NCBI GenBank assembly: GCA_002774875.1
Contig: PCYM01000006.1
Location: 91,095-137,834, forward strand
DNA: 46,740 nucleotides
From: Candidatus Uhrbacteria bacterium CG10_big_fil_rev_8_21_14_0_10_50_16
GTDB taxonomy: Bacteria; Patescibacteriota; Patescibacteriia; UBA9934; UBA11717
Direction of reading: 5' to 3'
Part shown: positions 1 through 46,740 of the stretch, in pieces
Position numbering within the stretch: position 1 is the stretch's first letter
Layout: every line of letters starts with the position of its first letter
The notes under the pieces: model-generated
What the model saw: only the letters and a program-made list of their open reading frames with translations
Told to the model about the DNA's origin: nothing
The model's database searches: none
Made by a program: the position numbers and the translations under genes

Positions 1-126
1 AGCAGCCTTCTTCGCAGCAGGCTTTCGCTTAGGAGCAGCTTTCTTTACAACTTTCTTTGCAGCTGGTTTTCGCTTAGCGACCTTTCGCTTAGGAGCAGCT
101 TTCTTAACAGATTTTTTTACTGGCAT
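1..126 (-). CDS. Lys/Ala-rich histone H1-like basic protein; only the N-terminal 42 codons are in the window and the gene runs off the left edge
   Basis: Not in the ORF track because it is truncated. The reverse complement reads ATG (124-126) then MPVKKSVKKAAPKRKVAKRKPAAKKVVKKAAPKRKPAAKKAA. AGGAGG (rc of 135-140) lies 8 nt upstream. A 60-nt-period nucleotide repeat encodes the KKAAPKRK units. Confidence 0.5.
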   Translation of the reverse strand, partial: MPVKKSVKKAAPKRKVAKRKPAAKKVVKKAAPKRKPAAKKAA

Positions 127-226
127 GGTGTTCACCTCCTTTCATGTGTTGCACGATGTGCAAGCTCGCGTGTGCATCTTAACGATGATCGACTCGCGGT
201 GTTACGTGTTGCGTAACGACTCCTAC

Positions 227-232
227 ATTATA
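227..232 (-). promoter_or_regulatory. Candidate -10 box (TATAAT) for the Lys/Ala-rich protein gene
   Basis: The rc of attata is a perfect TATAAT about 100 nt upstream of the ATG at 126. A GTTACG/CGTAAC inverted repeat lies between them at about 201-218. Confidence 0.3.
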
Positions 233-352
233 GCGTGCACAGTAGGCAATACAACACGTTACGTCGCAAAGATGTGGATAACAACAAAACGATAATTTAT
301 TTTGCGCACGTTTATTTACGCTGAACGCTTGTTGCGAAGTCTGTTAAAGAAA

Positions 353-1690
353 TTATTCTTGAACAATGACAGGTGTTCCAACTTCGGCCCAGTTATAAAC
401 CCAGGCAACGCCGTCGTAAGGCGCGTTCACACAACCGTGCGACATAGGGTGCCCCCAGTTGTTGTGCCAGTATGCGTAGTGAATATAAAAGTGTCGCGAA
501 AACTCTAAATTAAATTCTACGTTCGGAAGATTATAGAGAAGGTTCCCCGCGCGATCAAATGATCGATAGTCGTGCCATCGCAATTTCCGCATCACAGCAA
601 ACTCACCGAGCGGAGTTTTAAATGGCCACTTTCCTGCAGAAATAAGGAATGAATTACGTAAAACGCCCTGTTCATAAGCATAAAGTCGCTGTTCACTTAT
701 ATCAACCATGATATGTTTGTCCAAACGTTCTGCGAGCACGGGAGATGTTGTAACTGAGAGAAGCGTGTCGGGACCTGTAGAGGCAATAAGAACGCGATCG
801 GTTAATTGTGCATTAAAGGCAAAATGATCAAATACAGGTTGACCGTCTGAGCGAATCATCCGCACATGGGGACCGCCGTGACCGTTAGGCGCAACACCGA
901 AGAGTTCGTCGCTTACCGGGAACAACGTAACGCCGTAGGGATAGTTTGCGTAGAGACGAATTGGTTCACTGAGCGCAACACTGTTGTCTTGATCGAACGT
1001 GGCAATGCGAGCCTCGGGTACTCCATACCCATAACGTGCAATCACGAGTTCGTCGCGGCCGTCGGAAGTTTGATCGATGCGTGTAACAGACATACCGGAT
1101 CGATCAGACGCATCGAAGGCAAAAAAATCTGTGACAAGTGTTCCTTTATGTGTGAACAAACGAATGTGCGGGCCGCCTGTTAATCCCGCAGCCGTCACAA
1201 TTTCTCGTGTCCCGTCACCGTCGATATCTGCCGTAGCGACGTTTACACCGCCTGTAAACAATTCATCGTAAGCAAAAAATTGATTTTGTAACTCACCGTA
1301 CCCACTAAAGACACGTACGTGTGGACCTGCTCCGATCATGGTTCCTGTAACAACCTCCGCGATACCGTCACCAGTGATATCACCCGCGGTTACTGTTACC
1401 CCGCTGGTCATCGTGTCCGCATAGGGAGCAAATGTACGGATCAGCGATCCGTCCAAACGTAAAATAGCCACGGTCGGCACCTGATTGCGTCCAGAAGAAA
1501 CAATGAGCTCATCAATTCCGTCACCCCCTAGATCTGCCCGTACTAGCATGCCAACTTCCTCAAACGGAATCTCGAGTGTTAGCGGAGACTGTACACCTTC
1601 TGCGATATTTGCAACCGAAAATGAATCTGCGAATGCAACGGAAGGGAAGAGAAAAAAGAGAAGGAAGGCGATTACAAGTGGAGTGCGCAT
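353..1690 (-). CDS. Secreted L,D-transpeptidase (YkuD domain) fused to FG-GAP/VCBS-like repeats
   Basis: 445-aa ORF with a signal-like N-terminus, MRTPLVIAFLLFFLFPSVAFA. It has repeated DxDGDGxxE-type motifs (DLGGDGIDELIV, DITGDGIAEVV, DIDGDGTREIV, DQTSDGRDELV). The C-terminal YkuD catalytic motif is HPMSHGCVNA...GTPVIV. Confidence 0.85.
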   Translation of the reverse strand: MRTPLVIAFLLFFLFPSVAFADSFSVANIAEGVQSPLTLEIPFEEVGMLVRADLGGDGIDELIVSSGRNQVPTVAILRLDGSLIRTFAPYADTMTSGVTVTAGDITGDGIAEVVTGTMIGAGPHVRVFSGYGELQNQFFAYDELFTGGVNVATADIDGDGTREIVTAAGLTGGPHIRLFTHKGTLVTDFFAFDASDRSGMSVTRIDQTSDGRDELVIARYGYGVPEARIATFDQDNSVALSEPIRLYANYPYGVTLFPVSDELFGVAPNGHGGPHVRMIRSDGQPVFDHFAFNAQLTDRVLIASTGPDTLLSVTTSPVLAERLDKHIMVDISEQRLYAYEQGVLRNSFLISAGKWPFKTPLGEFAVMRKLRWHDYRSFDRAGNLLYNLPNVEFNLEFSRHFYIHYAYWHNNWGHPMSHGCVNAPYDGVAWVYNWAEVGTPVIVQE

Positions 1691-2484
1691 AGATCTCGTG
1701 AGTCGTTTTGAAGGTTTTGAGTATCTTCCTTACGAAGACCATATTTACTAAATTGGGAGGCCTCTAGCTCGCAAAGTTGATTTGCTAGGACAATCCCATC
1801 TCGTGTAAGCTTGCTCACCACATGCATGGGAATGCGGGAGAACACGGTCAGTGGGTAGAGGTGTTTTTGTTCGATAAACTTTGCAAGACCATCATCAACC
1901 GGATAGTTCCACGCCATGACCTTCATGCCAACACATTCACTGTAAATACGTGCGGTTTCTGTCAGTTCTGTGTTGGTAAAGAGCGCGCCGACGACAGACG
2001 GGTCGCGTGCAGACAAATCGAGATGTCGGGCATGCACGTAGAGGGCGACTTTAATATCGACCCTCCCTCCGGCCGTGTTGCGATACTTAGCCTCGATTGC
2101 TCGTATCTCTCCTTCACGTTTGGCGTACACATCAATCTCATGTTGGACACATTTCCCTTGTACGAATTTGCCTGTCTCGGTTTGCCACCCGTAGGCGGAA
2201 AGGATACGGGCAATATACTGTTCAAATGGAAATCCGGATGGCCCCAGTTGAAACATTGCATGTTTGAGATTAAAACGTGCAGCGCCAACAGGGTCAATGG
2301 ATTCCAATAGATGCAAAACACGCGTGTGGATTTGCTGTGTGGAAGTTCCGGGACGCACCATACGTGGGATGGTCGTTAGAACTTCTTGTTTTGCCGCGGG
2401 GGAAACGAGCGCACGCGTAAGTGCCCGCTCGAGTTTCCGACGATCAAACGGCTGCATTGTTCCATCGGACTTTCGAATGTGCAT
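1672..2484 (-). CDS. ATP-cone domain protein fused to a PD-(D/E)xK (Mrr-like restriction endonuclease fold) domain
   Basis: 270-aa ORF. The N-terminus MHIRKSDGTMQPFDRRKLERAL is ATP-cone-like. The C-terminal half has HEIDVYAK...IRAIEAKY, a D...E-x-K nuclease-like motif. Confidence 0.7.
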   Translation of the reverse strand: MHIRKSDGTMQPFDRRKLERALTRALVSPAAKQEVLTTIPRMVRPGTSTQQIHTRVLHLLESIDPVGAARFNLKHAMFQLGPSGFPFEQYIARILSAYGWQTETGKFVQGKCVQHEIDVYAKREGEIRAIEAKYRNTAGGRVDIKVALYVHARHLDLSARDPSVVGALFTNTELTETARIYSECVGMKVMAWNYPVDDGLAKFIEQKHLYPLTVFSRIPMHVVSKLTRDGIVLANQLCELEASQFSKYGLRKEDTQNLQNDSRDLCALHL

Positions 2485-2492
2485 AGGCCCTC

Positions 2493-2501
2493 AGTATACC
2501 A
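2493..2501 (-). promoter_or_regulatory. Extended -10 promoter (TGGTATACT) 8 nt upstream of the ATG at 2484
   Basis: The rc of agtatacca is TGGTATACT. No Shine-Dalgarno site lies between it and the start codon. Confidence 0.5.
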
Positions 2502-2582
2502 AGCTCGTGAGATTACGTTGTGTACTTCTGTGCATACTTGACCATAAAAAGGCGCCATGTTATAGTCTTCTCGGTTTTACAT

Positions 2583-2659
2583 GGGCCTTTAGCTCAGCTG
2601 GCTAGAGCACCTGCTTTGCAAGCAGGGGGTCGAGGGTTCGAATCCCTCAAGGTCCACCA
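2583..2659 (+). tRNA. tRNA-Ala (anticodon UGC)
   Basis: 77-nt cloverleaf. The acceptor stem pairs GGGCCUU with AAGGUCC and includes the G3:U70 alanine identity pair. The anticodon loop is CUUUGCAAG, the T-arm is GAGGG-UUCGAAU-CCCUC, and the 3' CCA is encoded. Confidence 0.95.
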
Positions 2660-2664
2660 AGAAT

Positions 2665-2688
2665 CACTCACGTAAGTGAGTGTTTTTT
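2665..2688 (+). terminator. Intrinsic terminator of tRNA-Ala
   Basis: Stem CACTCAC/GTGAGTG with a GTAA loop, followed by T6. Confidence 0.8.
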
Positions 2689-2709
2689 GTTGGATTCGAA
2701 CCAGAGGGG

Positions 2710-2740
2710 GCCACGGGGGAACTGGGTGTTCCCCCGTGGC
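2710..2740. repeat. Perfect 13-bp inverted repeat (GCCACGGGGGAAC / GTTCCCCCGTGGC) with a 5-nt loop
   Basis: Read directly from the sequence. It sits between the tRNA-Ala terminator and the duplicated tRNA 3' end. Confidence 0.8.
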
Positions 2741-2784
2741 GGAAACATTAAAACCGCAGGGTTTTAAAGAGCTAAGCGACGTGA

Positions 2785-2837
2785 GATTCCCTCAAGGTCC
2801 GCCAAGAATCACTCACGTAAGTGCGTGTTTTTTGTTG
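2785..2837 (+). repeat. Direct repeat of the tRNA-Ala 3' end plus its terminator (copy of 2640-2692)
   Basis: A 53-nt alignment has 3 mismatches (for example TCCACCA vs TCCGCCA and GTGAGTG vs GTGCGTG). The copy lacks the 5' half of the T-arm, so it is not a tRNA. Confidence 0.85.
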
Positions 2838-2925
2838 AGAAGAAGTGTTTATAAAATTGACGGTTATTGTCTAAGAGAAATGGGAGGACAGGATGTGATA
2901 AGATGGATTCAAGAACATTATTATT

Positions 2926-3375
2926 ATGAAAGCTAAAGATTTTTCTCTCGTCGATCAAAACGGTGTTGTTCGAACATTAAATGACTACAAAGGTCAGTAT
3001 GTTCTCTTGTATTTTTATCCGAAAGATATGACGCCTGGTTGTACCATCGAGGCCGTGTGTTTTAGGGATTCGCTTAACGATTTTAAAGCGGTGGGTATTC
3101 AAGTGCTTGGCGTGAGTGCAGATACGGTAGCGTCTCATAAAAAATTTGCGGACGCACATAAACTCAATTTCCCTCTTTTGTCCGATGTGGACCGAACGGT
3201 CATTCGATCGTATGGGGCAGAAGGGGAGAAGTCGATGTTTGGAAAGAAATACATGGGAATACTGCGAGATTCATTCCTCATTGATCCAAAAGGCGTGATT
3301 GCAAAGCATTACGAGAAGGTAAACCCGGCCAAACACGCGCAGGAGGTACTGGATGACATGCGTCAACAGAAATAA
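2926..3375 (+). CDS. bcp: Thiol peroxidase / peroxiredoxin, Bcp type
   Basis: 149-aa ORF with the peroxiredoxin active-site motif FYPKDMTPGCTIE and the overall AhpC/TSA layout. Confidence 0.9.
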   Translation: MKAKDFSLVDQNGVVRTLNDYKGQYVLLYFYPKDMTPGCTIEAVCFRDSLNDFKAVGIQVLGVSADTVASHKKFADAHKLNFPLLSDVDRTVIRSYGAEGEKSMFGKKYMGILRDSFLIDPKGVIAKHYEKVNPAKHAQEVLDDMRQQK

Positions 3376-3394
3376 CCATAAAGACAGAATCGAT

Positions 3395-4507
3395 ATGTCA
3401 GAACATTCGGGACGTCAGATTACAGAAGCAGAAATTGGTCATGGAATAGAGGCGATCAAGGATCAAGAATTGATTAGTCGCTACCAACCAACCTATTTGG
3501 GTATGGGTGGGGAACAAGTCGTTTTTGGTATTGAGGGGCATCCGAATTCGGTGATAAAAGTGCATAAACATACCTTCGGACAGGTATTGAACTACAATCG
3601 AACAGAAGGAATTTTAGATCATGTTTTATCACCGGAAGCACGCAGTTATCTCGAATTGCGACTCGCAAGGGATAGGGAATCACAATGGTTGCTCGCGAAG
3701 CATTTTTCTGAGCACACACTTCCTGAGCGTCAGTACGTTCAACAACTCCCCGTAACACGTCAATTGCAAACCGCGATACAGGATCGCTGGTCCACATTTG
3801 ATCCATTGCCGGACGGTGTACACCAGCTTTGGACAACGATCCGCGTGCAAAAACGTCTTCCTGTTGAAGCGACAAAGGAAGGAGGAGCGATATCTCTTGC
3901 AACGCCCTATCTGGAAGAGAGCATATTCGATGATGGACTAGAAGAGTACAGGGAAAATATTTCTATACTCTTGGACGGAGCTTCATTGGATGACACGGGA
4001 CTGTTGGATGAATGTCTCCCCCATACAATACTTGATGCTATGGATGGAGATCCTGCATTGCGAGACATATTGCGTGATTTTACTGAACGCGCAATTCAGT
4101 ACACAGAGGACAGTGGGGAATTGTTAGATATTGCGGGCGATTGGAACGTTGTCGTTTTTAAAAAAGAAAACGAGAAGGGCGAGATGGTTTGGGATTACTT
4201 GTTGCCGGATGTAAAATATCCAGCACGCGAATCGGTCTCACGCGGGAGAATGGGCATTGAGACGCTTTTAGATGGAGGTGCCTCGGATCCTGAGCAAGAA
4301 AACACCATACTCAACACTGTTGCCTATACGCGATTTGTAAATGCACTCGCGATAGCAACTGGCTCGGACCGTCGTCTTAAAATTGCTGATCGGCCTATCG
4401 CTCCAAAGAGCAATGAGTTGCTGCGTGTCCTAAAGCGGGAGCTTGCGCGTTGGCATGAACCTGTCGATTCCGGAGAAAAAGAGGCGACATCGGTGGATGC
4501 TTCGTAA
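3395..4507 (+). CDS. Acidic hypothetical protein, possibly with a protein-kinase-like fold
   Basis: The track ORF 3353-4507 was trimmed to the first ATG after the bcp stop (MSEHSG...). Weak kinase-like landmarks are GMGGEQVVFGI...SVIKVHK (Gly-loop plus Lys), LDIAGDWNVVVF (D..N) and LLPDVKY. Confidence 0.6.
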   Translation: MSEHSGRQITEAEIGHGIEAIKDQELISRYQPTYLGMGGEQVVFGIEGHPNSVIKVHKHTFGQVLNYNRTEGILDHVLSPEARSYLELRLARDRESQWLLAKHFSEHTLPERQYVQQLPVTRQLQTAIQDRWSTFDPLPDGVHQLWTTIRVQKRLPVEATKEGGAISLATPYLEESIFDDGLEEYRENISILLDGASLDDTGLLDECLPHTILDAMDGDPALRDILRDFTERAIQYTEDSGELLDIAGDWNVVVFKKENEKGEMVWDYLLPDVKYPARESVSRGRMGIETLLDGGASDPEQENTILNTVAYTRFVNALAIATGSDRRLKIADRPIAPKSNELLRVLKRELARWHEPVDSGEKEATSVDAS

Positions 4508-4540
4508 AAAATGATGGCTATTTATGGATTATGAGATGTT

Positions 4541-4570
4541 TCAAATATGCGACGATCGTCGTATATTTGA
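4541..4570. repeat. Palindromic element copy A (core CGACGATCGTCG at 4550-4561)
   Basis: TCAAATATG-CGACGATCGTCG-TATATTTGA is a 30-nt near-perfect palindrome in an intergenic region. Confidence 0.75.
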
Positions 4571-4647
4571 TACGTCTGAATTTGTTTCATCTTTCTGAAT
4601 TGACTGTATTAGCGGGGTGTTGGCGAATAATTTGCGATCTTAAATCA

Positions 4648-4680
4648 TTCAAAACACCGACGATCGTCGCTTGTTTGAAA
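4648..4680. repeat. Palindromic element copy B (core at 4658-4669)
   Basis: TTCAAAACAC-CGACGATCGTCG-CTTGTTTGAAA. The left arm is identical to copies C and D. Confidence 0.7.
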
Positions 4681-4752
4681 AACGATGAATTTGAGACAAG
4701 CGGAGGTATGGCAAATAGAATGATAGGTCAACGATGACTATGAACATAAACA

Positions 4753-4780
4753 AAATACCATCCGTTTGTGGATGGTATTT
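4753..4780. terminator. Bidirectional intrinsic terminator between convergent genes
   Basis: Stem AAATACCATCC/GGATGGTATTT with loop GTTTGT and A/T runs on both sides. Confidence 0.7.
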
Positions 4781-4834
4781 GTGCGAGGACCGCGAAACTC
4801 GATATTTCAAACCAGATTACTTGCGCTTTGGATA

Positions 4835-5530
4835 TTATTGGAGCTCTGTGGCGCAGGTGACGGACGCTTCTTCCTGTTTCGTGCGAATGGTGTCGGGGAG
4901 CGTGTGTTGTTCCCACTGCCCATAAGGATCTTCCAAATTCAGTTCTAAGAGTGGACTCACAGCTTCTCGCTCACCTTCTGGAGTCTGTATCTTTGTTCCA
5001 AGCGAGAGAAGCGGATCGTAGCAAGGGCCGGGTGAGTAACTAGATTGATTTCGTTGTACGATCAATGATCCGTTATGAAGACCAAGGACATGAAACGCAT
5101 AGACGTCTATTGGCGTTGTAATTGTTACCGTCTTCTTATATAAACGTTCCCATACGCGCGTTGCCGAATCGTATTGATAGATCCCGAGAAATAATTCTGT
5201 ATCGGAGACGCGTTCCGATGTCGCAAAATAGTACTGTGTAGGCTGGTCAGGATTCTGCACAATGCCGAACTCAATCTTTTCTTGTCCGTCGTCCTTTCCT
5301 TGTGATTCATTAATGGCTTTCTCAGCAAAAGCTGTTTGATCCCACTCCGATGGAGTGAGATATGTATATGTGGACACCTCACGCTTCTTTTCTAATACGT
5401 CTTCAATTGTTTGTACCGTAGGAAGTGTGGGCTCTTTTGGATGACGTAGAACGAGAACTAACGTCACGATGACGAGAAGAAGAACTGCGCTGATAATGAC
5501 CCAGGTTTTGTTTACAGATCTTTGTGCCAT
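4835..5530 (-). CDS. Membrane-anchored hypothetical protein
   Basis: 231-aa ORF with an N-terminal TM segment (TWVIISAVLLLVIVTLVLVL). Its start lies 1 nt from the upstream gene's stop. Confidence 0.6.
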   Translation of the reverse strand: MAQRSVNKTWVIISAVLLLVIVTLVLVLRHPKEPTLPTVQTIEDVLEKKREVSTYTYLTPSEWDQTAFAEKAINESQGKDDGQEKIEFGIVQNPDQPTQYYFATSERVSDTELFLGIYQYDSATRVWERLYKKTVTITTPIDVYAFHVLGLHNGSLIVQRNQSSYSPGPCYDPLLSLGTKIQTPEGEREAVSPLLELNLEDPYGQWEQHTLPDTIRTKQEEASVTCATELQ

Positions 5531-5531
5531 A

Positions 5532-6506
5532 TTAATCGATTTGGTTCGCGGGTTGTTTTCCGCTTAGAACGGCAATAATATTTTCTGCAGCACGCCTGGA
5601 CATAGCCTGACGTGTCGCAACTGTTGCACTGGCTGTATGAGGTGTCGTAATGACGTTTTTAAGTTTTTTTAGCGTTGGATGAATGCGTGGCTCAAACTCA
5701 TACACGTCGATCGCAGCACCTCCAATAGATTTTTGCTTAAGCGCCTGCACGAGTGCAGCTTCATCGATCACGGGGCCACGCGACGTATTAATAAGGAACG
5801 CCGTTTTCTTCATGAGGCCAAGCTCTTTTTTCCCAATGAGATGATGCGTCGATTCAAGGAGGGGAACATGCAGAGAGATAACATCGGCCGTATTGAGAAG
5901 TTGTGTGAGGCTTAGATACGTTGCTCCGTATTTCTTCTCTGCTTCTGTATTGTGTGCCACGTCGGCGTAGACGATTTTCATGTTAAACCCGTCGTGCATT
6001 CTGTGTGCTAGCTGCATACCAATGTTTCCCATACCTACAATTCCCAATGTTTTTCCAGAGATATCGGTTCCCAAGAGCAGCTGAGGCCCCCAGCCTTTAT
6101 ACAAACCTGCGCGTGCATAGTCGTCTGTTTCTACCACGCGGTGAGCGAGGGCAAACATAAGGGCAATCACATGCTCGGCGACGGATTCATTGATTTCTGG
6201 CCCAGGCGTATTGGTAATGATGACGTTATGCTTCTTTGCCGCTTCTAAATCTATGTTGTTAAAACCAACCGCGTAGTTTGCAACGACTTGTAGTTGATCT
6301 CCCGCTGCTTTAAAGACTGCTTCATCAATCTTATCCGTTAAAATCGACAAGACGGCATCGTAGCGTTTTGCTTTAAGGTGTTTGAGTAATTCCTTGCGAG
6401 GAATGGCTTGATCTTTTGAATAAACGTCTACCTCGTAGCGCTTCTTTTTAAGAAGTTTGAGACCTTCGTCTGGGATGGGCCGAGTAACAAAAATACGTTT
6501 TGGCAT
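5532..6506 (-). CDS. D-isomer-specific 2-hydroxyacid dehydrogenase (glyoxylate/hydroxypyruvate reductase type)
   Basis: 324-aa ORF with the NAD-binding motif GIVGMGNIGMQLA, the segment RGPVIDEAAL...AIDVYEFEP, and the catalytic His in TPHTASAT. Confidence 0.9.
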   Translation of the reverse strand: MPKRIFVTRPIPDEGLKLLKKKRYEVDVYSKDQAIPRKELLKHLKAKRYDAVLSILTDKIDEAVFKAAGDQLQVVANYAVGFNNIDLEAAKKHNVIITNTPGPEINESVAEHVIALMFALAHRVVETDDYARAGLYKGWGPQLLLGTDISGKTLGIVGMGNIGMQLAHRMHDGFNMKIVYADVAHNTEAEKKYGATYLSLTQLLNTADVISLHVPLLESTHHLIGKKELGLMKKTAFLINTSRGPVIDEAALVQALKQKSIGGAAIDVYEFEPRIHPTLKKLKNVITTPHTASATVATRQAMSRRAAENIIAVLSGKQPANQID

Positions 6507-6606
6507 AGGTGGCGGTCGAATCGGTCGAATCGTCTTTACTCGATCAATTCAGAAAAGAATAAGAAATAAAACAGCACACCCATTCTACCATGAGTGTGCT
6601 ATCTGT

Positions 6607-7482
6607 TTACTGAATAAAATCTGAGAGGCAGTATTCTGGTGTTTCTACGAGCGTACGGTTACCTTCTTCATTTTGTTGATAAATATTGACACGCATACAG
6701 TTATTTGATGTCCAGCGCATGGCGTAATTACCAATTCCTCCAAACTCATAGTACATATCTGCAAACGATCGGTCACGCCCAAGGGTTTTTACGTCCCATG
6801 TTGTTGCGGTGAGAAGATCGATAAACTGCAGATGCGGTTCTTCTGATTGATCGGCTGTGTCAAAGATCAATGCGCCGTAATGTTGGTCTGGTGCAAGTAA
6901 GATCGCAGACGCAGAAAAGGGGAGAAGTGATTGCACGGAAGATGCAATAAGCTCTGTTCCGTCCTCGGTATTGAATTCATAGAGCGTCCATCCTGGATTG
7001 TCACCTTCAACAATCCTGTTGAGGAAAATGCGTCCATCCCACTTTGTTCGCGGTTGAGCGACTATCTCAAAGTGGCTATTTCCCTTCGGGATCGTGAGAA
7101 TAACTGTGTCTTCTCCCGTGATTTGATCTACCTCATGAATGTCGGTAGACCCTGTGAACGGTTCATCTTGTTGCGTGTAATAGAAAGGGATTGGCCCAGG
7201 TCGATCCATTTCCTTTGCGAGTGAGGTCTGAAGATCGCTGTTTTGTTGCTGTAGCGTAAGCGTCGAGGTTTGTAACGCGGCATTTTGCTTTGCAAGCTTT
7301 GCTCCCGTGTCCCAGGATAGGTATGCCATGACGGCCGCACCGACCAACAAAAGGCTCGTGAGTGCAATGGCGATAATAAACCCTGTATGCTTGTGCATCG
7401 GTCCACGACCTGGCATGGGAGGAGTAATCACCTCTTTGGGTGGGGGAATCTGTGTCGTGGCGGTTTGCTGTACGTCTGGCAT
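6607..7482 (-). CDS. Membrane-anchored hypothetical protein with a coiled-coil-like stalk
   Basis: 291-aa ORF with one TM segment (FIIAIALTSLLLVGAAVMAYL), followed by LAKQNAALQTSTLTLQQQNSDLQTSL. Confidence 0.6.
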   Translation of the reverse strand: MPDVQQTATTQIPPPKEVITPPMPGRGPMHKHTGFIIAIALTSLLLVGAAVMAYLSWDTGAKLAKQNAALQTSTLTLQQQNSDLQTSLAKEMDRPGPIPFYYTQQDEPFTGSTDIHEVDQITGEDTVILTIPKGNSHFEIVAQPRTKWDGRIFLNRIVEGDNPGWTLYEFNTEDGTELIASSVQSLLPFSASAILLAPDQHYGALIFDTADQSEEPHLQFIDLLTATTWDVKTLGRDRSFADMYYEFGGIGNYAMRWTSNNCMRVNIYQQNEEGNRTLVETPEYCLSDFIQ

Positions 7483-7535
7483 AGGATCATGTTATTCCTG
7501 CTTAATTGTAGAGAAAGAAACGGTGAGCGAATCAT

Positions 7536-8519
7536 TTAGAGAGTATACGGCTCAACGCGGATTTGACCAAGTCGACGCGATCCTGGCATACGATCGAGGA
7601 TGCCGTTTTTTGCGCCGACTTTTTGAATGACGCTTTCCGCATTGATGGTGGCAAGTCGTATTGCCATGATCGGATCTTGGAAGACGATCATTCCTGCCGT
7701 GAATGCAGAGCCGAACGCATCACCGGCACCCGTGGTGTTTGTTGGAGCAATGTTGCCTGGAAAGGCGAAGAACGTTTCTCCTCCGTTGGATGCATACGCA
7801 CCATGATTCCCATCTGTAATAACGACTGCTCCACCAACATGCTCGTTGAGTCGTTTGATGATCGTGCGTAAATCCGATGGTGCGAGCCGTGTGAGTTGTG
7901 CGGCTTCCTCGCGATTCAGCGAGAGGATATCTGTTCGTCTGAGAAGAGGCGCGAGTTTATTGAGACCTTGCTTGAGACTCGCCGAACCTGGGTTCCATGT
8001 GACGTGGATGTCGTTTGTGGCAGCATGCGCAAAAATCTTTTTGAGCAATCCAAGGTCTCCGTTGAGACTACTAAGATACAGCCACTTGCAGGTCATCCTC
8101 TCCCAAGGAAGCTCTTTTGCCTGTACGCTTGCCGATGCTCCCCGATAAACAAGTGCCGTGCGTCGTCCATCGTTGGTCGTAAGGAGTGTCGAGTAGCCTG
8201 TCTGTTCTTTGTCGGTTGAGATTAAAAGATTTGTATGGACCCCGTGCGTACGAAGATCATTGATAATGTCACGTCCTGTATCGTCTGCTCCGATTTTAGC
8301 GATGCAAGATGTCTTAAGCCCTAAATGCGCGAATGTTGCGGCGGCATTGGTAGCTCCTCCACCGGAGGAAAAGTAGGGAGCCTCGACCTCCAGTTTTCCC
8401 CCCAAGACAAAACAGGCCTCGGGAATTGTGTTGGTTCCGCGTTCTTCGACAATAAAATCCTTGCTCTGTACGTAGACATCGCGGACAGCAGCACCAATGG
8501 TAATTACGTCGAAGTTCAT
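7536..8519 (-). CDS. PfkB-family carbohydrate kinase (ribokinase-like)
   Basis: The C-terminal PfkB signature is TTGAGDAFGSAF. The ATG at 8517-8519 overlaps the aldolase stop (ATGA). The track start at 8525 is a GTG. Confidence 0.85.
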   Translation of the reverse strand: MNFDVITIGAAVRDVYVQSKDFIVEERGTNTIPEACFVLGGKLEVEAPYFSSGGGATNAAATFAHLGLKTSCIAKIGADDTGRDIINDLRTHGVHTNLLISTDKEQTGYSTLLTTNDGRRTALVYRGASASVQAKELPWERMTCKWLYLSSLNGDLGLLKKIFAHAATNDIHVTWNPGSASLKQGLNKLAPLLRRTDILSLNREEAAQLTRLAPSDLRTIIKRLNEHVGGAVVITDGNHGAYASNGGETFFAFPGNIAPTNTTGAGDAFGSAFTAGMIVFQDPIMAIRLATINAESVIQKVGAKNGILDRMPGSRRLGQIRVEPYTL

Positions 8520-9442
8520 GTACACGTGTTAGAAGTTCCAAAAAGTCGAATTTTACGCATCACCTCTTTTTTAATCGCCTCTCGACCGGCACCGAGGTAC
8601 TTGCGTGGGTCCATATTATCGGGGTGAAGCGTCATGTACTTATCTACGGCACCCGTAAACGCGAGGCGAAGGTCTGAGTCTATGTTGACCTTTCCAATGC
8701 CGCCGGCAATAAGCTTTCGAATTTGTGAGGGGGCAATTCCTTTTGCTGTTGGAAGGTGAGCACCGTACGTTTGAACGACGTTGACCAAATTTGCTGGGAT
8801 TCCGCTTGCGCCGTGAAGGACGAGGGGAATTGACGTTTGTGCACGGATAAGTGCGAGTCGCTTGTAGTCGAGTTTTGATCCACCGAGAAACTTGGTCACT
8901 CCATGTGCGGTGCCAATGGAGATAGCGAGTGAGTCACACCCGGTCTCTTTAACGAACTGTTTTACCAGGGCAGGATCCGTCATGAACGCGTCACGAGCGT
9001 GCACGTCCAAATCATCTTCCTTCCCCGGAATAGGTCCCAACTCTGCCTCGACCCAGATTTTTTTTGCATGCGCCAGTGCCACGATCTCTTTTGTAATAGC
9101 GACGTTTTCTTTGTAAGGATGAGACGAACCATCGATCATCACACTTGTGTACCAGCTGCTTGCAATAGCCTCTTTAACAAGACGGACATTGGTGCCGTGA
9201 TCAAGATGAAAGACAACAGGAACATCGACATCGTTTGCTATTGTATGAACCATTGAGCCGAGTAAATCCATTCCTGCGTATTCAATAGCGCCCTGCGACG
9301 TCTGAATAATCACAGGAGCATTTTCTTCTACGGCTGCCTCGACGATTCCTTGAAGCGCCTCCAAATTGTTGATGTTAAAGGCACCAATGGCATAGTGATT
9401 CTTGGTTGCTTGTTTAAGGATGACGTTTGGGGAGACGAGCAT
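8516..9442 (-). CDS. fba: Class II fructose-bisphosphate aldolase family protein
   Basis: 308-aa ORF with HYAIGAFN, the metal-site motif VVFHLDHG, and VLHGASG. Confidence 0.9.
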   Translation of the reverse strand: MLVSPNVILKQATKNHYAIGAFNINNLEALQGIVEAAVEENAPVIIQTSQGAIEYAGMDLLGSMVHTIANDVDVPVVFHLDHGTNVRLVKEAIASSWYTSVMIDGSSHPYKENVAITKEIVALAHAKKIWVEAELGPIPGKEDDLDVHARDAFMTDPALVKQFVKETGCDSLAISIGTAHGVTKFLGGSKLDYKRLALIRAQTSIPLVLHGASGIPANLVNVVQTYGAHLPTAKGIAPSQIRKLIAGGIGKVNIDSDLRLAFTGAVDKYMTLHPDNMDPRKYLGAGREAIKKEVMRKIRLFGTSNTCT

Positions 9443-9450
9443 AAAAGTCG

Positions 9451-10425
9451 TTAGGATTTTAGCGTTTCAATGGAATAGGCGTGTGTTGTGAGCTGCTCCT
9501 GAATCTGCTGACGCGTGAGTAATCCCTTTTGTGGACCGACAAATTGAATGACCTGTGCTGCATTGATGGAACCCCAGGTAAGTGCTGTGGAAAGGTCCAA
9601 ATCGGAAATAAATGCTGCCAGAATGCCTGTAGCCATGGCATCTCCTGCACCGGTCGCCTCTACACATGTACCTGTAAACACGGGTGCGTGATAGATAACC
9701 GCATTTTCCGTCCCAAATGCTCCGTTCTCACCATCTGTAAGGATAACAACGCGTGGTCCCATTGCCTGTAATCCGCGCAGAAGAGCTGAGATATTGTTAG
9801 AATCTACATGAAGTAATAACATTGCCTCCTCCTTATTAACAATCAACAGATCGCAGACGCGGATAAGGTCAAAGAGGCTTGCGTCTAATTCTTCTAACTG
9901 GATTGCGCCAGGGTTGATGCTGAGCTTGAGGTTCTTTTCTTGTTTGAGGCGAACGAGATCCTTAAAAAGGGAACGGTAATTGGGCCCCATTTCTGTCACG
10001 AATATCCACTGAGTCTCAACTGTGCTTGGAATGGTGTAGGTATGAGGATGATGGACGGCGAGAATTGTGCTCTCGCCCTGAAAATTGAGCACAGCGGAGA
10101 AACTACTTTGTTCTCCTTCTGCGACCATAATGTAATCCGTAGAGATACCTTCTTTTTTTAACGTATCGAGGGCAAGTGTTGCGGTTGTGTCATTGCCAAC
10201 CACGCTTAAAATGCTCGTTGAGAGTCCAAGCCGACGTGCACCTATCGCTACGTTGGGAGCCGATCCTGCCATCATGGAGACAGCAGAATCCACCGGAATT
10301 TTTTGTCCGTACTTGATACGCATTTCGCATGTGCGCGTGTCTTTTTCGCACAACAATTTTGCGTCGTCTCCAAGATCAATAAAGACGTCTAATTTAATAT
10401 CCCCAATGGTCAATAGGTCGTACAT
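9451..10425 (-). CDS. PfkB-family carbohydrate kinase (second copy; substrate unknown)
   Basis: 324-aa ORF with the PfkB signature EATGAGDAMATG. It is divergent from the first PfkB copy. Confidence 0.85.
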   Translation of the reverse strand: MYDLLTIGDIKLDVFIDLGDDAKLLCEKDTRTCEMRIKYGQKIPVDSAVSMMAGSAPNVAIGARRLGLSTSILSVVGNDTTATLALDTLKKEGISTDYIMVAEGEQSSFSAVLNFQGESTILAVHHPHTYTIPSTVETQWIFVTEMGPNYRSLFKDLVRLKQEKNLKLSINPGAIQLEELDASLFDLIRVCDLLIVNKEEAMLLLHVDSNNISALLRGLQAMGPRVVILTDGENGAFGTENAVIYHAPVFTGTCVEATGAGDAMATGILAAFISDLDLSTALTWGSINAAQVIQFVGPQKGLLTRQQIQEQLTTHAYSIETLKS

Positions 10426-10433
10426 GTATCTTC

Positions 10434-10442
10434 ATTATACCA
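10434..10442 (-). promoter_or_regulatory. Extended -10 promoter (TGGTATAAT) 8 nt upstream of the ATG at 10425
   Basis: The rc of attatacca is TGGTATAAT. There is no Shine-Dalgarno site. Confidence 0.5.
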
Positions 10443-10446
10443 GGTA

Positions 10447-10474
10447 AAACAAAACAGGCAGTGTCTGCCTGTTT
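10447..10474 (-). terminator. Intrinsic terminator of the pilin gene
   Basis: Stem ACAGGCAG/CTGCCTGT with a T-run on the minus strand (TTTTGTTTT). Confidence 0.7.
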
Positions 10475-10482
10475 GTAACCAC

Positions 10483-10965
10483 TTAGTGTGTGAGGGAAAT
10501 CGTTGCGGCTGCTTCTGGATCGCAGCTACCAACTTCTATTGTTCCGTTTGCATTCCTTGCGAGATAATAATCTGTGTTTGCGGCGGTTCCGGTGCTAGGG
10601 TCCATTGGAACGCTACCAAGGTATCCATCTGTTACAAGAGCGGTGAGGTCCACACACGCTGCTTGCGTGGTCTGCGCGGTACAGGTTGTGTTACAACCTG
10701 TTGCGTCTGTTCCGATGACGTAGAAGAGATCATCGGTCAACGCAGTGATTGTGGCCGTGTAGGCGCCACCGTTGTCTACTTGGTTTAACGTTGCGGCACC
10801 TGCAATACTGGAGACGTCGTTCCAACGCGTTGAATCACGGGATTCCTTAAATCGCTTTACAGGGTCTAATGCGATAAAGACGGCTGCGGCTAAAATAGCG
10901 ATAATAGCCACAACGATCAGCAGCTCGACCAGGGTAAAACCAGACTTATGTGTTGTTTTTTGCAT
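10483..10965 (-). CDS. Type IV pilin (major pilin candidate)
   Basis: The prepilin leader and cleavage/methylation motif is MQKTTHKSG|FTLVELLIVVAIIAILAA, with Glu at +5. Confidence 0.85.
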   Translation of the reverse strand: MQKTTHKSGFTLVELLIVVAIIAILAAAVFIALDPVKRFKESRDSTRWNDVSSIAGAATLNQVDNGGAYTATITALTDDLFYVIGTDATGCNTTCTAQTTQAACVDLTALVTDGYLGSVPMDPSTGTAANTDYYLARNANGTIEVGSCDPEAAATISLTH

Positions 10966-11065
10966 ACGAATAATTATGAACTATGGTCCTAGTATACGTG
11001 GTGATCGCTACAAATACCACTGGGCCTGTGGACGAAGTCAGGATTCTAGGTGAAGAAATTTGGGG

Positions 11066-11071
11066 TATACT
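11066..11071 (+). promoter_or_regulatory. -10 box TATACT 6 nt upstream of the pilB ATG
   Basis: Read as ggggTATACTgtgtgtATG. There is no Shine-Dalgarno site. Confidence 0.4.
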
Positions 11072-11077
11072 GTGTGT

Positions 11078-12376
11078 ATGGAACTAAAAATGGACAATCA
11101 ACAACCGGAGAAGATGCCGCCGCTCGCACCCGTTGGGCTCGTCCCAACAAAGGAGGATATCGAGAAACTTATTTTACTCGCCGCGCATGACACTGCGCAC
11201 GATACGGCAGTAAAGGTTTTTACGGCTGTTACACAGTATGCCTATAGGGCTCGTGCTTCTGATATTCATTTTGAGCCAGAAGAAAAACTCGCCATTATCC
11301 GTATTCGCATTGACGGTATCTTGCATGATCTTTTTCAATTACCCCCGGTATTACATAAACAAATTGTCGCGGTGTTGAAGTTGATGACGCACATGCGAAC
11401 GGACGAACATCGTGCGCCTCAAGATGGGCGTTATTCATTTTTGACCTCTGATGGAGAGGTAGATGTGCGTGCATCGGTTATTGCAGTGACAAATGGAGAG
11501 AAGATCGTACTTCGACTGCTTTCCAGTACATCTCATTCGCTTGGGCTGGAGGAGCTTGGTTTCTCAGAACAGGATTTATTGCGTGTCCAACGTGCGATTC
11601 GACGTCCTTGGGGAATGATTTTATCTACCGGTCCAACTGGAAGCGGAAAAACCACCTCTATTTACGCGATTTTGGAGATTTTGAATACGCGTGAGGTGAA
11701 CATTGCAACCATCGAGGATCCGGTTGAGTACGACATTGAGGGGGTTAACCAGAGTCAGGTGGATCCAGCTGCCAAACTCACGTTCGCGGCAGGACTACGC
11801 TCCATTGTGCGACAGGACCCAGATATTATTATGGTGGGTGAGATTCGTGACGAGGAGACAGCAAGCATTGCGGTGAATGCGGCGCTCACGGGTCATAAAC
11901 TGCTTTCAACGATTCATACCAACAACTCAGCTTCTACCATCCTGCGCTTGCTTGATATGAATGTGGAGCCATTCTTAATTTCTTCGACGCTGATCTGTGC
12001 TATTGCGCAGCGCTTGGTTCGACGCGTCTGCGATGATTGTCATAAAGTAAAAGAGCTTTCTCGAGAAGAAGTCGTGAAGATTTTAGGAGAATCGCTTGCA
12101 GGCGAACTCATAAACGGCAAGACAACGGTGGCGGTCGCAGAAGTCGTTGGATGCGCGACGTGTAATGATACGGGGTACAAGGGGCGTATCGGAATTTACG
12201 AGGTGTTGGAAAATACAAAGACGATTCAAAAACTCATCATCGATCATACGGATGCGGACACGATTGAACAGGCAGCCATAAAAGAGGGGATGACGACCAT
12301 TGCACAAGACGGTGTCAGAAAAATTCGATTACAGCTTACGACGCTAGAGGAGTTGGTGCGTGTGATGAGTGAATAA
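11078..12376 (+). CDS. pilB: Type IV pilus assembly ATPase (GspE/PilB family)
   Basis: Contains Walker A GPTGSGKTT, an Asp box, Walker B-like DPDIIMVGEIRD, and the tetracysteine CDDC...CATC. The track TTG start was trimmed to the first ATG (MELKMDN). Confidence 0.9.
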   Translation: MELKMDNQQPEKMPPLAPVGLVPTKEDIEKLILLAAHDTAHDTAVKVFTAVTQYAYRARASDIHFEPEEKLAIIRIRIDGILHDLFQLPPVLHKQIVAVLKLMTHMRTDEHRAPQDGRYSFLTSDGEVDVRASVIAVTNGEKIVLRLLSSTSHSLGLEELGFSEQDLLRVQRAIRRPWGMILSTGPTGSGKTTSIYAILEILNTREVNIATIEDPVEYDIEGVNQSQVDPAAKLTFAAGLRSIVRQDPDIIMVGEIRDEETASIAVNAALTGHKLLSTIHTNNSASTILRLLDMNVEPFLISSTLICAIAQRLVRRVCDDCHKVKELSREEVVKILGESLAGELINGKTTVAVAEVVGCATCNDTGYKGRIGIYEVLENTKTIQKLIIDHTDADTIEQAAIKEGMTTIAQDGVRKIRLQLTTLEELVRVMSE

Positions 12377-12377
12377 T

Positions 12378-13496
12378 ATGCGATCGTCCAAAACAAAACT
12401 CACAGACAACGTGGGAAAGATTAAAAAACCGCAGCCGCTCTGGTTGCAGCATTTTACGGTACGTTTGTCGCATGTGGATCGATTAATGTTTACAAAATAT
12501 TTGGCTGTTTTATTGCGTTCTGGGATTCCAATAGGGGACGCGCTGGAAATTATTGGTGGTCAAACAAAAGCGGGTCCGTTAAAGACGGTGTTGGATGCGA
12601 TTGAACAATCGATTCAAGATGGCAACACGCTTTCCTCGGGGTTTGCAAAGTTTCCATGGATCTTTGACTCGGTGTACGTCAACCTCATTGCTGCCGGCGA
12701 GGCCTCCGGAACATTGCAACAGAACCTTGATCACCTTACGGAACAAAAACAAAAAGAGCATGAGTTGGTACAGAAAGTACGAGGGGCGCTTATGTACCCG
12801 ATCGTTATATTGATTGGGGGGTTTATTTTGTCGATTGGTATTGTCGTCTTTATTTTGCCAAACGTGGTGGATGTTTTTAAAACGTTGAACGTGCAGTTGC
12901 CGTGGACAACACGTGTGTTGTTGGGACTGGCATCGTTTATTAACGAACATGGCTTTTTGACACTCGCCATGTCTGTTGGGTTTGTTGCGGTAATTCTTGG
13001 GATTCGCAAGATTCGTGCTCTGCAGCCTTTTTTTCATAAAGCGTTAATGTATATCCCTGTGTTTGGTTCCATCGTGCGCTACGTAAACCTCACACGCATG
13101 ACGCGATTACTTGGAACAATGCTGCAAAGTGGATCAACGATGGGGGACGCACTTCCGATTGCGACAACTGTGCTCAAGAATGCTTATTACCGTGGCCTCA
13201 TGGTTAAGTTGGAAGGGGAGTTAAAACGTGGGCGCGTGATGGCGAGTGAAATGGCAAAATATCCTCGCGCGTTTCCGCCGATGATGACGCGTATGACTCG
13301 TGTGGGAGAGGAATCTGGATTATTGGGAGAGATGATGGGGTATTTGGCAGATTTTTACGAGCAGGAAGTGGACGACATGATGCGTAACCTCTCAAACCTT
13401 CTTGAACCAATCCTACTTGTGATTATTGGTGTCATGGTGGCTGTTTTGGCATTGTCTGTGATCTCGCCGATTTATCAGGTGGTCGGTGCCTTTTAA
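12378..13496 (+). CDS. pilC: Type IV pilus platform protein (GspF/PilC family)
   Basis: Polytopic membrane protein with duplicated T2SS-F-type segments. The ATG is 2 nt after the pilB stop. Confidence 0.9.
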   Translation: MRSSKTKLTDNVGKIKKPQPLWLQHFTVRLSHVDRLMFTKYLAVLLRSGIPIGDALEIIGGQTKAGPLKTVLDAIEQSIQDGNTLSSGFAKFPWIFDSVYVNLIAAGEASGTLQQNLDHLTEQKQKEHELVQKVRGALMYPIVILIGGFILSIGIVVFILPNVVDVFKTLNVQLPWTTRVLLGLASFINEHGFLTLAMSVGFVAVILGIRKIRALQPFFHKALMYIPVFGSIVRYVNLTRMTRLLGTMLQSGSTMGDALPIATTVLKNAYYRGLMVKLEGELKRGRVMASEMAKYPRAFPPMMTRMTRVGEESGLLGEMMGYLADFYEQEVDDMMRNLSNLLEPILLVIIGVMVAVLALSVISPIYQVVGAF

Positions 13497-13497
13497 T

Positions 13498-13989
13498 ATG
13501 CATATGCGAGGATTCACCCTGCTTGAAATGATTATCTCTATTGGCGTGTTTGTGTTGATTATCGGAACATCATTCATGGCGATGACCTCCATCGCGCGGT
13601 CATTAAAGGAACGTCAGGGAGTGGAGCTTTTGTTTGATGCAATAAGTCAGGCACAGACACATGCGCAAACGGCAACGGACGGAAGTGCGTGGGGTGTGTA
13701 TCTAGATTACGATAATACGACGCACGTTCTAACAGACGCAATGGTGTTTGCAGGGGAGACATTTGTCGGGCGAAATACGGTTCAAGATCGTGCGGTCACC
13801 ATGCCAGAAGGGGTCGAGATCCTTGAGGCAATGTTGTCTGGTTTGGGAGTCTCGACAGGGTATGATCATGAAATTATTTTTGATGTTTTGCGAGGAAGTA
13901 CTGCAAACTATGGATCCATGATTATTCAGGCTGGTGGTGTTGAGACAAAGCTTATTATTAGTCCAAGTGGCTATGTGGTTCGAGAATAA
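13498..13989 (+). CDS. Minor pilin / pseudopilin
   Basis: The leader is MHMRG|FTLLEMIISIGVFVLI with Glu at +5. The ATG is 2 nt after the pilC stop. Confidence 0.75.
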   Translation: MHMRGFTLLEMIISIGVFVLIIGTSFMAMTSIARSLKERQGVELLFDAISQAQTHAQTATDGSAWGVYLDYDNTTHVLTDAMVFAGETFVGRNTVQDRAVTMPEGVEILEAMLSGLGVSTGYDHEIIFDVLRGSTANYGSMIIQAGGVETKLIISPSGYVVRE

Positions 13990-14845
13990 AAAGCGGCCTC
14001 GCGGAACAATAGTGGTAGAAGTACTGATCGCAATTGGACTGACAGCCGTGCTGGTTGTGTCTGCTGTGTCGTTAACAGTACGTGTACGACGTATGATTGA
14101 GCAGACAAGTGTAGAGGCTCGTGGGGCGATGTTGGCGCAAGAGGGACTGGCGGCGCTACAAGGTGTCTCTTTTGATGATCTGAACTCAGGAACAACGGGT
14201 GCACTTGAATGGTCCAACCCTTCGTGGAACGTTGTACCTGGCACAACGGAGGTAATTGATGATTTTACTCGTATTGTTAGTGTTGAACCTGTTTATCGAG
14301 ATGGTAGCTGCTTGGTTGTAACGAGTGGCGGAACAGTGGATCCGGATAGCTTGTTACTCAAAAGCAAGACATCTTGGACGACGCTTAGCGGTGCCGATCG
14401 TTCCGTTACCTCTACGTCGCATCGAACACGCTGGAATAATCCACAAGGATCCTGTTTTCTGCCGGCACAGGCGGGGAATATCTCGATCGACCTAACGATT
14501 GCTGGATGGCAAGGAGAAAAGCAACTACGTGACGTTTATATAGAGAATACAGGGACACAATCGGTAACGATTGATAAAATTCGGTTCGAATGGAATTCTT
14601 CTGCAACGATCAATCAGGTATTCTTGGAGTTGGATAAGGTCTGGTCCTCTGGGGGGCCGGGAACGCCACTGGGTGTTCAAAATTCTATCGCGGAATTGGA
14701 TATTGTAGATGTGAATATTGATCCGGGCAATCGCGACCAAATGCACAAGGTGCAGTTCTCGCAAGAGATGGAAAACGTGACACTAACCATTACGTTGATT
14801 TTTACTGATGGTACCGAGTTGAGCTCAGGACCGTTTACGCCGTAA
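13973..14845 (+). CDS. Large pseudopilin-like protein (290 aa)
   Basis: The N-terminus MWFENKKRPRG|TIVVEVLIAIGLTAVLVV has Gly at -1 and Glu at +5, but position +1 is not Phe. It overlaps the upstream gene by 17 nt. Confidence 0.55.
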   Translation: MWFENKKRPRGTIVVEVLIAIGLTAVLVVSAVSLTVRVRRMIEQTSVEARGAMLAQEGLAALQGVSFDDLNSGTTGALEWSNPSWNVVPGTTEVIDDFTRIVSVEPVYRDGSCLVVTSGGTVDPDSLLLKSKTSWTTLSGADRSVTSTSHRTRWNNPQGSCFLPAQAGNISIDLTIAGWQGEKQLRDVYIENTGTQSVTIDKIRFEWNSSATINQVFLELDKVWSSGGPGTPLGVQNSIAELDIVDVNIDPGNRDQMHKVQFSQEMENVTLTITLIFTDGTELSSGPFTP

Positions 14846-14846
14846 T

Positions 14847-15398
14847 ATGAATAAACGCGGATTCACGTTGATGGAACTTATCATTTATATTGGCATCCTC
14901 TCATTGTTGCTGGGAAGTTTTGTTGGGATTGTTGTGCGATTGTCGCGTGCGCAGGGACAAGTAGGGTCGGTTGTGTACTCCACGCGTACACGTTCTACGA
15001 TTGATTGGTCCCTACGACATGAATTGACAGAGGCGCAATTAATCCGCGTGTCAGCATCCACACTTAGCGTTGATCCAAGCCGTTTAATTTACCTAGATGC
15101 AGATGGTAACCAGGTTACCCTGGAGGTGGTAAACGACACGGTGCTTTTTAATGGGGTTTCTGTAACGGTGGAGCGACTGCGTCTTACACGTGGGGCGGCA
15201 GATCCTGAGTGGGTGACCGATCGCACGATCACCGTTTCTTCCTGGGTTGTGGATCCGGTGCGGGATTCGGCGGGGGTGCTTACGGACGTGCGTATCCGTG
15301 GTATTTTGGACGCGGCCGTTGTGGTGAATGCCTACACCGCTCCAGCGCAATTGTTCGAAGCGACGTACCATTTGTTGCCTTCAACATCAGAACTATGA
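14847..15398 (+). CDS. Minor pilin / pseudopilin
   Basis: The leader is MNKRG|FTLMELIIYIGILSLLLG with Glu at +5. Confidence 0.75.
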   Translation: MNKRGFTLMELIIYIGILSLLLGSFVGIVVRLSRAQGQVGSVVYSTRTRSTIDWSLRHELTEAQLIRVSASTLSVDPSRLIYLDADGNQVTLEVVNDTVLFNGVSVTVERLRLTRGAADPEWVTDRTITVSSWVVDPVRDSAGVLTDVRIRGILDAAVVVNAYTAPAQLFEATYHLLPSTSEL

Positions 15399-15784
15399 TC
15401 TCAAAAAAACCAGATGGGTTTGTTGCACTTCTTGTGGTGATTGTTGTTGGTCTTGTGCTGTTGTTTGTAACAGTGTCGCTTGCGGTGATATCGATTCGCA
15501 GAAGTGCGCTGCAGGTGAATGAGCAAAATGGTCGCCTTGCGAGAGGGGCAGTAGAGAGCTGCCTAGACGAGGTGCTTATTTGGCTGGCAATTGATACAAA
15601 CTATGACCCAGGATCCATCGTCACTGGAGCAGGGACATGCTCTGTTATTGTAACATCCCCAACAGGAAGCACACGTGCATTCCAAATGACAAGTAGTGTT
15701 GGTGATGAAACGTATGGGTTTTTAGCAACGATTAATGTGTCCGTTTCGCCAGTATCTGTTGCCTCTGTGCATGAGCAACTATAG
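15395..15784 (+). CDS. Pilus-associated membrane-anchored protein (PilX-like position in the operon)
   Basis: The ATG at 15395 overlaps the upstream stop (ATGA). The N-terminus is MISKKPDG|FVALLVVIVVGLVLL and lacks Glu at +5. The track ORF 15209-15784 has an implausible extension overlapping the previous gene. Confidence 0.5.
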   Translation: MISKKPDGFVALLVVIVVGLVLLFVTVSLAVISIRRSALQVNEQNGRLARGAVESCLDEVLIWLAIDTNYDPGSIVTGAGTCSVIVTSPTGSTRAFQMTSSVGDETYGFLATINVSVSPVSVASVHEQL

Positions 15785-15899
15785 GGATCAGATCGCTGAT
15801 TTAATAATTGCTGTGTGTATCTTATTTTTCACATGTGCGATGATCGCCGTATTCTTGAAATAGGAATATGTCTTAGACGTTGGTTGAACCTAGGAATCA

Positions 15900-15938
15900 C
15901 CAAAACAAAACACCGACGATCGTCGGTGTTTTGTTTGG
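15900..15938. repeat. Palindromic element copy C (core at 15914-15925); also works as a bidirectional terminator hairpin
   Basis: CCAAAACAAAACAC-CGACGATCGTCG-GTGTTTTGTTTGG is a near-perfect hairpin with one bulged A. It lies between convergent genes. Confidence 0.8.
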
Positions 15939-15969
15939 AAGTAATAGGCTCAAATGATATACGAATCTA

Positions 15970-16356
15970 TTACAAACGAAACCAGTCTTTTGGTTTTTTT
16001 GGAAGTCCATGCATAAGAAGCAGGGCAAGGGGAGCGGCCCAGTTTGCGGTTCGCTCGATGAAATCCCAAACGGGTTCGCCGGCGATTGGACGAATGAGCG
16101 CTGTTACCAATCCCCAGAATGCCGCCCAGACAAGTACAATCTTTACCGGCTTGAGTAACGCAAATGCCGCGATGAGAAGATCTAGACATCCGATGAGAAT
16201 TAAGAGCGTCGCGGCAGAATCATACTGAATGCCGACGGCGGAGAAGTACTCAAACCACCCCGCTTTCTGCTGTAAGGCAAAGACGCCGTGTCCCAAAAAG
16301 GTTCCAAAAACGCCAACACGTAAGACCCACTCGGACGAAAGAAATGTTTTCTTCAT
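15970..16356 (-). CDS. Small integral membrane protein (DoxX-like, tentative)
   Basis: 128-aa ORF with four hydrophobic segments. Confidence 0.55.
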   Translation of the reverse strand: MKKTFLSSEWVLRVGVFGTFLGHGVFALQQKAGWFEYFSAVGIQYDSAATLLILIGCLDLLIAAFALLKPVKIVLVWAAFWGLVTALIRPIAGEPVWDFIERTANWAAPLALLLMHGLPKKPKDWFRL

Positions 16357-16441
16357 AAAAAAGTTTAGTGATAGAGAGAGTATAACAAAAAATCCACACC
16401 CACGTATGCTGAGTTGTGCATAACGATTGTGCAGATTTCTA

Positions 16442-17428
16442 TTATTTGTCGTTAAGCACGGACAAAACCTGTTTTACAATCTCCGTCTGGTCTAAATGAA
16501 ATTCTTTGATGAGCTGCTCTGGGTCCCCAGAGGTTCCGAATTGATCCTGCATTCCAACGAATCGCATAGGTGTTGGTTGATAGCGTGCGAGACATTCGGC
16601 TACAGCGCCTCCAAGCCCACCTGTAATCTGCGCCTCCTCAACCGTGACGACCGCGCCACAAGTTTTTGCCACGGCAGCAATTGTTTTGTGGTCGAGCGGT
16701 TTGATCGTGTGACAGTTGACGACTGTTGCATGAATCTGCTTCTCCTCCAGCTGCTTCGCCGCGAGGAGAGCCTGATGCACAAGCGCACCCGTAGCAATAA
16801 TAGCGACGTCCGAACCTTCTCTAAAAATTTCTGCGCGCCCAATTTGAAACGGGGTCTTAGTGGTTGTAAATGAGGGTGTTGCAGAACGTCCAAATCGAAT
16901 ATAAACGGGTCCTTTGATAGCAATACTTGCCTCGACGGCACGCTTTGCCTCTAAATAATCGCAGGGAGAGATAACAGTGAGGTTAGGAAGCACACGCATG
17001 AGTGCAATGTCCTCTAGCATCTGATGCGTGGCGCCATCGGGACCGACCGAGACACCGGCATGAGCCCCCATAATTTTAATTGGCTGATTTTGAATCGCGG
17101 CGCAAAGTCGAATTTGCTCCCAGTTGCGACCAGGAGAAAAGGCCGCGTAACTGGAAATAAACGGAATTTTTCCCTCGAGCGCCAGCCCACCCGCAATAGC
17201 TGCCATGGCTTGCTCGGCAATTCCCATTTGAATGAATCGTTCCGGAAACGCTTCCTTAAATTGGAGGCTGCGCGTTGATTCGGTAAGGTCGCAACACAAC
17301 ACAACCACGTTCTCGTTCTTCTTGCCCGCCTCGACCACGCCATCACCGTACCCAAAACGTGTGGGGATGCGTTTGACGTCCTTGCGATACGTAGCGGGGG
17401 AGAGAGCGGGTTTTCGAGAAGCGGCCAT
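16442..17428 (-). CDS. Transketolase, C-terminal (pyrimidine-binding) subunit
   Basis: MAASRKPAL...RFGYGDGVV...FIQMGIAEQAMAAIAGGLA...GATHQMLEDIALMR. The start was trimmed to the ATG at 17428, 5 nt after the upstream stop. Confidence 0.9.
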   Translation of the reverse strand: MAASRKPALSPATYRKDVKRIPTRFGYGDGVVEAGKKNENVVVLCCDLTESTRSLQFKEAFPERFIQMGIAEQAMAAIAGGLALEGKIPFISSYAAFSPGRNWEQIRLCAAIQNQPIKIMGAHAGVSVGPDGATHQMLEDIALMRVLPNLTVISPCDYLEAKRAVEASIAIKGPVYIRFGRSATPSFTTTKTPFQIGRAEIFREGSDVAIIATGALVHQALLAAKQLEEKQIHATVVNCHTIKPLDHKTIAAVAKTCGAVVTVEEAQITGGLGGAVAECLARYQPTPMRFVGMQDQFGTSGDPEQLIKEFHLDQTEIVKQVLSVLNDK

Positions 17429-17433
17429 AGGTA

Positions 17434-18345
17434 CTATTTTTGTTTTCGCTGGACGGCGCGTGTTACAAGCCAGGCGACCAATCCGATCGGAAGGGCGACG
17501 CCGACGCCGAGGATTACGATCCATATAATTGCCTCAACAAGGAATTGGAACACGATCACGACACTTTGCAGTGCAACAGACAGCGTTTCTCCGGGTTGGA
17601 ATGGCTTGGTAGGAAGCGCAACATGTTCGCGTTCTTGGAGGGTGACGCTGATGGTTGAGTAACTGGTGTGATTGTCCAAGTACTGGATTTGTCCTTGTAA
17701 GCTCTCGATACGTGCACGAACGTTGGAGAGCTCGCGTTGCACACTTAACAAATCACTGACCGAACCGGATCGATTTAATAATACGAGATACGCTTGTTCT
17801 TCACCCTGTGCGACGTTTAATCGTGCTTGGAGATCGGTAAACTGCTCCGTGACATCTTGCGCGTCGGTTGACTCATCAAGAACCTTGATTCCTGCGGACC
17901 GGATCTGTTGCATTGCGGCAGTGTACTGATCGGCGGGGAAGCGCATGGTAATAAATCCATAGCGCGTTCCATCGTAATTTTCCCCGGCATTGGATGTTTG
18001 TACAAACCCACCAAGTGTTTCTGCGAGCTGGCTTAACGTGTCGATGCTTGTTTGTACGCTTTCCACTTGTAATGTGACGTACCCTGTTTTAATGACGCGT
18101 TGATCTGCCGTGGCAGCCGTTTCACCGGCGGTTGGTGGTTCTCCATAGAACCCATCTGAGGCCAACATCATATCGTTCTCGGCGTATCGAGCACCATCCA
18201 TCATGGGAGAGGGCATACCAAAACTTGCCTTTGTCAGTTCCGTGCCACTGGCGGCATCAAATAGCGAAGGAGACCCGTTTACAAGCGCGATCGCACATGC
18301 TCCCACGAGCACTAACGCACCAATTATCCATTCTTTTTTTGTCAT
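17434..18345 (-). CDS. DUF4349-like membrane protein
   Basis: N-terminal TM (EWIIGALVLVGACAIAL), a central segment (RVIKTGYVTLQVESV...MRFPADQY...DVTEQFTDLQARL...RELSNVRARIESLQGQ), and a C-terminal TM pair. The ATG is 1 nt after the tktN stop (TAATATG). Confidence 0.7.
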   Translation of the reverse strand: MTKKEWIIGALVLVGACAIALVNGSPSLFDAASGTELTKASFGMPSPMMDGARYAENDMMLASDGFYGEPPTAGETAATADQRVIKTGYVTLQVESVQTSIDTLSQLAETLGGFVQTSNAGENYDGTRYGFITMRFPADQYTAAMQQIRSAGIKVLDESTDAQDVTEQFTDLQARLNVAQGEEQAYLVLLNRSGSVSDLLSVQRELSNVRARIESLQGQIQYLDNHTSYSTISVTLQEREHVALPTKPFQPGETLSVALQSVVIVFQFLVEAIIWIVILGVGVALPIGLVAWLVTRAVQRKQK

Positions 18346-18346
18346 A

Positions 18347-19207
18347 TTAGTTACATTCGCTATCAATTTTTCCATCGAGCGTTCGCAATTGTGCCAATGC
18401 AGCACGTGCTTCTTGTGGATTTGGTGGTTTCCCGTGCCAGTGATAATCGTACTCCATAAAATCAACGCCCTTACCTGGAATGGTGTGTGCAATAATCACG
18501 GTAGGTTTCTCAGTAACGGCGTGACCTTGGCCAATGGCGTCCACAATCTCTCGCACGTTGTGACCATCGATTTCCATAACATGGAAGTTGAAGGCTTCAA
18601 ACTTGGCGCGTAATCCTTCGAGAGGCATTACAACTTCCGTTGGTCCGTCAATCTGGATGTTGTTGCGATCAATAATCCAGGTCATATTGTGTAGCTTTTC
18701 TTTGCCAGCAAACATGGCAGATTCCCAGGTAATGCCTTCTTCTAACTCGCCGTCGGAGAGGATGCAATAAACGTGTGAGCGTGATTTGTTCATGCGAAGC
18801 GCATAGGCTGCACCGCAGGATTGCGAGGATCCGTTGCCAAGGGGACCGCTTGTGTTCTCGATTCCAGGGAGAACACCGTACTCTGGGTGACCCTGCAGGC
18901 GCGTTCCGTACCGACGCAAAGACATAAGTTCTTTCTTAGGAAAAAACCCAGCATGGGCCATGGCCACGTATTGAATGGGCACTACGTGTCCGCAACTCAA
19001 ATACAACCTGTCACGATGTTTCCAGTTTGGCATCGTGCGTTTGTAACTCATGACATGAAAATAAAGCGTTGCAAAAATTTCTGCCAAATCAAGTGGGCCA
19101 GCAGAGTGACCGGACCCGGCATGCGTGAGCATTTTAATAAGGTCACGTCGCATTTCCTGCGCGCGATCCTCGATTGCACGAACCTCCTCGTCGTGAATAG
19201 TAAGCAT
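18347..19207 (-). CDS. Transketolase, N-terminal (TPP-binding) subunit
   Basis: 286-aa ORF with GSGHSAGPLDLAEIF, GHPE, and the TPP-binding motif SDGELEEGITWE. Confidence 0.9.
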   Translation of the reverse strand: MLTIHDEEVRAIEDRAQEMRRDLIKMLTHAGSGHSAGPLDLAEIFATLYFHVMSYKRTMPNWKHRDRLYLSCGHVVPIQYVAMAHAGFFPKKELMSLRRYGTRLQGHPEYGVLPGIENTSGPLGNGSSQSCGAAYALRMNKSRSHVYCILSDGELEEGITWESAMFAGKEKLHNMTWIIDRNNIQIDGPTEVVMPLEGLRAKFEAFNFHVMEIDGHNVREIVDAIGQGHAVTEKPTVIIAHTIPGKGVDFMEYDYHWHGKPPNPQEARAALAQLRTLDGKIDSECN

Positions 19208-19216
19208 AGTAAGTAG

Positions 19217-19225
19217 AGTATAACA
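19217..19225 (-). promoter_or_regulatory. Extended -10 promoter (TGTTATACT) 9 nt upstream of the tktN ATG
   Basis: The rc of agtataaca is TGTTATACT. There is no Shine-Dalgarno site. Confidence 0.5.
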
Positions 19226-19230
19226 AAATT

Positions 19231-19293
19231 GGGGGCTGGGAGATAGGGAAGATGGTGGGTTATAGGAAATGGAAAATGGGTAATGGTAGGGGA
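19231..19293 (+). repeat. 63-nt G-rich, nearly C-free tract (G-run rich)
   Basis: GGGGGCTGGGAGATAGGGAAGATGGTGGGTTATAGGAAATGGAAAATGGGTAATGGTAGGGGA. It has a single C on the plus strand and lies immediately upstream of the tktN promoter. Confidence 0.7.
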
Positions 19294-19309
19294 CGACTGA
19301 TGTGTTGCT

Positions 19310-19402
19310 CTAAATGTTCTTGATTCCTTCGCCGAGTATCCTCATCTTCAAACACATGCGTTTTAAAGAGACTCTGCATAGGCTCCATCTTTCAAAACAC
19401 AC
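19310..19402 (-). CDS. Candidate small Cys-rich protein (30 aa from a GTG start; 44 aa from the ATG at 19442 if the G5 run at 19411-19415 is one nt too long)
   Basis: The frame reads VCFERWSLCRVSLKRMCLKMRILGEGIKNI*. It shares C-x6-C-R-x3/4-K-x2-C-x-K-M-x3-G-E-G-x-K with the right-edge ORF (46591-46740). A host-type TGCTATAAA box lies 7 nt upstream of the ATG at 19442. Confidence 0.3.
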   Translation of the reverse strand: MCFERWSLCRVSLKRMCLKMRILGEGIKNI

Positions 19403-19587
19403 GTGTTCTTGGGGGCGAAGGGCTGGATCTGATCGCGAGCATCTCTCTTTTATAGCACGGCCGGGGTCCTTCGACTCCGTTCATACAACTCACTCCGCTC
19501 AGGATGACATGAAGAGATCCTTCCCTACGCGTGCCCGCCTGCGGAGGGAGGGGTAACTCACAACGATACTTGTAGACATCGTAAACC

Positions 19588-19613
19588 AAAACACCGCCCG
19601 GAGGCGGTGTTTA
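19588..19613 (-). terminator. Intrinsic terminator of the gene at 19620-20408
   Basis: Stem ACACCGCC/GGCGGTGT with loop CGGA, followed by TTTTGGTTT on the minus strand. Confidence 0.75.
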
Positions 19614-19619
19614 TAGAGC

Positions 19620-20408
19620 TTATTGAACAAAGATTGCACCCGTCAACTGTGAGTTGTAGCTATCAAAGAACGTATACGTCTTTGCTGTATCAAACTGCTG
19701 TACGTATGATTGCCCTGGCTGCATGGTTCCGGTTCCCCATCCAAGATCATCGCCTGTGACCGTATGTGCTTCTGTTCCGTTGTTGGTAAAGCGCACGGTG
19801 CGTCCTGCCTCAATGGTCACACTGTTTGGTGCGTAGTTTGCATCGGTGATTGATACATCAACAGGGAGGTGAAGACCTTTGTCGACGTTAATCGATGTTG
19901 CCGCGGCGGCTGCCGTTGTTCGATTAAAATCGCTCGCTGCGTTGATTGGATCTCCTACCTGGTAGTTGGTAAAGAATCCGTCTGGGATGTCATCGATTTG
20001 CTTGTTCCAGGTTGGTCCATAGAGTGCAATCGCCACCGCCTCACTGGTAACCCATCGAAGGGTTCCGTCAGATGCTGGTGCGTAGGTCTTTGGATCCGTG
20101 TTGATCTTGATCATTCGTCCGCCTGGTTTGTAGGTGACGTTTCCACCAATCTGGATGTTGGCAAGCTGTGCGTCTGTAATCCAGACCACGCTGCTAAAGT
20201 CATTGCCAAACCATGTTTGATACGTTGCAAAGTTTGGGAAGACGTAGCGGAAGCCATCGTTTCCATAGTAGTACACGGCGGTGTAGGTTTCGCCGCGGAT
20301 CAAATCTCCTGGCTGAAGGGCAACCTCTGCGTTTGCACGTGGCTGTCCGGAAAGGAGAAGGGCACCGATCACGCCCAGGATGGATAGTGTCGCAAGGACT
20401 TTTTTCAT
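19620..20408 (-). CDS. Secreted protein with a C-terminal cupredoxin-like domain that lacks the Cys/His/Met copper ligands
   Basis: Signal peptide MKKVLATLSILGVIGALLL. The C-terminus VTIEAGRTVRFTNNGTEAHTVTG...TYTFFDSYNSQLTGAIFVQ follows the plastocyanin-like pattern, but D, N and L sit where C, H and M are expected. Confidence 0.6.
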   Translation of the reverse strand: MKKVLATLSILGVIGALLLSGQPRANAEVALQPGDLIRGETYTAVYYYGNDGFRYVFPNFATYQTWFGNDFSSVVWITDAQLANIQIGGNVTYKPGGRMIKINTDPKTYAPASDGTLRWVTSEAVAIALYGPTWNKQIDDIPDGFFTNYQVGDPINAASDFNRTTAAAAATSINVDKGLHLPVDVSITDANYAPNSVTIEAGRTVRFTNNGTEAHTVTGDDLGWGTGTMQPGQSYVQQFDTAKTYTFFDSYNSQLTGAIFVQ

Positions 20409-20509
20409 AGGTGGGTTATGTGTATTTCTATACGTAAACAAAAGTATAGCATGCCGCAAATAAACAGAAAAGAGCCACTTGGGCTCTTTTGAGGCTGGTT
20501 TTCCACAGG

Positions 20510-21151
20510 TTACGGTCGTGCAAGTCTTTGTAGGTCACGCAAGGCGACGAGCGGATCGGATTGTTTAAAAATGGCACTGTTGACCGAGAGATGGGTGGCA
20601 CCGGCTTCTATAATCTCCGGAATCGTCTCCGCATTCACACCAATATCGACGTTTATGAGCAGGTGAGGATAGTCTTGTTCCAACTCGCGTACCTTTTCTA
20701 ACATGAGCGGATTGAATGCTCTACCAGAATAGCCAGGTTCGTTGCCACGGATAAGGACCATGTCTACCTCGTTGAGGAGATGCTCAATGTCGGCGATACG
20801 GGTCTGTGGTAAGAGGGCGATTCCAACCTCTAATTTGTGTTTCTTAATCTCCTGAAGGAGCACACGCATGTCTGTTTTGAGTTCTGCGTGGACAATCGCG
20901 CGGATGGTTTGTGGAAGTTTCGCCCAAGCCTCAATAATTGGCAGGGGGTCGTCTACCATAAGGTCCAGTTCGTACTGCATGAATGTGTCGATGTTGCGGA
21001 TGGTATTTGCATCTCGGAAACTGGAGGTCTCCACAAACGTTCCATCCATAATATCCACGCTCACGGTATCCACGTCTTCTGGGAGAAGGTTGATGTGTTC
21101 TTCAAATTCCTGTGCGGTCTGCACAAGAATTGCAGGAAGGATAATGGCCAT
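20510..21151 (-). CDS. rpe: Ribulose-phosphate 3-epimerase
   Basis: 213-aa ORF with VDIMDGTFV, MVDDP, and GNEPGYSG...VDIGVN, consistent with the TIM-barrel epimerase layout. Confidence 0.85.
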   Translation of the reverse strand: MAIILPAILVQTAQEFEEHINLLPEDVDTVSVDIMDGTFVETSSFRDANTIRNIDTFMQYELDLMVDDPLPIIEAWAKLPQTIRAIVHAELKTDMRVLLQEIKKHKLEVGIALLPQTRIADIEHLLNEVDMVLIRGNEPGYSGRAFNPLMLEKVRELEQDYPHLLINVDIGVNAETIPEIIEAGATHLSVNSAIFKQSDPLVALRDLQRLARP

Positions 21152-21154
21152 AGA

Positions 21155-21733
21155 TTAGTGAATCGCTTGTTTGAGGGTTTGTTTATAGGTTGGAAAATCA
21201 AGTTGGTGTGGTGCACGCTCTACAAGAGTGTATAAACCATGCAGGAGAGTCGTGGCGACTTGATGACATCGTTTAAGAAGTTGCGGATATTTTTCACCCT
21301 CTTGCTCACCGCAAAAGACAGACGTGTCCGATGAGATCAATTTTGCTGTGGAAAGGGATCGATATCTTTTGAAATCGATCATTCTTCTGGTTCCGATGTA
21401 GGCTTGCCATGACGGTTTGAGAAATTTGAGATCTTCTGCAAAGTAGGGGCTTAGAGAACAAAGATAAAGATGTTTTGGTTGTGTTTGTGGTGCTGAGAGA
21501 AACGCAATCATGGCGCCAAAGGAGAATCCAAGCACGTGATTTTCTTCTGTTTTGTGTGTATCGAAAAACGCAAGAAATTCTTGTAGGTGATCCGACATCA
21601 CGTGACGTTTCCATCTGATCGGAACGATCTTTACGCTGTAACCTAGAGATGTGAGGTGCCGTTTTAGCCACGTGTATTGCGGATTGGTTATCTCATGGGT
21701 AAATCCCGGGATAATAAAAAACATCTTTTGCAT
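21155..21733 (-). CDS. Small alpha/beta hydrolase-fold protein
   Basis: 192-aa ORF with the nucleophile elbow GFSFGAM (G-x-S-x-G). It sits between rpe and rpiB. Confidence 0.6.
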   Translation of the reverse strand: MQKMFFIIPGFTHEITNPQYTWLKRHLTSLGYSVKIVPIRWKRHVMSDHLQEFLAFFDTHKTEENHVLGFSFGAMIAFLSAPQTQPKHLYLCSLSPYFAEDLKFLKPSWQAYIGTRRMIDFKRYRSLSTAKLISSDTSVFCGEQEGEKYPQLLKRCHQVATTLLHGLYTLVERAPHQLDFPTYKQTLKQAIH

Positions 21734-21738
21734 ACTTG

Positions 21739-22194
21739 CTAGTTTTGCTCCTCGATGTCTTGAATTTTATTGAGGCGACGCACGCGGCGCTCGGCGGGTT
21801 CAAATGGCGTGGCGAGGAAGGTCTTTACACGCAGTTGCGCCTCGTCGAGTTGTAAATCGATTAGTCGAACGGCGAGACAGAGGACATTGATATCGTCTTC
21901 TGTGCGCGCGGATTGGATTGCCTCTACGGAATATCCAATGCCCGCACGAATGCCGTCGGTTTTGTTGGCCACAATGCACACACCCTCGGCATTGCCACAC
22001 AAAAGGATGCCGCAGGACTCAGGATTCTGTGCGACAGCCTCGGCTACCGCGTGCCCAAAATCAGGGTAGTCGTCCTGTGGGTCGTACTCCACGTTTCCGA
22101 GGTCTTTTACCGTATATTCTAAATCCAACAGCCATGCCTCCAACTGTTCTTTCAGGTCAAAGCCTGCATGATCTCCGCCAAGATAAATAGTCAT
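21739..22194 (-). CDS. rpiB: Ribose-5-phosphate isomerase B
   Basis: MTIYLGGDHAGFDLK...GILLCGNAEGVCIVANK is the RpiB/LacAB family pattern. The start was trimmed to the ATG at 22194. Confidence 0.9.
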   Translation of the reverse strand: MTIYLGGDHAGFDLKEQLEAWLLDLEYTVKDLGNVEYDPQDDYPDFGHAVAEAVAQNPESCGILLCGNAEGVCIVANKTDGIRAGIGYSVEAIQSARTEDDINVLCLAVRLIDLQLDEAQLRVKTFLATPFEPAERRVRRLNKIQDIEEQN

Positions 22195-22202
22195 ATAAGG
22201 GC

Positions 22203-22211
22203 AGTATAACA
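22203..22211 (-). promoter_or_regulatory. Extended -10 promoter (TGTTATACT) 8 nt upstream of the rpiB ATG
   Basis: The rc of agtataaca is TGTTATACT. There is no Shine-Dalgarno site. Confidence 0.5.
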
Positions 22212-22297
22212 TGAGACTCGCTCTTTCGGATCAACCATTGATATAATGCAAGAACTAGGCTAATCTATAAGAACTAATACGTAACGCCTACAGAGTT

Positions 22298-25123
22298 ATG
22301 GCAGAACGCAAAGGAGCAGACGCCCGCGAACAGGATGTGCTGGAATATTGGAAAAAGAACCGAATCTTTGAACGTTCCGTAGAAGAGCGACCGGAGGACA
22401 ATCAATTTGTGTTTTACGATGGGCCGCCGTTTGCAACGGGAACGCCGCATTATGGCCACCTTGTTGCCGGAACCATGAAAGACGTTGTGCCGCGCTATTG
22501 GACGATGCGCGGAAAACGCGTCGAGCGTGTGTGGGGGTGGGATTGTCATGGATTACCGATTGAGAACTTAATTGAGAAAGATCTTGATTTGGGCTCGCGC
22601 GATAAAATTCAGGCGTTTGGGATTGATAAATTCAACGAGTCTTGTAGGGCACGCGTGTTGGAATATGCGGATGTGTGGGAGCAGGTGGTTTATAGGCTCG
22701 GTCGTTGGGTGGACATGGAGCATTGTTATCGCACCATGGATACAAATTACATGGAGTCCGTTTGGTGGGCATTTAAGACGCTTTGGGAAAAAGAAGCGTT
22801 GTATGAAGGGTATCGACCGATTCACATCTGCCCGCGCTGTGCCACCACGTTGTCTTCTTCAGAATCTGGATCTAATTACGCCGATATTACAGACACGTCC
22901 GTGACGGTTCGGTTTAAATTAACGGATGAAGAGGACACGTTTGTGCTTGCTTGGACCACCACACCATGGACGTTGCCAGGGAATATGTTGCTTGCCGTTG
23001 GAGCAAAGATTGCCTATGTAAAAGTTAAACAGCGTCACGAATTTTTGATCGTGGCAAAGGAGCGATTGGAGGCGGTGATGGATGGTGAGTACGAGGTGAT
23101 TGAGGAATTGTCGGCCGCAAATTTAATCGGAAAGCACTATCAGCCATTGTTTCCATATTTTGCCGATCGTAAAAATGCGTTTCGTGTTGTTGCGGCCGAG
23201 TTTGTGACCACAGATGAGGGAACTGGCATTGTGCATATTGCTCCAGGCTTTGGAGAGGACGACTTTTATGTGGGACAGGCGGAGCAACTCGATATTATTC
23301 GTCATGTAAATATCGACGGAACATTTACGGAAGACGTGACGGGGTTTGCAGGGTTGCAAGCCAAGCCAAGCGATAAAAATATTTTGGAATATTTGGCGGG
23401 GCATGGATCGGTGTACATGACAAAACAATTGCGACACAGCTATCCGCTTTGTTGGCGTTGTGATACACCGTTGCTCAATTACACCACTAATTCTTGGTAT
23501 ATTCGCGTGTCGGCCATGCGAGATCAGTTGCTCGCGTTGAATCAACAAACCACGTGGGTGCCGGACAACATGAAGAACGGTCGCTTTGGGAACTGGTTGG
23601 AAGGGGCGCGTGATTGGTCGGTGAGTCGAAGTCGCTACTGGGGCGCACCGTTGCCTGTTTGGAAATCGGAAGATGGAGAGGTGATGGTGATTGGATCCGT
23701 CGCAGAACTTGAGGCGTTGTCTGGGCAAAAGGTTGAGGATTTGCACAAGCATATTGTGGATAAAATTACGTTTGAGAAAGACGGAAAACGCTACACGCGT
23801 ATCCCCGAGGTGTTAGACTGTTGGTTTGAGTCGGGCTCTATGCCGTACGCACGGTTGCATTATCCGTTTGAAAATCAAGAAAAGTTTGAAGCAGGATTGC
23901 CTGCAGATTTTATTGCCGAAGGGCAGGACCAAACGCGCGGATGGTTTTATTCTCTGCATGTGTTGTCCGCAATTTTGTTTGAGAAGCCTTCGTTTAAGAA
24001 CGTGATTGTCAACGGGCTCGTAATGGCCGAAGACGGGAAGAAGATGAGTAAGCGTTTGCAGAACTACCCAGACCCTATGGAGGTGGTCAATCGTTATGGC
24101 GCCGATGCGCTCAGATTATATTTGATGAGCTCGCCGGTAGTGAATGCAGAGAACTTGCGGTTTAAGGAATCGGGCGTCAAAGAGGTTTCCAACAAGTTTG
24201 TTGGAACGTTGAATAACGTCTTGAGTTTTTATCAACTCTTTGTGCACGCAGTCCCAGAGATTGTGCAGCCAGAGGAGTTACACCCACTCGATAGATGGAT
24301 CCTCGCCTTGTTGCAACAGACACGCGAGCGCGTCACGGCTTCGATGGATGCGTATGAACTTGCGCCAGCCGCGCGCGAGCTGCAGGACTTTGTCACGGAA
24401 TTGTCACAATGGTATGTGCGTCGCAGTCGTGATCGGTTTAAGGATGGATCGTCCGAAGATTTTCGTGTGGCGTCGCGTGTGTTGTATCGCGTGTTAGAGA
24501 TGCTCGCGCGTTTGATTGCTCCGTTTACGCCGTTTATAGCTGAGGAGGTTTACCGTGGTATTGCGGATCGCCCTGAGGAGGACTCCGTGCATTTGGCGCT
24601 GTGGCCGATGGCGGATGATCTTGATTTTCAGGACACGGAGATTTTGGGAACCATGAAAACGGTGCGAGAGTTGGTGACGCGCGTGTTGGATCAGCGGACG
24701 GAGGCCAAAATTCCTGTGCGACAAATCCTGCAGTCGGCTGTGGTGCGGTCAGAGAAGGAATTGCCAGAAGTCTGCTTGGAGATTATTCGTGACGAGGTCA
24801 ATGTGCAGTCGATTACCTGGGAACAGGGGGAGACGAGCGTGACGTTGGATACCGTTTTGACGCCAGAGCTGCGCCAGGCAGGAATCGTGCGTGAGTTGCA
24901 GCGACAGGGAAACGCCTTGCGAAAAGACGCGGGATTGCAGCGTGATGACGTAATTACGTTCTATTGGGAGTCAGATAACGCGGATGTCATTGCGACGTTC
25001 GAGGCATCCTTTGAGGAGATTGCGACACGTGTGAACGCAAAGGCAATCGTGCGTGGGTTGGGAGATGCGACGCAGACGGCGGAAGTAAAGATGTCGGAGG
25101 GAACAACCATGATTGGGCTGTAA
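22298..25123 (+). CDS. ileS: Isoleucine--tRNA ligase
   Basis: 941-aa ORF with the HIGH motif PPFATGTPHYGHLV, WDCHGLPIE, the KMSKS motif GKKMSKRL, and a class Ia editing-domain-sized insert. Confidence 0.95.
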   Translation: MAERKGADAREQDVLEYWKKNRIFERSVEERPEDNQFVFYDGPPFATGTPHYGHLVAGTMKDVVPRYWTMRGKRVERVWGWDCHGLPIENLIEKDLDLGSRDKIQAFGIDKFNESCRARVLEYADVWEQVVYRLGRWVDMEHCYRTMDTNYMESVWWAFKTLWEKEALYEGYRPIHICPRCATTLSSSESGSNYADITDTSVTVRFKLTDEEDTFVLAWTTTPWTLPGNMLLAVGAKIAYVKVKQRHEFLIVAKERLEAVMDGEYEVIEELSAANLIGKHYQPLFPYFADRKNAFRVVAAEFVTTDEGTGIVHIAPGFGEDDFYVGQAEQLDIIRHVNIDGTFTEDVTGFAGLQAKPSDKNILEYLAGHGSVYMTKQLRHSYPLCWRCDTPLLNYTTNSWYIRVSAMRDQLLALNQQTTWVPDNMKNGRFGNWLEGARDWSVSRSRYWGAPLPVWKSEDGEVMVIGSVAELEALSGQKVEDLHKHIVDKITFEKDGKRYTRIPEVLDCWFESGSMPYARLHYPFENQEKFEAGLPADFIAEGQDQTRGWFYSLHVLSAILFEKPSFKNVIVNGLVMAEDGKKMSKRLQNYPDPMEVVNRYGADALRLYLMSSPVVNAENLRFKESGVKEVSNKFVGTLNNVLSFYQLFVHAVPEIVQPEELHPLDRWILALLQQTRERVTASMDAYELAPAARELQDFVTELSQWYVRRSRDRFKDGSSEDFRVASRVLYRVLEMLARLIAPFTPFIAEEVYRGIADRPEEDSVHLALWPMADDLDFQDTEILGTMKTVRELVTRVLDQRTEAKIPVRQILQSAVVRSEKELPEVCLEIIRDEVNVQSITWEQGETSVTLDTVLTPELRQAGIVRELQRQGNALRKDAGLQRDDVITFYWESDNADVIATFEASFEEIATRVNAKAIVRGLGDATQTAEVKMSEGTTMIGL

Positions 25124-25124
25124 T

Positions 25125-25688
25125 ATGATCATGCGACTACGTGGAACCGTGCTGGATACGAATATCGATTGGATGTTGATCGATGTCCAAGGTGTTGGAT
25201 ATGCCGTGGGTGTATCGCTGTCCTTATCGGTGCGCTATCAACTGGGAGACGAGGTGACCATCTGGACGCACGAGGTGATTCGCGACGACGCACATCAACT
25301 ATTTGGCTTTGAAAGTCGCGATGCACTGGAACTGTTTTGGAAGTTGATCGCGGTGAACGGTGTAGGCCCAAAAGTCGCGCAAAAAATCTTGGGTGTGAGC
25401 ACGCCGGAGGAGGTGCGTCGCAACGTCATGGAGGGGTCGGTGGATTTTTTGACACGGATCCCGGGAGTGGGGAAGAAGACGGCGCAGAAGATTGTATTGG
25501 AGTTAAAGGGATCGCTTGTGATGGACGAGGATGCAACGGAGCAGACATCTACAAATCAAGAACTGATCGACGCGTTGATGAGTTTAGGCTATGCTACGCA
25601 GGAGGCGCGCAGTATGGCGAATGGTCTTCCGGAAGGGCTTGTGTCGATGGAAGAAAAGTTGAAGGCGGCTCTGACTATTTCTTTGTAG
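25125..25688 (+). CDS. ruvA: Holliday junction DNA helicase subunit RuvA
   Basis: MIMRLRGTVL...VGYAV...HQLFGFESRDALELFWKLIAVNGVGPKVAQKIL...IPGVGKKTAQKIVLELKG, with tandem HhH motifs. The ATG is 2 nt after the ileS stop. Confidence 0.9.
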   Translation: MIMRLRGTVLDTNIDWMLIDVQGVGYAVGVSLSLSVRYQLGDEVTIWTHEVIRDDAHQLFGFESRDALELFWKLIAVNGVGPKVAQKILGVSTPEEVRRNVMEGSVDFLTRIPGVGKKTAQKIVLELKGSLVMDEDATEQTSTNQELIDALMSLGYATQEARSMANGLPEGLVSMEEKLKAALTISL

Positions 25689-25774
25689 CGCACGATGCGA
25701 TAAAGGATGCGCATAAATGATCATAAACGACAGACAGCCTAATTGACTTGGATAGAGACCATACGGATTTATCA

Positions 25775-25811
25775 AAATAGCCGGCATTTGATTGATGCTG
25801 GCTATTTTGTT
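25775..25811 (+). terminator. Intrinsic terminator after ruvA
   Basis: Stem AAATAGCCGGCA/TGCTGGCTATTT (one G-U pair) followed by TGTTTG. Confidence 0.65.
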
Positions 25812-25951
25812 TGCGAGCTCCTATAGGGTGATTGATACAAGATCACGGGAATTTACAAATTGTCCAAACGTATCTCAGAGGGGTGGCGCGCCGCCATCTT
25901 TTTTTAAACATGTTATGATTGAGACAAGGCTGATGCGTTTTGCCTATTTGT

Positions 25952-26899
25952 ATGAAAACAATTAAAGAAAAAGGAGATTGGAACCTGTTTGTTATGGAAC
26001 ACGCACCCAGAAGTGGGGCGTTTTTGCAATCGTGGGAATGGGGAATGGTCAAACAGTTCCAGGGAATGACGGTGGATCGATACCAGGGAAACGAGGCACA
26101 ATGCCAACTTGTAACGATGTCACTTCCGTTTGGAAAACAGTATGGCTATATTGGACGGGGACCGCTCGGAATATCGCATGAAGCGGAACGGGATGTTGTA
26201 ACGCGCCTCAAACAGCTTCGAGAACAGGATGTATTTTTACGCGTGGATGCGTGTAGACCGATCGTTGGAAGACTAACAGGAGAGGTGCAGCCGGCTCATA
26301 CACTGATTACGCATGTGCACGCAGATGATCAAGCTCTGCTGGCGGAGATGCATACCAAAACACGGTACAATATCCGTCTTGCCGAGAGAAAGGGAGTAGA
26401 GGTGATCCTTGATGCTGGGGAAGAGGGATTTGAGGCGTTTATAGCGTTAACAGAGGCGACTTACAAGCGACACAAGATTCGATCACATGCCAAGGACCAT
26501 TATCGCGCGATTTTAGATTGTCTTAATGGAGAGGGGGATGCGCCTCGGGCGTTTATTGCCATGGCCAAGCTGGATGAGGAAGTGTTGGCGGCGAATTTGA
26601 TGATCGACTGGAACGGCACACGCACGTATTTACATGGCGCGTCGTCGGACAATAATAAGCAACTCATGGCTCCCTATTTGTTGCATTGGAAGTTGCTACA
26701 AAACGCGTCATTTAAAGAAACTTTTGCCTACGATTGGTGGGGTGTTGCGCCGGAGAGTGCTGTAGACCATCCGTGGGCGGGTGTGACGCGATTTAAACAG
26801 GGGTTTGGTGGTGAGATGGTAGAGATGCCGCAGACGGTAGATGTGGTGGTGAATCCGTTTTGGTACGGTGTCTACTCTTTGGTAAAACGGTTCAGATAA
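25952..26899 (+). CDS. FemAB-family peptidoglycan aminoacyltransferase (lipid II interpeptide-bridge type)
   Basis: FLQSWEWG...TRYNIRLAERKGV...YLHGASS...APYLLHW is the FemAB/FemX-type pattern. The first ATG was chosen; the track start is a TTG at 25940. Confidence 0.8.
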   Translation: MKTIKEKGDWNLFVMEHAPRSGAFLQSWEWGMVKQFQGMTVDRYQGNEAQCQLVTMSLPFGKQYGYIGRGPLGISHEAERDVVTRLKQLREQDVFLRVDACRPIVGRLTGEVQPAHTLITHVHADDQALLAEMHTKTRYNIRLAERKGVEVILDAGEEGFEAFIALTEATYKRHKIRSHAKDHYRAILDCLNGEGDAPRAFIAMAKLDEEVLAANLMIDWNGTRTYLHGASSDNNKQLMAPYLLHWKLLQNASFKETFAYDWWGVAPESAVDHPWAGVTRFKQGFGGEMVEMPQTVDVVVNPFWYGVYSLVKRFR

Positions 26900-26938
26900 A
26901 AAAGGCACGCCCGGCCGACAGATTCGTCGACCGGGCGT
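26898..26938 (-). terminator. GC-rich intrinsic terminator of cassette-1 ORF
   Basis: Stem ACGCCCGGTCGAC/GTCGGCCGGGCGT (one mismatch) followed by T6 on the minus strand. Confidence 0.7.
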
Positions 26939-26954
26939 ACGTTGATGTTGCGAA

Positions 26955-27278
26955 TCAGACGAGCGGCTCCTCCCCCCTGCTCTTTCGCATAGAGTTGATG
27001 ATCTCGCAGACGGCGGCTCGAGAGATACCGTGCCTGCGCACCAGGTTGATCCCGGTGTCCACGTACCTCCTGGTCCCCGCCGACGTTCCGTTGCTCGTCA
27101 CCACCAGAAAGCAGGTGAGTCCGAAGCTCGGCACCATCTTCCTCATGTACGGCATCGTCTGGATGTCACCCATGATCTTCACCTCGGTGATCTCGACGCC
27201 CCTCTTACCTCCTCCCCCTTTCAGGATGGTGTAGGTTCCACGATCTGCTTCCCTCGACCTCGACTGCGTGTGGCCCAT
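26955..27278 (-). CDS. High-GC orphan protein with a C-terminal helix-turn-helix-like segment (cassette 1)
   Basis: 107-aa ORF. Third codon positions are overwhelmingly G/C in this frame. The Shine-Dalgarno site GAAAGGGGGA is 6 nt upstream of the ATG. The C-terminus is GINLVRRHGISRAAVCEIINSM. Confidence 0.55.
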   Translation of the reverse strand: MGHTQSRSREADRGTYTILKGGGGKRGVEITEVKIMGDIQTMPYMRKMVPSFGLTCFLVVTSNGTSAGTRRYVDTGINLVRRHGISRAAVCEIINSMRKSRGEEPLV

Positions 27279-27301
27279 TGTGGGTCCCCCTTTCTGTGAT
27301 G

Positions 27302-27329
27302 GTTATATCAGTATACAACAAAAAGTCAA
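27302..27329 (-). promoter_or_regulatory. Candidate promoter of cassette-1 ORF (TTGACT-16 nt-TATAAC)
   Basis: The rc of 27324-27329 is TTGACT and the rc of 27302-27307 is TATAAC. It overlaps the neighbouring host terminator. Confidence 0.45.
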
Positions 27330-27351
27330 GACCCAGCTAGGCTGGGTCTTG
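27320..27351 (-). terminator. Intrinsic terminator of the envelope-locus operon
   Basis: Perfect 11-bp stem CAAGACCCAGC/GCTGGGTCTTG with a 3-nt loop, followed by ACTTTTTGTTG on the minus strand. Confidence 0.8.
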
Positions 27352-27353
27352 TG

Positions 27354-29318
27354 CTATTCTACAACGATTCCTTTATTCTCTGCGTGCGCGTCGTTTGCAA
27401 TCTCTGATGTGAGTGCCGGCGCGGTGGCACTAACGGTGGATCCTGTGGTGACATCGACGGCCGTTATAGAACTCACACCCAAGAGATCGAGAAAGGTGTT
27501 GAGGTCGGCGCTTGTTGGTTTAACATGCATGTCGAATATCGCGACAGGTGGCGGCGTACCTGTTGGCAGATTTCCAATGGCCCACCGTACGCGATTGCCT
27601 ACTGAGTCGTAGGTGACCGTTCCCTGTGTTACGGAGACAAGTCCTCCCCAGACGGAATCCGACGGAATTGCTGCAACCATTACCGCATCTTCTACGTCGT
27701 TAAGCGCATTTACGACGGTCCATGTTACGCGGTAGGACGTCTCCTCGCCCACCTGAGGGGGAAGGGGCCCGTACCCAATCGGCACACCTTGCGCGTTGTA
27801 ATACTGCGCGCTGGAACTTCCCGAGAGGTCTGAGGCAATGCGAATGGTGATAGGGCTCGAGACAATAGTTCGATTAATCTCTATGTCTCCCACTGTGGTA
27901 ACACGCGCCTCGGCGTGCAACTTGATTGTAGTGGCGCCCGTTTCGCGTGTTGGAATAGCAACGTCGATCGAAGCACTTTCTCCGCCGCGTAATGTCTCGA
28001 GCCGATTCATATCTCGCTTGTCCCAATTGATCTTATTGCCGTACACATCTCCATTTGGAATGCCGCTTCGATCTTCTAATCGCACGCGGTCTGTGCCTGC
28101 ATCAATAAACAGCTCGATAGTTAACGCTTCAGCTATTTCCTCTCCACGGTTATCCAACGAGACGTTGAGCGTGAGATCGTCGCCCGGGAGCAAGATACTG
28201 TTACCTGTCTGACCATTGGCAATGAGAGAAAGGGCGAAATCACTGGCGAGTACATGTGAGGTAAAAGTAGCCTCGCGTTGCGCAATAAATTGATCGTGTA
28301 GATGTACCCCGGCTGTGGCGGTGAGCGGCTGATCACCCTCGGCGTCGGAGGCGAATGTTCCCTTAAGGGTGAGCGTGTAAGGTTCCGTATTTATAAGTTC
28401 CGAAATGGTCCAGATGGAGATGCCTTCTATATCGGGTTTGGCGCTACTCTCGTTGGTATGAAATCCGTTTGGAAGGGCAAGTCGTAACTCAACGTTTGTT
28501 TGCGGTGTCTCTTCCGATTGTTCAACCACGACGGTATAGGTAACGGATTCTCCAGGAACAGCACGGTCTGGTCCCGTGATGGAGGTTTGGAAAATACTTT
28601 CTTCAATTAAGATACTTTCTGATTCGATATCCTCAAACGGCGAGCTGAAGTTTGCCGGCGCGTAGCGCGTAATCGTTTGAATTGTAATGGCCGTTCCGGG
28701 CGTCTCATAAAATGTACCGTGTAGTTCGATGGTTCCTTGTGCGTGTGGAGCAACAGAGCCAATGGCCCAGGTAAGAGGTGCTGTCTTGATCGGTTCTGGC
28801 GTTGCTTGCGCGAGCACAAAACTGTCTGGTACGTGCACCGTTACCTCGAGCTCCGCGATCGGCACGGAGCTTGGATTTGCGTAGGGGATTGTGATCACGG
28901 TTTCTCGACCCGAGACAATAGGCTCCTTGGATGTTGTAATGTCAAAGGTGAGAACCTGTGTTTGTCCTGCCCCAAAAGGGTTATTCAGCAACAACGCACC
29001 GGTAATACCAGCTCCAATGGCAATAAGAAGGAGAAGGGTGGCGATAAGGATCCTGCGTACAAAAGGCTGTTTGACGATGTCCAATTTTGACATGTCCATA
29101 AGGTCTTTTTCCTCTGGGTCCAGTGCGTAGATGGTTCGCAACTCATGCTCGACGTTGCGAGGTTCCACGGCATCTTCTTCCGTGTGTGTGCGTCCTTTAT
29201 GCGCGTGCGTGTGTGATGTGTGGTGTTCTGCTGTATGTAAAACAGGCGAAGCAGTTTTGTGTTCTGTGTGCTTCTTGGAGTGTTTCTTATTTTTCTTGTG
29301 CGATGATTCGTGACGCAT
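27354..29318 (-). CDS. Membrane-anchored surface protein with a His-rich cytoplasmic tail and repeated Ig-like (DUF11/CARDB-like) modules
   Basis: 654-aa ORF. The N-terminal 60 aa carry many His residues (HKKNKKHSKKHTEHK...HTAEHHTSHTHAHKGRTH). A single TM (ILIATLLLLIAIGAGITGALLL) is followed by beta-rich repeats such as VTVHVPDSFVLAQATPEP...WAIGSVAPHAQGTIELHGTF. Confidence 0.65.
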   Translation of the reverse strand: MRHESSHKKNKKHSKKHTEHKTASPVLHTAEHHTSHTHAHKGRTHTEEDAVEPRNVEHELRTIYALDPEEKDLMDMSKLDIVKQPFVRRILIATLLLLIAIGAGITGALLLNNPFGAGQTQVLTFDITTSKEPIVSGRETVITIPYANPSSVPIAELEVTVHVPDSFVLAQATPEPIKTAPLTWAIGSVAPHAQGTIELHGTFYETPGTAITIQTITRYAPANFSSPFEDIESESILIEESIFQTSITGPDRAVPGESVTYTVVVEQSEETPQTNVELRLALPNGFHTNESSAKPDIEGISIWTISELINTEPYTLTLKGTFASDAEGDQPLTATAGVHLHDQFIAQREATFTSHVLASDFALSLIANGQTGNSILLPGDDLTLNVSLDNRGEEIAEALTIELFIDAGTDRVRLEDRSGIPNGDVYGNKINWDKRDMNRLETLRGGESASIDVAIPTRETGATTIKLHAEARVTTVGDIEINRTIVSSPITIRIASDLSGSSSAQYYNAQGVPIGYGPLPPQVGEETSYRVTWTVVNALNDVEDAVMVAAIPSDSVWGGLVSVTQGTVTYDSVGNRVRWAIGNLPTGTPPPVAIFDMHVKPTSADLNTFLDLLGVSSITAVDVTTGSTVSATAPALTSEIANDAHAENKGIVVE

Positions 29319-29320
29319 AG

Positions 29321-31888
29321 CTATTTTCGTTCGAGCACCATGCCAAAGAATCCATCTGTGTTTGTAGGGAGATCCATTTGCGTGACGTTGTCGTCCGTGG
29401 ACCAGAGGGGACGGAAGGGTATGCCGGGATCAAAGGAATAGTGTGTGATGCGCGAACTCACACCTGGCTGTTTTTGGAAGAGGATGCTGTGTCGGACGGT
29501 TTCTGGAATTCCCACAAATCGTTTTGCGGAGGATAGGAAGTCCTGTTGTGGTTCGTCCAAAATATCCTCGGGCAATAGATAGCGGAAGCTGAGAGAGGAC
29601 GTTGTGCCTGGTCGCGTCTGAATCCAATGACCGAAGCTTGTTTTCCCAAAACTTTCGGCGATGTAGGCTCCTGTATTTGCGTCCACGGAGCTTTTTTCTA
29701 CGCGCACTAAGTCTTGATCCTCTGTAAGACCTTCTGTGGATTCAAACAAACGTGTGTCTGGCGGTTGTGCGCCGGTTACACTCAACAGAGTACTGCCGCG
29801 AGGAACAAAGATCCGGGTAAAACTCACGTTGTTGAGCCCAGAAAACGTGGAGCTTTTAAGACCGTGGTGCGTGCGCTCAATCGTTACTAAGTTCTCAATA
29901 CGACCATCGTCGCGCACGGTACTCTCCACACTGATCGCATCATCAATCACCCCATCCGTCTTACCACCGCCAACATTTGTATGGCTTACCATGAGGTAAT
30001 CTCCTGTGTTTCCAAGGATCGCTCCATCCCATCCAAGTGTTGTGATGGCCTTTTGAATCTCGAAATCGCTGTGATACATCTGAATGTCTCGGTCGTTAAG
30101 ACCGGCACTCATAATCTCGGCTACATGCAAAAAATCTTCGCCGCGACTCTCAAGAATGTGTTGCATGAGCACGGGCGCCAAGTCTCCAATAAAGGATTTT
30201 GGTTGATTTGCAACTTGATCGTAATCTAACTCCACCTGTTTTTGCGTGCGGAACAAGAACGTCTCTCCGTCAACGGCTATGTTATAGGCAGGCATGTTAA
30301 TCTCGCCCGTTGCATCTATAAGATCTGCAACAAGACTCGCGTTAACGGCAATCACACCGTCTACCGTTGGACCGCCGCTTTGCTCATAAAACCACATGGC
30401 CTTTTGTGCACTGGTAGGGAAGTCGGGGAACCAGTTAGCGTCCTGGAGCTCCCATTGTGCGCGCAAGAGTTGAAGCGGCTCAGGCGCGGCTACATGTTTG
30501 AGGAGCTGACCTTGGACGTCGTAGGTTCCACCGCCGGGGATGGTGATTTGATCTAATTTACCGTCTAAGATGTCGATCTCTGCAAAGGACCCCCAAAAGC
30601 CACCCGTTGGTCGGAGCTCGGTATTGTTTTGAAAAAGCACGAGGTAACGTTGACGGTGCTTGTCACCCAATAGGGTGGCGATGGCGTTCGATGAATCGTG
30701 AAACGTTTGCAAAGACTGTGCGGTTCCTGAGATGAGCTGTTGAATATCACGCACGGTGCCGCGATGTTCTGCGGGGACAGAGGTGATTTTGATTGAGTTA
30801 AGGGTATCGTTTGCTTCCCAAAGATCTGGGAGCGCATCTTCTGCATAGACATCAAACAGTCCCACAGCTGCCGCGGGGCTTTCTGTAGTTCGATTGGCAA
30901 CAGCCTGCATTCCGTTGCTAAGCGTGGCAGCGGACCGAGAAAGAGACTCGCCAGCCGAGAGCATACGTTGTGCGAGTTTAATCTCTCCTCCTGTGGAAGG
31001 GAGCATGTCGGCAATTCCGAAGAGCTGCGTTTCTGCGTGGCTCAATTCTTTCTGTGCCTGTTCAAGAGAATCGGCTGCTTGAGAAAAGGAGACGGCCGCA
31101 CCCTGAAAATCTTGATCTGCCGTGGCAGATGCACCGCTTCCGATTGCCTCTACTGCCGCAAGACCACGCGCAACGATTGATCCCTGCGTATTCTCCACGG
31201 TGTGAATGGTGGTAACGGCGTGAATTGGCAACACAACAGCAAAGGAAAGGCCCACAAACACCGCAAGAGTCTTGGTCCATCCAACCGGCAATATACGACG
31301 TGTGGTTTGTTTGGCCTTGCGAGTTTTTGAGGCTCGTGCGGCAGGCTCGGCGGGGAGGTCGGCAAGCGCTTCCGCGAGAGCAATGTCGTCGATCAACTCG
31401 TCAAATGTAACAAGCGGTTCCTGCCCAATAAGTTCTACCTCTATGGGCTGGTCTGACTCGGCGTCTGTAAAATATTCAAATTGCTGAATCAAATCGTCTA
31501 CCGCGATGTCGGTAACGGGCGCAGCATTAAACGTACGAGGCGCGTGGGAGGGGAGAGACACAATCGCAGATTCACCGACCTGTGTAAGCGCCTCAGATGT
31601 GTGCATGATTAAGTGACCGGTTGTGTCCTGCGCAATTTCGGGCTTTAGCGATTGCGCGGTGAGGAGGTTGGACCCCACAATGGCTGGTGCGTCCTCTGAT
31701 TCCTCGAGCTCAAGCCTGATTACATATTCGGACGTTGGATGTGAGACGTTGGTTGTAATAACGGGGTATTGCACAGCGCCTGTCTCCAAAACAGAAAGAA
31801 CCTGCTCGTCTTGCACGGTTGGGTCTTCAAAATAGGTGTGGGCGATCGGATTCAGTGATGGATACGATCGGGGAGTCTGTTTTGGCAT
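29321..31888 (-). CDS. DUF4012-like envelope protein
   Basis: The core motif RYLVLFQNNTELRPTGGFWGSFAEI is, as I recall the family signature, typical of DUF4012. An acidic N-terminal region is followed by a TM (LAVFVGLSFAVVLPIHAV). The start was trimmed to the ATG at 31888, 14 nt after the upstream stop. Confidence 0.75.
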   Translation of the reverse strand: MPKQTPRSYPSLNPIAHTYFEDPTVQDEQVLSVLETGAVQYPVITTNVSHPTSEYVIRLELEESEDAPAIVGSNLLTAQSLKPEIAQDTTGHLIMHTSEALTQVGESAIVSLPSHAPRTFNAAPVTDIAVDDLIQQFEYFTDAESDQPIEVELIGQEPLVTFDELIDDIALAEALADLPAEPAARASKTRKAKQTTRRILPVGWTKTLAVFVGLSFAVVLPIHAVTTIHTVENTQGSIVARGLAAVEAIGSGASATADQDFQGAAVSFSQAADSLEQAQKELSHAETQLFGIADMLPSTGGEIKLAQRMLSAGESLSRSAATLSNGMQAVANRTTESPAAAVGLFDVYAEDALPDLWEANDTLNSIKITSVPAEHRGTVRDIQQLISGTAQSLQTFHDSSNAIATLLGDKHRQRYLVLFQNNTELRPTGGFWGSFAEIDILDGKLDQITIPGGGTYDVQGQLLKHVAAPEPLQLLRAQWELQDANWFPDFPTSAQKAMWFYEQSGGPTVDGVIAVNASLVADLIDATGEINMPAYNIAVDGETFLFRTQKQVELDYDQVANQPKSFIGDLAPVLMQHILESRGEDFLHVAEIMSAGLNDRDIQMYHSDFEIQKAITTLGWDGAILGNTGDYLMVSHTNVGGGKTDGVIDDAISVESTVRDDGRIENLVTIERTHHGLKSSTFSGLNNVSFTRIFVPRGSTLLSVTGAQPPDTRLFESTEGLTEDQDLVRVEKSSVDANTGAYIAESFGKTSFGHWIQTRPGTTSSLSFRYLLPEDILDEPQQDFLSSAKRFVGIPETVRHSILFQKQPGVSSRITHYSFDPGIPFRPLWSTDDNVTQMDLPTNTDGFFGMVLERK

Positions 31889-31902
31889 GTGGATCTGTGT
31901 TT

Positions 31903-33063
31903 TCAGGATCTTGAGATGGTGTAGAGATCCATAAGGGCGCGAGCGTGATCGTCCCAAGAATATTTCTTGAGCACGTCATGACTGGCACTGAGAACGCGAA
32001 TGCGCTCTTGCTTGTTTGTGAGCAATGTCTCCATGGCTGCAAACAAATCTTCGATATCGTTTGGATCAAAATAGGTGGCTGCCGGTCCCAAGATTTCTGG
32101 GATCGAACTTGCACGAGACGCTGCTACAGGTGTTCCGTGACTCAGTGCCTCCAGGGGAGGGATGCCGAATCCTTCGAGTTTTGAAGGGATCACGTACACG
32201 CTCGCCTGCGAATACAGGTTGGAGAGCATGGTGTCGTCGACAAAACCGAGAAAATGCACACGGTTGCTTGGAATCTCTATTTCTCGTGCCTCGGCTTCTA
32301 ATTGTTGCGTAAAGGAGTTGCGAGGTCCAACGAGGACGAGATGCGCTTCGGGGTGTTCCTTCACAAAAAAGCTAAACGCATGGAGTAGCGTTTCGATATT
32401 TTTATGAGGATACGGGTTGCCGACGTTGAGAAAAAACGGTGTTTGAACGCCTGGCGGTAATGGCAAGGAGCGCGCGGTCTGTTTGTTTTGTTTTTGCGCT
32501 AAGATTGCTGCGCTTTCAACACCATTATACACCACATGTACCCGGTCTGGGGAGATGTTTAACCTGTGGATGATTTGTCCTTTTGCATAATCGCTCACCG
32601 TGATGATGTTGCGCGCGTGTTGTGCAATGTGGGCGAGGATTTTTTGTTGCCCGAACTGTTTAAGTTGATACTTCCACGGGGCAAGGGTGGTGGCTCTGGA
32701 CGCCCACGTTTGATCGAGCATGATGAGGTCATGAATCGTACACACGAAAGGTGTTTTTGCACGTAAGGGAACGTTAAAGTGGGGGTAATGGATGAGGTCC
32801 AACTTCTGTTTGTAGATGATCCGTGGCATGTAGAGCTGCTCGGCGAGGGAATACCAGGGAATGTCGGCCACGACCTTTGTCCAACGGGATTTGAGTGCCG
32901 GAGGAATGGCACAATCGTCAAAATTTGCTCGACGCAAAAAAAGCACATACTCGTTTTCTGTGTCGAGTTGTTGCAAATGCGTGACGATTTCTTCTACGTA
33001 GCGCCCAACGCCCGCTCCTCCTATTTTTGGCCCGTACATCCGGGCGTCGATTCCTATTCGCAT
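31903..33063 (-). CDS. Glycosyltransferase, GT4 (group 1) family
   Basis: MRIGIDARMYG...GGAGVGRY... with the C-terminal segment PSKLEGFGIPPLEALSHGTPVAAS (E-x7-E region). Confidence 0.85.
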   Translation of the reverse strand: MRIGIDARMYGPKIGGAGVGRYVEEIVTHLQQLDTENEYVLFLRRANFDDCAIPPALKSRWTKVVADIPWYSLAEQLYMPRIIYKQKLDLIHYPHFNVPLRAKTPFVCTIHDLIMLDQTWASRATTLAPWKYQLKQFGQQKILAHIAQHARNIITVSDYAKGQIIHRLNISPDRVHVVYNGVESAAILAQKQNKQTARSLPLPPGVQTPFFLNVGNPYPHKNIETLLHAFSFFVKEHPEAHLVLVGPRNSFTQQLEAEAREIEIPSNRVHFLGFVDDTMLSNLYSQASVYVIPSKLEGFGIPPLEALSHGTPVAASRASSIPEILGPAATYFDPNDIEDLFAAMETLLTNKQERIRVLSASHDVLKKYSWDDHARALMDLYTISRS

Positions 33064-33069
33064 ACATTT

Positions 33070-33078
33070 AGTATAGCA
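33070..33078 (-). promoter_or_regulatory. Extended -10 promoter (TGCTATACT) 6 nt upstream of the GT4 ATG at 33063
   Basis: The rc of agtatagca is TGCTATACT. The same 12-mer, AGTATAGCATGG, recurs upstream of trpS at 39785-39796. Confidence 0.5.
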
Positions 33079-33100
33079 TGGAGGGGAAAGGAGGTGCGTG

Positions 33101-33334
33101 ATGAACGACGTACCCACGTGTCAGGTTGAGTTGGTGAGTGTGGTGATGCATAAGGAATCGTCACCCGAGGAACAGAAGTTCCGGACGGCGCGGTTCCGCA
33201 TCCGCGTGAAGGATTCTAACGGACGTCTACGTACGCGCGTTGGAGGCTACAACAAGTTGGTCGCGGCCTTTGGTCCGAGCGTCGCCTCGCCCATCAAGGC
33301 CGCCTGGTCGGACTACGTCTACACGAACGCATGA
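33101..33334 (+). CDS. High-GC orphan small protein (cassette 2, ORF a)
   Basis: 77 aa, MNDVPTCQVELVSVVMHKESSPEEQKFRTARFRIRVKD.... The Shine-Dalgarno site GAAAGGAGGTG ends 4 nt upstream of the ATG. It lies opposite to the surrounding GT operon. Confidence 0.45.
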   Translation: MNDVPTCQVELVSVVMHKESSPEEQKFRTARFRIRVKDSNGRLRTRVGGYNKLVAAFGPSVASPIKAAWSDYVYTNA

Positions 33335-33415
33335 ACCGCTCTATCTCTGGGGCGGCTCAATTATTTTATAAAAAGGGGGTCAGGTACTTCCTTCTAACAT
33401 TCCTCCCCACATCCT

Positions 33416-33444
33416 TGACAAAGTGCCGATTTTATGGTATTTAG
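33416..33444 (+). promoter_or_regulatory. Candidate promoter (TTGACA-17 nt-TATTTA) for cassette-2 ORF b
   Basis: Consensus -35 at 33416-21, 17-nt spacer, -10 at 33439-44. Confidence 0.5.
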
Positions 33445-33496
33445 GGCGTGTCATAAAGACCGCTACCGCCGTAAGCGGCAACCATTCGGAGGAGTA

Positions 33497-33700
33497 ATGG
33501 CTCGATTGGAAAGCCCGTATTGGGATGAGCGACTTGGGGTGTGCGAGAAGCACTACCTGCCGTCTGTCCCGTGCCCGGCCTGCCTCGCAGATCGGGACGA
33601 GGACGTGGTAGTCGTGCTCGACGAGCTCGAGCGTGGGGGATGGGTCCTCTACGATGAACTCGCCATCCCGAAGGGGTTCGAGAACCACAACCGGCGGTAG
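33497..33700 (+). CDS. High-GC orphan small protein with a zinc-ribbon-like CxxH...CxxC motif (cassette 2, ORF b)
   Basis: 67 aa, MARLESPYWDERLGVCEKHYLPSVPCPACLADRDEDVVVVLDELERGGW.... The Shine-Dalgarno site GGAGGAG is 2 nt upstream of the ATG. The track start at 33434 was trimmed. Confidence 0.5.
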   Translation: MARLESPYWDERLGVCEKHYLPSVPCPACLADRDEDVVVVLDELERGGWVLYDELAIPKGFENHNRR

Positions 33701-33749
33701 CGCAACGTGCCGCCCAGCAAGAACCATCCACTTCGAAAGGAGGTGGCGG

Positions 33750-34889
33750 TCACTTGGTGGGCGGTTCTTGTTTTAAATAATTCAACGTCTCTTGCGCGCA
33801 GAGGTTCCAGGTAAATTGTTTGGCTTGCTCAATCCCGCGTGTGCGTAGCTCGGCCTGTAGTTGCGGATCGCGTAGAAGTTGATCAATCGTTTGCGTGAGC
33901 TCATTTGCATTCATCGCGCGTACCGAGAGGACCGCATCGGACCCTACCTCTAATAAACTACTGTTGCGTGCGGTAATCACAGGCGTTCCGCAAGCCATGG
34001 CCTCGGTAATCTGCATCCCAAATCCTTCGTAGCGCGATGGCAACACAAGCGCCGTTGCCCCACGGAGCAGCGCAGGTCTATCCGTATCGTCTACAAACCC
34101 AAGTACATGAATATCTTGTTTGTAGGGGGAGCGGTTGATAGCAGAATCAAGTGCGCGACGTTTCCATCCACGGCCGCCCGCGAGGACAAGGTGCTCTGTG
34201 TGTCCCTGCGTGCGGAGCTGATTATAGCTTTCCACAAGGGACACAAGATTTTTGCGTGGTTCGCACGTGGCGAGTGAGAGGAGATAGGGGTGTGTAATGC
34301 CAAGTCGTTGTTTACGTGTTGTATCATCCGGCCGTTTTCGTTCTTGAAATTGTGTGTGGTCTAGCCCGTGTAAAATAGTTTTGCAGTTTTGGGGTGATCG
34401 ACCAAATGCGGTAAAGAGATCGTGCTGGCTATGGTCGGACACGGCGATGACCTTGGTGGCATGTTGCAGCGTTGTGCGCGCACGCGTGATCCTATACCGC
34501 ACGTGGTGGAGCTGATTATAGGTTTCTGAGAGCAAAACCCAGGCAAGATCATGCACGGTCACCACGGTTGGAATCTGCGTGCGCGGCAAGTACCCGGTGT
34601 TAGGATACCAAACAACATCTACCGACTCGCCCAGCAGATGCTCGAGCGAAACGAATCCAAGAGCAATTGCCGAGTTGATGAGTTTATTGGGAATGCGGCG
34701 ATGAATATGACGAACGTGGGGAAGCAACTGGAGGGAAGAGGGGAGTGCAAGCGGTTTCCATCCGCGCGAAAAAAAGACGAGTTGTGTGTGCTCGTCGGGG
34801 TGCATGGCTTGTATTGTTTCCAACACATAATGACCCACGCCGCTTGGTGTGGTGCCATAGAGACTTTGAATATCAATCGCGATCTTCAT
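33750..34889 (-). CDS. Glycosyltransferase, GT4 family
   Basis: MKIAIDIQSL...GVGHYV... with the C-terminal segment PSRYEGFGMQITEAMACGTPVITA. Confidence 0.85.
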   Translation of the reverse strand: MKIAIDIQSLYGTTPSGVGHYVLETIQAMHPDEHTQLVFFSRGWKPLALPSSLQLLPHVRHIHRRIPNKLINSAIALGFVSLEHLLGESVDVVWYPNTGYLPRTQIPTVVTVHDLAWVLLSETYNQLHHVRYRITRARTTLQHATKVIAVSDHSQHDLFTAFGRSPQNCKTILHGLDHTQFQERKRPDDTTRKQRLGITHPYLLSLATCEPRKNLVSLVESYNQLRTQGHTEHLVLAGGRGWKRRALDSAINRSPYKQDIHVLGFVDDTDRPALLRGATALVLPSRYEGFGMQITEAMACGTPVITARNSSLLEVGSDAVLSVRAMNANELTQTIDQLLRDPQLQAELRTRGIEQAKQFTWNLCAQETLNYLKQEPPTK

Positions 34890-36000
34890 GGGTGTCTGTA
34901 TTGGCGCTATGAATCATAGAGACCATTTCTTGTATTTGATTCGTAAACGCTTTGTGTGAAAACTGTTCGCTGTGCGCCCTAATCGCCTGCGGATCAAACT
35001 GTGTGTGGTCAAATCGAATCAACGCGTCGGCGAGACTCTCCCAGGTTTGCTCGTCAAAAAACGCTCCTGTTTTACCATCGATAATCGTCTCCGTGGCTCC
35101 GCCTTTGTTGTAGGCAATCACCGGTCGACCGCACGCCATAGCCTCCACAACCGTAATTCCAAAGTCCTCCTCTTGTGGATTAAGATAGGCAATACAGTCT
35201 TGGTAAAGTCGCGCTTTTTCCTCGTCGCTCACGCGTCCCAAGAATTGGATGTTGTCTTTTGCGATGGCTTTAAGCTCGTCCACCATCGGGCCGCTGCCAA
35301 AAATCTTGAGCGGCAAACGGAGTCGATTAAACGTCTCTACAATGAGATCAAATTTTTTGTATGCCATGATCCGACCGCCTGCGAGGAAGTAGGTCTTGGG
35401 TGCGTCGGAGAGAGAAAACGCTTCTGTGTCTACGGGCGGGAACACCACGCGCGCGTCGGATCGGTAATATTTAAGAATACGTTGTCGTACCGTGGCCGAG
35501 TTTGCCAAAAATTGATCCACGCGATCCGCCGCGTGCCTGTCCCATTCGCGCAGGCGAGAAAGATAAAGCGGCAACAGTTTTTTTACCATCACGGGCACGT
35601 TAAGGTTGTCCACGTACTCATGCATCTCTGTCCAAAGGTAGCGTGTGGGCGTGTGACAGTAGCAAAGGTGCACCGCGTCTTGTCGTGTAATGATTCCCTT
35701 AGCGAGCGAGCTGACGCTGGAAATTACAATGTCATACTCGCGTAGATCGTATTGCTCCGTAGCATGTGGCATGAGTGGAAGGAGCCATTGGAAGGGGAGG
35801 AGCGTAAAGGGAAAACGATTTAAAAAAGAGGTGCGGACGGTGCCCAGAATAGGCGGATCAAAGCGCTCCGGTTTATAGGCAAGCGTATAAATGGGCGCGT
35901 TTGGGTAGAGTGAAGATAAAACACGGAGTACGCGCTCTGCGCCTCCGTCTTGGGTGAGGTGATCGTGAACGAGAGCAATTTTTGGCTCGGAATCTTGCAT
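34873..36000 (-). CDS. Glycosyltransferase, GT4 family
   Basis: KIALVHDHLTQDGGAERV... with the C-terminal segment PQEEDFGITVVEAMACGRPVIAY. It overlaps the downstream GT by 17 nt. Confidence 0.85.
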   Translation of the reverse strand: MQDSEPKIALVHDHLTQDGGAERVLRVLSSLYPNAPIYTLAYKPERFDPPILGTVRTSFLNRFPFTLLPFQWLLPLMPHATEQYDLREYDIVISSVSSLAKGIITRQDAVHLCYCHTPTRYLWTEMHEYVDNLNVPVMVKKLLPLYLSRLREWDRHAADRVDQFLANSATVRQRILKYYRSDARVVFPPVDTEAFSLSDAPKTYFLAGGRIMAYKKFDLIVETFNRLRLPLKIFGSGPMVDELKAIAKDNIQFLGRVSDEEKARLYQDCIAYLNPQEEDFGITVVEAMACGRPVIAYNKGGATETIIDGKTGAFFDEQTWESLADALIRFDHTQFDPQAIRAHSEQFSHKAFTNQIQEMVSMIHSANTDTHEDRD

Positions 36001-36071
36001 GTGCTGATCTTAGCACTTTAGAAGACCCTTCGGCAAATGGATTGGTAGGTACGTGGGCGTTGGAGAGATAT

Positions 36072-36108
36072 TTTTCAAAACACCGACGATCGTCGTATAT
36101 TTGAAAAA
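36072..36108. repeat. Palindromic element copy D (core at 36084-36095)
   Basis: TTTTCAAAACAC-CGACGATCGTCG-TATATTTGAAAA. The left arm matches copies B and C and the right arm matches copy A. It lies within the GT operon intergenic gap. Confidence 0.75.
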
Positions 36109-36138
36109 TTCGGAAGGCACACAAAAGCAATTCTCTGT

Positions 36139-37560
36139 CTATTTTGCGCCGCGGGAGAGGAGAACAACCCATGCGGTTTTTGCGAGAATTTGGAGATCCA
36201 GCAAAGGGCTCCAGTTTTCAATATAGTAGGTGTCCAGTCGAACTTCGTCGTTAAAATCCAGATCAGCGCGGCCGGAGACCTGCGCCATGCCGGTGATCCC
36301 GGGCTTGATCGTGAGCACTTTTAAATGCTCTGGTTTGTACTGTGCGACTTCTTCTGGAAAATGCGGTCGCGGTCCCACAAGACTCATTTTTCCAAACAAC
36401 GCGAGGTAGAGCTGAGGAATCTCATCAATACTTGTGCGTCGCATAAACTGCCCAAACCGCGTAATACGTGGGTCGTGTTCTAACTTAAAGAGGGGAGTCC
36501 CTGCGCGATCATTTCCATGCTCGGCGAGAAAGTCTTTATCAAATCGCAACTTGTGCGCATCTTTAACCATGGAACGGAATTTAATAAACGTAAACGGCTT
36601 GCCACCTTCTCCCACGCGTTGCACAGGTTTTCCGTTTGGCAGTTTACGGAAAAGAATCCCGCCTTGCCGTTCGACGAGGAGGACAATGGCAACGATCAGC
36701 TGAATTGGGGAACTGAGAAGAATTAACAGGAGCGAGACAATTAAATCAAACGCACGTTTATAGATACGTCCCCAGCCATCCAATGGGGTTTGTTTGACTT
36801 CAAAAAGTGGGATGCCGGCAAAGGTATGTGGTTCTAACTTGGATGTCGACGCCTCTAATAAGTCTGCCGTATAGTAAAAATTGATGTGTTGTTGTTCGCA
36901 GAAAGCGAGCAGTGTGAGCGCTTCTTTTCTGCTGGCGTCTGGATTGGCAAACATGACCTCGTCTACCGCTCCGCGTGATTTTTTGCGGATAATCCAACTC
37001 TGCGTCTCCTGATTAAACTGTGTGCGGGTGCCAATGACGTGGAATCCCAATCCTGGGTTTGTGCGGAACGCGTTCATAAGCGGGAGCGTTTCTTCTTTTG
37101 GACCGATTAATACCACGTGGCGTTGACCGTATCCGCGCGCCAACAAGGAGCGTTGCGCGAGTCGCAAGAGTAAACGCGCCAGAATCACAAAACACATGGC
37201 GAGCACCCATGCGACCAATACAATAAAACGTGAATCAAAAATTTCGCGGCTAAAAAAGATGACCGTAAATACCAGCATCATGCCTGTGGAGACAGCGTAG
37301 ATCACGCGGCCGATTTCTTCTCGGACAGACCTGCGCTTAATGCTGTAGAGACGATTGGCAGCAAAAATAAGAATCCAAAATACGGCCACGCCCAGGACCA
37401 CGCGCAAAAGTTCGTTGACGTCGATGTTGAATCGAACCGGGAGGACTTCGGCGACGCGTGGGTGAATACGAATCCAATATGCAGTCCAGCCGGCAAGAAC
37501 AATCATGGCAGCATCAATCGGAACGCGGATTCCAGCAAAAAACAAGTCAAGTCGTTTCAT
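36139..37560 (-). CDS. Polyprenyl-phosphate sugar phosphotransferase (WbaP/bacterial sugar transferase family)
   Basis: 473-aa ORF with N-terminal TM segments. The C-terminal catalytic domain contains KRAFDLIVSLLLILL...FIKFRSM...DEIPQL...MSLVGPRP. Confidence 0.9.
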   Translation of the reverse strand: MKRLDLFFAGIRVPIDAAMIVLAGWTAYWIRIHPRVAEVLPVRFNIDVNELLRVVLGVAVFWILIFAANRLYSIKRRSVREEIGRVIYAVSTGMMLVFTVIFFSREIFDSRFIVLVAWVLAMCFVILARLLLRLAQRSLLARGYGQRHVVLIGPKEETLPLMNAFRTNPGLGFHVIGTRTQFNQETQSWIIRKKSRGAVDEVMFANPDASRKEALTLLAFCEQQHINFYYTADLLEASTSKLEPHTFAGIPLFEVKQTPLDGWGRIYKRAFDLIVSLLLILLSSPIQLIVAIVLLVERQGGILFRKLPNGKPVQRVGEGGKPFTFIKFRSMVKDAHKLRFDKDFLAEHGNDRAGTPLFKLEHDPRITRFGQFMRRTSIDEIPQLYLALFGKMSLVGPRPHFPEEVAQYKPEHLKVLTIKPGITGMAQVSGRADLDFNDEVRLDTYYIENWSPLLDLQILAKTAWVVLLSRGAK

Positions 37561-37568
37561 GTGATTGG

Positions 37569-37577
37569 ATTATACCA
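37569..37577 (-). promoter_or_regulatory. Extended -10 promoter (TGGTATAAT) 8 nt upstream of the sugar transferase ATG
   Basis: The rc of attatacca is TGGTATAAT. There is no Shine-Dalgarno site. Confidence 0.5.
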
Positions 37578-37621
37578 GCTCGCCCACAAGGATGACAGAA
37601 CACGCGATGTATAACGCAAAC

Positions 37622-37641
37622 AAAAAACCCCCAAGGGGGTT
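37622..37641 (-). terminator. Intrinsic terminator of rnpB
   Basis: AACCCCCTTGGGGGTT followed by TTTTGTTT on the minus strand. Confidence 0.7.
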
Positions 37642-37659
37642 GTCTGTGTTCTTCCCAAA

Positions 37660-38095
37660 GGTATAAGCCTTGGGACACCTGTAAGCCGAATTCTGTCTAG
37701 CCACGTAAAGCTCCAAGGAGCTACGTGGGAGACCGCGATCTATCTGGGCACAACATTGCTGTTGGGCTCGAGCGTGCTACCAAATTTGCACTTGCACCGG
37801 GATGGGTTTACCACGTCACTCTGTCACCAGAGGACGAGTTGCGTGATGTACAACCGAAGTCGCACACCGTATCGCAGCACTTTTCACCTTAAGCCGTGAG
37901 CGGCCGTATTGTCTCTGTGGCACTTTCCCTAGGCTTTGTGCATCTCTCACTCACAGGAATCCAATGAGTGAACGATCCACGTATACCCGGTCGCCGTTAA
38001 CGACATCCCTTGTTCTGGACATTGCTGTCGCAGAGGTGTTCGGACTTTCCTCCCAGTAACCTGGGCCGCGGTCCGGTGCTCCTGTAAAGGATAAG
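37660..38095 (-). ncRNA. rnpB: RNase P RNA, bacterial type A (ends approximate)
   Basis: The minus strand carries GGGAGGAAAGTCCGAAC (CR-I), AAGGTGAAAAGTGC, GTAAACCCATCCCGGTGCAAGTGCAAAT, CCCAGATAGATCG and GACAGAATTCGGCTTAC (CR-V). The order and spacing match E. coli M1 RNA. P1 can form between CCTTTACAGGAGCACC and GGTGTCCCAAGG. Confidence 0.9.
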
Positions 38096-38104
38096 AACGG
38101 GATA

Positions 38105-38133
38105 AAGATACAGGAAAAGTAAGCTTTTGTCAA
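38105..38133 (-). promoter_or_regulatory. rnpB promoter (TTGACA-17 nt-TATCTT)
   Basis: The rc of 38128-38133 is TTGACA and the rc of 38105-38110 is TATCTT. The predicted start is a few nt upstream of P1. Confidence 0.6.
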
Positions 38134-38184
38134 CCGTATTGAGGCCTCAGTAGGCTAGTATTAGCTGTATATCCGCTATTTGTC

Positions 38185-38213
38185 TTGACAGCAGGCTGTT
38201 TTTATACTATAAG
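38185..38213 (+). promoter_or_regulatory. Promoter of the mini-sigma ORF (TTGACA-17 nt-TATAAG)
   Basis: -35 at 38185-90, 17-nt spacer, -10 at 38208-13. It is divergent from the rnpB promoter. Confidence 0.55.
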
Positions 38214-38269
38214 CTAAGGGTCGAAAGACGACGCCTCATGAGAGACGCCACTCTATCTCGGGAGAGAAC

Positions 38270-38710
38270 ATGGCAAAGAAGGCAAATCGAGAAGATGAGC
38301 TCAGGGAGCTCCTCGCGTCACAGGTAGCGGATATGGAGCAGGGCCCCGTGGTCATGCCCAAGGAACTGCCTAGCGGAGTTGATGGTGCTGTGCGGATGTT
38401 CTATGCGGACATCGAGGGTCAGTCGGCGCCGGACGTGCGTACTGCGGCGCGGCGCGATCCGGTCGTCGATCGTAGTCCGAGCGAGCTGGCCCTTGGGGTT
38501 CTGGTCTCGCTCACTGAGCCGCAGCAGTGCGTCCTGCGGATCCGGTTCGGAATCAATGCAGGCAGCAGCGACGGTGTTCCGGCGTCGGAGGAATCCAGAA
38601 CGCGTGAGCGTATCCGGCAGATCGAGGCGATGGCGTTGCGCAAGCTCCGTCACCCGTCTCGTGTGTTCCGCCCCCGTTCCACCACGGTAGACTCCACCGA
38701 AACGGAGTGA
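38270..38710 (+). CDS. High-GC mini sigma-70-like protein with region 1.2-like and region 4.2 segments only (cassette 3)
   Basis: 146 aa. [16 protein letters not shown]...[21 protein letters not shown] matches RpoD region 4 almost exactly (E. coli has [21 protein letters not shown]). [11 protein letters not shown] resembles region 1.2 (DPVRMYMREMG). Regions 2 and 3 are absent. Confidence 0.6.
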   Translation: [146 protein letters not shown]

Positions 38711-38721
38711 ACGATCTCTAC

Positions 38722-38762
38722 GGCCCCGTGTGCACTTTCTGCACCGGGGTCGTGGTCTTTTT
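38722..38762 (+). terminator. Intrinsic terminator of the mini-sigma ORF
   Basis: Stem CCCCGTGTGCA/TGCACCGGGG followed by TCGTGGTCTTTTT. Confidence 0.65.
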
Positions 38763-38788
38763 AAAACACCTCCGCCAGGGAGGTGTTT
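38763..38788 (-). terminator. Intrinsic terminator of trpS
   Basis: Stem ACACCTCC/GGAGGTGT followed by a T-run on the minus strand. Confidence 0.7.
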
Positions 38789-38790
38789 AG

Positions 38791-39777
38791 TTACTTTAGG
38801 GAAACGCCAACCTTCTTTCTGACGATCGCCATCTTTGCGGCGGCAATCTCTCGCGCCCGCGCCGCACCGGCGTCTAACACACGAATAAGCTCCGCCTCGT
38901 CTGCCAAATACTCACCGATTCTTTTCTGTAGGGGACTTAGGTAGCCAATAAGCGCTGCGGCCGTATCCTTTTTAAGATCGCCATAGCCCTTACCTTGGTA
39001 GGCCTGCAGTATCTGCTCCGTGGTTTGATCGCTCGCTAAGCTGTAAATGTCGATCAAGTTTTTAATCCCTGGCTGGTCGTCTGAATAGTTGATGGCGCCT
39101 TTGTCATCCGTCACTGCAGACATGATTTTTTTGTGAATCACGTCGGAGCTATCCATGAGCGAGATGTAATTTTTCTCGCTGTTTGCACTCTTGCTCATTT
39201 TTTTTGTGGGATCGTCGAGGCCGAGAATCTTGGCGCCAACTTCTTTGAGTTTTACCTCGGGTACATGAAATGTCTCGCCGTAAATACGATTAAATCGTTC
39301 GGCAATCGTGCGTGCTAATTCCACGTGCTGCTTTTGATCGTAACCCACGGGCACCATACGTGCGTCGTAGAGAAGGATGTCGGCCGCCATGAGAATCGGA
39401 TACGTAAACAGTGCCACGGGGACGTTCTCGCCCTGCATGATGGCTTTATCTTTGTATTGTGTCATACGCTCAATCTCGCTCATGCGCATGAGGGTAGAAA
39501 AAATCCATGCGAGTTCTGTGTGCTCTGAGACGGCGGATTGTTGGAACAAAATATTTTGTTCCACGTTGATTCCAGCGGCGAGATAGGTGGCCGCAAGCGC
39601 GAGAATATTTTTACGCAGGAGGGCGGGGTCGGACTCGGTGTCCATGGCATGATAATCCACGATCATCACAACACCGTTATAATTGACCTGAAAATCGACA
39701 AGCTGCTTGACCGAGCCAAAGTAGTTTCCGATGTGTAAAAGGTTGGTTGGGCGAATGCCGGTGAGGAAATCTGTCAT
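38791..39777 (-). CDS. trpS: Tryptophan--tRNA ligase
   Basis: 328-aa ORF with the HIGH-type motif TGIRPTNLLHIGNYFG, the KMSKS motif KKMSKSA, and class Ic size. Confidence 0.95.
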   Translation of the reverse strand: MTDFLTGIRPTNLLHIGNYFGSVKQLVDFQVNYNGVVMIVDYHAMDTESDPALLRKNILALAATYLAAGINVEQNILFQQSAVSEHTELAWIFSTLMRMSEIERMTQYKDKAIMQGENVPVALFTYPILMAADILLYDARMVPVGYDQKQHVELARTIAERFNRIYGETFHVPEVKLKEVGAKILGLDDPTKKMSKSANSEKNYISLMDSSDVIHKKIMSAVTDDKGAINYSDDQPGIKNLIDIYSLASDQTTEQILQAYQGKGYGDLKKDTAAALIGYLSPLQKRIGEYLADEAELIRVLDAGAARAREIAAAKMAIVRKKVGVSLK

Positions 39778-39784
39778 ATAGGGG

Positions 39785-39793
39785 AGTATAGCA
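39785..39793 (-). promoter_or_regulatory. Extended -10 promoter (TGCTATACT) 7 nt upstream of the trpS ATG
   Basis: The rc of agtatagca is TGCTATACT. There is no Shine-Dalgarno site. Confidence 0.5.
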
Positions 39794-39845
39794 TGGTTTT
39801 CTTCCTTCTTTTTGTTTTGCTAAAAAGGAGAGATAAAACAATATT

Positions 39846-39900
39846 TAAAAAAATGTGCGCCCGCCCCAGAGCCTCCAGGATGGAGGAAGGGCGAGCGTCA
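39846..39900 (-). terminator. Candidate terminator of cassette-4 ORF
   Basis: On the minus strand, the inner hairpin CCTCCA/TGGAGG is nested in CTCGCCC/GGGCGGG, followed by CGCACATTTTTTT. Confidence 0.4.
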
Positions 39901-39917
39901 TGGAGCGATCGTGGTGG

Positions 39918-40787
39918 TCAGGCGGCGTCGTCGTCGTTGGAGCCGTGCCGTCCGAGCTGAGCCGAGCGAACCGTGCCGAGGAAGGACGTGCGATGACCTT
40001 GGCCGAGTCCGGAGGAGTGCGCTCGCATGCCGGACACGAGGGCTGCCTGATCTCCCAGAGCAACCTGCAGGGGCTCGATCACGTTCTGAAGGGCGTTGCC
40101 GAGAAAGTGCCTCTCTACGCCGTGCTGGATCATGTAGGTGACGCCGGCGCTCATCTCAAGCCATGCCCTGGCCATCTCGGGGGCCAGTGAGTGAGCAGAT
40201 GCCTCCCACGCCAGCCGTTCGCCATAGGCCTTGTGCTGCAAGGCGGAGAGCAGGTTGGCCGTGAATCGGTTCCAATCCAACTGACCGTTCGCGTTGTACA
40301 AAACCTTTCCCCAGACACCCGCTCCACTGCTCTGCAAGTAGAGGTAGGCTTCCGAGAGAAAAAGACCGATGATGAACAGGAACATGGCCGGATCCGTGCG
40401 ACCCGCGTTGCCTTGGAGACGATTCCGCAGATCACGCTCCACGTCTCCCGTGAAGATGAGCACGACGTGCTCCAGACCAGCGGCGCTGGTCGCCATGCCT
40501 GCCGAACTGTCGACACGTCCCACGAACGCCGGGATGTGCTCGACAAGTCGTGTTCCTTGCCCACGAACGGTGTGAGGACCCTGTCCCAGCTTGAGCGCGA
40601 GGCCCATGGGCTCGTTGGGATCCTCCACCTCGTTCCCGCTGGAGAAGTCCAGCCTGCGTTCTTCGACCTGATTGCTCGGCGTGCGGCGGCCAGCCGCGGC
40701 CGTGCGCCCCATGAACTGGGGTTGTCCCCAGCGCTGCCACGCGAACATCAAACCAATACCCATCAACAATGCCAGCAGGTATCCCAT
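39918..40787 (-). CDS. High-GC orphan membrane-anchored protein (cassette 4)
   Basis: 289 aa from the ATG at 40787, with the Shine-Dalgarno site GGAGGG 8 nt upstream. N-terminal TM is MGYLLALLMGIGLMFAW. Of the many overlapping ORFs here, this frame has strongly G/C-biased third positions. I recognise no motif. Confidence 0.55.
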   Translation of the reverse strand: MGYLLALLMGIGLMFAWQRWGQPQFMGRTAAAGRRTPSNQVEERRLDFSSGNEVEDPNEPMGLALKLGQGPHTVRGQGTRLVEHIPAFVGRVDSSAGMATSAAGLEHVVLIFTGDVERDLRNRLQGNAGRTDPAMFLFIIGLFLSEAYLYLQSSGAGVWGKVLYNANGQLDWNRFTANLLSALQHKAYGERLAWEASAHSLAPEMARAWLEMSAGVTYMIQHGVERHFLGNALQNVIEPLQVALGDQAALVSGMRAHSSGLGQGHRTSFLGTVRSAQLGRHGSNDDDAA

Positions 40788-40963
40788 TATGGGGGCCCTC
40801 CAATTGCTCGAGAGAAACTCTACGAGCGGGTTTATTCGCAATCCAATCTCAACCTATCATTCCCAGGGAAACTGTCAACAGGCGCATGGGGGAATGAGAT
40901 CAAACTTGTGGCCAACCTTGCGGCTTTTTTGCACTCGGTCTATACTTTTTCTATAACGAACTC

Positions 40964-41305
40964 ATGCCTATGAACAAAGCGGATCTCGCCGGACGTATTG
41001 CGGACCGGCTCGGACTTACCAAAAAACAAGGAGAGGATGTGGTTGATACCTTTCAATCATTGGTTACAGAGTCGCTTGCGCGGCAGGATGAAGTGACAAT
41101 CGCAGGGTTTGGAACCTTTTCCTCACGGATTCGTTCTGCGCGCATGGGCGTCAATCCACAAAAACCGTCAGAGCGCATTCGCATCCCAGAAGTGCTTGTT
41201 CCCAAGTTTAAAGCGGGAAAGGCGCTTAAAGATGCATTGAAAGCGGCACAAAAACCACCGGCGCCAAGCAATGCTTCTTCACCTGCTCCCTCGTCTACCT
41301 TGTAA
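40964..41305 (+). CDS. hup: HU-family DNA-binding protein with a Pro/Ala/Ser-rich C-terminal tail
   Basis: MNKADLAGRIADRLGLTKKQGEDVVDTF...VTIAGFGTFSSRIRSARMGVNPQKPSERIRIPEVLVPKFKAGKALKDAL, then KAAQKPPAPSNASSPAPSSTL. Confidence 0.85.
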   Translation: MPMNKADLAGRIADRLGLTKKQGEDVVDTFQSLVTESLARQDEVTIAGFGTFSSRIRSARMGVNPQKPSERIRIPEVLVPKFKAGKALKDALKAAQKPPAPSNASSPAPSSTL

Positions 41306-41308
41306 ACC

Positions 41309-41338
41309 AAAAACCCCTGCCTGTTTGGCGGGGGTTTT
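41309..41338. terminator. Bidirectional terminator between hup and rny
   Basis: AAAAACCCCTGCC-TGTTT-GGCGGGGGTTTT. Confidence 0.7.
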
Positions 41339-41348
41339 GCTTGGGCAC

Positions 41349-42875
41349 TTAACGTGCGTACTCGGTAATGCGTGTCTCTCGAATCAACGTCACCTTAACT
41401 TCTCCCGGATAGCGGAGCTCGCTTTCAATCTTCTTGGCGATGTTCTTGGCGAGTTGATAGGACTGTAAATCGTCGATGTTGGTTGGGTTCACAAACACAC
41501 GCACCTCACGACCGGCTTGGATGGCATACGCCTTTTCCACTTCCTCAAAACTTGTGGCGGTTCGCTCCAACTCTTCTAATCGTTGAATGTATTGTTCAAA
41601 GGTATTCTTACGCGCGCCGGGACGTGCACCTGAGATGGCGTCGGCCGCCTTTACAATCACTGCCTCTAACGTCTTTGGTTTGTCCACGTGGTGACCAATG
41701 GATTGATAAGCGATCTCCTCGGGGAATCCAAATTTCTTCATGATATTGTAGCCAATCTCCGGGTGACTACCTTGCATGTCATGGTCCACAGCTTTTCCAA
41801 TATCATGGAAGAGCCCGCCCTTGGTACACACGTGCACGTCGGCGCCCAGCTCCTCGGCCAACATGCGGGCGATGGTTGCAACCTCCATGGCGTGTTGCAA
41901 TTGATTTTGTCCGTAGCTGGTGCGGAACTTGAGCCGTCCAAGAATCTGCACGAGTTTTGGATCCACGGAAGACACTGGGATGGCTAACTCAGACAACGCA
42001 TCCTCTCCGGCCTTCTTCATCTCAACAGCTAATTCCTTTTTGGCAAGTTTTACGGCCTCCTCAATGCGGGCTGGTTGTACACGACCATCCTTGACTAACA
42101 TCTCAATGGCGCGCTTGGCGACTTGTCTGCGAACAGGGGAGAAGGAGCTTACTGTGACGGCCATTGGTGTGTCATCCACAATAATCTCCGTTCCGGTAAT
42201 GGTCTCAAGCGTGCGAATATTGCGACCTTCTTTTCCAATAATGCGTCCCTTCATCTCGTCGGACGGCAATTGCACAGTAGACGTGGTGGTCTCCGTTGCA
42301 TGGCCCGACGCGTAACGTTCAATCACAAGGGCGAGCATTTTATTGGCCTTGCGCCCAAGTTCTTCCTCCACGGATTGATCGAGTTTTCGCAGACGGCTCT
42401 CTAACGCCTCTGCCTCGTCGGCCTCGATTTCCTTCATTAACTCCTCCAACGCTTGCTCACGTGTCATGCCGGCGATGGTCTGAAGCTTTTCCATAGCCTC
42501 TGTGTCCAATACCTCCAAGCGTGCCTTGATTTTACGTAAACGCTCCTTTTCTTCCTCTAATCGATCGTATTTTCCCTCCAAATCGAGGAGTTTTTGATCG
42601 AACGTATTCTCTCGTTGCTCTACGCGTTCCTGAAGCTTTTTGACCTCTTGGCGCAATTCCTTGGCCTCGGCTGTCGCGTCGTTAATCACTTGAACCGATT
42701 TTTGCTTGGCATCTAGCAATAATTCTTGCTGTTTGCTTTTGGCGTCTGCAATGATTTTTTCGGCCTGTCCCTCTGCCTGACCGGTTCGGTACGTTGCCAA
42801 TCGTGCCCGAACAAGGAATCCACCGGCACTTCCGGCCAATATTCCTAAGATGACATAAATAAAAGTAAAATCCAT
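41349..42875 (-). CDS. rny: Ribonuclease Y
   Basis: 508-aa ORF with an N-terminal TM, a long coiled coil, a KH domain (GRIIGKEGRNIRTLE) and an HD domain (LFHDIGKAVDH...GHH). Confidence 0.95.
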   Translation of the reverse strand: MDFTFIYVILGILAGSAGGFLVRARLATYRTGQAEGQAEKIIADAKSKQQELLLDAKQKSVQVINDATAEAKELRQEVKKLQERVEQRENTFDQKLLDLEGKYDRLEEEKERLRKIKARLEVLDTEAMEKLQTIAGMTREQALEELMKEIEADEAEALESRLRKLDQSVEEELGRKANKMLALVIERYASGHATETTTSTVQLPSDEMKGRIIGKEGRNIRTLETITGTEIIVDDTPMAVTVSSFSPVRRQVAKRAIEMLVKDGRVQPARIEEAVKLAKKELAVEMKKAGEDALSELAIPVSSVDPKLVQILGRLKFRTSYGQNQLQHAMEVATIARMLAEELGADVHVCTKGGLFHDIGKAVDHDMQGSHPEIGYNIMKKFGFPEEIAYQSIGHHVDKPKTLEAVIVKAADAISGARPGARKNTFEQYIQRLEELERTATSFEEVEKAYAIQAGREVRVFVNPTNIDDLQSYQLAKNIAKKIESELRYPGEVKVTLIRETRITEYAR

Positions 42876-43035
42876 AGGTGTAGTAAACCTTCTGGATAAA
42901 CGTCAAGAAACGGATCTAAAATCCTACCGTTTTGCCCAATGTGAGCGGCTAACCTTCGCTAAATACTCCAAGTAGAAAGAGAAATCCATTTGCAGAACAT
43001 CCATACCAGCAGGTGCAATAGTAATAACTGCTCTA

Positions 43036-43064
43036 AGCGTACTGCCAGAAAGGGCAAATGTCAA
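43036..43064 (-). promoter_or_regulatory. Candidate distal promoter (TTGACA-17 nt-TACGCT) about 150 nt upstream of rny
   Basis: The rc of 43059-64 is TTGACA and the rc of 43036-41 is TACGCT. Its function is unknown. Confidence 0.35.
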
Positions 43065-43154
43065 TGTGTTTTGGGTGGTTGAACGGCAATGGTAAGAAGG
43101 TCCTCTTCTTGATCTTGCGGGGGTTTGTGGTTCTATGGCGCGGAAGGAGGCCAC

Positions 43155-43637
43155 ATGGCACAAAATTACGGTTCGGGAAATGGAAAGAAGCGCAAGGCTT
43201 TTAGGCCGAGCCGGTCTGAAAAGCGCATGGTGAGGGAGGAATACGAACGCAGCACACGGATATGGAAGGAGTCGACGAGTCGTTGGCGGGGCCCTCAACC
43301 TGTGCTGCCCAAGGAGGGTACCGATGAGTGGAAGAAGATGCTCGAGGAAGCACGCCGGCGGAAGCGTCATAGGTACCAGTCTCGCAAGCCATCGCAGCCT
43401 GTTCCCAGGAACGCGCCGGCGATTACTCCGCGCGCGGCGGTGTATTTGCCGGATGGACGCAATGATGACGGTTCGAGCCGGCTCGTGGTCGTGGTATTCC
43501 TGATCGCCACGATATCGGCAATCACTTGGCTCTGGGTGAGCACCGTGATGAACTCCGACACGGGAGATGATGACGACTCCGCATCGACGCAGTCGGTGCC
43601 TTCCGAGCAGCTCCTCTTCGGCGTCGGACCGTGGTAG
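43155..43637 (+). CDS. Elevated-GC orphan protein with a basic N-terminus, one TM segment and an acidic tail (cassette 5)
   Basis: 160 aa from the ATG at 43155, with the Shine-Dalgarno site GGAAGGAGG 4 nt upstream. TM is LVVVVFLIATISAITWLWV. I recognise no motif. Confidence 0.5.
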   Translation: MAQNYGSGNGKKRKAFRPSRSEKRMVREEYERSTRIWKESTSRWRGPQPVLPKEGTDEWKKMLEEARRRKRHRYQSRKPSQPVPRNAPAITPRAAVYLPDGRNDDGSSRLVVVVFLIATISAITWLWVSTVMNSDTGDDDDSASTQSVPSEQLLFGVGPW

Positions 43638-43683
43638 CGCCTCTGGGTCTGTGCGTGATCTGGTAGATTCGTCTGAACGAAAA

Positions 43684-43714
43684 CGAGCCCGTCCTGGGCT
43701 CGCTCATTTTTTTT
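43684..43714 (+). terminator. Intrinsic terminator of cassette-5 ORF
   Basis: Stem CGAGCCC/GGGCTCG with loop GTCCT, followed by CTCATTTTTTTT. Confidence 0.75.
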
Positions 43715-43738
43715 AAACGCTTTTTACAAAAACAGTTA

Positions 43739-44452
43739 TTAATTGACAAGAACGTCGGTGTTGATCAAAAACGACTGCCAGTTGTCTTTTGAGATCTGAT
43801 CAATCGCGTGGGCGTCTTTTACAAAAAAGTCGCCGATGCGTGTTCTGCGCAATTGCAAACAGTACGCACCCAGACCAAAGTATTCTCCAAGATCTTGCGC
43901 AATCACGCGGACGTAGGTGCCGCTGGAGACATCGATCACAGCCGTGAGGATGGCGTCTTTGTAGCTGATCACATCAAATCGATGAATCGTCACCGTGCGA
44001 TATGGCCGATCAATTTCTTTGCCTTGCCGTGCGAGCGTATACAATTTTTGTCCACCAATTTTAATCGCCGAGTGCATGGGCGGCTTTTGTTGAATCTCTC
44101 CCAAAAATGCTTTCTGAATCGCCTGTTCTATACGCTCTTGATTGGGCCAGGCGTCGTACTTGCCACCGTCATCTACCGGTTTTATTTCACCCTCTGGGTC
44201 TCCTGTGGTGCTGGTTTCTCCAATTTTAAATTGCGTCTCGTAGGTTTTGCTCTGTTTTACAAATTGGTCAATCCGCTTTGTTGCCTCGCGTCCAATGGCT
44301 ACCACCAATAATCCCGTGGCAAAGGGGTCCAAGGTACCCGCATGGCCGATTTTCCTGATTCCTGTAATGGATCGGAGCTTGGCAACCACGTCAAAACTGG
44401 TCCATCCGGCGGGCTTGTCTACAAGTAAAAATCCTGTCGTTTTGTTCTCCAT
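43739..44452 (-). CDS. truB: tRNA pseudouridine(55) synthase
   Basis: MENKTTGFLLVDKPAGWTSFDVV...KIGHAGTLDPFATGLLVVAIG contains the catalytic Asp motif. The start was trimmed to the ATG at 44452; the track ORF extends into infB. Confidence 0.9.
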   Translation of the reverse strand: MENKTTGFLLVDKPAGWTSFDVVAKLRSITGIRKIGHAGTLDPFATGLLVVAIGREATKRIDQFVKQSKTYETQFKIGETSTTGDPEGEIKPVDDGGKYDAWPNQERIEQAIQKAFLGEIQQKPPMHSAIKIGGQKLYTLARQGKEIDRPYRTVTIHRFDVISYKDAILTAVIDVSSGTYVRVIAQDLGEYFGLGAYCLQLRRTRIGDFFVKDAHAIDQISKDNWQSFLINTDVLVN

Positions 44453-44459
44453 ACACAAA

Positions 44460-44468
44460 ATAGTAACA
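44460..44468 (-). promoter_or_regulatory. Extended -10 promoter (TGTTACTAT) 7 nt upstream of the truB ATG
   Basis: The rc of atagtaaca is TGTTACTAT. There is no Shine-Dalgarno site. Confidence 0.45.
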
Positions 44469-44531
44469 CACGCATTGACGAAACTGGTAAAAACCGCTAT
44501 CTTAAGGCCACATAACTCTCCTTTTACATCC

Positions 44532-46547
44532 ATGAACGTCACCGAACTCGCTCGTCGTCTCCGTGTTCCTACCACGGTTTTACTCGAAAAGCTCCCAGAG
44601 CTTGGTTTTAGCTTGGGAAAACGTGCCATTAAAGTGAACGATCGTGAGGCGAGCGACATCATGCGTGCATGGCGTGAATTTAAGCGTCAGGAGGCCGTGC
44701 GAAAACGTCATGCCGAGCAAAAGGAGTTGGAAGAGCGCCGCAAGGCGCGATTGGAAGCTACAAAGGACAATGCCATTGAGTTGCCAAGTGTGCTCACCGT
44801 GCGTGTGTTTGCCGAGTTGTTGGATCTGCCAATCTCTGAAGTGATGCGCGAGCTCATGCGTGCCGGTATTTTTGCGAGCATGAATGAGCGCTTGGATTTT
44901 GAGACAGCTGCGATTGTGGCAGGGGACCTTGGATTCCACGTGACCAACGTGGATGAGATGGGAGATGTTAAACAGGAAGAAGAACTTTCACGATTGGAAG
45001 AAGTCTTGCGTGACGACAAGGGCGACACACGTCCGCCGGTGATTGTGGTAATGGGACATGTGGATCACGGAAAAACGCGTTTGTTGGATGCAATCCGCAA
45101 CACACACGTGATTGACACGGAAGCTGGTGGAATCACACAGCACATTGGTGCGTACCAGGCGATTCGACATGATCAACAAATGACGTTCATCGACACGCCA
45201 GGGCATGAGGCGTTTACGGTTATGCGATCGCGTGGTGCCAAGGTAGCAGACATTGCGATTCTTGTGGTAGCCGCTGACGATGGTGTACAACCGCAGACGC
45301 GCGAAGCGGTGGAGATCATTAAGGCCGCGGAGATTCCCATGGTTGTCGCGATTAATAAAATCGACAAAGAAGGTGCGGACCCAGAGCGTGTTAAACGTGA
45401 GCTGTCCGAGTTGAATGTGCTGCCAGAGGATTGGGGCGGCAAGGTGATTATGGTGCCTATCAGTGCAAAACAAGAACAGAACATCGATCAGTTATTGGAT
45501 GCAGTGTTGTTGATGTATGAAATGGAGAAGGAGCACATTACGGCCAATCCAAATCGTACGGCTATGGGAACGATCATTGAATCTCATATCGACAAGGGTG
45601 CAGGTCCTGTGGCAACCGTGTTGATTCAAAGTGGAACCCTCCATTCGGGAGATACGCTAGGTGTGCGTGGAGAGAACTATGGTCGCGTGCGTGCCATGCA
45701 GGATTGGAATGCAGACAATTTGGAGTCGGCGGGTCCCTCAGTTCCGGTACGTGTGTTGGGATGGAAGGTGGCACCGTTTGTTGGAGATGTAATGGAAGTT
45801 GCCAATGCTCTCGACCTTGCTAAGACCACTAAATCAAAAATGCGTACGGGGTCATTGCAGAATGTGGGTGCGACGGTACGACAAGTTGAGAAAGAAGGCG
45901 AGGACAGCGGAAAGAAGATTCTTAATGTCATCTTAAAGGCCGATGTGCTTGGATCTGTGGAAGCTATTTTGGGACTCTTTGAAAAAGTAAAACATGAAGG
46001 CGTTGGATTGCACGTGGTGTCTAAAGCCCTTGGTAATGTTACCGAGGCAGACGTGAGTCGTGCGGAAGGAACAGACGCGGTTATAATTGCTTTTGGTGTG
46101 CAGGTTCCAAGTAATGTGGAGATGCAGGCGCGTGAGAAGAAGGTGGAGGTACTCAAATTTGATGTCATCTACAAGATGTTTGAGGAAGTGGTGGATCGGT
46201 TGCAAGAGATGCTCACGGACGAGATTATGCTCGTAGAGCTTGGAAAGATGGAGGTACTCGCGGTCTTTAATAAGATTGAGAAGGGATGGATTGTGGGAGG
46301 AAAGGTCACCGAGGGTGTGGTGGAGACGGGATGCAAAGTCCGCGTATGGCGTGAGGAGCAGTTGATTGGAGAGGGAGGGATTAAAGAAATTCGTGTTGGA
46401 AAGTCGGTGGTCAAAGATTTACGCAAGGGCTCCGAGGGAGGCGTGCAATATGTCGGTAAGACCAAGATTGAAGAAGGAGATATTCTGGAATTCTATAAGG
46501 AAGAAAGTAAGGCTCGTAAGTTGATTGTAGACGGAGCTAATTCCTAA
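44532..46547 (+). CDS. infB: Translation initiation factor IF-2
   Basis: The start was trimmed to MNVTELARRL.... The GTPase motifs are G1 GHVDHGKT, DTPGHEAF and NKID, followed by C-terminal domains. Confidence 0.95.
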   Translation: MNVTELARRLRVPTTVLLEKLPELGFSLGKRAIKVNDREASDIMRAWREFKRQEAVRKRHAEQKELEERRKARLEATKDNAIELPSVLTVRVFAELLDLPISEVMRELMRAGIFASMNERLDFETAAIVAGDLGFHVTNVDEMGDVKQEEELSRLEEVLRDDKGDTRPPVIVVMGHVDHGKTRLLDAIRNTHVIDTEAGGITQHIGAYQAIRHDQQMTFIDTPGHEAFTVMRSRGAKVADIAILVVAADDGVQPQTREAVEIIKAAEIPMVVAINKIDKEGADPERVKRELSELNVLPEDWGGKVIMVPISAKQEQNIDQLLDAVLLMYEMEKEHITANPNRTAMGTIIESHIDKGAGPVATVLIQSGTLHSGDTLGVRGENYGRVRAMQDWNADNLESAGPSVPVRVLGWKVAPFVGDVMEVANALDLAKTTKSKMRTGSLQNVGATVRQVEKEGEDSGKKILNVILKADVLGSVEAILGLFEKVKHEGVGLHVVSKALGNVTEADVSRAEGTDAVIIAFGVQVPSNVEMQAREKKVEVLKFDVIYKMFEEVVDRLQEMLTDEIMLVELGKMEVLAVFNKIEKGWIVGGKVTEGVVETGCKVRVWREEQLIGEGGIKEIRVGKSVVKDLRKGSEGGVQYVGKTKIEEGDILEFYKEESKARKLIVDGANS

Positions 46548-46551
46548 ACTT

Positions 46552-46573
46552 AAAAGCGCCCGAGGGCGCTTTT
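46552..46573. terminator. Bidirectional terminator after infB
   Basis: AAAAGCGCC-CGAG-GGCGCTTTT. Confidence 0.75.
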
Positions 46574-46590
46574 AAGTTTGCATAATTAAA

Positions 46591-46740
46591 TCACTTGAAT
46601 CCTTCGCCGAACGCGCTCATCTTCGAACATGCGTGTTTTGAGAATTGCGCCCGGCACATTGCTTTAAATAATCCGCAAGGAGTCATCGCCGTACCAGTGT
46701 ATTGCCTGCGTCTGCTAAAGATTGGGTCGACGCCCAACAC
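46591..46740 (-). CDS. C-terminal 49 codons of an unidentified Cys-containing protein; the gene runs off the right edge
   Basis: Not in the ORF track. The reverse frame is open to the window edge: VLGVDPIFSRRRQYTGTAMTPCGLFKAMCRAQFSKHACSKMSAFGEGFK*. It is convergent with infB and shares a terminator with it. Confidence 0.35.
   Translation of the reverse strand: MLGVDPIFSRRRQYTGTAMTPCGLFKAMCRAQFSKHACSKMSAFGEGFK

Follow-up and report, generated by a model that had tools for sequence, protein, structure and literature searches.

The original prediction for this DNA likened five GC-rich inserts between housekeeping genes to phage morons, self-contained genes with their own promoter and terminator, and suggested as a hypothesis, for an epibiotic CPR host, that they came from a high-GC partner or from phages of that partner. 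The host is, as supposed, a CPR bacterium (Candidatus Uhrbacteria). The window, the whole 46,740-nt stretch analyzed, has a GC content of 49.7%, and a window scan finds long runs above 58% GC at 26885–27300, 33130–33780, 38276–38797, 39822–40841, and 43179–43716. All eight earlier hand counts of G+C per 60-nt line proved exact on recount, and the five inserts are real, with a clear contrast to the surrounding genes. These flanking genes are as originally named and specify FemAB, DUF11/DUF4012 envelope proteins, three GT4 proteins, a sugar transferase, RNase P RNA, TrpS, HU, RNase Y, and TruB.

The inserts carry six open reading frames (c1, c2a, c2b, c3, c4, and c5) whose GC3 of 0.70–0.82 compares with 0.497 (sd 0.050, maximum 0.609) in 38 neighboring genes (z = 4.1–6.5; Mann-Whitney p = 1.4e-7), as expected from the G/C-dominated third codon positions described previously. 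The tetranucleotide distance of each island exceeds that of 299–300 of 300 resident segments of equal size. Three-base periodicity is strong and GC3 lies far above GC2, while GC1 and GC2 are also somewhat raised, with arginine up and lysine and isoleucine down. Averaged over 24 genes of the GC-rich class, GC is 0.48 upstream, climbs from 0.57 to 0.67 through the CDS, drops to 0.58 over the 60 nt just downstream, and returns to 0.48 beyond; the excess resides mainly in third codon positions and is limited to the CDS and terminator.

Based on comparison with some 100 kb drawn from about 10 genomes, we consider it probable (roughly 60%) that the islands are six autonomous single-gene units from a class of accessory genes that is resident in this Uhrbacteria clade, lineage-specific, and very fast-evolving. 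On this reading, most of the inserts are long-resident, have retained G/C-ending codons and separate expression signals over long times, and were not newly imported from a GC-rich partner.

The self-contained layout of single-gene units is confirmed: a 5'UTR containing a strong Shine-Dalgarno (SD) site precedes the CDS, and in most cases a terminator belonging to the unit follows it. Mean SD–antiSD duplex energy is −10.9 kcal/mol for the six ORFs versus −3.0 kcal/mol for the 38 neighbors (p = 2e-4), only four of which reach −8 or lower, so that strong SD sites are indeed present in all six and rare around them; in eight Uhrbacteria loci with GC3 outliers, the mean SD is likewise stronger in the outliers than in the other genes. 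Convincing intrinsic terminators follow five of the six ORFs, that of c2a being weak, and the hairpins with U-runs of c1, c2b, c3, and c4 have z scores of −3.3 to −6.5. The TTGACA boxes reported upstream of c2b, c3, and c4 are present, but conservation backs the c4 promoter alone, and a promoter scan of the whole window found 13 against 12.9 expected, which is not above chance. A TAnnnT box 4–11 nt before the start, the leaderless signature, precedes 11 of the 38 core genes in the window, and in seven of these (including trpS, the sugar transferase gene, and two GT4 genes) it is TG-extended; it precedes none of 29 genes of the GC-rich class. Core operons appear to be transcribed from extended −10 boxes lying 6–9 nt ahead of the ATG, an arrangement that would give leaderless or near-leaderless mRNAs devoid of SD sites. 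For the cassettes, sequence signals predict translation of all six from a 25–70-nt 5'UTR with a strong SD, ending at an intrinsic terminator of their own; c4 would be transcribed from its −35-containing promoter, as judged by conservation. With its own SD leader and terminator, each cassette gene would be insulated from its neighbors.

The c4 unit (39845–40878, minus strand) consists of a conserved promoter (TTGACA at 40878–40873, a 16-nt spacer, and TAGGTT at 40856–40851), an SD (GGAGGG, 40801–40796), the CDS (39918–40787, 289 aa; GC 0.63, GC3 0.75), and a composite terminator (hairpin 39900–39856, −28.5 kcal/mol, with a U-run to about 39845). The product has an N-terminal TM helix. Only three full-length homologs exist among 1.84 billion representatives (P0128, P0129, and P0131; 37, 34, and 30% identical), all of them between hup and trpS in the orientation of trpS, and the family thus occupies this slot in L081, L082, and L085; the sole further matches are repeats in three giant Ig-like proteins. 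GC3 of the homologs is 0.88–0.97 versus 0.55–0.71 for their neighbors, and the flanking hup and trpS show no enrichment. Across four genomes the −35 and −10 hexamers do not change, in contrast to the spacer and UTR, and part of the intergenic sequence is also conserved in place. Identity within the family ranks as it does for trpS, with a c4 homolog at 41% where trpS is at 95% and hup at 97%. The family dN/dS is about 1, a value also expected of a non-functional ORF; however, the TM helix is conserved, 35 columns are invariant, and the ORFs are intact at 267–324 codons, all of which oppose that interpretation. We take c4 to be an old resident of its slot. In the more distant L001–L004, the hup|trpS slot holds GC3-rich ORFs in which no similarity to c4 is detectable even by profile–profile comparison, so either slot contents are also replaced or divergence has passed detection.

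The c1 unit (26905–27329, minus strand), in the femAB|DUF11 slot, contains a −35/−10-like pair (TTGACT at 27329–27324 and TATAAC at 27307–27302), an SD (AAAGGGGGA, 27293–27285, −11.0 kcal/mol), the CDS (26955–27278, 107 aa; GC 0.60, GC3 0.82), and a terminator hairpin followed by a U-run (26940–26905, −32.2 kcal/mol, z −6.5). A word-indexed search of 5.8 billion protein clusters returned no homolog, but the same slot holds positional homologs in UBA11717 (L096 7005–7289, 31% identity, alignment z 16.7) and in L099 (10978–11277), each with GC3 of 0.72 and a strong SD. These are 28–31% identical to c1, compared with 85% (UBA11717) and 68% (L099) for FemAB, and c1 is an old resident of its slot. 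The c2a unit (33087–33355, plus strand), in the GT4|GT4 slot, is divergent from a leaderless-type GT4 gene starting at 33063 and comprises an SD (AAAGGAGGT, 33087–33095, −15.5 kcal/mol), the CDS (33101–33334, 77 aa; GC3 0.74), and a weak hairpin (33336–33355). A 66% identical homolog occupies the same slot in UBA11717 (L006 6478–6711; GC 0.57 versus 0.475 for the locus; SD −13.3), where its neighbors are 76–92% identical to their window counterparts; in GCA_016845155.1 the slot is closed and the two GT4 genes overlap. The c2a gene is common to the window lineage and its closest relative.

The rny|truB slot contains the c5 unit (43142–43714, plus strand), with an SD (GGAAGGAGG, 43142–43150, −12.3 kcal/mol), a CDS (43155–43637, 160 aa; GC3 0.70), and a terminator with a 7-bp GC stem and U8 (43684–43702 plus T8). 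The product is basic in its N-terminal half, with a single TM helix close to the C-terminus and an acidic tail. The fetched loci, IMG/VR, and INPHARED yielded no homolog. The truB|rny slot of GCA_016845155.1 encodes a 241-aa ORF in the same orientation (GC3 0.77, SD −15.5) that has the same architecture without detectable similarity (z 0.4). By position, orientation, and architecture, c5 is probably an old resident diverged past recognition.

Two cassettes behave as gains. The c3 unit (38180–38761, plus strand), in the rnpB|trpS slot, has a promoter-like stretch (38180–38213, including TTGACA at 38185–38190), an SD (GGGAGAG, 38260–38266), the CDS (38270–38710, 146 aa; GC 0.63, GC3 0.71), and a terminator (38718–38755 plus a U-run, −28.5 kcal/mol, z −6.4). 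As previously recognized, it encodes a sigma-70 fragment, spanning primary-sigma regions 3–4: it matches Pfam Sigma70_r4 at 3.9e-5, slightly under the gathering score, and residues 18–132 align to positions 122–230 of 238 in TIGR02393 RpoD_Cterm. Its top database matches are generic RpoD region 4 sequences at no more than 61% identity. Sigma region 4 ranks among the best-conserved protein segments in bacteria. Compared with UBA11717 and GCA_016845155.1, the unit is an insertion of ~640 bp with no target-site duplication, and c3 behaves as a lineage-specific gain absent from the nearest relatives. Elsewhere this slot contains three other ORFs in L002 and two in L013, and is empty in L004, L005, L006, and L082. 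The c2b unit (33415–33771, plus strand) includes a promoter-like pair (TTGACA at 33415–33420, 17 nt, and TATTTA at 33438–33443), an SD (GGAGGAG, 33488–33494, −9.5 kcal/mol), a CDS (33497–33700, 67 aa; GC3 0.78) whose product has a CxxH...CxxC motif, and a long terminator hairpin (33702–33771, −39.6 kcal/mol, z −5.1) overlapping the 3' end of an opposite-strand GT4 gene. No fetched locus contains a homolog; UBA11717 has a low-GC coiled-coil ORF on the other strand at this position, and c2b behaves as a gain within the window's lineage.

The GC-rich class has GC3 of 0.72–0.97 in relatives, and within the window there is no age trend (old c1 0.82 and c4 0.75; young c3 0.71 and c2b 0.78). Between L081 and L082, four-fold sites differ at 41% in the c4 homolog and 43% in trpS and hup, but C<->G changes make up 22/33 (67%) of these differences in the former and 7/78 (9%) in the neighbors; for sig453 versus sig460, of a neighboring family, 28/41 are C<->G. 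Because synonymous turnover of c4 and sig453 matches that of the core and the differences are mostly C<->G, GC3 is actively maintained, not ameliorating, and is not the fading signature of a foreign donor. The class also has one 3rd-to-1st-position dinucleotide profile across genomes (r = 0.90), unlike that of core genes (r = 0.51). Conservation at the same loci with host-like codon usage had been named as evidence against foreign origin; c1, c2a, and c4 do have homologs at the same loci, but their codon usage is not host-like.

That the islands are an artifact, either misassembled GC-rich reads or non-coding GC-rich DNA with chance ORFs, is extremely improbable. High-GC DNA does give long chance ORFs on both strands, and one lies antisense to c4 (40191–40973, plus strand), but the window is matched at 99.99–100% identity by five independent assemblies (two from ENA, one from JGI, and two from Logan), the longest covering 33155–46740 and the shortest 39115–45149. 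Their match across the junctions excludes a chimera for c2b to c5, and the c1 and c2a products were found on 3–4 contigs. In addition, the first 60 nt of the CDS are lower in GC, a usual feature of translated genes; within the limits of sequence data, the assemblies, the homologous units in the same slots of other genomes, the strong periodicity, and the correct SD spacing refute an artifact. Recent import of moron-like genes, with composition as the donor's signature, is quite unlikely. It would account for cassettes whose composition, SD sites, and terminators are sharply unlike their flanks and whose third positions resemble those of high-GC genomes, as well as for the absence of c2b and c3, the latter a clean insertion, from the two nearest relatives. 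However, c1, c2a, and c4 occupy the same slots in relatives with the same or stronger GC3 excess, four-fold sites show no amelioration despite turnover equal to that of the neighbors, and GC-richness is no lower in the oldest cassettes than in the youngest. Searches found no donor homolog (c1 and c4 included; c3 matches just region 4), plasmid, or defense-family match; PHROGs, IMG/VR, and INPHARED gave only generic sigma region 4 (c3) and a chance tail-fiber match (c1); and no integrase, tRNA, or flanking repeats are present at the cassettes. The same-slot homologs and the four-fold-site pattern refute recent import for c1, c2a, and c4, and the moron comparison holds at most for c3 and c2b.

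Alternatively, the slots may be replacement hot spots, swapped repeatedly through conserved flanks with a GC-rich Uhrbacteria mobile pool (putatively a plasmid, phage, or high-GC sister lineage), so that composition is constantly re-imported. We regard this as unlikely, even though unrelated GC3-rich cargo is found at one slot across genomes, as at rnpB|trpS, the contents of GT4b|GT4a and hup|trpS also differ in L001–L004, the class dinucleotide profile is shared across genomes and distinct from the core, and genome-wide GC3 is 0.73–0.95 in some Uhrbacteria (L012). The c4-family ranking that tracks trpS, synonymous divergence equal to that of the neighbors, and in-place conservation of promoter hexamers and some intergenic sequence indicate vertical descent of the whole c4 unit. 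Moreover, class GC3 (up to 0.97; CDS GC 0.73) is above that of any Uhrbacteria genome in the comparison, and no mobile-element genes were seen near any examined slot. It is also rather improbable that a local DNA process, such as GC-biased gene conversion or AT->GC mutation/repair restricted to the transcription unit, drives both divergence and GC. The raised GC1 and GC2 and the shifts in arginine, lysine, and isoleucine are expected of DNA-level pressure, the proteins diverge near the neutral rate (dN 0.58–0.84), and C<->G-dominated synonymous differences fit any anti-A/T filter. Yet the GC excess sets in with the start codon, leaving out the promoter and 5'UTR, and conversion tracts are not expected to end at CDS borders, with hup and trpS unenriched. 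Synonymous turnover is no faster than in the neighbors and thus gives no sign of hypermutation, and no reverse transcriptase or deaminase is located near the cassettes.

Units of the resident, fast-evolving class favored here would occupy a limited set of gaps between conserved operons, and a persistent force favoring G/C-ending codons would maintain their GC3. The most likely such force, we infer, is selection acting on features of the codons or the mRNA that are tied to a separate expression regime. Sites would likewise stay G/C under biased gene conversion or a local mutational process. Of the products, c4 and c5 would be small and membrane-anchored, c1, c2a, and the zinc-knuckle-like c2b would be small and soluble, and c3 would be a fragment of sigma region 4. 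These proteins may have roles at the cell envelope, in interaction with a partner, and in modulating transcription, and would be under weak constraint or diversifying selection.

The window has a GC content of 49.7% and contains five long runs above 58% GC, at 26885-27300, 33130-33780, 38276-38797, 39822-40841, and 43179-43716. The ORFs of these islands are c1 (26955-27278, minus strand, 107 aa), c2a (33101-33334, plus, 77 aa), c2b (33497-33700, plus, 67 aa), c3 (38270-38710, plus, 146 aa), c4 (39918-40787, minus, 289 aa), and c5 (43155-43637, plus, 160 aa). All eight 60-nt hand counts of G+C in the original prediction are exact on recount, and the names it gave to the flanking genes (FemAB, GT4, RNase P RNA, TrpS, HU, RNase Y, and TruB, all of them core cellular) are correct. 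The compositional step that it described is also borne out: GC3 is 0.70–0.82 in the six ORFs versus 0.497±0.050 (maximum 0.609) in 38 neighbouring genes (Mann-Whitney p = 1.4e-7), and in tetranucleotide composition each island exceeds 299–300 of 300 resident segments of equal size. Five independent assemblies (ENA, JGI, and Logan) match the window at 99.99–100%, the longest spanning 33155-46740; their agreement rules out chimeric assembly, and that the islands are an artefact of any kind is extremely improbable. Long antisense ORFs lie opposite c4 (40191-40973, plus), c3 (38318-38653, minus), and c1 (26860-27234, plus). They follow from the high GC3, which makes stop codons rare, and a naive longest-ORF caller chooses the wrong strand at c1.

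Neighbourhoods of TrpS assign the window to Candidatus Uhrbacteria, a CPR lineage in which the gene order rny-hup-trpS-rnpB-sugar transferase-GT4-GT4-GT4-DUF4012-DUF11-femAB is kept. The nearest genome is UBA11717 (locus L006, running on into L096 and L097 at 100% identity), and the second-nearest is GCA_016845155.1 (L082 and L098, on one contig). Depending on the Uhrbacteria genome, the rnpB|trpS, GT4b|GT4a, hup|trpS, and ruvA|femAB slots hold unrelated GC3-rich ORFs or nothing. The window also encodes a type IV pilus-like cluster of ordinary composition (10483-16228), with a pilin bearing an N-methylation motif, a PilB-type ATPase, a PilC-type platform protein, and several pseudopilins; such clusters are typical of CPR bacteria.

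Homologues of c1 occur in UBA11717 and in the related locus L099, in the same femAB|DUF11 slot and orientation. They are 94 and 99 aa long and 31% and 28% identical to c1 (alignment z up to 16.7), in genomes whose FemAB is 85% (UBA11717) and 68% (L099) identical. Their GC3 is 0.72 in loci of 49–55% GC, and the UBA11717 homologue has a near-identical Shine-Dalgarno (SD) context and likewise begins MGH. A word-indexed search of 5.8 billion clusters returned no homologue of c1, and a metagenome scan with FemAB as query gave distant relatives only. A match of c1 in IMG/VR was discarded as chance similarity to a tail-fibre repeat containing RYVDTGIN. The GT4|GT4 slot of UBA11717 contains a 66% identical homologue of c2a and no c2b; the slot is closed in GCA_016845155.1 and holds other genes in L002 and L099. 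At the place of c2b, on the opposite strand, UBA11717 has a 191-aa ORF of GC 0.40 (L006 5872-6447, plus) made up of a run of short, coiled-coil-like DVLQVK-like repeats. The small proteins c1 and c2a are soluble and have conserved cores, and c2b bears a CxxH...CxxC motif. Family, PHROGs, and PADLOC searches assign no known family to c1, c2a, c2b, c4, or c5; the sole exception is c3.

By alignment, c3 is an insertion of ~640 bp in the rnpB|trpS slot, and no sequence is duplicated where it joins the flanks. UBA11717, GCA_016845155.1, L004, and L005 have nothing in this slot, and L002, L013, L010, and L011 have other GC3-rich ORFs there. The proposal that c3 is a sigma-70 fragment is upheld by matches of residues 65–132 to region 4 of the NCBIfam RpoD models (E down to 2.8e-14), while the Pfam Sigma70_r4 score is 23.5 bits against a cut-off of 24.1. 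The protein aligns to positions 122–230 of the 238-position RpoD C-terminal model and retains both region 4.1 and the region 4.2 recognition helix. This helix, TRERIRQIEAMALRKLRHPS, is intact; the helix preceding it is degenerate and two residues shorter. No Sigma70_r2 match was found, and region 2 is absent. As judged from these domain limits, c3 is probably a fragment unable to act as a sigma factor, and could bind the beta-flap or −35 DNA. Region 4 of RpoD is among the most conserved protein segments in bacteria. The best matches of c3, all to generic region 4 of RpoD, do not exceed 61% identity, which is low for this region, so c3 is an old or fast-evolving derivative and not a fresh copy. 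Against PADLOC its only match is the sigma region 4 of MzaA, and against PHROGs it finds generic sigma region 4 only.

Some 700 bp to the right of the window, after infB, lies the gene for a 453-aa protein (L086 14111-15472, minus strand; GC3 0.835) with a strong SD. It belongs to the GC-rich class and is an unusual fusion that joins Sigma70_r4 and the alpha C-terminal domain of RNA polymerase to an HTH-like N-terminal part. At the equivalent position, GCA_016845155.1 encodes an orthologue (L082 468-1850) that is 28% identical and has a GC3 of 0.93. These two proteins are referred to below as sig453 and sig460.

An exhaustive HMMER search recovered three full-length homologues of c4, at 37, 34, and 30% identity, all on Uhrbacteria-type contigs (L081, L082, and L085) and all encoded between hup and trpS, co-oriented with trpS. 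Their GC3 values are 0.92 (L082), 0.97 (L081), and 0.88 (L085), compared with 0.55–0.71 for the adjoining hup and trpS. The family diverges in step with its neighbours, but much faster. L081 and L082 are 41% identical in c4 versus 95% in TrpS and 97% in HU; the window is 34–37% identical to L081 and L082 (TrpS 86–88%) and 29% to L085 (TrpS 81%). Within the family dN is 0.58–0.84 and dN/dS is about 1. The c4 protein comprises an N-terminal TM helix, poorly modelled residues 52–117, and a helical bundle at 133–251; the latter is the only confident part of an otherwise poor AlphaFold2 model built from four sequences (mean pLDDT 55), and a Foldseek search of the PDB with this model returned nothing below E = 0.26. 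In phmmer, residues 52–117 match 10–12 repeats in three giant proteins (2200–2500 aa) built of CshA/Big_3_5/cadherin-like Ig domains (E 1e-17 to 1e-9), a hint that this stretch, for which the AlphaFold model is unreliable, may be a beta-sandwich surface module. BLASTP and hhalign revealed no distant relationship of c4 to the ORFs that occupy hup|trpS in L001–L004, and searching metagenomes with the c4 family alignment gave no hits. In UBA11717, contig DOMJ01000047.1 stops exactly at the trpS start (L006 1-9), the edge of this slot, and the break may reflect strain heterogeneity there.

By its sequence, c5 is tail-anchored, and its N-terminal half is basic. The rny|truB slot of GCA_016845155.1 contains a 241-aa ORF in the same orientation that shares this architecture of a basic N-terminal half and a C-terminal TM helix; the alignment of the two scores no better than shuffled sequences.

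In a crude gene call over 26 loci, high-GC3 outliers with a strong SD occur mainly in Uhrbacteria loci. Further members of the class are L098_117 (GC3 0.91), L099_133, L099_176, L099_57, a pair in L013 (0.88 and 0.86), three genes in L002, and one in L007. What is anomalous in composition is a class of genes, not the window genome. Genes of this class lie 10–14 GC points and 0.2–0.4 GC3 above core genes, with only a mild shift in amino acids: Arg increases (5.5% to 9.2%), and Lys (4.8% to 3.2%) and Ile (6.6% to 4.2%) decrease. Mean GC in 24 such genes stands at 0.48 before the CDS and climbs within it from 0.57 to 0.67; over the 60 nt immediately after the CDS it drops to 0.58, and beyond these it is again 0.48. 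The GC excess is thus restricted to the CDS and terminator. In Uhrbacteria SI072_bin87 (L002), insertions of 2.0–2.3 kb in the trpS|rnpB and GT4|GT4 slots (2895-5223 and 9477-11543) encode several GC3-rich, SD-led ORFs, including a 129-aa CheY-like receiver protein, and adjoin genes of ordinary GC.

The class and the core genes also differ in their expression signals. The mean SD pairing energy is −10.9 kcal/mol for the six ORFs versus −3.0 for the neighbours (p = 2e-4). A TAnnnT −10-like box lies 4–11 nt before the start codon in 11 of 38 core genes of the window versus none of 29 class genes, which have instead a 5'UTR with an SD site. In seven core genes, among them trpS, the gene for the sugar transferase, and two GT4 genes, the box is TG-extended (TGnTATAAT, TATACT, or TAAGAT) and lies 6–9 nt before the ATG. 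Operon-first genes that combine an extended −10 with no SD are those for TrpS, the sugar transferase, GT4, a PfkB kinase, an ATP-cone protein, and a DUF4349 neighbour (39778-39800, 37561-37585, 33064-33085, 10426-10445, 2485-2505, and 19208-19230), and the same arrangement precedes trpS and the sugar transferase gene in L081 and L082. A −10 box so close to the ATG implies mRNAs that are leaderless or nearly so, and the pattern suggests that such mRNAs may be widespread for core genes in this CPR genome. The use of SD sites is not confined to the GC-rich class, since a 384-aa protein of ordinary composition at 3353-4507 (plus strand; GC3 0.42; no Pfam match) has a strong one (AGGAGG, −11.7 kcal/mol).

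The self-contained promoter-gene-terminator layout that the original prediction described is upheld. A strong hairpin followed by a U-run ends five of the six ORFs convincingly. For promoters, hexamers across the window are no more frequent than chance expects, and those of all units but c4 are consensus-like boxes only. Upstream of c4, four genomes share unchanged TTGACA and TAGGTT hexamers at a distance of 16–17 nt but differ in spacer and UTR, a pattern that marks a real −35/−10 promoter. At their 3' ends, c2a and c4 share a terminator-like sequence, CTCTGGGGCGG(G)C followed by a T-run (33345-33372 and 39844-39871), which is the sole similarity found between islands. Similar (C)TGGGG(G)CGG(G) motifs are found at the ends of the c4 homologues in L081, L082, and L085 and of the c2a homologue in L006, so that sequences of the CTCTGGGGCGG type may represent a terminator common to the class.

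Islands of deviant composition are routinely taken for recent horizontal transfers, and the original prediction favoured acquisition from a high-GC partner or its phages. This is not borne out for c1, c2a, and c4, all of which have positional homologues with a GC3 excess. Presence or absence between collinear relatives is seen for c3 and c2b. Fourfold-degenerate sites in conserved codon families also argue against import of c4. Between the L081 and L082 homologues 41% of these sites differ, and 22 of 33 differences (67%) are C<->G exchanges; in trpS and hup of the same pair 43% differ, with 7 of 78 (9%) C<->G; and between sig453 and sig460 51% differ, with 28 of 41 (68%) C<->G. Synonymous turnover of c4 and sig453 therefore equals that of their neighbours without retention of A/T-ending codons, and neither family carries the signature of ameliorating foreign DNA. 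In agreement with this result, GC3 has no trend with age (0.82 and 0.75 in the old c1 and c4 versus 0.71 and 0.78 in the lineage-specific c3 and c2b). The dinucleotide bias from third to first codon position is alike in the class across genomes (r = 0.90) and unlike that of the core (r = 0.51), but cannot separate resident from foreign genes because the class also resembles unrelated high-GC genomes. No donor outside the clade was found for the three ORFs searched against the large protein databases: c1 has no match, the c4 family occurs only at hup|trpS, and c3 matches only generic RpoD region 4. We reject a phage origin, as PHROGs, IMG/VR, and INPHARED yield nothing specific, with the c3 sigma region and the chance match of c1 as the only exceptions, and neither c4 nor c5 has relatives in IMG/VR or INPHARED. 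The window contains no integrase, no direct or inverted repeats flank any island, and the sole tRNA gene (2583-2659) is not at an island. The units are scattered rather than arrayed as in integrons, with no shared imperfect inverted repeat beyond terminator-like hairpins, and PADLOC has no specific match to a defence system. Recent import is plausible for c3 and c2b only and, as an account of the islands as a whole, improbable.

Based on these observations, we consider it likely (probability about 0.6) that the islands are a resident second gene class of this Uhrbacteria clade, autonomous, SD-led, and insulated by terminators, with G/C-ending codons held by a persistent force. Within the class, c1, c2a, and c4 are resident, c3 and c2b are lineage-specific gains, and the high GC3 is maintained. 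Under this model, class units would occupy a limited set of inter-operon slots, their proteins would evolve near the neutral rate, and a persistent force would keep their codons G/C-ending. An alternative is that slot contents are replaced from a GC-rich mobile pool, with which the unrelated cargo in the same slots is consistent; we regard this as unlikely, if slightly less so than recent import. A local process of biased conversion or mutation is about as improbable as import. We favour selection on codon or mRNA properties as the probable force behind the G/C-ending codons of the resident class, given that their excess sets in at the start codon and that synonymous sites do not turn over faster than usual. 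Its functions may lie in the envelope, in partner interaction, and in modulation of transcription.

The resident class has partial counterparts among known systems. Phage morons are autonomous promoter-gene-terminator units inserted between phage genes, as in lambdoid phages. Like morons, the islands place one ORF with its own signals, and a composition unlike that of its flanks, between otherwise adjacent genes, and c3 and c2b are present or absent among close relatives. However, their flanks are chromosomal core genes, with no prophage and no match to a phage family, most units are vertically inherited in place, and the contrast is kept at equilibrium instead of decaying. Flexible islets and hot spots, which are replacement-type islands or core-flanked accessory or defence hot spots, share with the islands a few conserved intergenic slots with variable, often unrelated accessory genes in each genome. 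In contrast to these, the cargo here is one or two small genes with no match to a defence family rather than a multi-gene segment, is GC-richer than the genome, the reverse of the usual AT-rich accessory DNA, and appears to use a different mode of translation initiation from the core.

Accessory and orphan genes are normally at or below genome GC. The class resembles orphan bacterial genes in being short and fast-evolving, with few or no homologues and partly disordered products that look native rather than viral. Across 4644 gut species, species-specific orphans follow conserved genes in GC and GC3s with a near one-to-one relation (rho 0.96), and GC is lower in virus-like orphans (PMC11293555); the class differs from such orphans in its elevation over core genes. 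Mycobacterium tuberculosis is described as changing its ratio of leaderless to SD transcripts with physiological state (PMC8485053). The two gene populations with different initiation signals in one genome are a likeness to this dual regime, but here the split appears to coincide with a maintained difference in codon composition, with gene age, and with evolutionary rate. Searches of open-access text found no account of a class like this in CPR bacteria.

It is possible, though we hold this extension to be doubtful, that the Uhrbacteria have a genome-wide dual expression code, in which leaderless, SD-less core operons of ordinary codon usage exist alongside a selectively maintained class with −35 promoters, strong SD sites in 5'UTRs, and almost only G/C-ending codons. 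The class would then consist of fast-evolving envelope, partner-interaction, and transcription-modulating proteins, including c3 and the adjoining Sigma70_r4/alpha-CTD protein. If this is correct, the cell could turn the whole class on or off by acting on the initiation pathway, on tRNA supply, or on mRNA stability, for instance when it meets its partner organism. If the class is genome-wide, it would be a clear case of GC-based island callers mislabelling resident genes and a natural system in which to study the upkeep of codon composition (mRNA or codon selection versus biased conversion) in a small-genome symbiont, and it would provide candidate fast-evolving surface and transcription proteins for the dealings of CPR bacteria with their partners or phages.

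Follow-up and report, generated by a model that had tools for sequence, protein, structure and literature searches.

A 146-aa open reading frame (ORF) that encodes a sigma C-terminal fragment lies at positions 38270..38710 on the + strand of the window, the whole 46.7-kb stretch of DNA that was analysed. The host is Candidatus Uhrbacteria, an uncultured groundwater bacterium, and the ORF sits between two housekeeping genes. The position, strand, length and protein sequence given in the sequence-only reading were borne out by the ORF list and by direct reading of the sequence. The left neighbour is the gene for RNase P RNA (rnpB, class A; 37666..38084, - strand; Rfam RF00010, 144 bits), and its promoter, TTGACA-17-TATCTT (38133..38105, - strand), is conserved in the related loci L013 and L011. 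The right neighbour is trpS, the gene for tryptophanyl-tRNA synthetase (38791..39777, - strand; PF00579), which has the native composition (GC 0.50) and whose product is 86% identical, in the best aligned segment, to the TrpS of Uhrbacteria UBA11717. The ORF is part of a lineage-specific insertion of ~650 nt (38134..38790) that extends from the trpS stop to the rnpB promoter and has a GC-rich core at 38270-38762. The GC content of the insertion is 0.62-0.69 compared to a window mean of 0.50, and that of the ORF is 0.63 (GC3 0.71). The ORF is overlapped by antisense ORFs of 111 and 74 aa.

The promoter, ribosome-binding site (RBS) and terminator that had been assigned to the ORF are all present in the sequence. 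A sigma-70-type promoter-like site, TTGACA-17 nt-TATAAG (38185..38213, + strand), is located 57 nt upstream of the ATG. A search of both strands of the whole window for TTGACA-N17-TATAAT with ≤1 mismatch gave one match, where 0.21 is expected. Direct reading of the sequence places the RBS, GGGAGAG (38260..38266, + strand), 3 nt before the ATG. The intrinsic terminator of the ORF (38718..38762, + strand) has a GC-rich hairpin (38718-38755) and then TTTTT (38758-38762), and the 38700-38800 region folds with -47.5 kcal/mol (z = -5.4). A second hairpin, AAACACCTCC…GGAGGTGTTT (38764..38788), is probably the trpS terminator on the - strand. The ORF is probably transcribed and translated, as suggested by the near-consensus promoter, the RBS and seven new N-terminal codons ahead of the fragment. 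The insert has no match to a known RNA in Rfam at E<=1, and the 5' promoter region of the ORF has no paralogue in the available sequence.

Other accessory genes of the host genome also have a high GC content and stand behind TTGACAG-type promoters. Among them is a 453-aa chimera of sigma-r4 and alpha-CTD, which is located 9 kb from the ORF and has a homologue in the sister species. Additionally, ORF-B is under purifying selection (dN/dS 0.23); a comparison with the genes upstream of trpS in L011 and L009, of which it might have been the positional orthologue, showed no similarity.

Homology to the C-terminus of primary sigma factors

The ORF is homologous to and collinear with group-1 sigma factors (RpoD/SigA) from residue ~8 to ~137. 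A Pfam scan matched Sigma70_r4 to aa 79-128 with an E value of 3.9e-5 and 23.5 bits, which is just under the gathering score of 24.1. The NCBIfam RpoD models match the ORF with E values of 2.8e-14 to 1e-11, and the ORF frame alone matches a profile built from 84 sigma C-termini (84 bits, E 4e-27). The ORF matches positions 72-195 of the 204 in this profile, a start that corresponds to the end of region 3, and positions 122-230 of the 238 in TIGR02393 align with aa 18-132. The collinear part of RpoD is its last ~125 residues, from the final helix of sigma-3 across the 3.2 linker to 4.1 and 4.2. Judged from these alignments, homology to the C-terminus of a primary sigma factor is not in doubt, and the claim that the C-terminal part of the ORF is homologous to sigma region 4 is upheld by the Pfam and RpoD matches alike.

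Regions 1.1, 1.2 and 2 are absent from the ORF; Pfam at E<=10 gives r4 alone, with no match to Sigma70_r1_2 or to Sigma70_r2, the domain for core binding, -10 recognition and DNA melting. In the Pfam comparison proposed in the sequence-only reading, r4 is matched but falls below the cut-off, and r1_2 and r2 find no counterpart. The architecture put forward there, a region 1.2-like segment fused directly to region 4.2, is wrong, as the ORF is collinear with the end of RpoD (the end of 3.1, then 3.2, 4.1 and 4.2). The 11-letter motif that had been compared to region 1.2 has no r1_2 match, and collinearity places it in the 3.2 linker within aa 8-62, at or beside the HLGDFIED motif of real sigmas. 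Regions 2 and 3 had both been described as missing; region 2 is, but aa 8-62 align to the last sigma-3 helix and 3.2. What does hold is the description of a stand-alone ORF that consists of a C-terminal sigma-70 module and is served by a promoter-like site, an RBS and a terminator of its own.

The segments of the ORF differ in how much of the sigma sequence they retain. Residues 8-62 (38291..38455, + strand), which the TIGR02393, MAFFT and profile alignments assign to the last sigma-3 helix (EDELRELL...) and a diverged 3.2 linker, keep 6/15 conserved columns. The two helices of region 4.1 (aa 63-94; 38456..38551, + strand) keep 10/13, including the motif L-x2-L-T…VL-R-x-RFG, and the near-invariant R and E of this region (sigma70 R554 and E555) are changed to P84 and Q85. 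A degenerate patch (aa 95-110; 38552..38599, + strand) replaces the first helix (H3, TLEEVGxxFxV) of the helix-turn-helix (HTH); none of the 8 conserved columns is kept, 2 residues are deleted, and a Gly/Ser/Pro loop stands where the helix would be, which confirms that the first 4.2 HTH helix is abnormal. A compensated double frameshift or an inversion was considered for the scrambled H3 and rejected, as a six-frame profile search gave no match. The region 4.2 recognition helix (H4, aa 111-131; 38600..38662, + strand) keeps 20/21 conserved columns, the sole change being K to M121 at the equivalent of K593, and it differs from the H3 patch with p = 2e-6 in a Fisher test. The diverged tail (aa 132-146; 38663..38707, + strand) keeps 0/2.

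Alignments with PDB entries equate ORF residues 75-133 with sigma70 545-605. The equivalents of the -35 base contacts are all present, namely R112, E113, R116 and Q117 for sigma70 R584, E585, R588 and Q589, whereas in the positioning and backbone-contact set (R554, L573/E574, K593) the equivalents of R554 and K593 and the entire H3 are lost. The roles of these sigma-4 residues at the -35 element are presumably those seen in the Taq sigma-A4/-35 structure, 1KU7. The beta-flap-binding residues are also replaced in the alignment, since L607, F610, L611 and R541 correspond to Pro135, Thr138, Thr139 and Ser71. L607P, together with R541C, is a substitution that experimenters have used to disrupt the contact between sigma4 and the flap (bioRxiv 10.1101/2022.01.24.477500).

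AF2 without an MSA gave an unusable model (pLDDT 38), and with an MSA the pLDDT is a moderate 67. The latter model features helices at 70-80 and 83-93, in region 4.1, with a pLDDT of about 85-88, and a recognition helix with a pLDDT of about 92, separated by coil with no helix at the H3 patch. In Foldseek the model fails to superpose on sigma-4, and the sigma matches are weak (E ~0.05, rmsd 7-12 A) and do not settle the fold. An intact region 4 HTH was thus not found by the Pfam score, by the conserved columns of H3 or by the AF2 model, and the fold is doubtful in view of the destroyed HTH core helix.

The insertion and its distribution

The sister species represented by L013 and L168 has 79-84% nucleotide identity and carries the ORF-B homologue, trpS and rnpB in matching order with a trpS-rnpB spacing of ~90 nt; L011 and L012 are arranged alike. 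The ORF has no counterpart in any of these four loci, where rnpB starts 66-93 nt after trpS, and tblastn with the ORF found no match in 80 related loci or in L168. The insertion is not flanked by terminal inverted or direct repeats, and the hallmarks of an insertion sequence, MITE or prophage are absent; 650 nt is also too small for a transposase or integrase ORF. PHROGs gives a generic sigma match alone. PADLOC gives one match, at 27 bits, to the region-4 end of the MzaA model (positions 603-661/683), and a known anti-phage defence component was rejected because only the end of the MzaA model is covered.

The sequence-only reading had named a disrupted full-length sigma gene as an alternative, and the ORF is not the 3' remnant of such a gene broken in place: the gene just upstream is that for RNase P RNA, and the 136 nt before the ATG have no sigma homology. 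A --max six-frame profile search of 38134-38790 found no sigma homology upstream of the ORF, and the ORF frame alone matches. An in-place pseudogene was rejected on the same layout, in which rnpB ends at 38084 and its promoter at 38105-38133 is reached without upstream remnants of regions 1-3. No other sigma was found in the window. A partial duplication of a host gene was also rejected, as the nearby r4 and alpha-CTD chimera shares only 11/15 recognition-helix residues with the ORF.

Homologues with the same short architecture, which had been suggested as a check, were not found among ~15 billion proteins. An exhaustive HMMER scan of 1.84e9 cluster representatives returned the ORF itself alone above 82 bits, all other matches being generic RpoD tails at ~50 bits. 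A search of 5.8e9 proteins and a metagenome scan that used the first 110 aa of the ORF, its unique N-terminal part, gave generic sigma tails only, and a scan of viral contigs and phage records gave the same tails and no relative of the ORF architecture. The best matches are spread over many phyla at about equal score and single out no donor lineage. Short r3/r4-only proteins in the databases are frameshift-split or contig-cut rpoD genes with an r1/r2 ORF directly upstream and dnaG beside them. The identical ORF protein is present on 9 contigs; among the matches listed, 7 contigs are independent assemblies from 7 samples, and their DNA is identical. Both insertion junctions are identical in 7 independent contigs (JGI, ENA, Logan). 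The population is clonal, with 0-2 base differences between contigs over 1.2-17 kb and a TrpS that is also a single variant. Selection on the ORF is not measurable because the population is clonal and there is no second copy anywhere.

Origin and possible activity of the ORF

The ORF is best explained as a young captured gene fragment that has turned into an orphan ORF and has a non-canonical activity at most, and the probability of this reading is estimated at roughly 55%. The donor would be a foreign, higher-GC group-1 (RpoD/SigA-type) sigma gene, of which the 3'-terminal ~125 codons, the final third of the gene, were captured, probably along with the donor stop codon and terminator. The fragment would have arrived within the ~650-nt insertion between trpS and the rnpB promoter in one Candidatus Uhrbacteria species, after the split from the sister species. 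The ORF cannot be a sigma factor, since region 2 is missing and with it the means to bind core through the beta' clamp helices, to recognise the -10 element and to melt DNA. By alignment, the determinants of both canonical sigma-4 activities are lost as well, H3 being replaced and the flap residues L607 and F610 being changed to P and T. Any activity would depend on the 4.1 helices, which are retained, and on the basic recognition helix rather than on a folded sigma-4 on the beta flap.

Several observations argue against a captured fragment. Conservation is uneven, with 20/21 columns kept in H4 and 10/13 in 4.1 compared to 6/15 in the 3.x segment, 0/8 in H3 and 0/2 in the tail. This pattern is unlike uniform neutral decay and may reflect either constraint on H4 and 4.1 or one local lesion, in H3, of an otherwise young fragment. 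Random scraps seldom come with a full set of signals such as that of the ORF, whose frame is intact and which has its own terminator, an RBS and the best consensus promoter in 46.7 kb. High GC is not a sign of junk in this host genome, as the dN/dS of ORF-B and the conservation of the chimera in the sister species indicate. Streamlined CPR genomes also tend toward fast loss of junk DNA.

A possible, tentative alternative is a functional small regulator derived from sigma-4, whose accessory gene would come from a mobile pool with poor sampling, such as a CPR phage or plasmid. The protein would titrate sigma-4 ligands (an activator, an anti-sigma, a phage appropriator, alpha-CTD or TTGACA-like DNA) and thereby modulate or protect housekeeping transcription. 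Its working parts would be the 4.1 helices, the equivalents of R584, E585, R588 and Q589, most of the 590-603 basic patch and the R603 equivalent. In its favour are the selective conservation (H4 and 4.1 against 6/25 columns elsewhere), the intact ORF and its expression signals (RBS, terminator and a promoter match stronger than any other in the window), the fixation of the ORF in every assembly of the population, and the retention by the host genome of other high-GC accessory genes, including the r4 and alpha-CTD chimera. However, the architecture is a singleton among the proteins searched, the ORF is absent from the sister species, and the clonal population yields no selection signal. The destroyed HTH core helix makes the fold doubtful, and the K593 to M change and the lost equivalents of R554 and E555 also count against this role. 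A more specific form, in which the ORF is a small and strongly expressed natural mimic of sigma region 4 that uses 4.1 and the recognition helix to titrate factors that dock on sigma-4, is rather speculative. Such a mimic may belong, with the nearby chimera, to a lineage-specific set of accessory genes derived from RNAP modules.

The sequence-only reading had proposed a decoy in which a free region 4 competes with the housekeeping sigma for the flap-tip helix or for -35 elements. Sigma-4 binds the flap-tip helix via 4.2, with 4.1 in the RNA-exit channel (PMC7948647, PMC6755090), and the region 4 homology of the ORF is real and its base-contact residues are retained. However, this decoy is improbable overall. 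The flap mechanism is unlikely from the alignment, in which the L607 equivalent is Pro135, as in the flap-disrupting L607P, and those of R541 and F610 are Ser71 and Thr. Competition for -35 DNA is doubtful on similar grounds, as the positioning helix with its DNA-backbone contacts and several further backbone-contact positions are missing. The sub-threshold Pfam r4 score and the predicted structure, which does not superpose on sigma-4, also argue against a decoy.

It is very unlikely that the ORF is one half of a split, two-subunit sigma in which a separate region-2 protein provides core binding and -10 recognition. The fragment keeps a 3.2-like linker and region 4, and two-subunit sigmas exist (reviewed in PMC10141391), but no region-2-like ORF adjoins it between rnpB and trpS, the window holds no other sigma homology, and the r3/r4-only proteins found elsewhere, being frameshift-split rpoD beside dnaG, do not resemble it. 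An artefact, either an assembly chimera of a CPR contig with the end of rpoD from a high-GC organism or a chance ORF of GC-rich DNA, is suggested by the atypical local GC and by the long spurious ORFs that such DNA yields, of which the two antisense ORFs are examples, but it is hardly credible given the identical sequence and junctions in independent JGI, ENA and Logan assemblies from 7 samples and the coincidence of the ORF frame with the frame of sigma homology.

A functional ORF would be the first sigma-4 mimic found standing alone in nature and a regulator type hitherto undescribed. It would also exemplify the birth of a regulator out of a piece of an essential transcription gene, in a streamlined CPR bacterium about whose control of transcription very little is known. 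As a captured scrap only, the ORF would be a clean, datable entry of foreign DNA into a CPR genome at the variable trpS-rnpB spacer, and one that has acquired full expression signals would be raw material for gene birth. The importance is modest because the ORF is a singleton in one species with no selection signal. It is a genuine curiosity found in that species alone, for which a regulator role as a functional sigma-4-derived decoy is possible.

Comparison with known systems

The recognition helix of the ORF is identical to that of RpoD/SigA but for the K to M change. The ORF differs from RpoD/SigA in that regions 1.1, 1.2, 2, 3.0 and most of 3.1 are absent, HTH helix 1 is replaced, with a loss of 2 aa, and the equivalents of R554, E555, K593, L607 and F610 are changed. 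Its gene stands by itself between rnpB and trpS, whereas the rpoD context is dnaG-rpoD. The short r3/r4-only proteins P0072, P0083 and P0028 have 130-160 aa and the same Pfam content as the ORF; however, they are pieces of rpoD with ORFs for r1.1, r1.2 and r2 immediately upstream, and the ORF has no such partner. B. subtilis SigO-RsoA and T4 gp55 with gp33 are similar in that sigma functions are spread over separate small polypeptides, but they need a region-2-type partner, which is usually nearby, and there is none beside the ORF.

Laboratory sigma70 region-4 fragments and alpha-sigma4 chimeras serve in bacterial two-hybrid work (Kuznedelov et al. 2002, as cited in PMC7948647). When it is expressed by itself, sigma-4 is able to fold and to bind the flap or DNA. 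The laboratory constructs keep an intact HTH and L607, and the ORF has neither.

We know of no natural sigma-4 mimic. T4 AsiA, E. coli Rsd/AlgQ, Thermus phage gp39 and Xp10 P7 are small proteins that interfere with the flap or with sigma region 4 and thereby shift promoter use (PMC6755090, PMC3089606, PMC3950348, PMC3985653). A sigma-4 decoy would play a comparable role, although these proteins have no sequence relationship with the ORF, for which Pfam gives Sigma70_r4 only. They bind sigma-4 or the flap, whereas the ORF would mimic sigma-4 itself.

Domain layout of the 146-residue product

The gene between rnpB and trpS is an ATG-initiated ORF at 38270..38710 (forward strand), and its 146-residue product matches exactly the protein quoted in an earlier sequence-only reading, which described a mini sigma-70 with region 1.2 fused to region 4.2. 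The product features a single Pfam family, Sigma70_r4 (residues 79-128, E 3.9e-5), at 23.5 bits just below the curated cut-off of 24.1, and no Pfam match to Sigma70 r1_2, r2, r3, or r4_2 was found even at E ≤ 10. The claimed homology to sigma region 4 is confirmed by NCBIfam RpoD/SigA models, which match the C-terminal part with E-values of 2.8e-14 to 1e-11; the alignments of TIGR02393 and NF005920 reach back to residues 18-22, paired with region 3. A profile of 84 sigma C-termini scores the ORF at 84 bits with an E-value of 4e-27, over profile positions 72-195 of 204. This profile and a MAFFT alignment with sigma C-termini give the same layout: the last helix of sigma-3 (residues 8-24, EDELRELL resembling EDKIRKIM), the 3.2 linker (25-62), region 4.1 (63-94), the first helix-turn-helix (HTH) helix (95-110), the recognition helix (111-131), and the C-terminal tail (132-146). 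Judged from its alignments, the product consists of seven new N-terminal residues followed by the final ~125 residues of a primary-type sigma, and its identity as a sigma 3' fragment is firm. Because of this layout, the 11-residue motif read as region 1.2 falls instead within the 3.2 linker, overlapping or adjoining HLGDFIED of real sigmas. The claim that regions 2 and 3 are missing agrees with the Pfam result, but the last sigma-3 helix and the 3.2 linker are present.

State of the sigma-4 module and search for relatives

Columns conserved in at least 80% of 84 homologues are retained unevenly. The ORF keeps 6/15 in sigma-3/3.2, 10/13 in region 4.1 (where R554 and E555 of E. coli sigma70 are replaced by P and Q), 20/21 in the recognition helix, and 0/2 in the C-terminal tail. 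The first HTH helix, correctly described earlier as shortened, keeps 0/8 and features a two-residue deletion and a proline; it differs from the recognition helix with p = 2e-6. A double frameshift or inversion as the cause of the scrambled helix was not supported by a six-frame profile search. AF2 without an alignment was uninformative (pLDDT 38), and with a sigma MSA (mean pLDDT 67) it predicted helices at 3-24, 39-49, 70-80, 83-93, and 105-126, with coil in place of the first HTH helix. Foldseek of the ORF model against the PDB returned weak sigma matches only (E ~0.05, rmsd 7-12 Å).

By alignment to E. coli sigma70, Pro135, Ser71, and Thr138 correspond to L607, R541, and F610. Residues F610 and L611 are reportedly targeted by the flap tip, going by the title of a 2011 study by Bonocora. 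The pair L607P and R541C has served to disrupt contact between sigma-4 and the beta flap (bioRxiv 10.1101/2022.01.24.477500), and F610 and L611 are part of a C-terminal segment contacting MotA (PMC6755090). The product does not qualify as a functional sigma, as an intact Sigma70_r4 domain, or as a flap-binding sigma-4, and it is firmly concluded that it cannot be a sigma factor.

Homologues of the same short architecture, which the sequence-only reading suggested looking for in other genomes, were not found, and the ORF has no family. The ORF itself was the sole high-scoring match in a word-indexed search of 5.8e9 proteins and, at 303 bits, when 1.84e9 cluster representatives were scanned exhaustively with HMMER. 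The next-best matches (82 and 66 bits) are sigmas aligned in two stretches, and all others are generic RpoD tails at ~50 bits. Metagenome contigs scanned with the unique N-terminal 110 residues gave no relatives, and viral contigs and phage records added none. Similar-looking short "r3/r4-only" proteins proved to be frameshift-split rpoD, with r1 + r2 ORFs immediately upstream, next to dnaG. The ORF is a singleton, and this status is firm.

Genomic setting and insertion

Upstream of the ORF lies rnpB (37666..38084, reverse strand) with its promoter at 38133..38105 (reverse), and downstream lies trpS (38791..39777, reverse), whose product places the host in Candidatus Uhrbacteria (CPR/Patescibacteria). 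The trpS stop and the rnpB start are 66-93 nt apart in the sister-species loci L013 (UBA11717) and L168, which share 79-84% nucleotide identity with the window, and in two other Uhrbacteria loci, L011 and L012. In the window 706 nt separate the two genes, and the surplus of ~650 nt (38134-38790) is the ORF cassette. The ORF gave no tblastn match in 80 related loci, nor in L168. Its GC is 0.63 (GC3 0.71) against a window mean of 0.50, and a profile search of all frames detected no sigma homology in the preceding 136 nt. Because of the short spacer in relatives, the absence of the ORF there, the GC shift, and the lack of upstream sigma homology, the ORF is read as a fragment of foreign DNA that entered once the host and its sister species had diverged; arrival by insertion is firm. 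The insert is bounded by neither terminal repeats nor target duplications. A remnant with an upstream sigma pseudogene, a case raised by the sequence-only reading itself, is ruled out by the spacer comparison, the absent homology, and rnpB upstream.

The same spacer in another Uhrbacteria genome (L009:2900-5220) is 2.3 kb of different DNA with a receiver-domain-like ORF (L009 3265..3654, reverse), so the lineage appears to have acquired insertions at this spot repeatedly. The window rnpB (class A RNase P RNA) has a low Rfam score of 144 bits, and the rnpB of L013/L168 features a ~50-nt additional insertion near the 5' end. In the GTDB representative UBA11717, trpS (L013:9-1108) is broken into two ORFs, 9..479 and 488..1108. 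An assembly error is the probable cause, given that trpS is intact in L168, whose trpS-rnpB spacer is identical.

Beyond trpS, ORF-B (39918..40787, span 39918..40841, reverse; 289 residues, GC 0.62, GC3 0.75) is a second high-GC orphan gene, with an N-terminal membrane helix and no match in Pfam, PHROG, or PADLOC. Because its one orthologue, in the sister species, shows 81% amino acid identity and dN/dS 0.23 (orthologue GC3 0.72), ORF-B is considered a real, conserved lineage-specific gene that retains a foreign-looking composition. A second RNAP-module chimera of 453 residues lies ~0.5 kb past the window end (L001:17634-18995, ~window 47265-48626, reverse; GC3 0.84), joining Sigma70_r4 (203-251) to an RNA polymerase alpha C-terminal domain (358-415). 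Its sister-species homologue (298 residues, L168:1218-2114) is 32-50% identical and fast-evolving, and one further protein of this architecture, P0318, was found. A TTGACAG -35-like motif precedes each high-GC accessory gene: ORF-B (~40872-40878, reverse), the mini-sigma (38185-38191, forward), and the sister-species r4 + alpha-CTD gene (L168:~1141). Three more short high-GC islands (26901-27300, 33401-33850, and 43151-43700; peak GC 0.61-0.63 in 300-nt windows versus a mean of 0.50) lie in or next to intergenic space, and their small ORFs gave no Pfam match. A ~105-nt intergenic repeat occurs in two copies of 89% identity (19322-19428 and, past the window end, L001:17150-17256), with inverted ends CCTTCGCC … GGCGAAGG, and looks MITE-like.

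Expression, function and known systems

The promoter, RBS, and terminator claimed for the ORF were all located. The promoter-like TTGACA-17-TATAAG (38185-38213, forward) is the only consensus match with at most one mismatch in the whole window (0.21 expected), and rnpB of the host has a promoter of this type, TTGACA-17-TATCTT, that is conserved between species. GGGAGAG lies 3 nt upstream of the ATG, and a GC-rich hairpin followed by TTTTT (38718-38762, forward; fold z = -5.4) lies 3' of the stop codon; a second hairpin (38764-38788) is the probable trpS terminator. Because the promoter match is of a type used by the host and is accompanied by GGGAGAG and a terminator hairpin, expression is plausible.

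The favored reading, at a probability of roughly 0.55, is a captured fragment, probably expressed, without proven or canonical function. A functional titrator derived from sigma-4 is a tentative second. The strongly uneven conservation of the two HTH helices, unlike that expected from uniform decay, the full set of expression signals, the sister-species orthologue of ORF-B, which indicates that high-GC accessory genes here can be real, and the 453-residue chimera ~9 kb away with its own homologue all favor function; the lack of relatives, the absence from the sister species, and the broken HTH and flap determinants argue against it. The specific earlier proposal of a flap or -35 decoy is improbable given these same breaks, in the HTH and at Pro135, Ser71, and Thr138. 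Half of a split sigma is still less probable, since such systems depend on a partner carrying region 2, and the window has none. An artefact is the least credible, as identical sequence and junctions in 7 contigs from JGI/ENA/Logan assemblies of 7 samples rule out an assembly chimera.

Until its expression or a selection signal is demonstrated, the ORF is of modest interest. AsiA, Rsd, gp39, and P7 target the sigma-4/beta-flap interface but are unrelated to the ORF. The ORF is homologous to sigma-4 and resembles no established system in its working; it is a sigma-derived stand-alone fragment gene.
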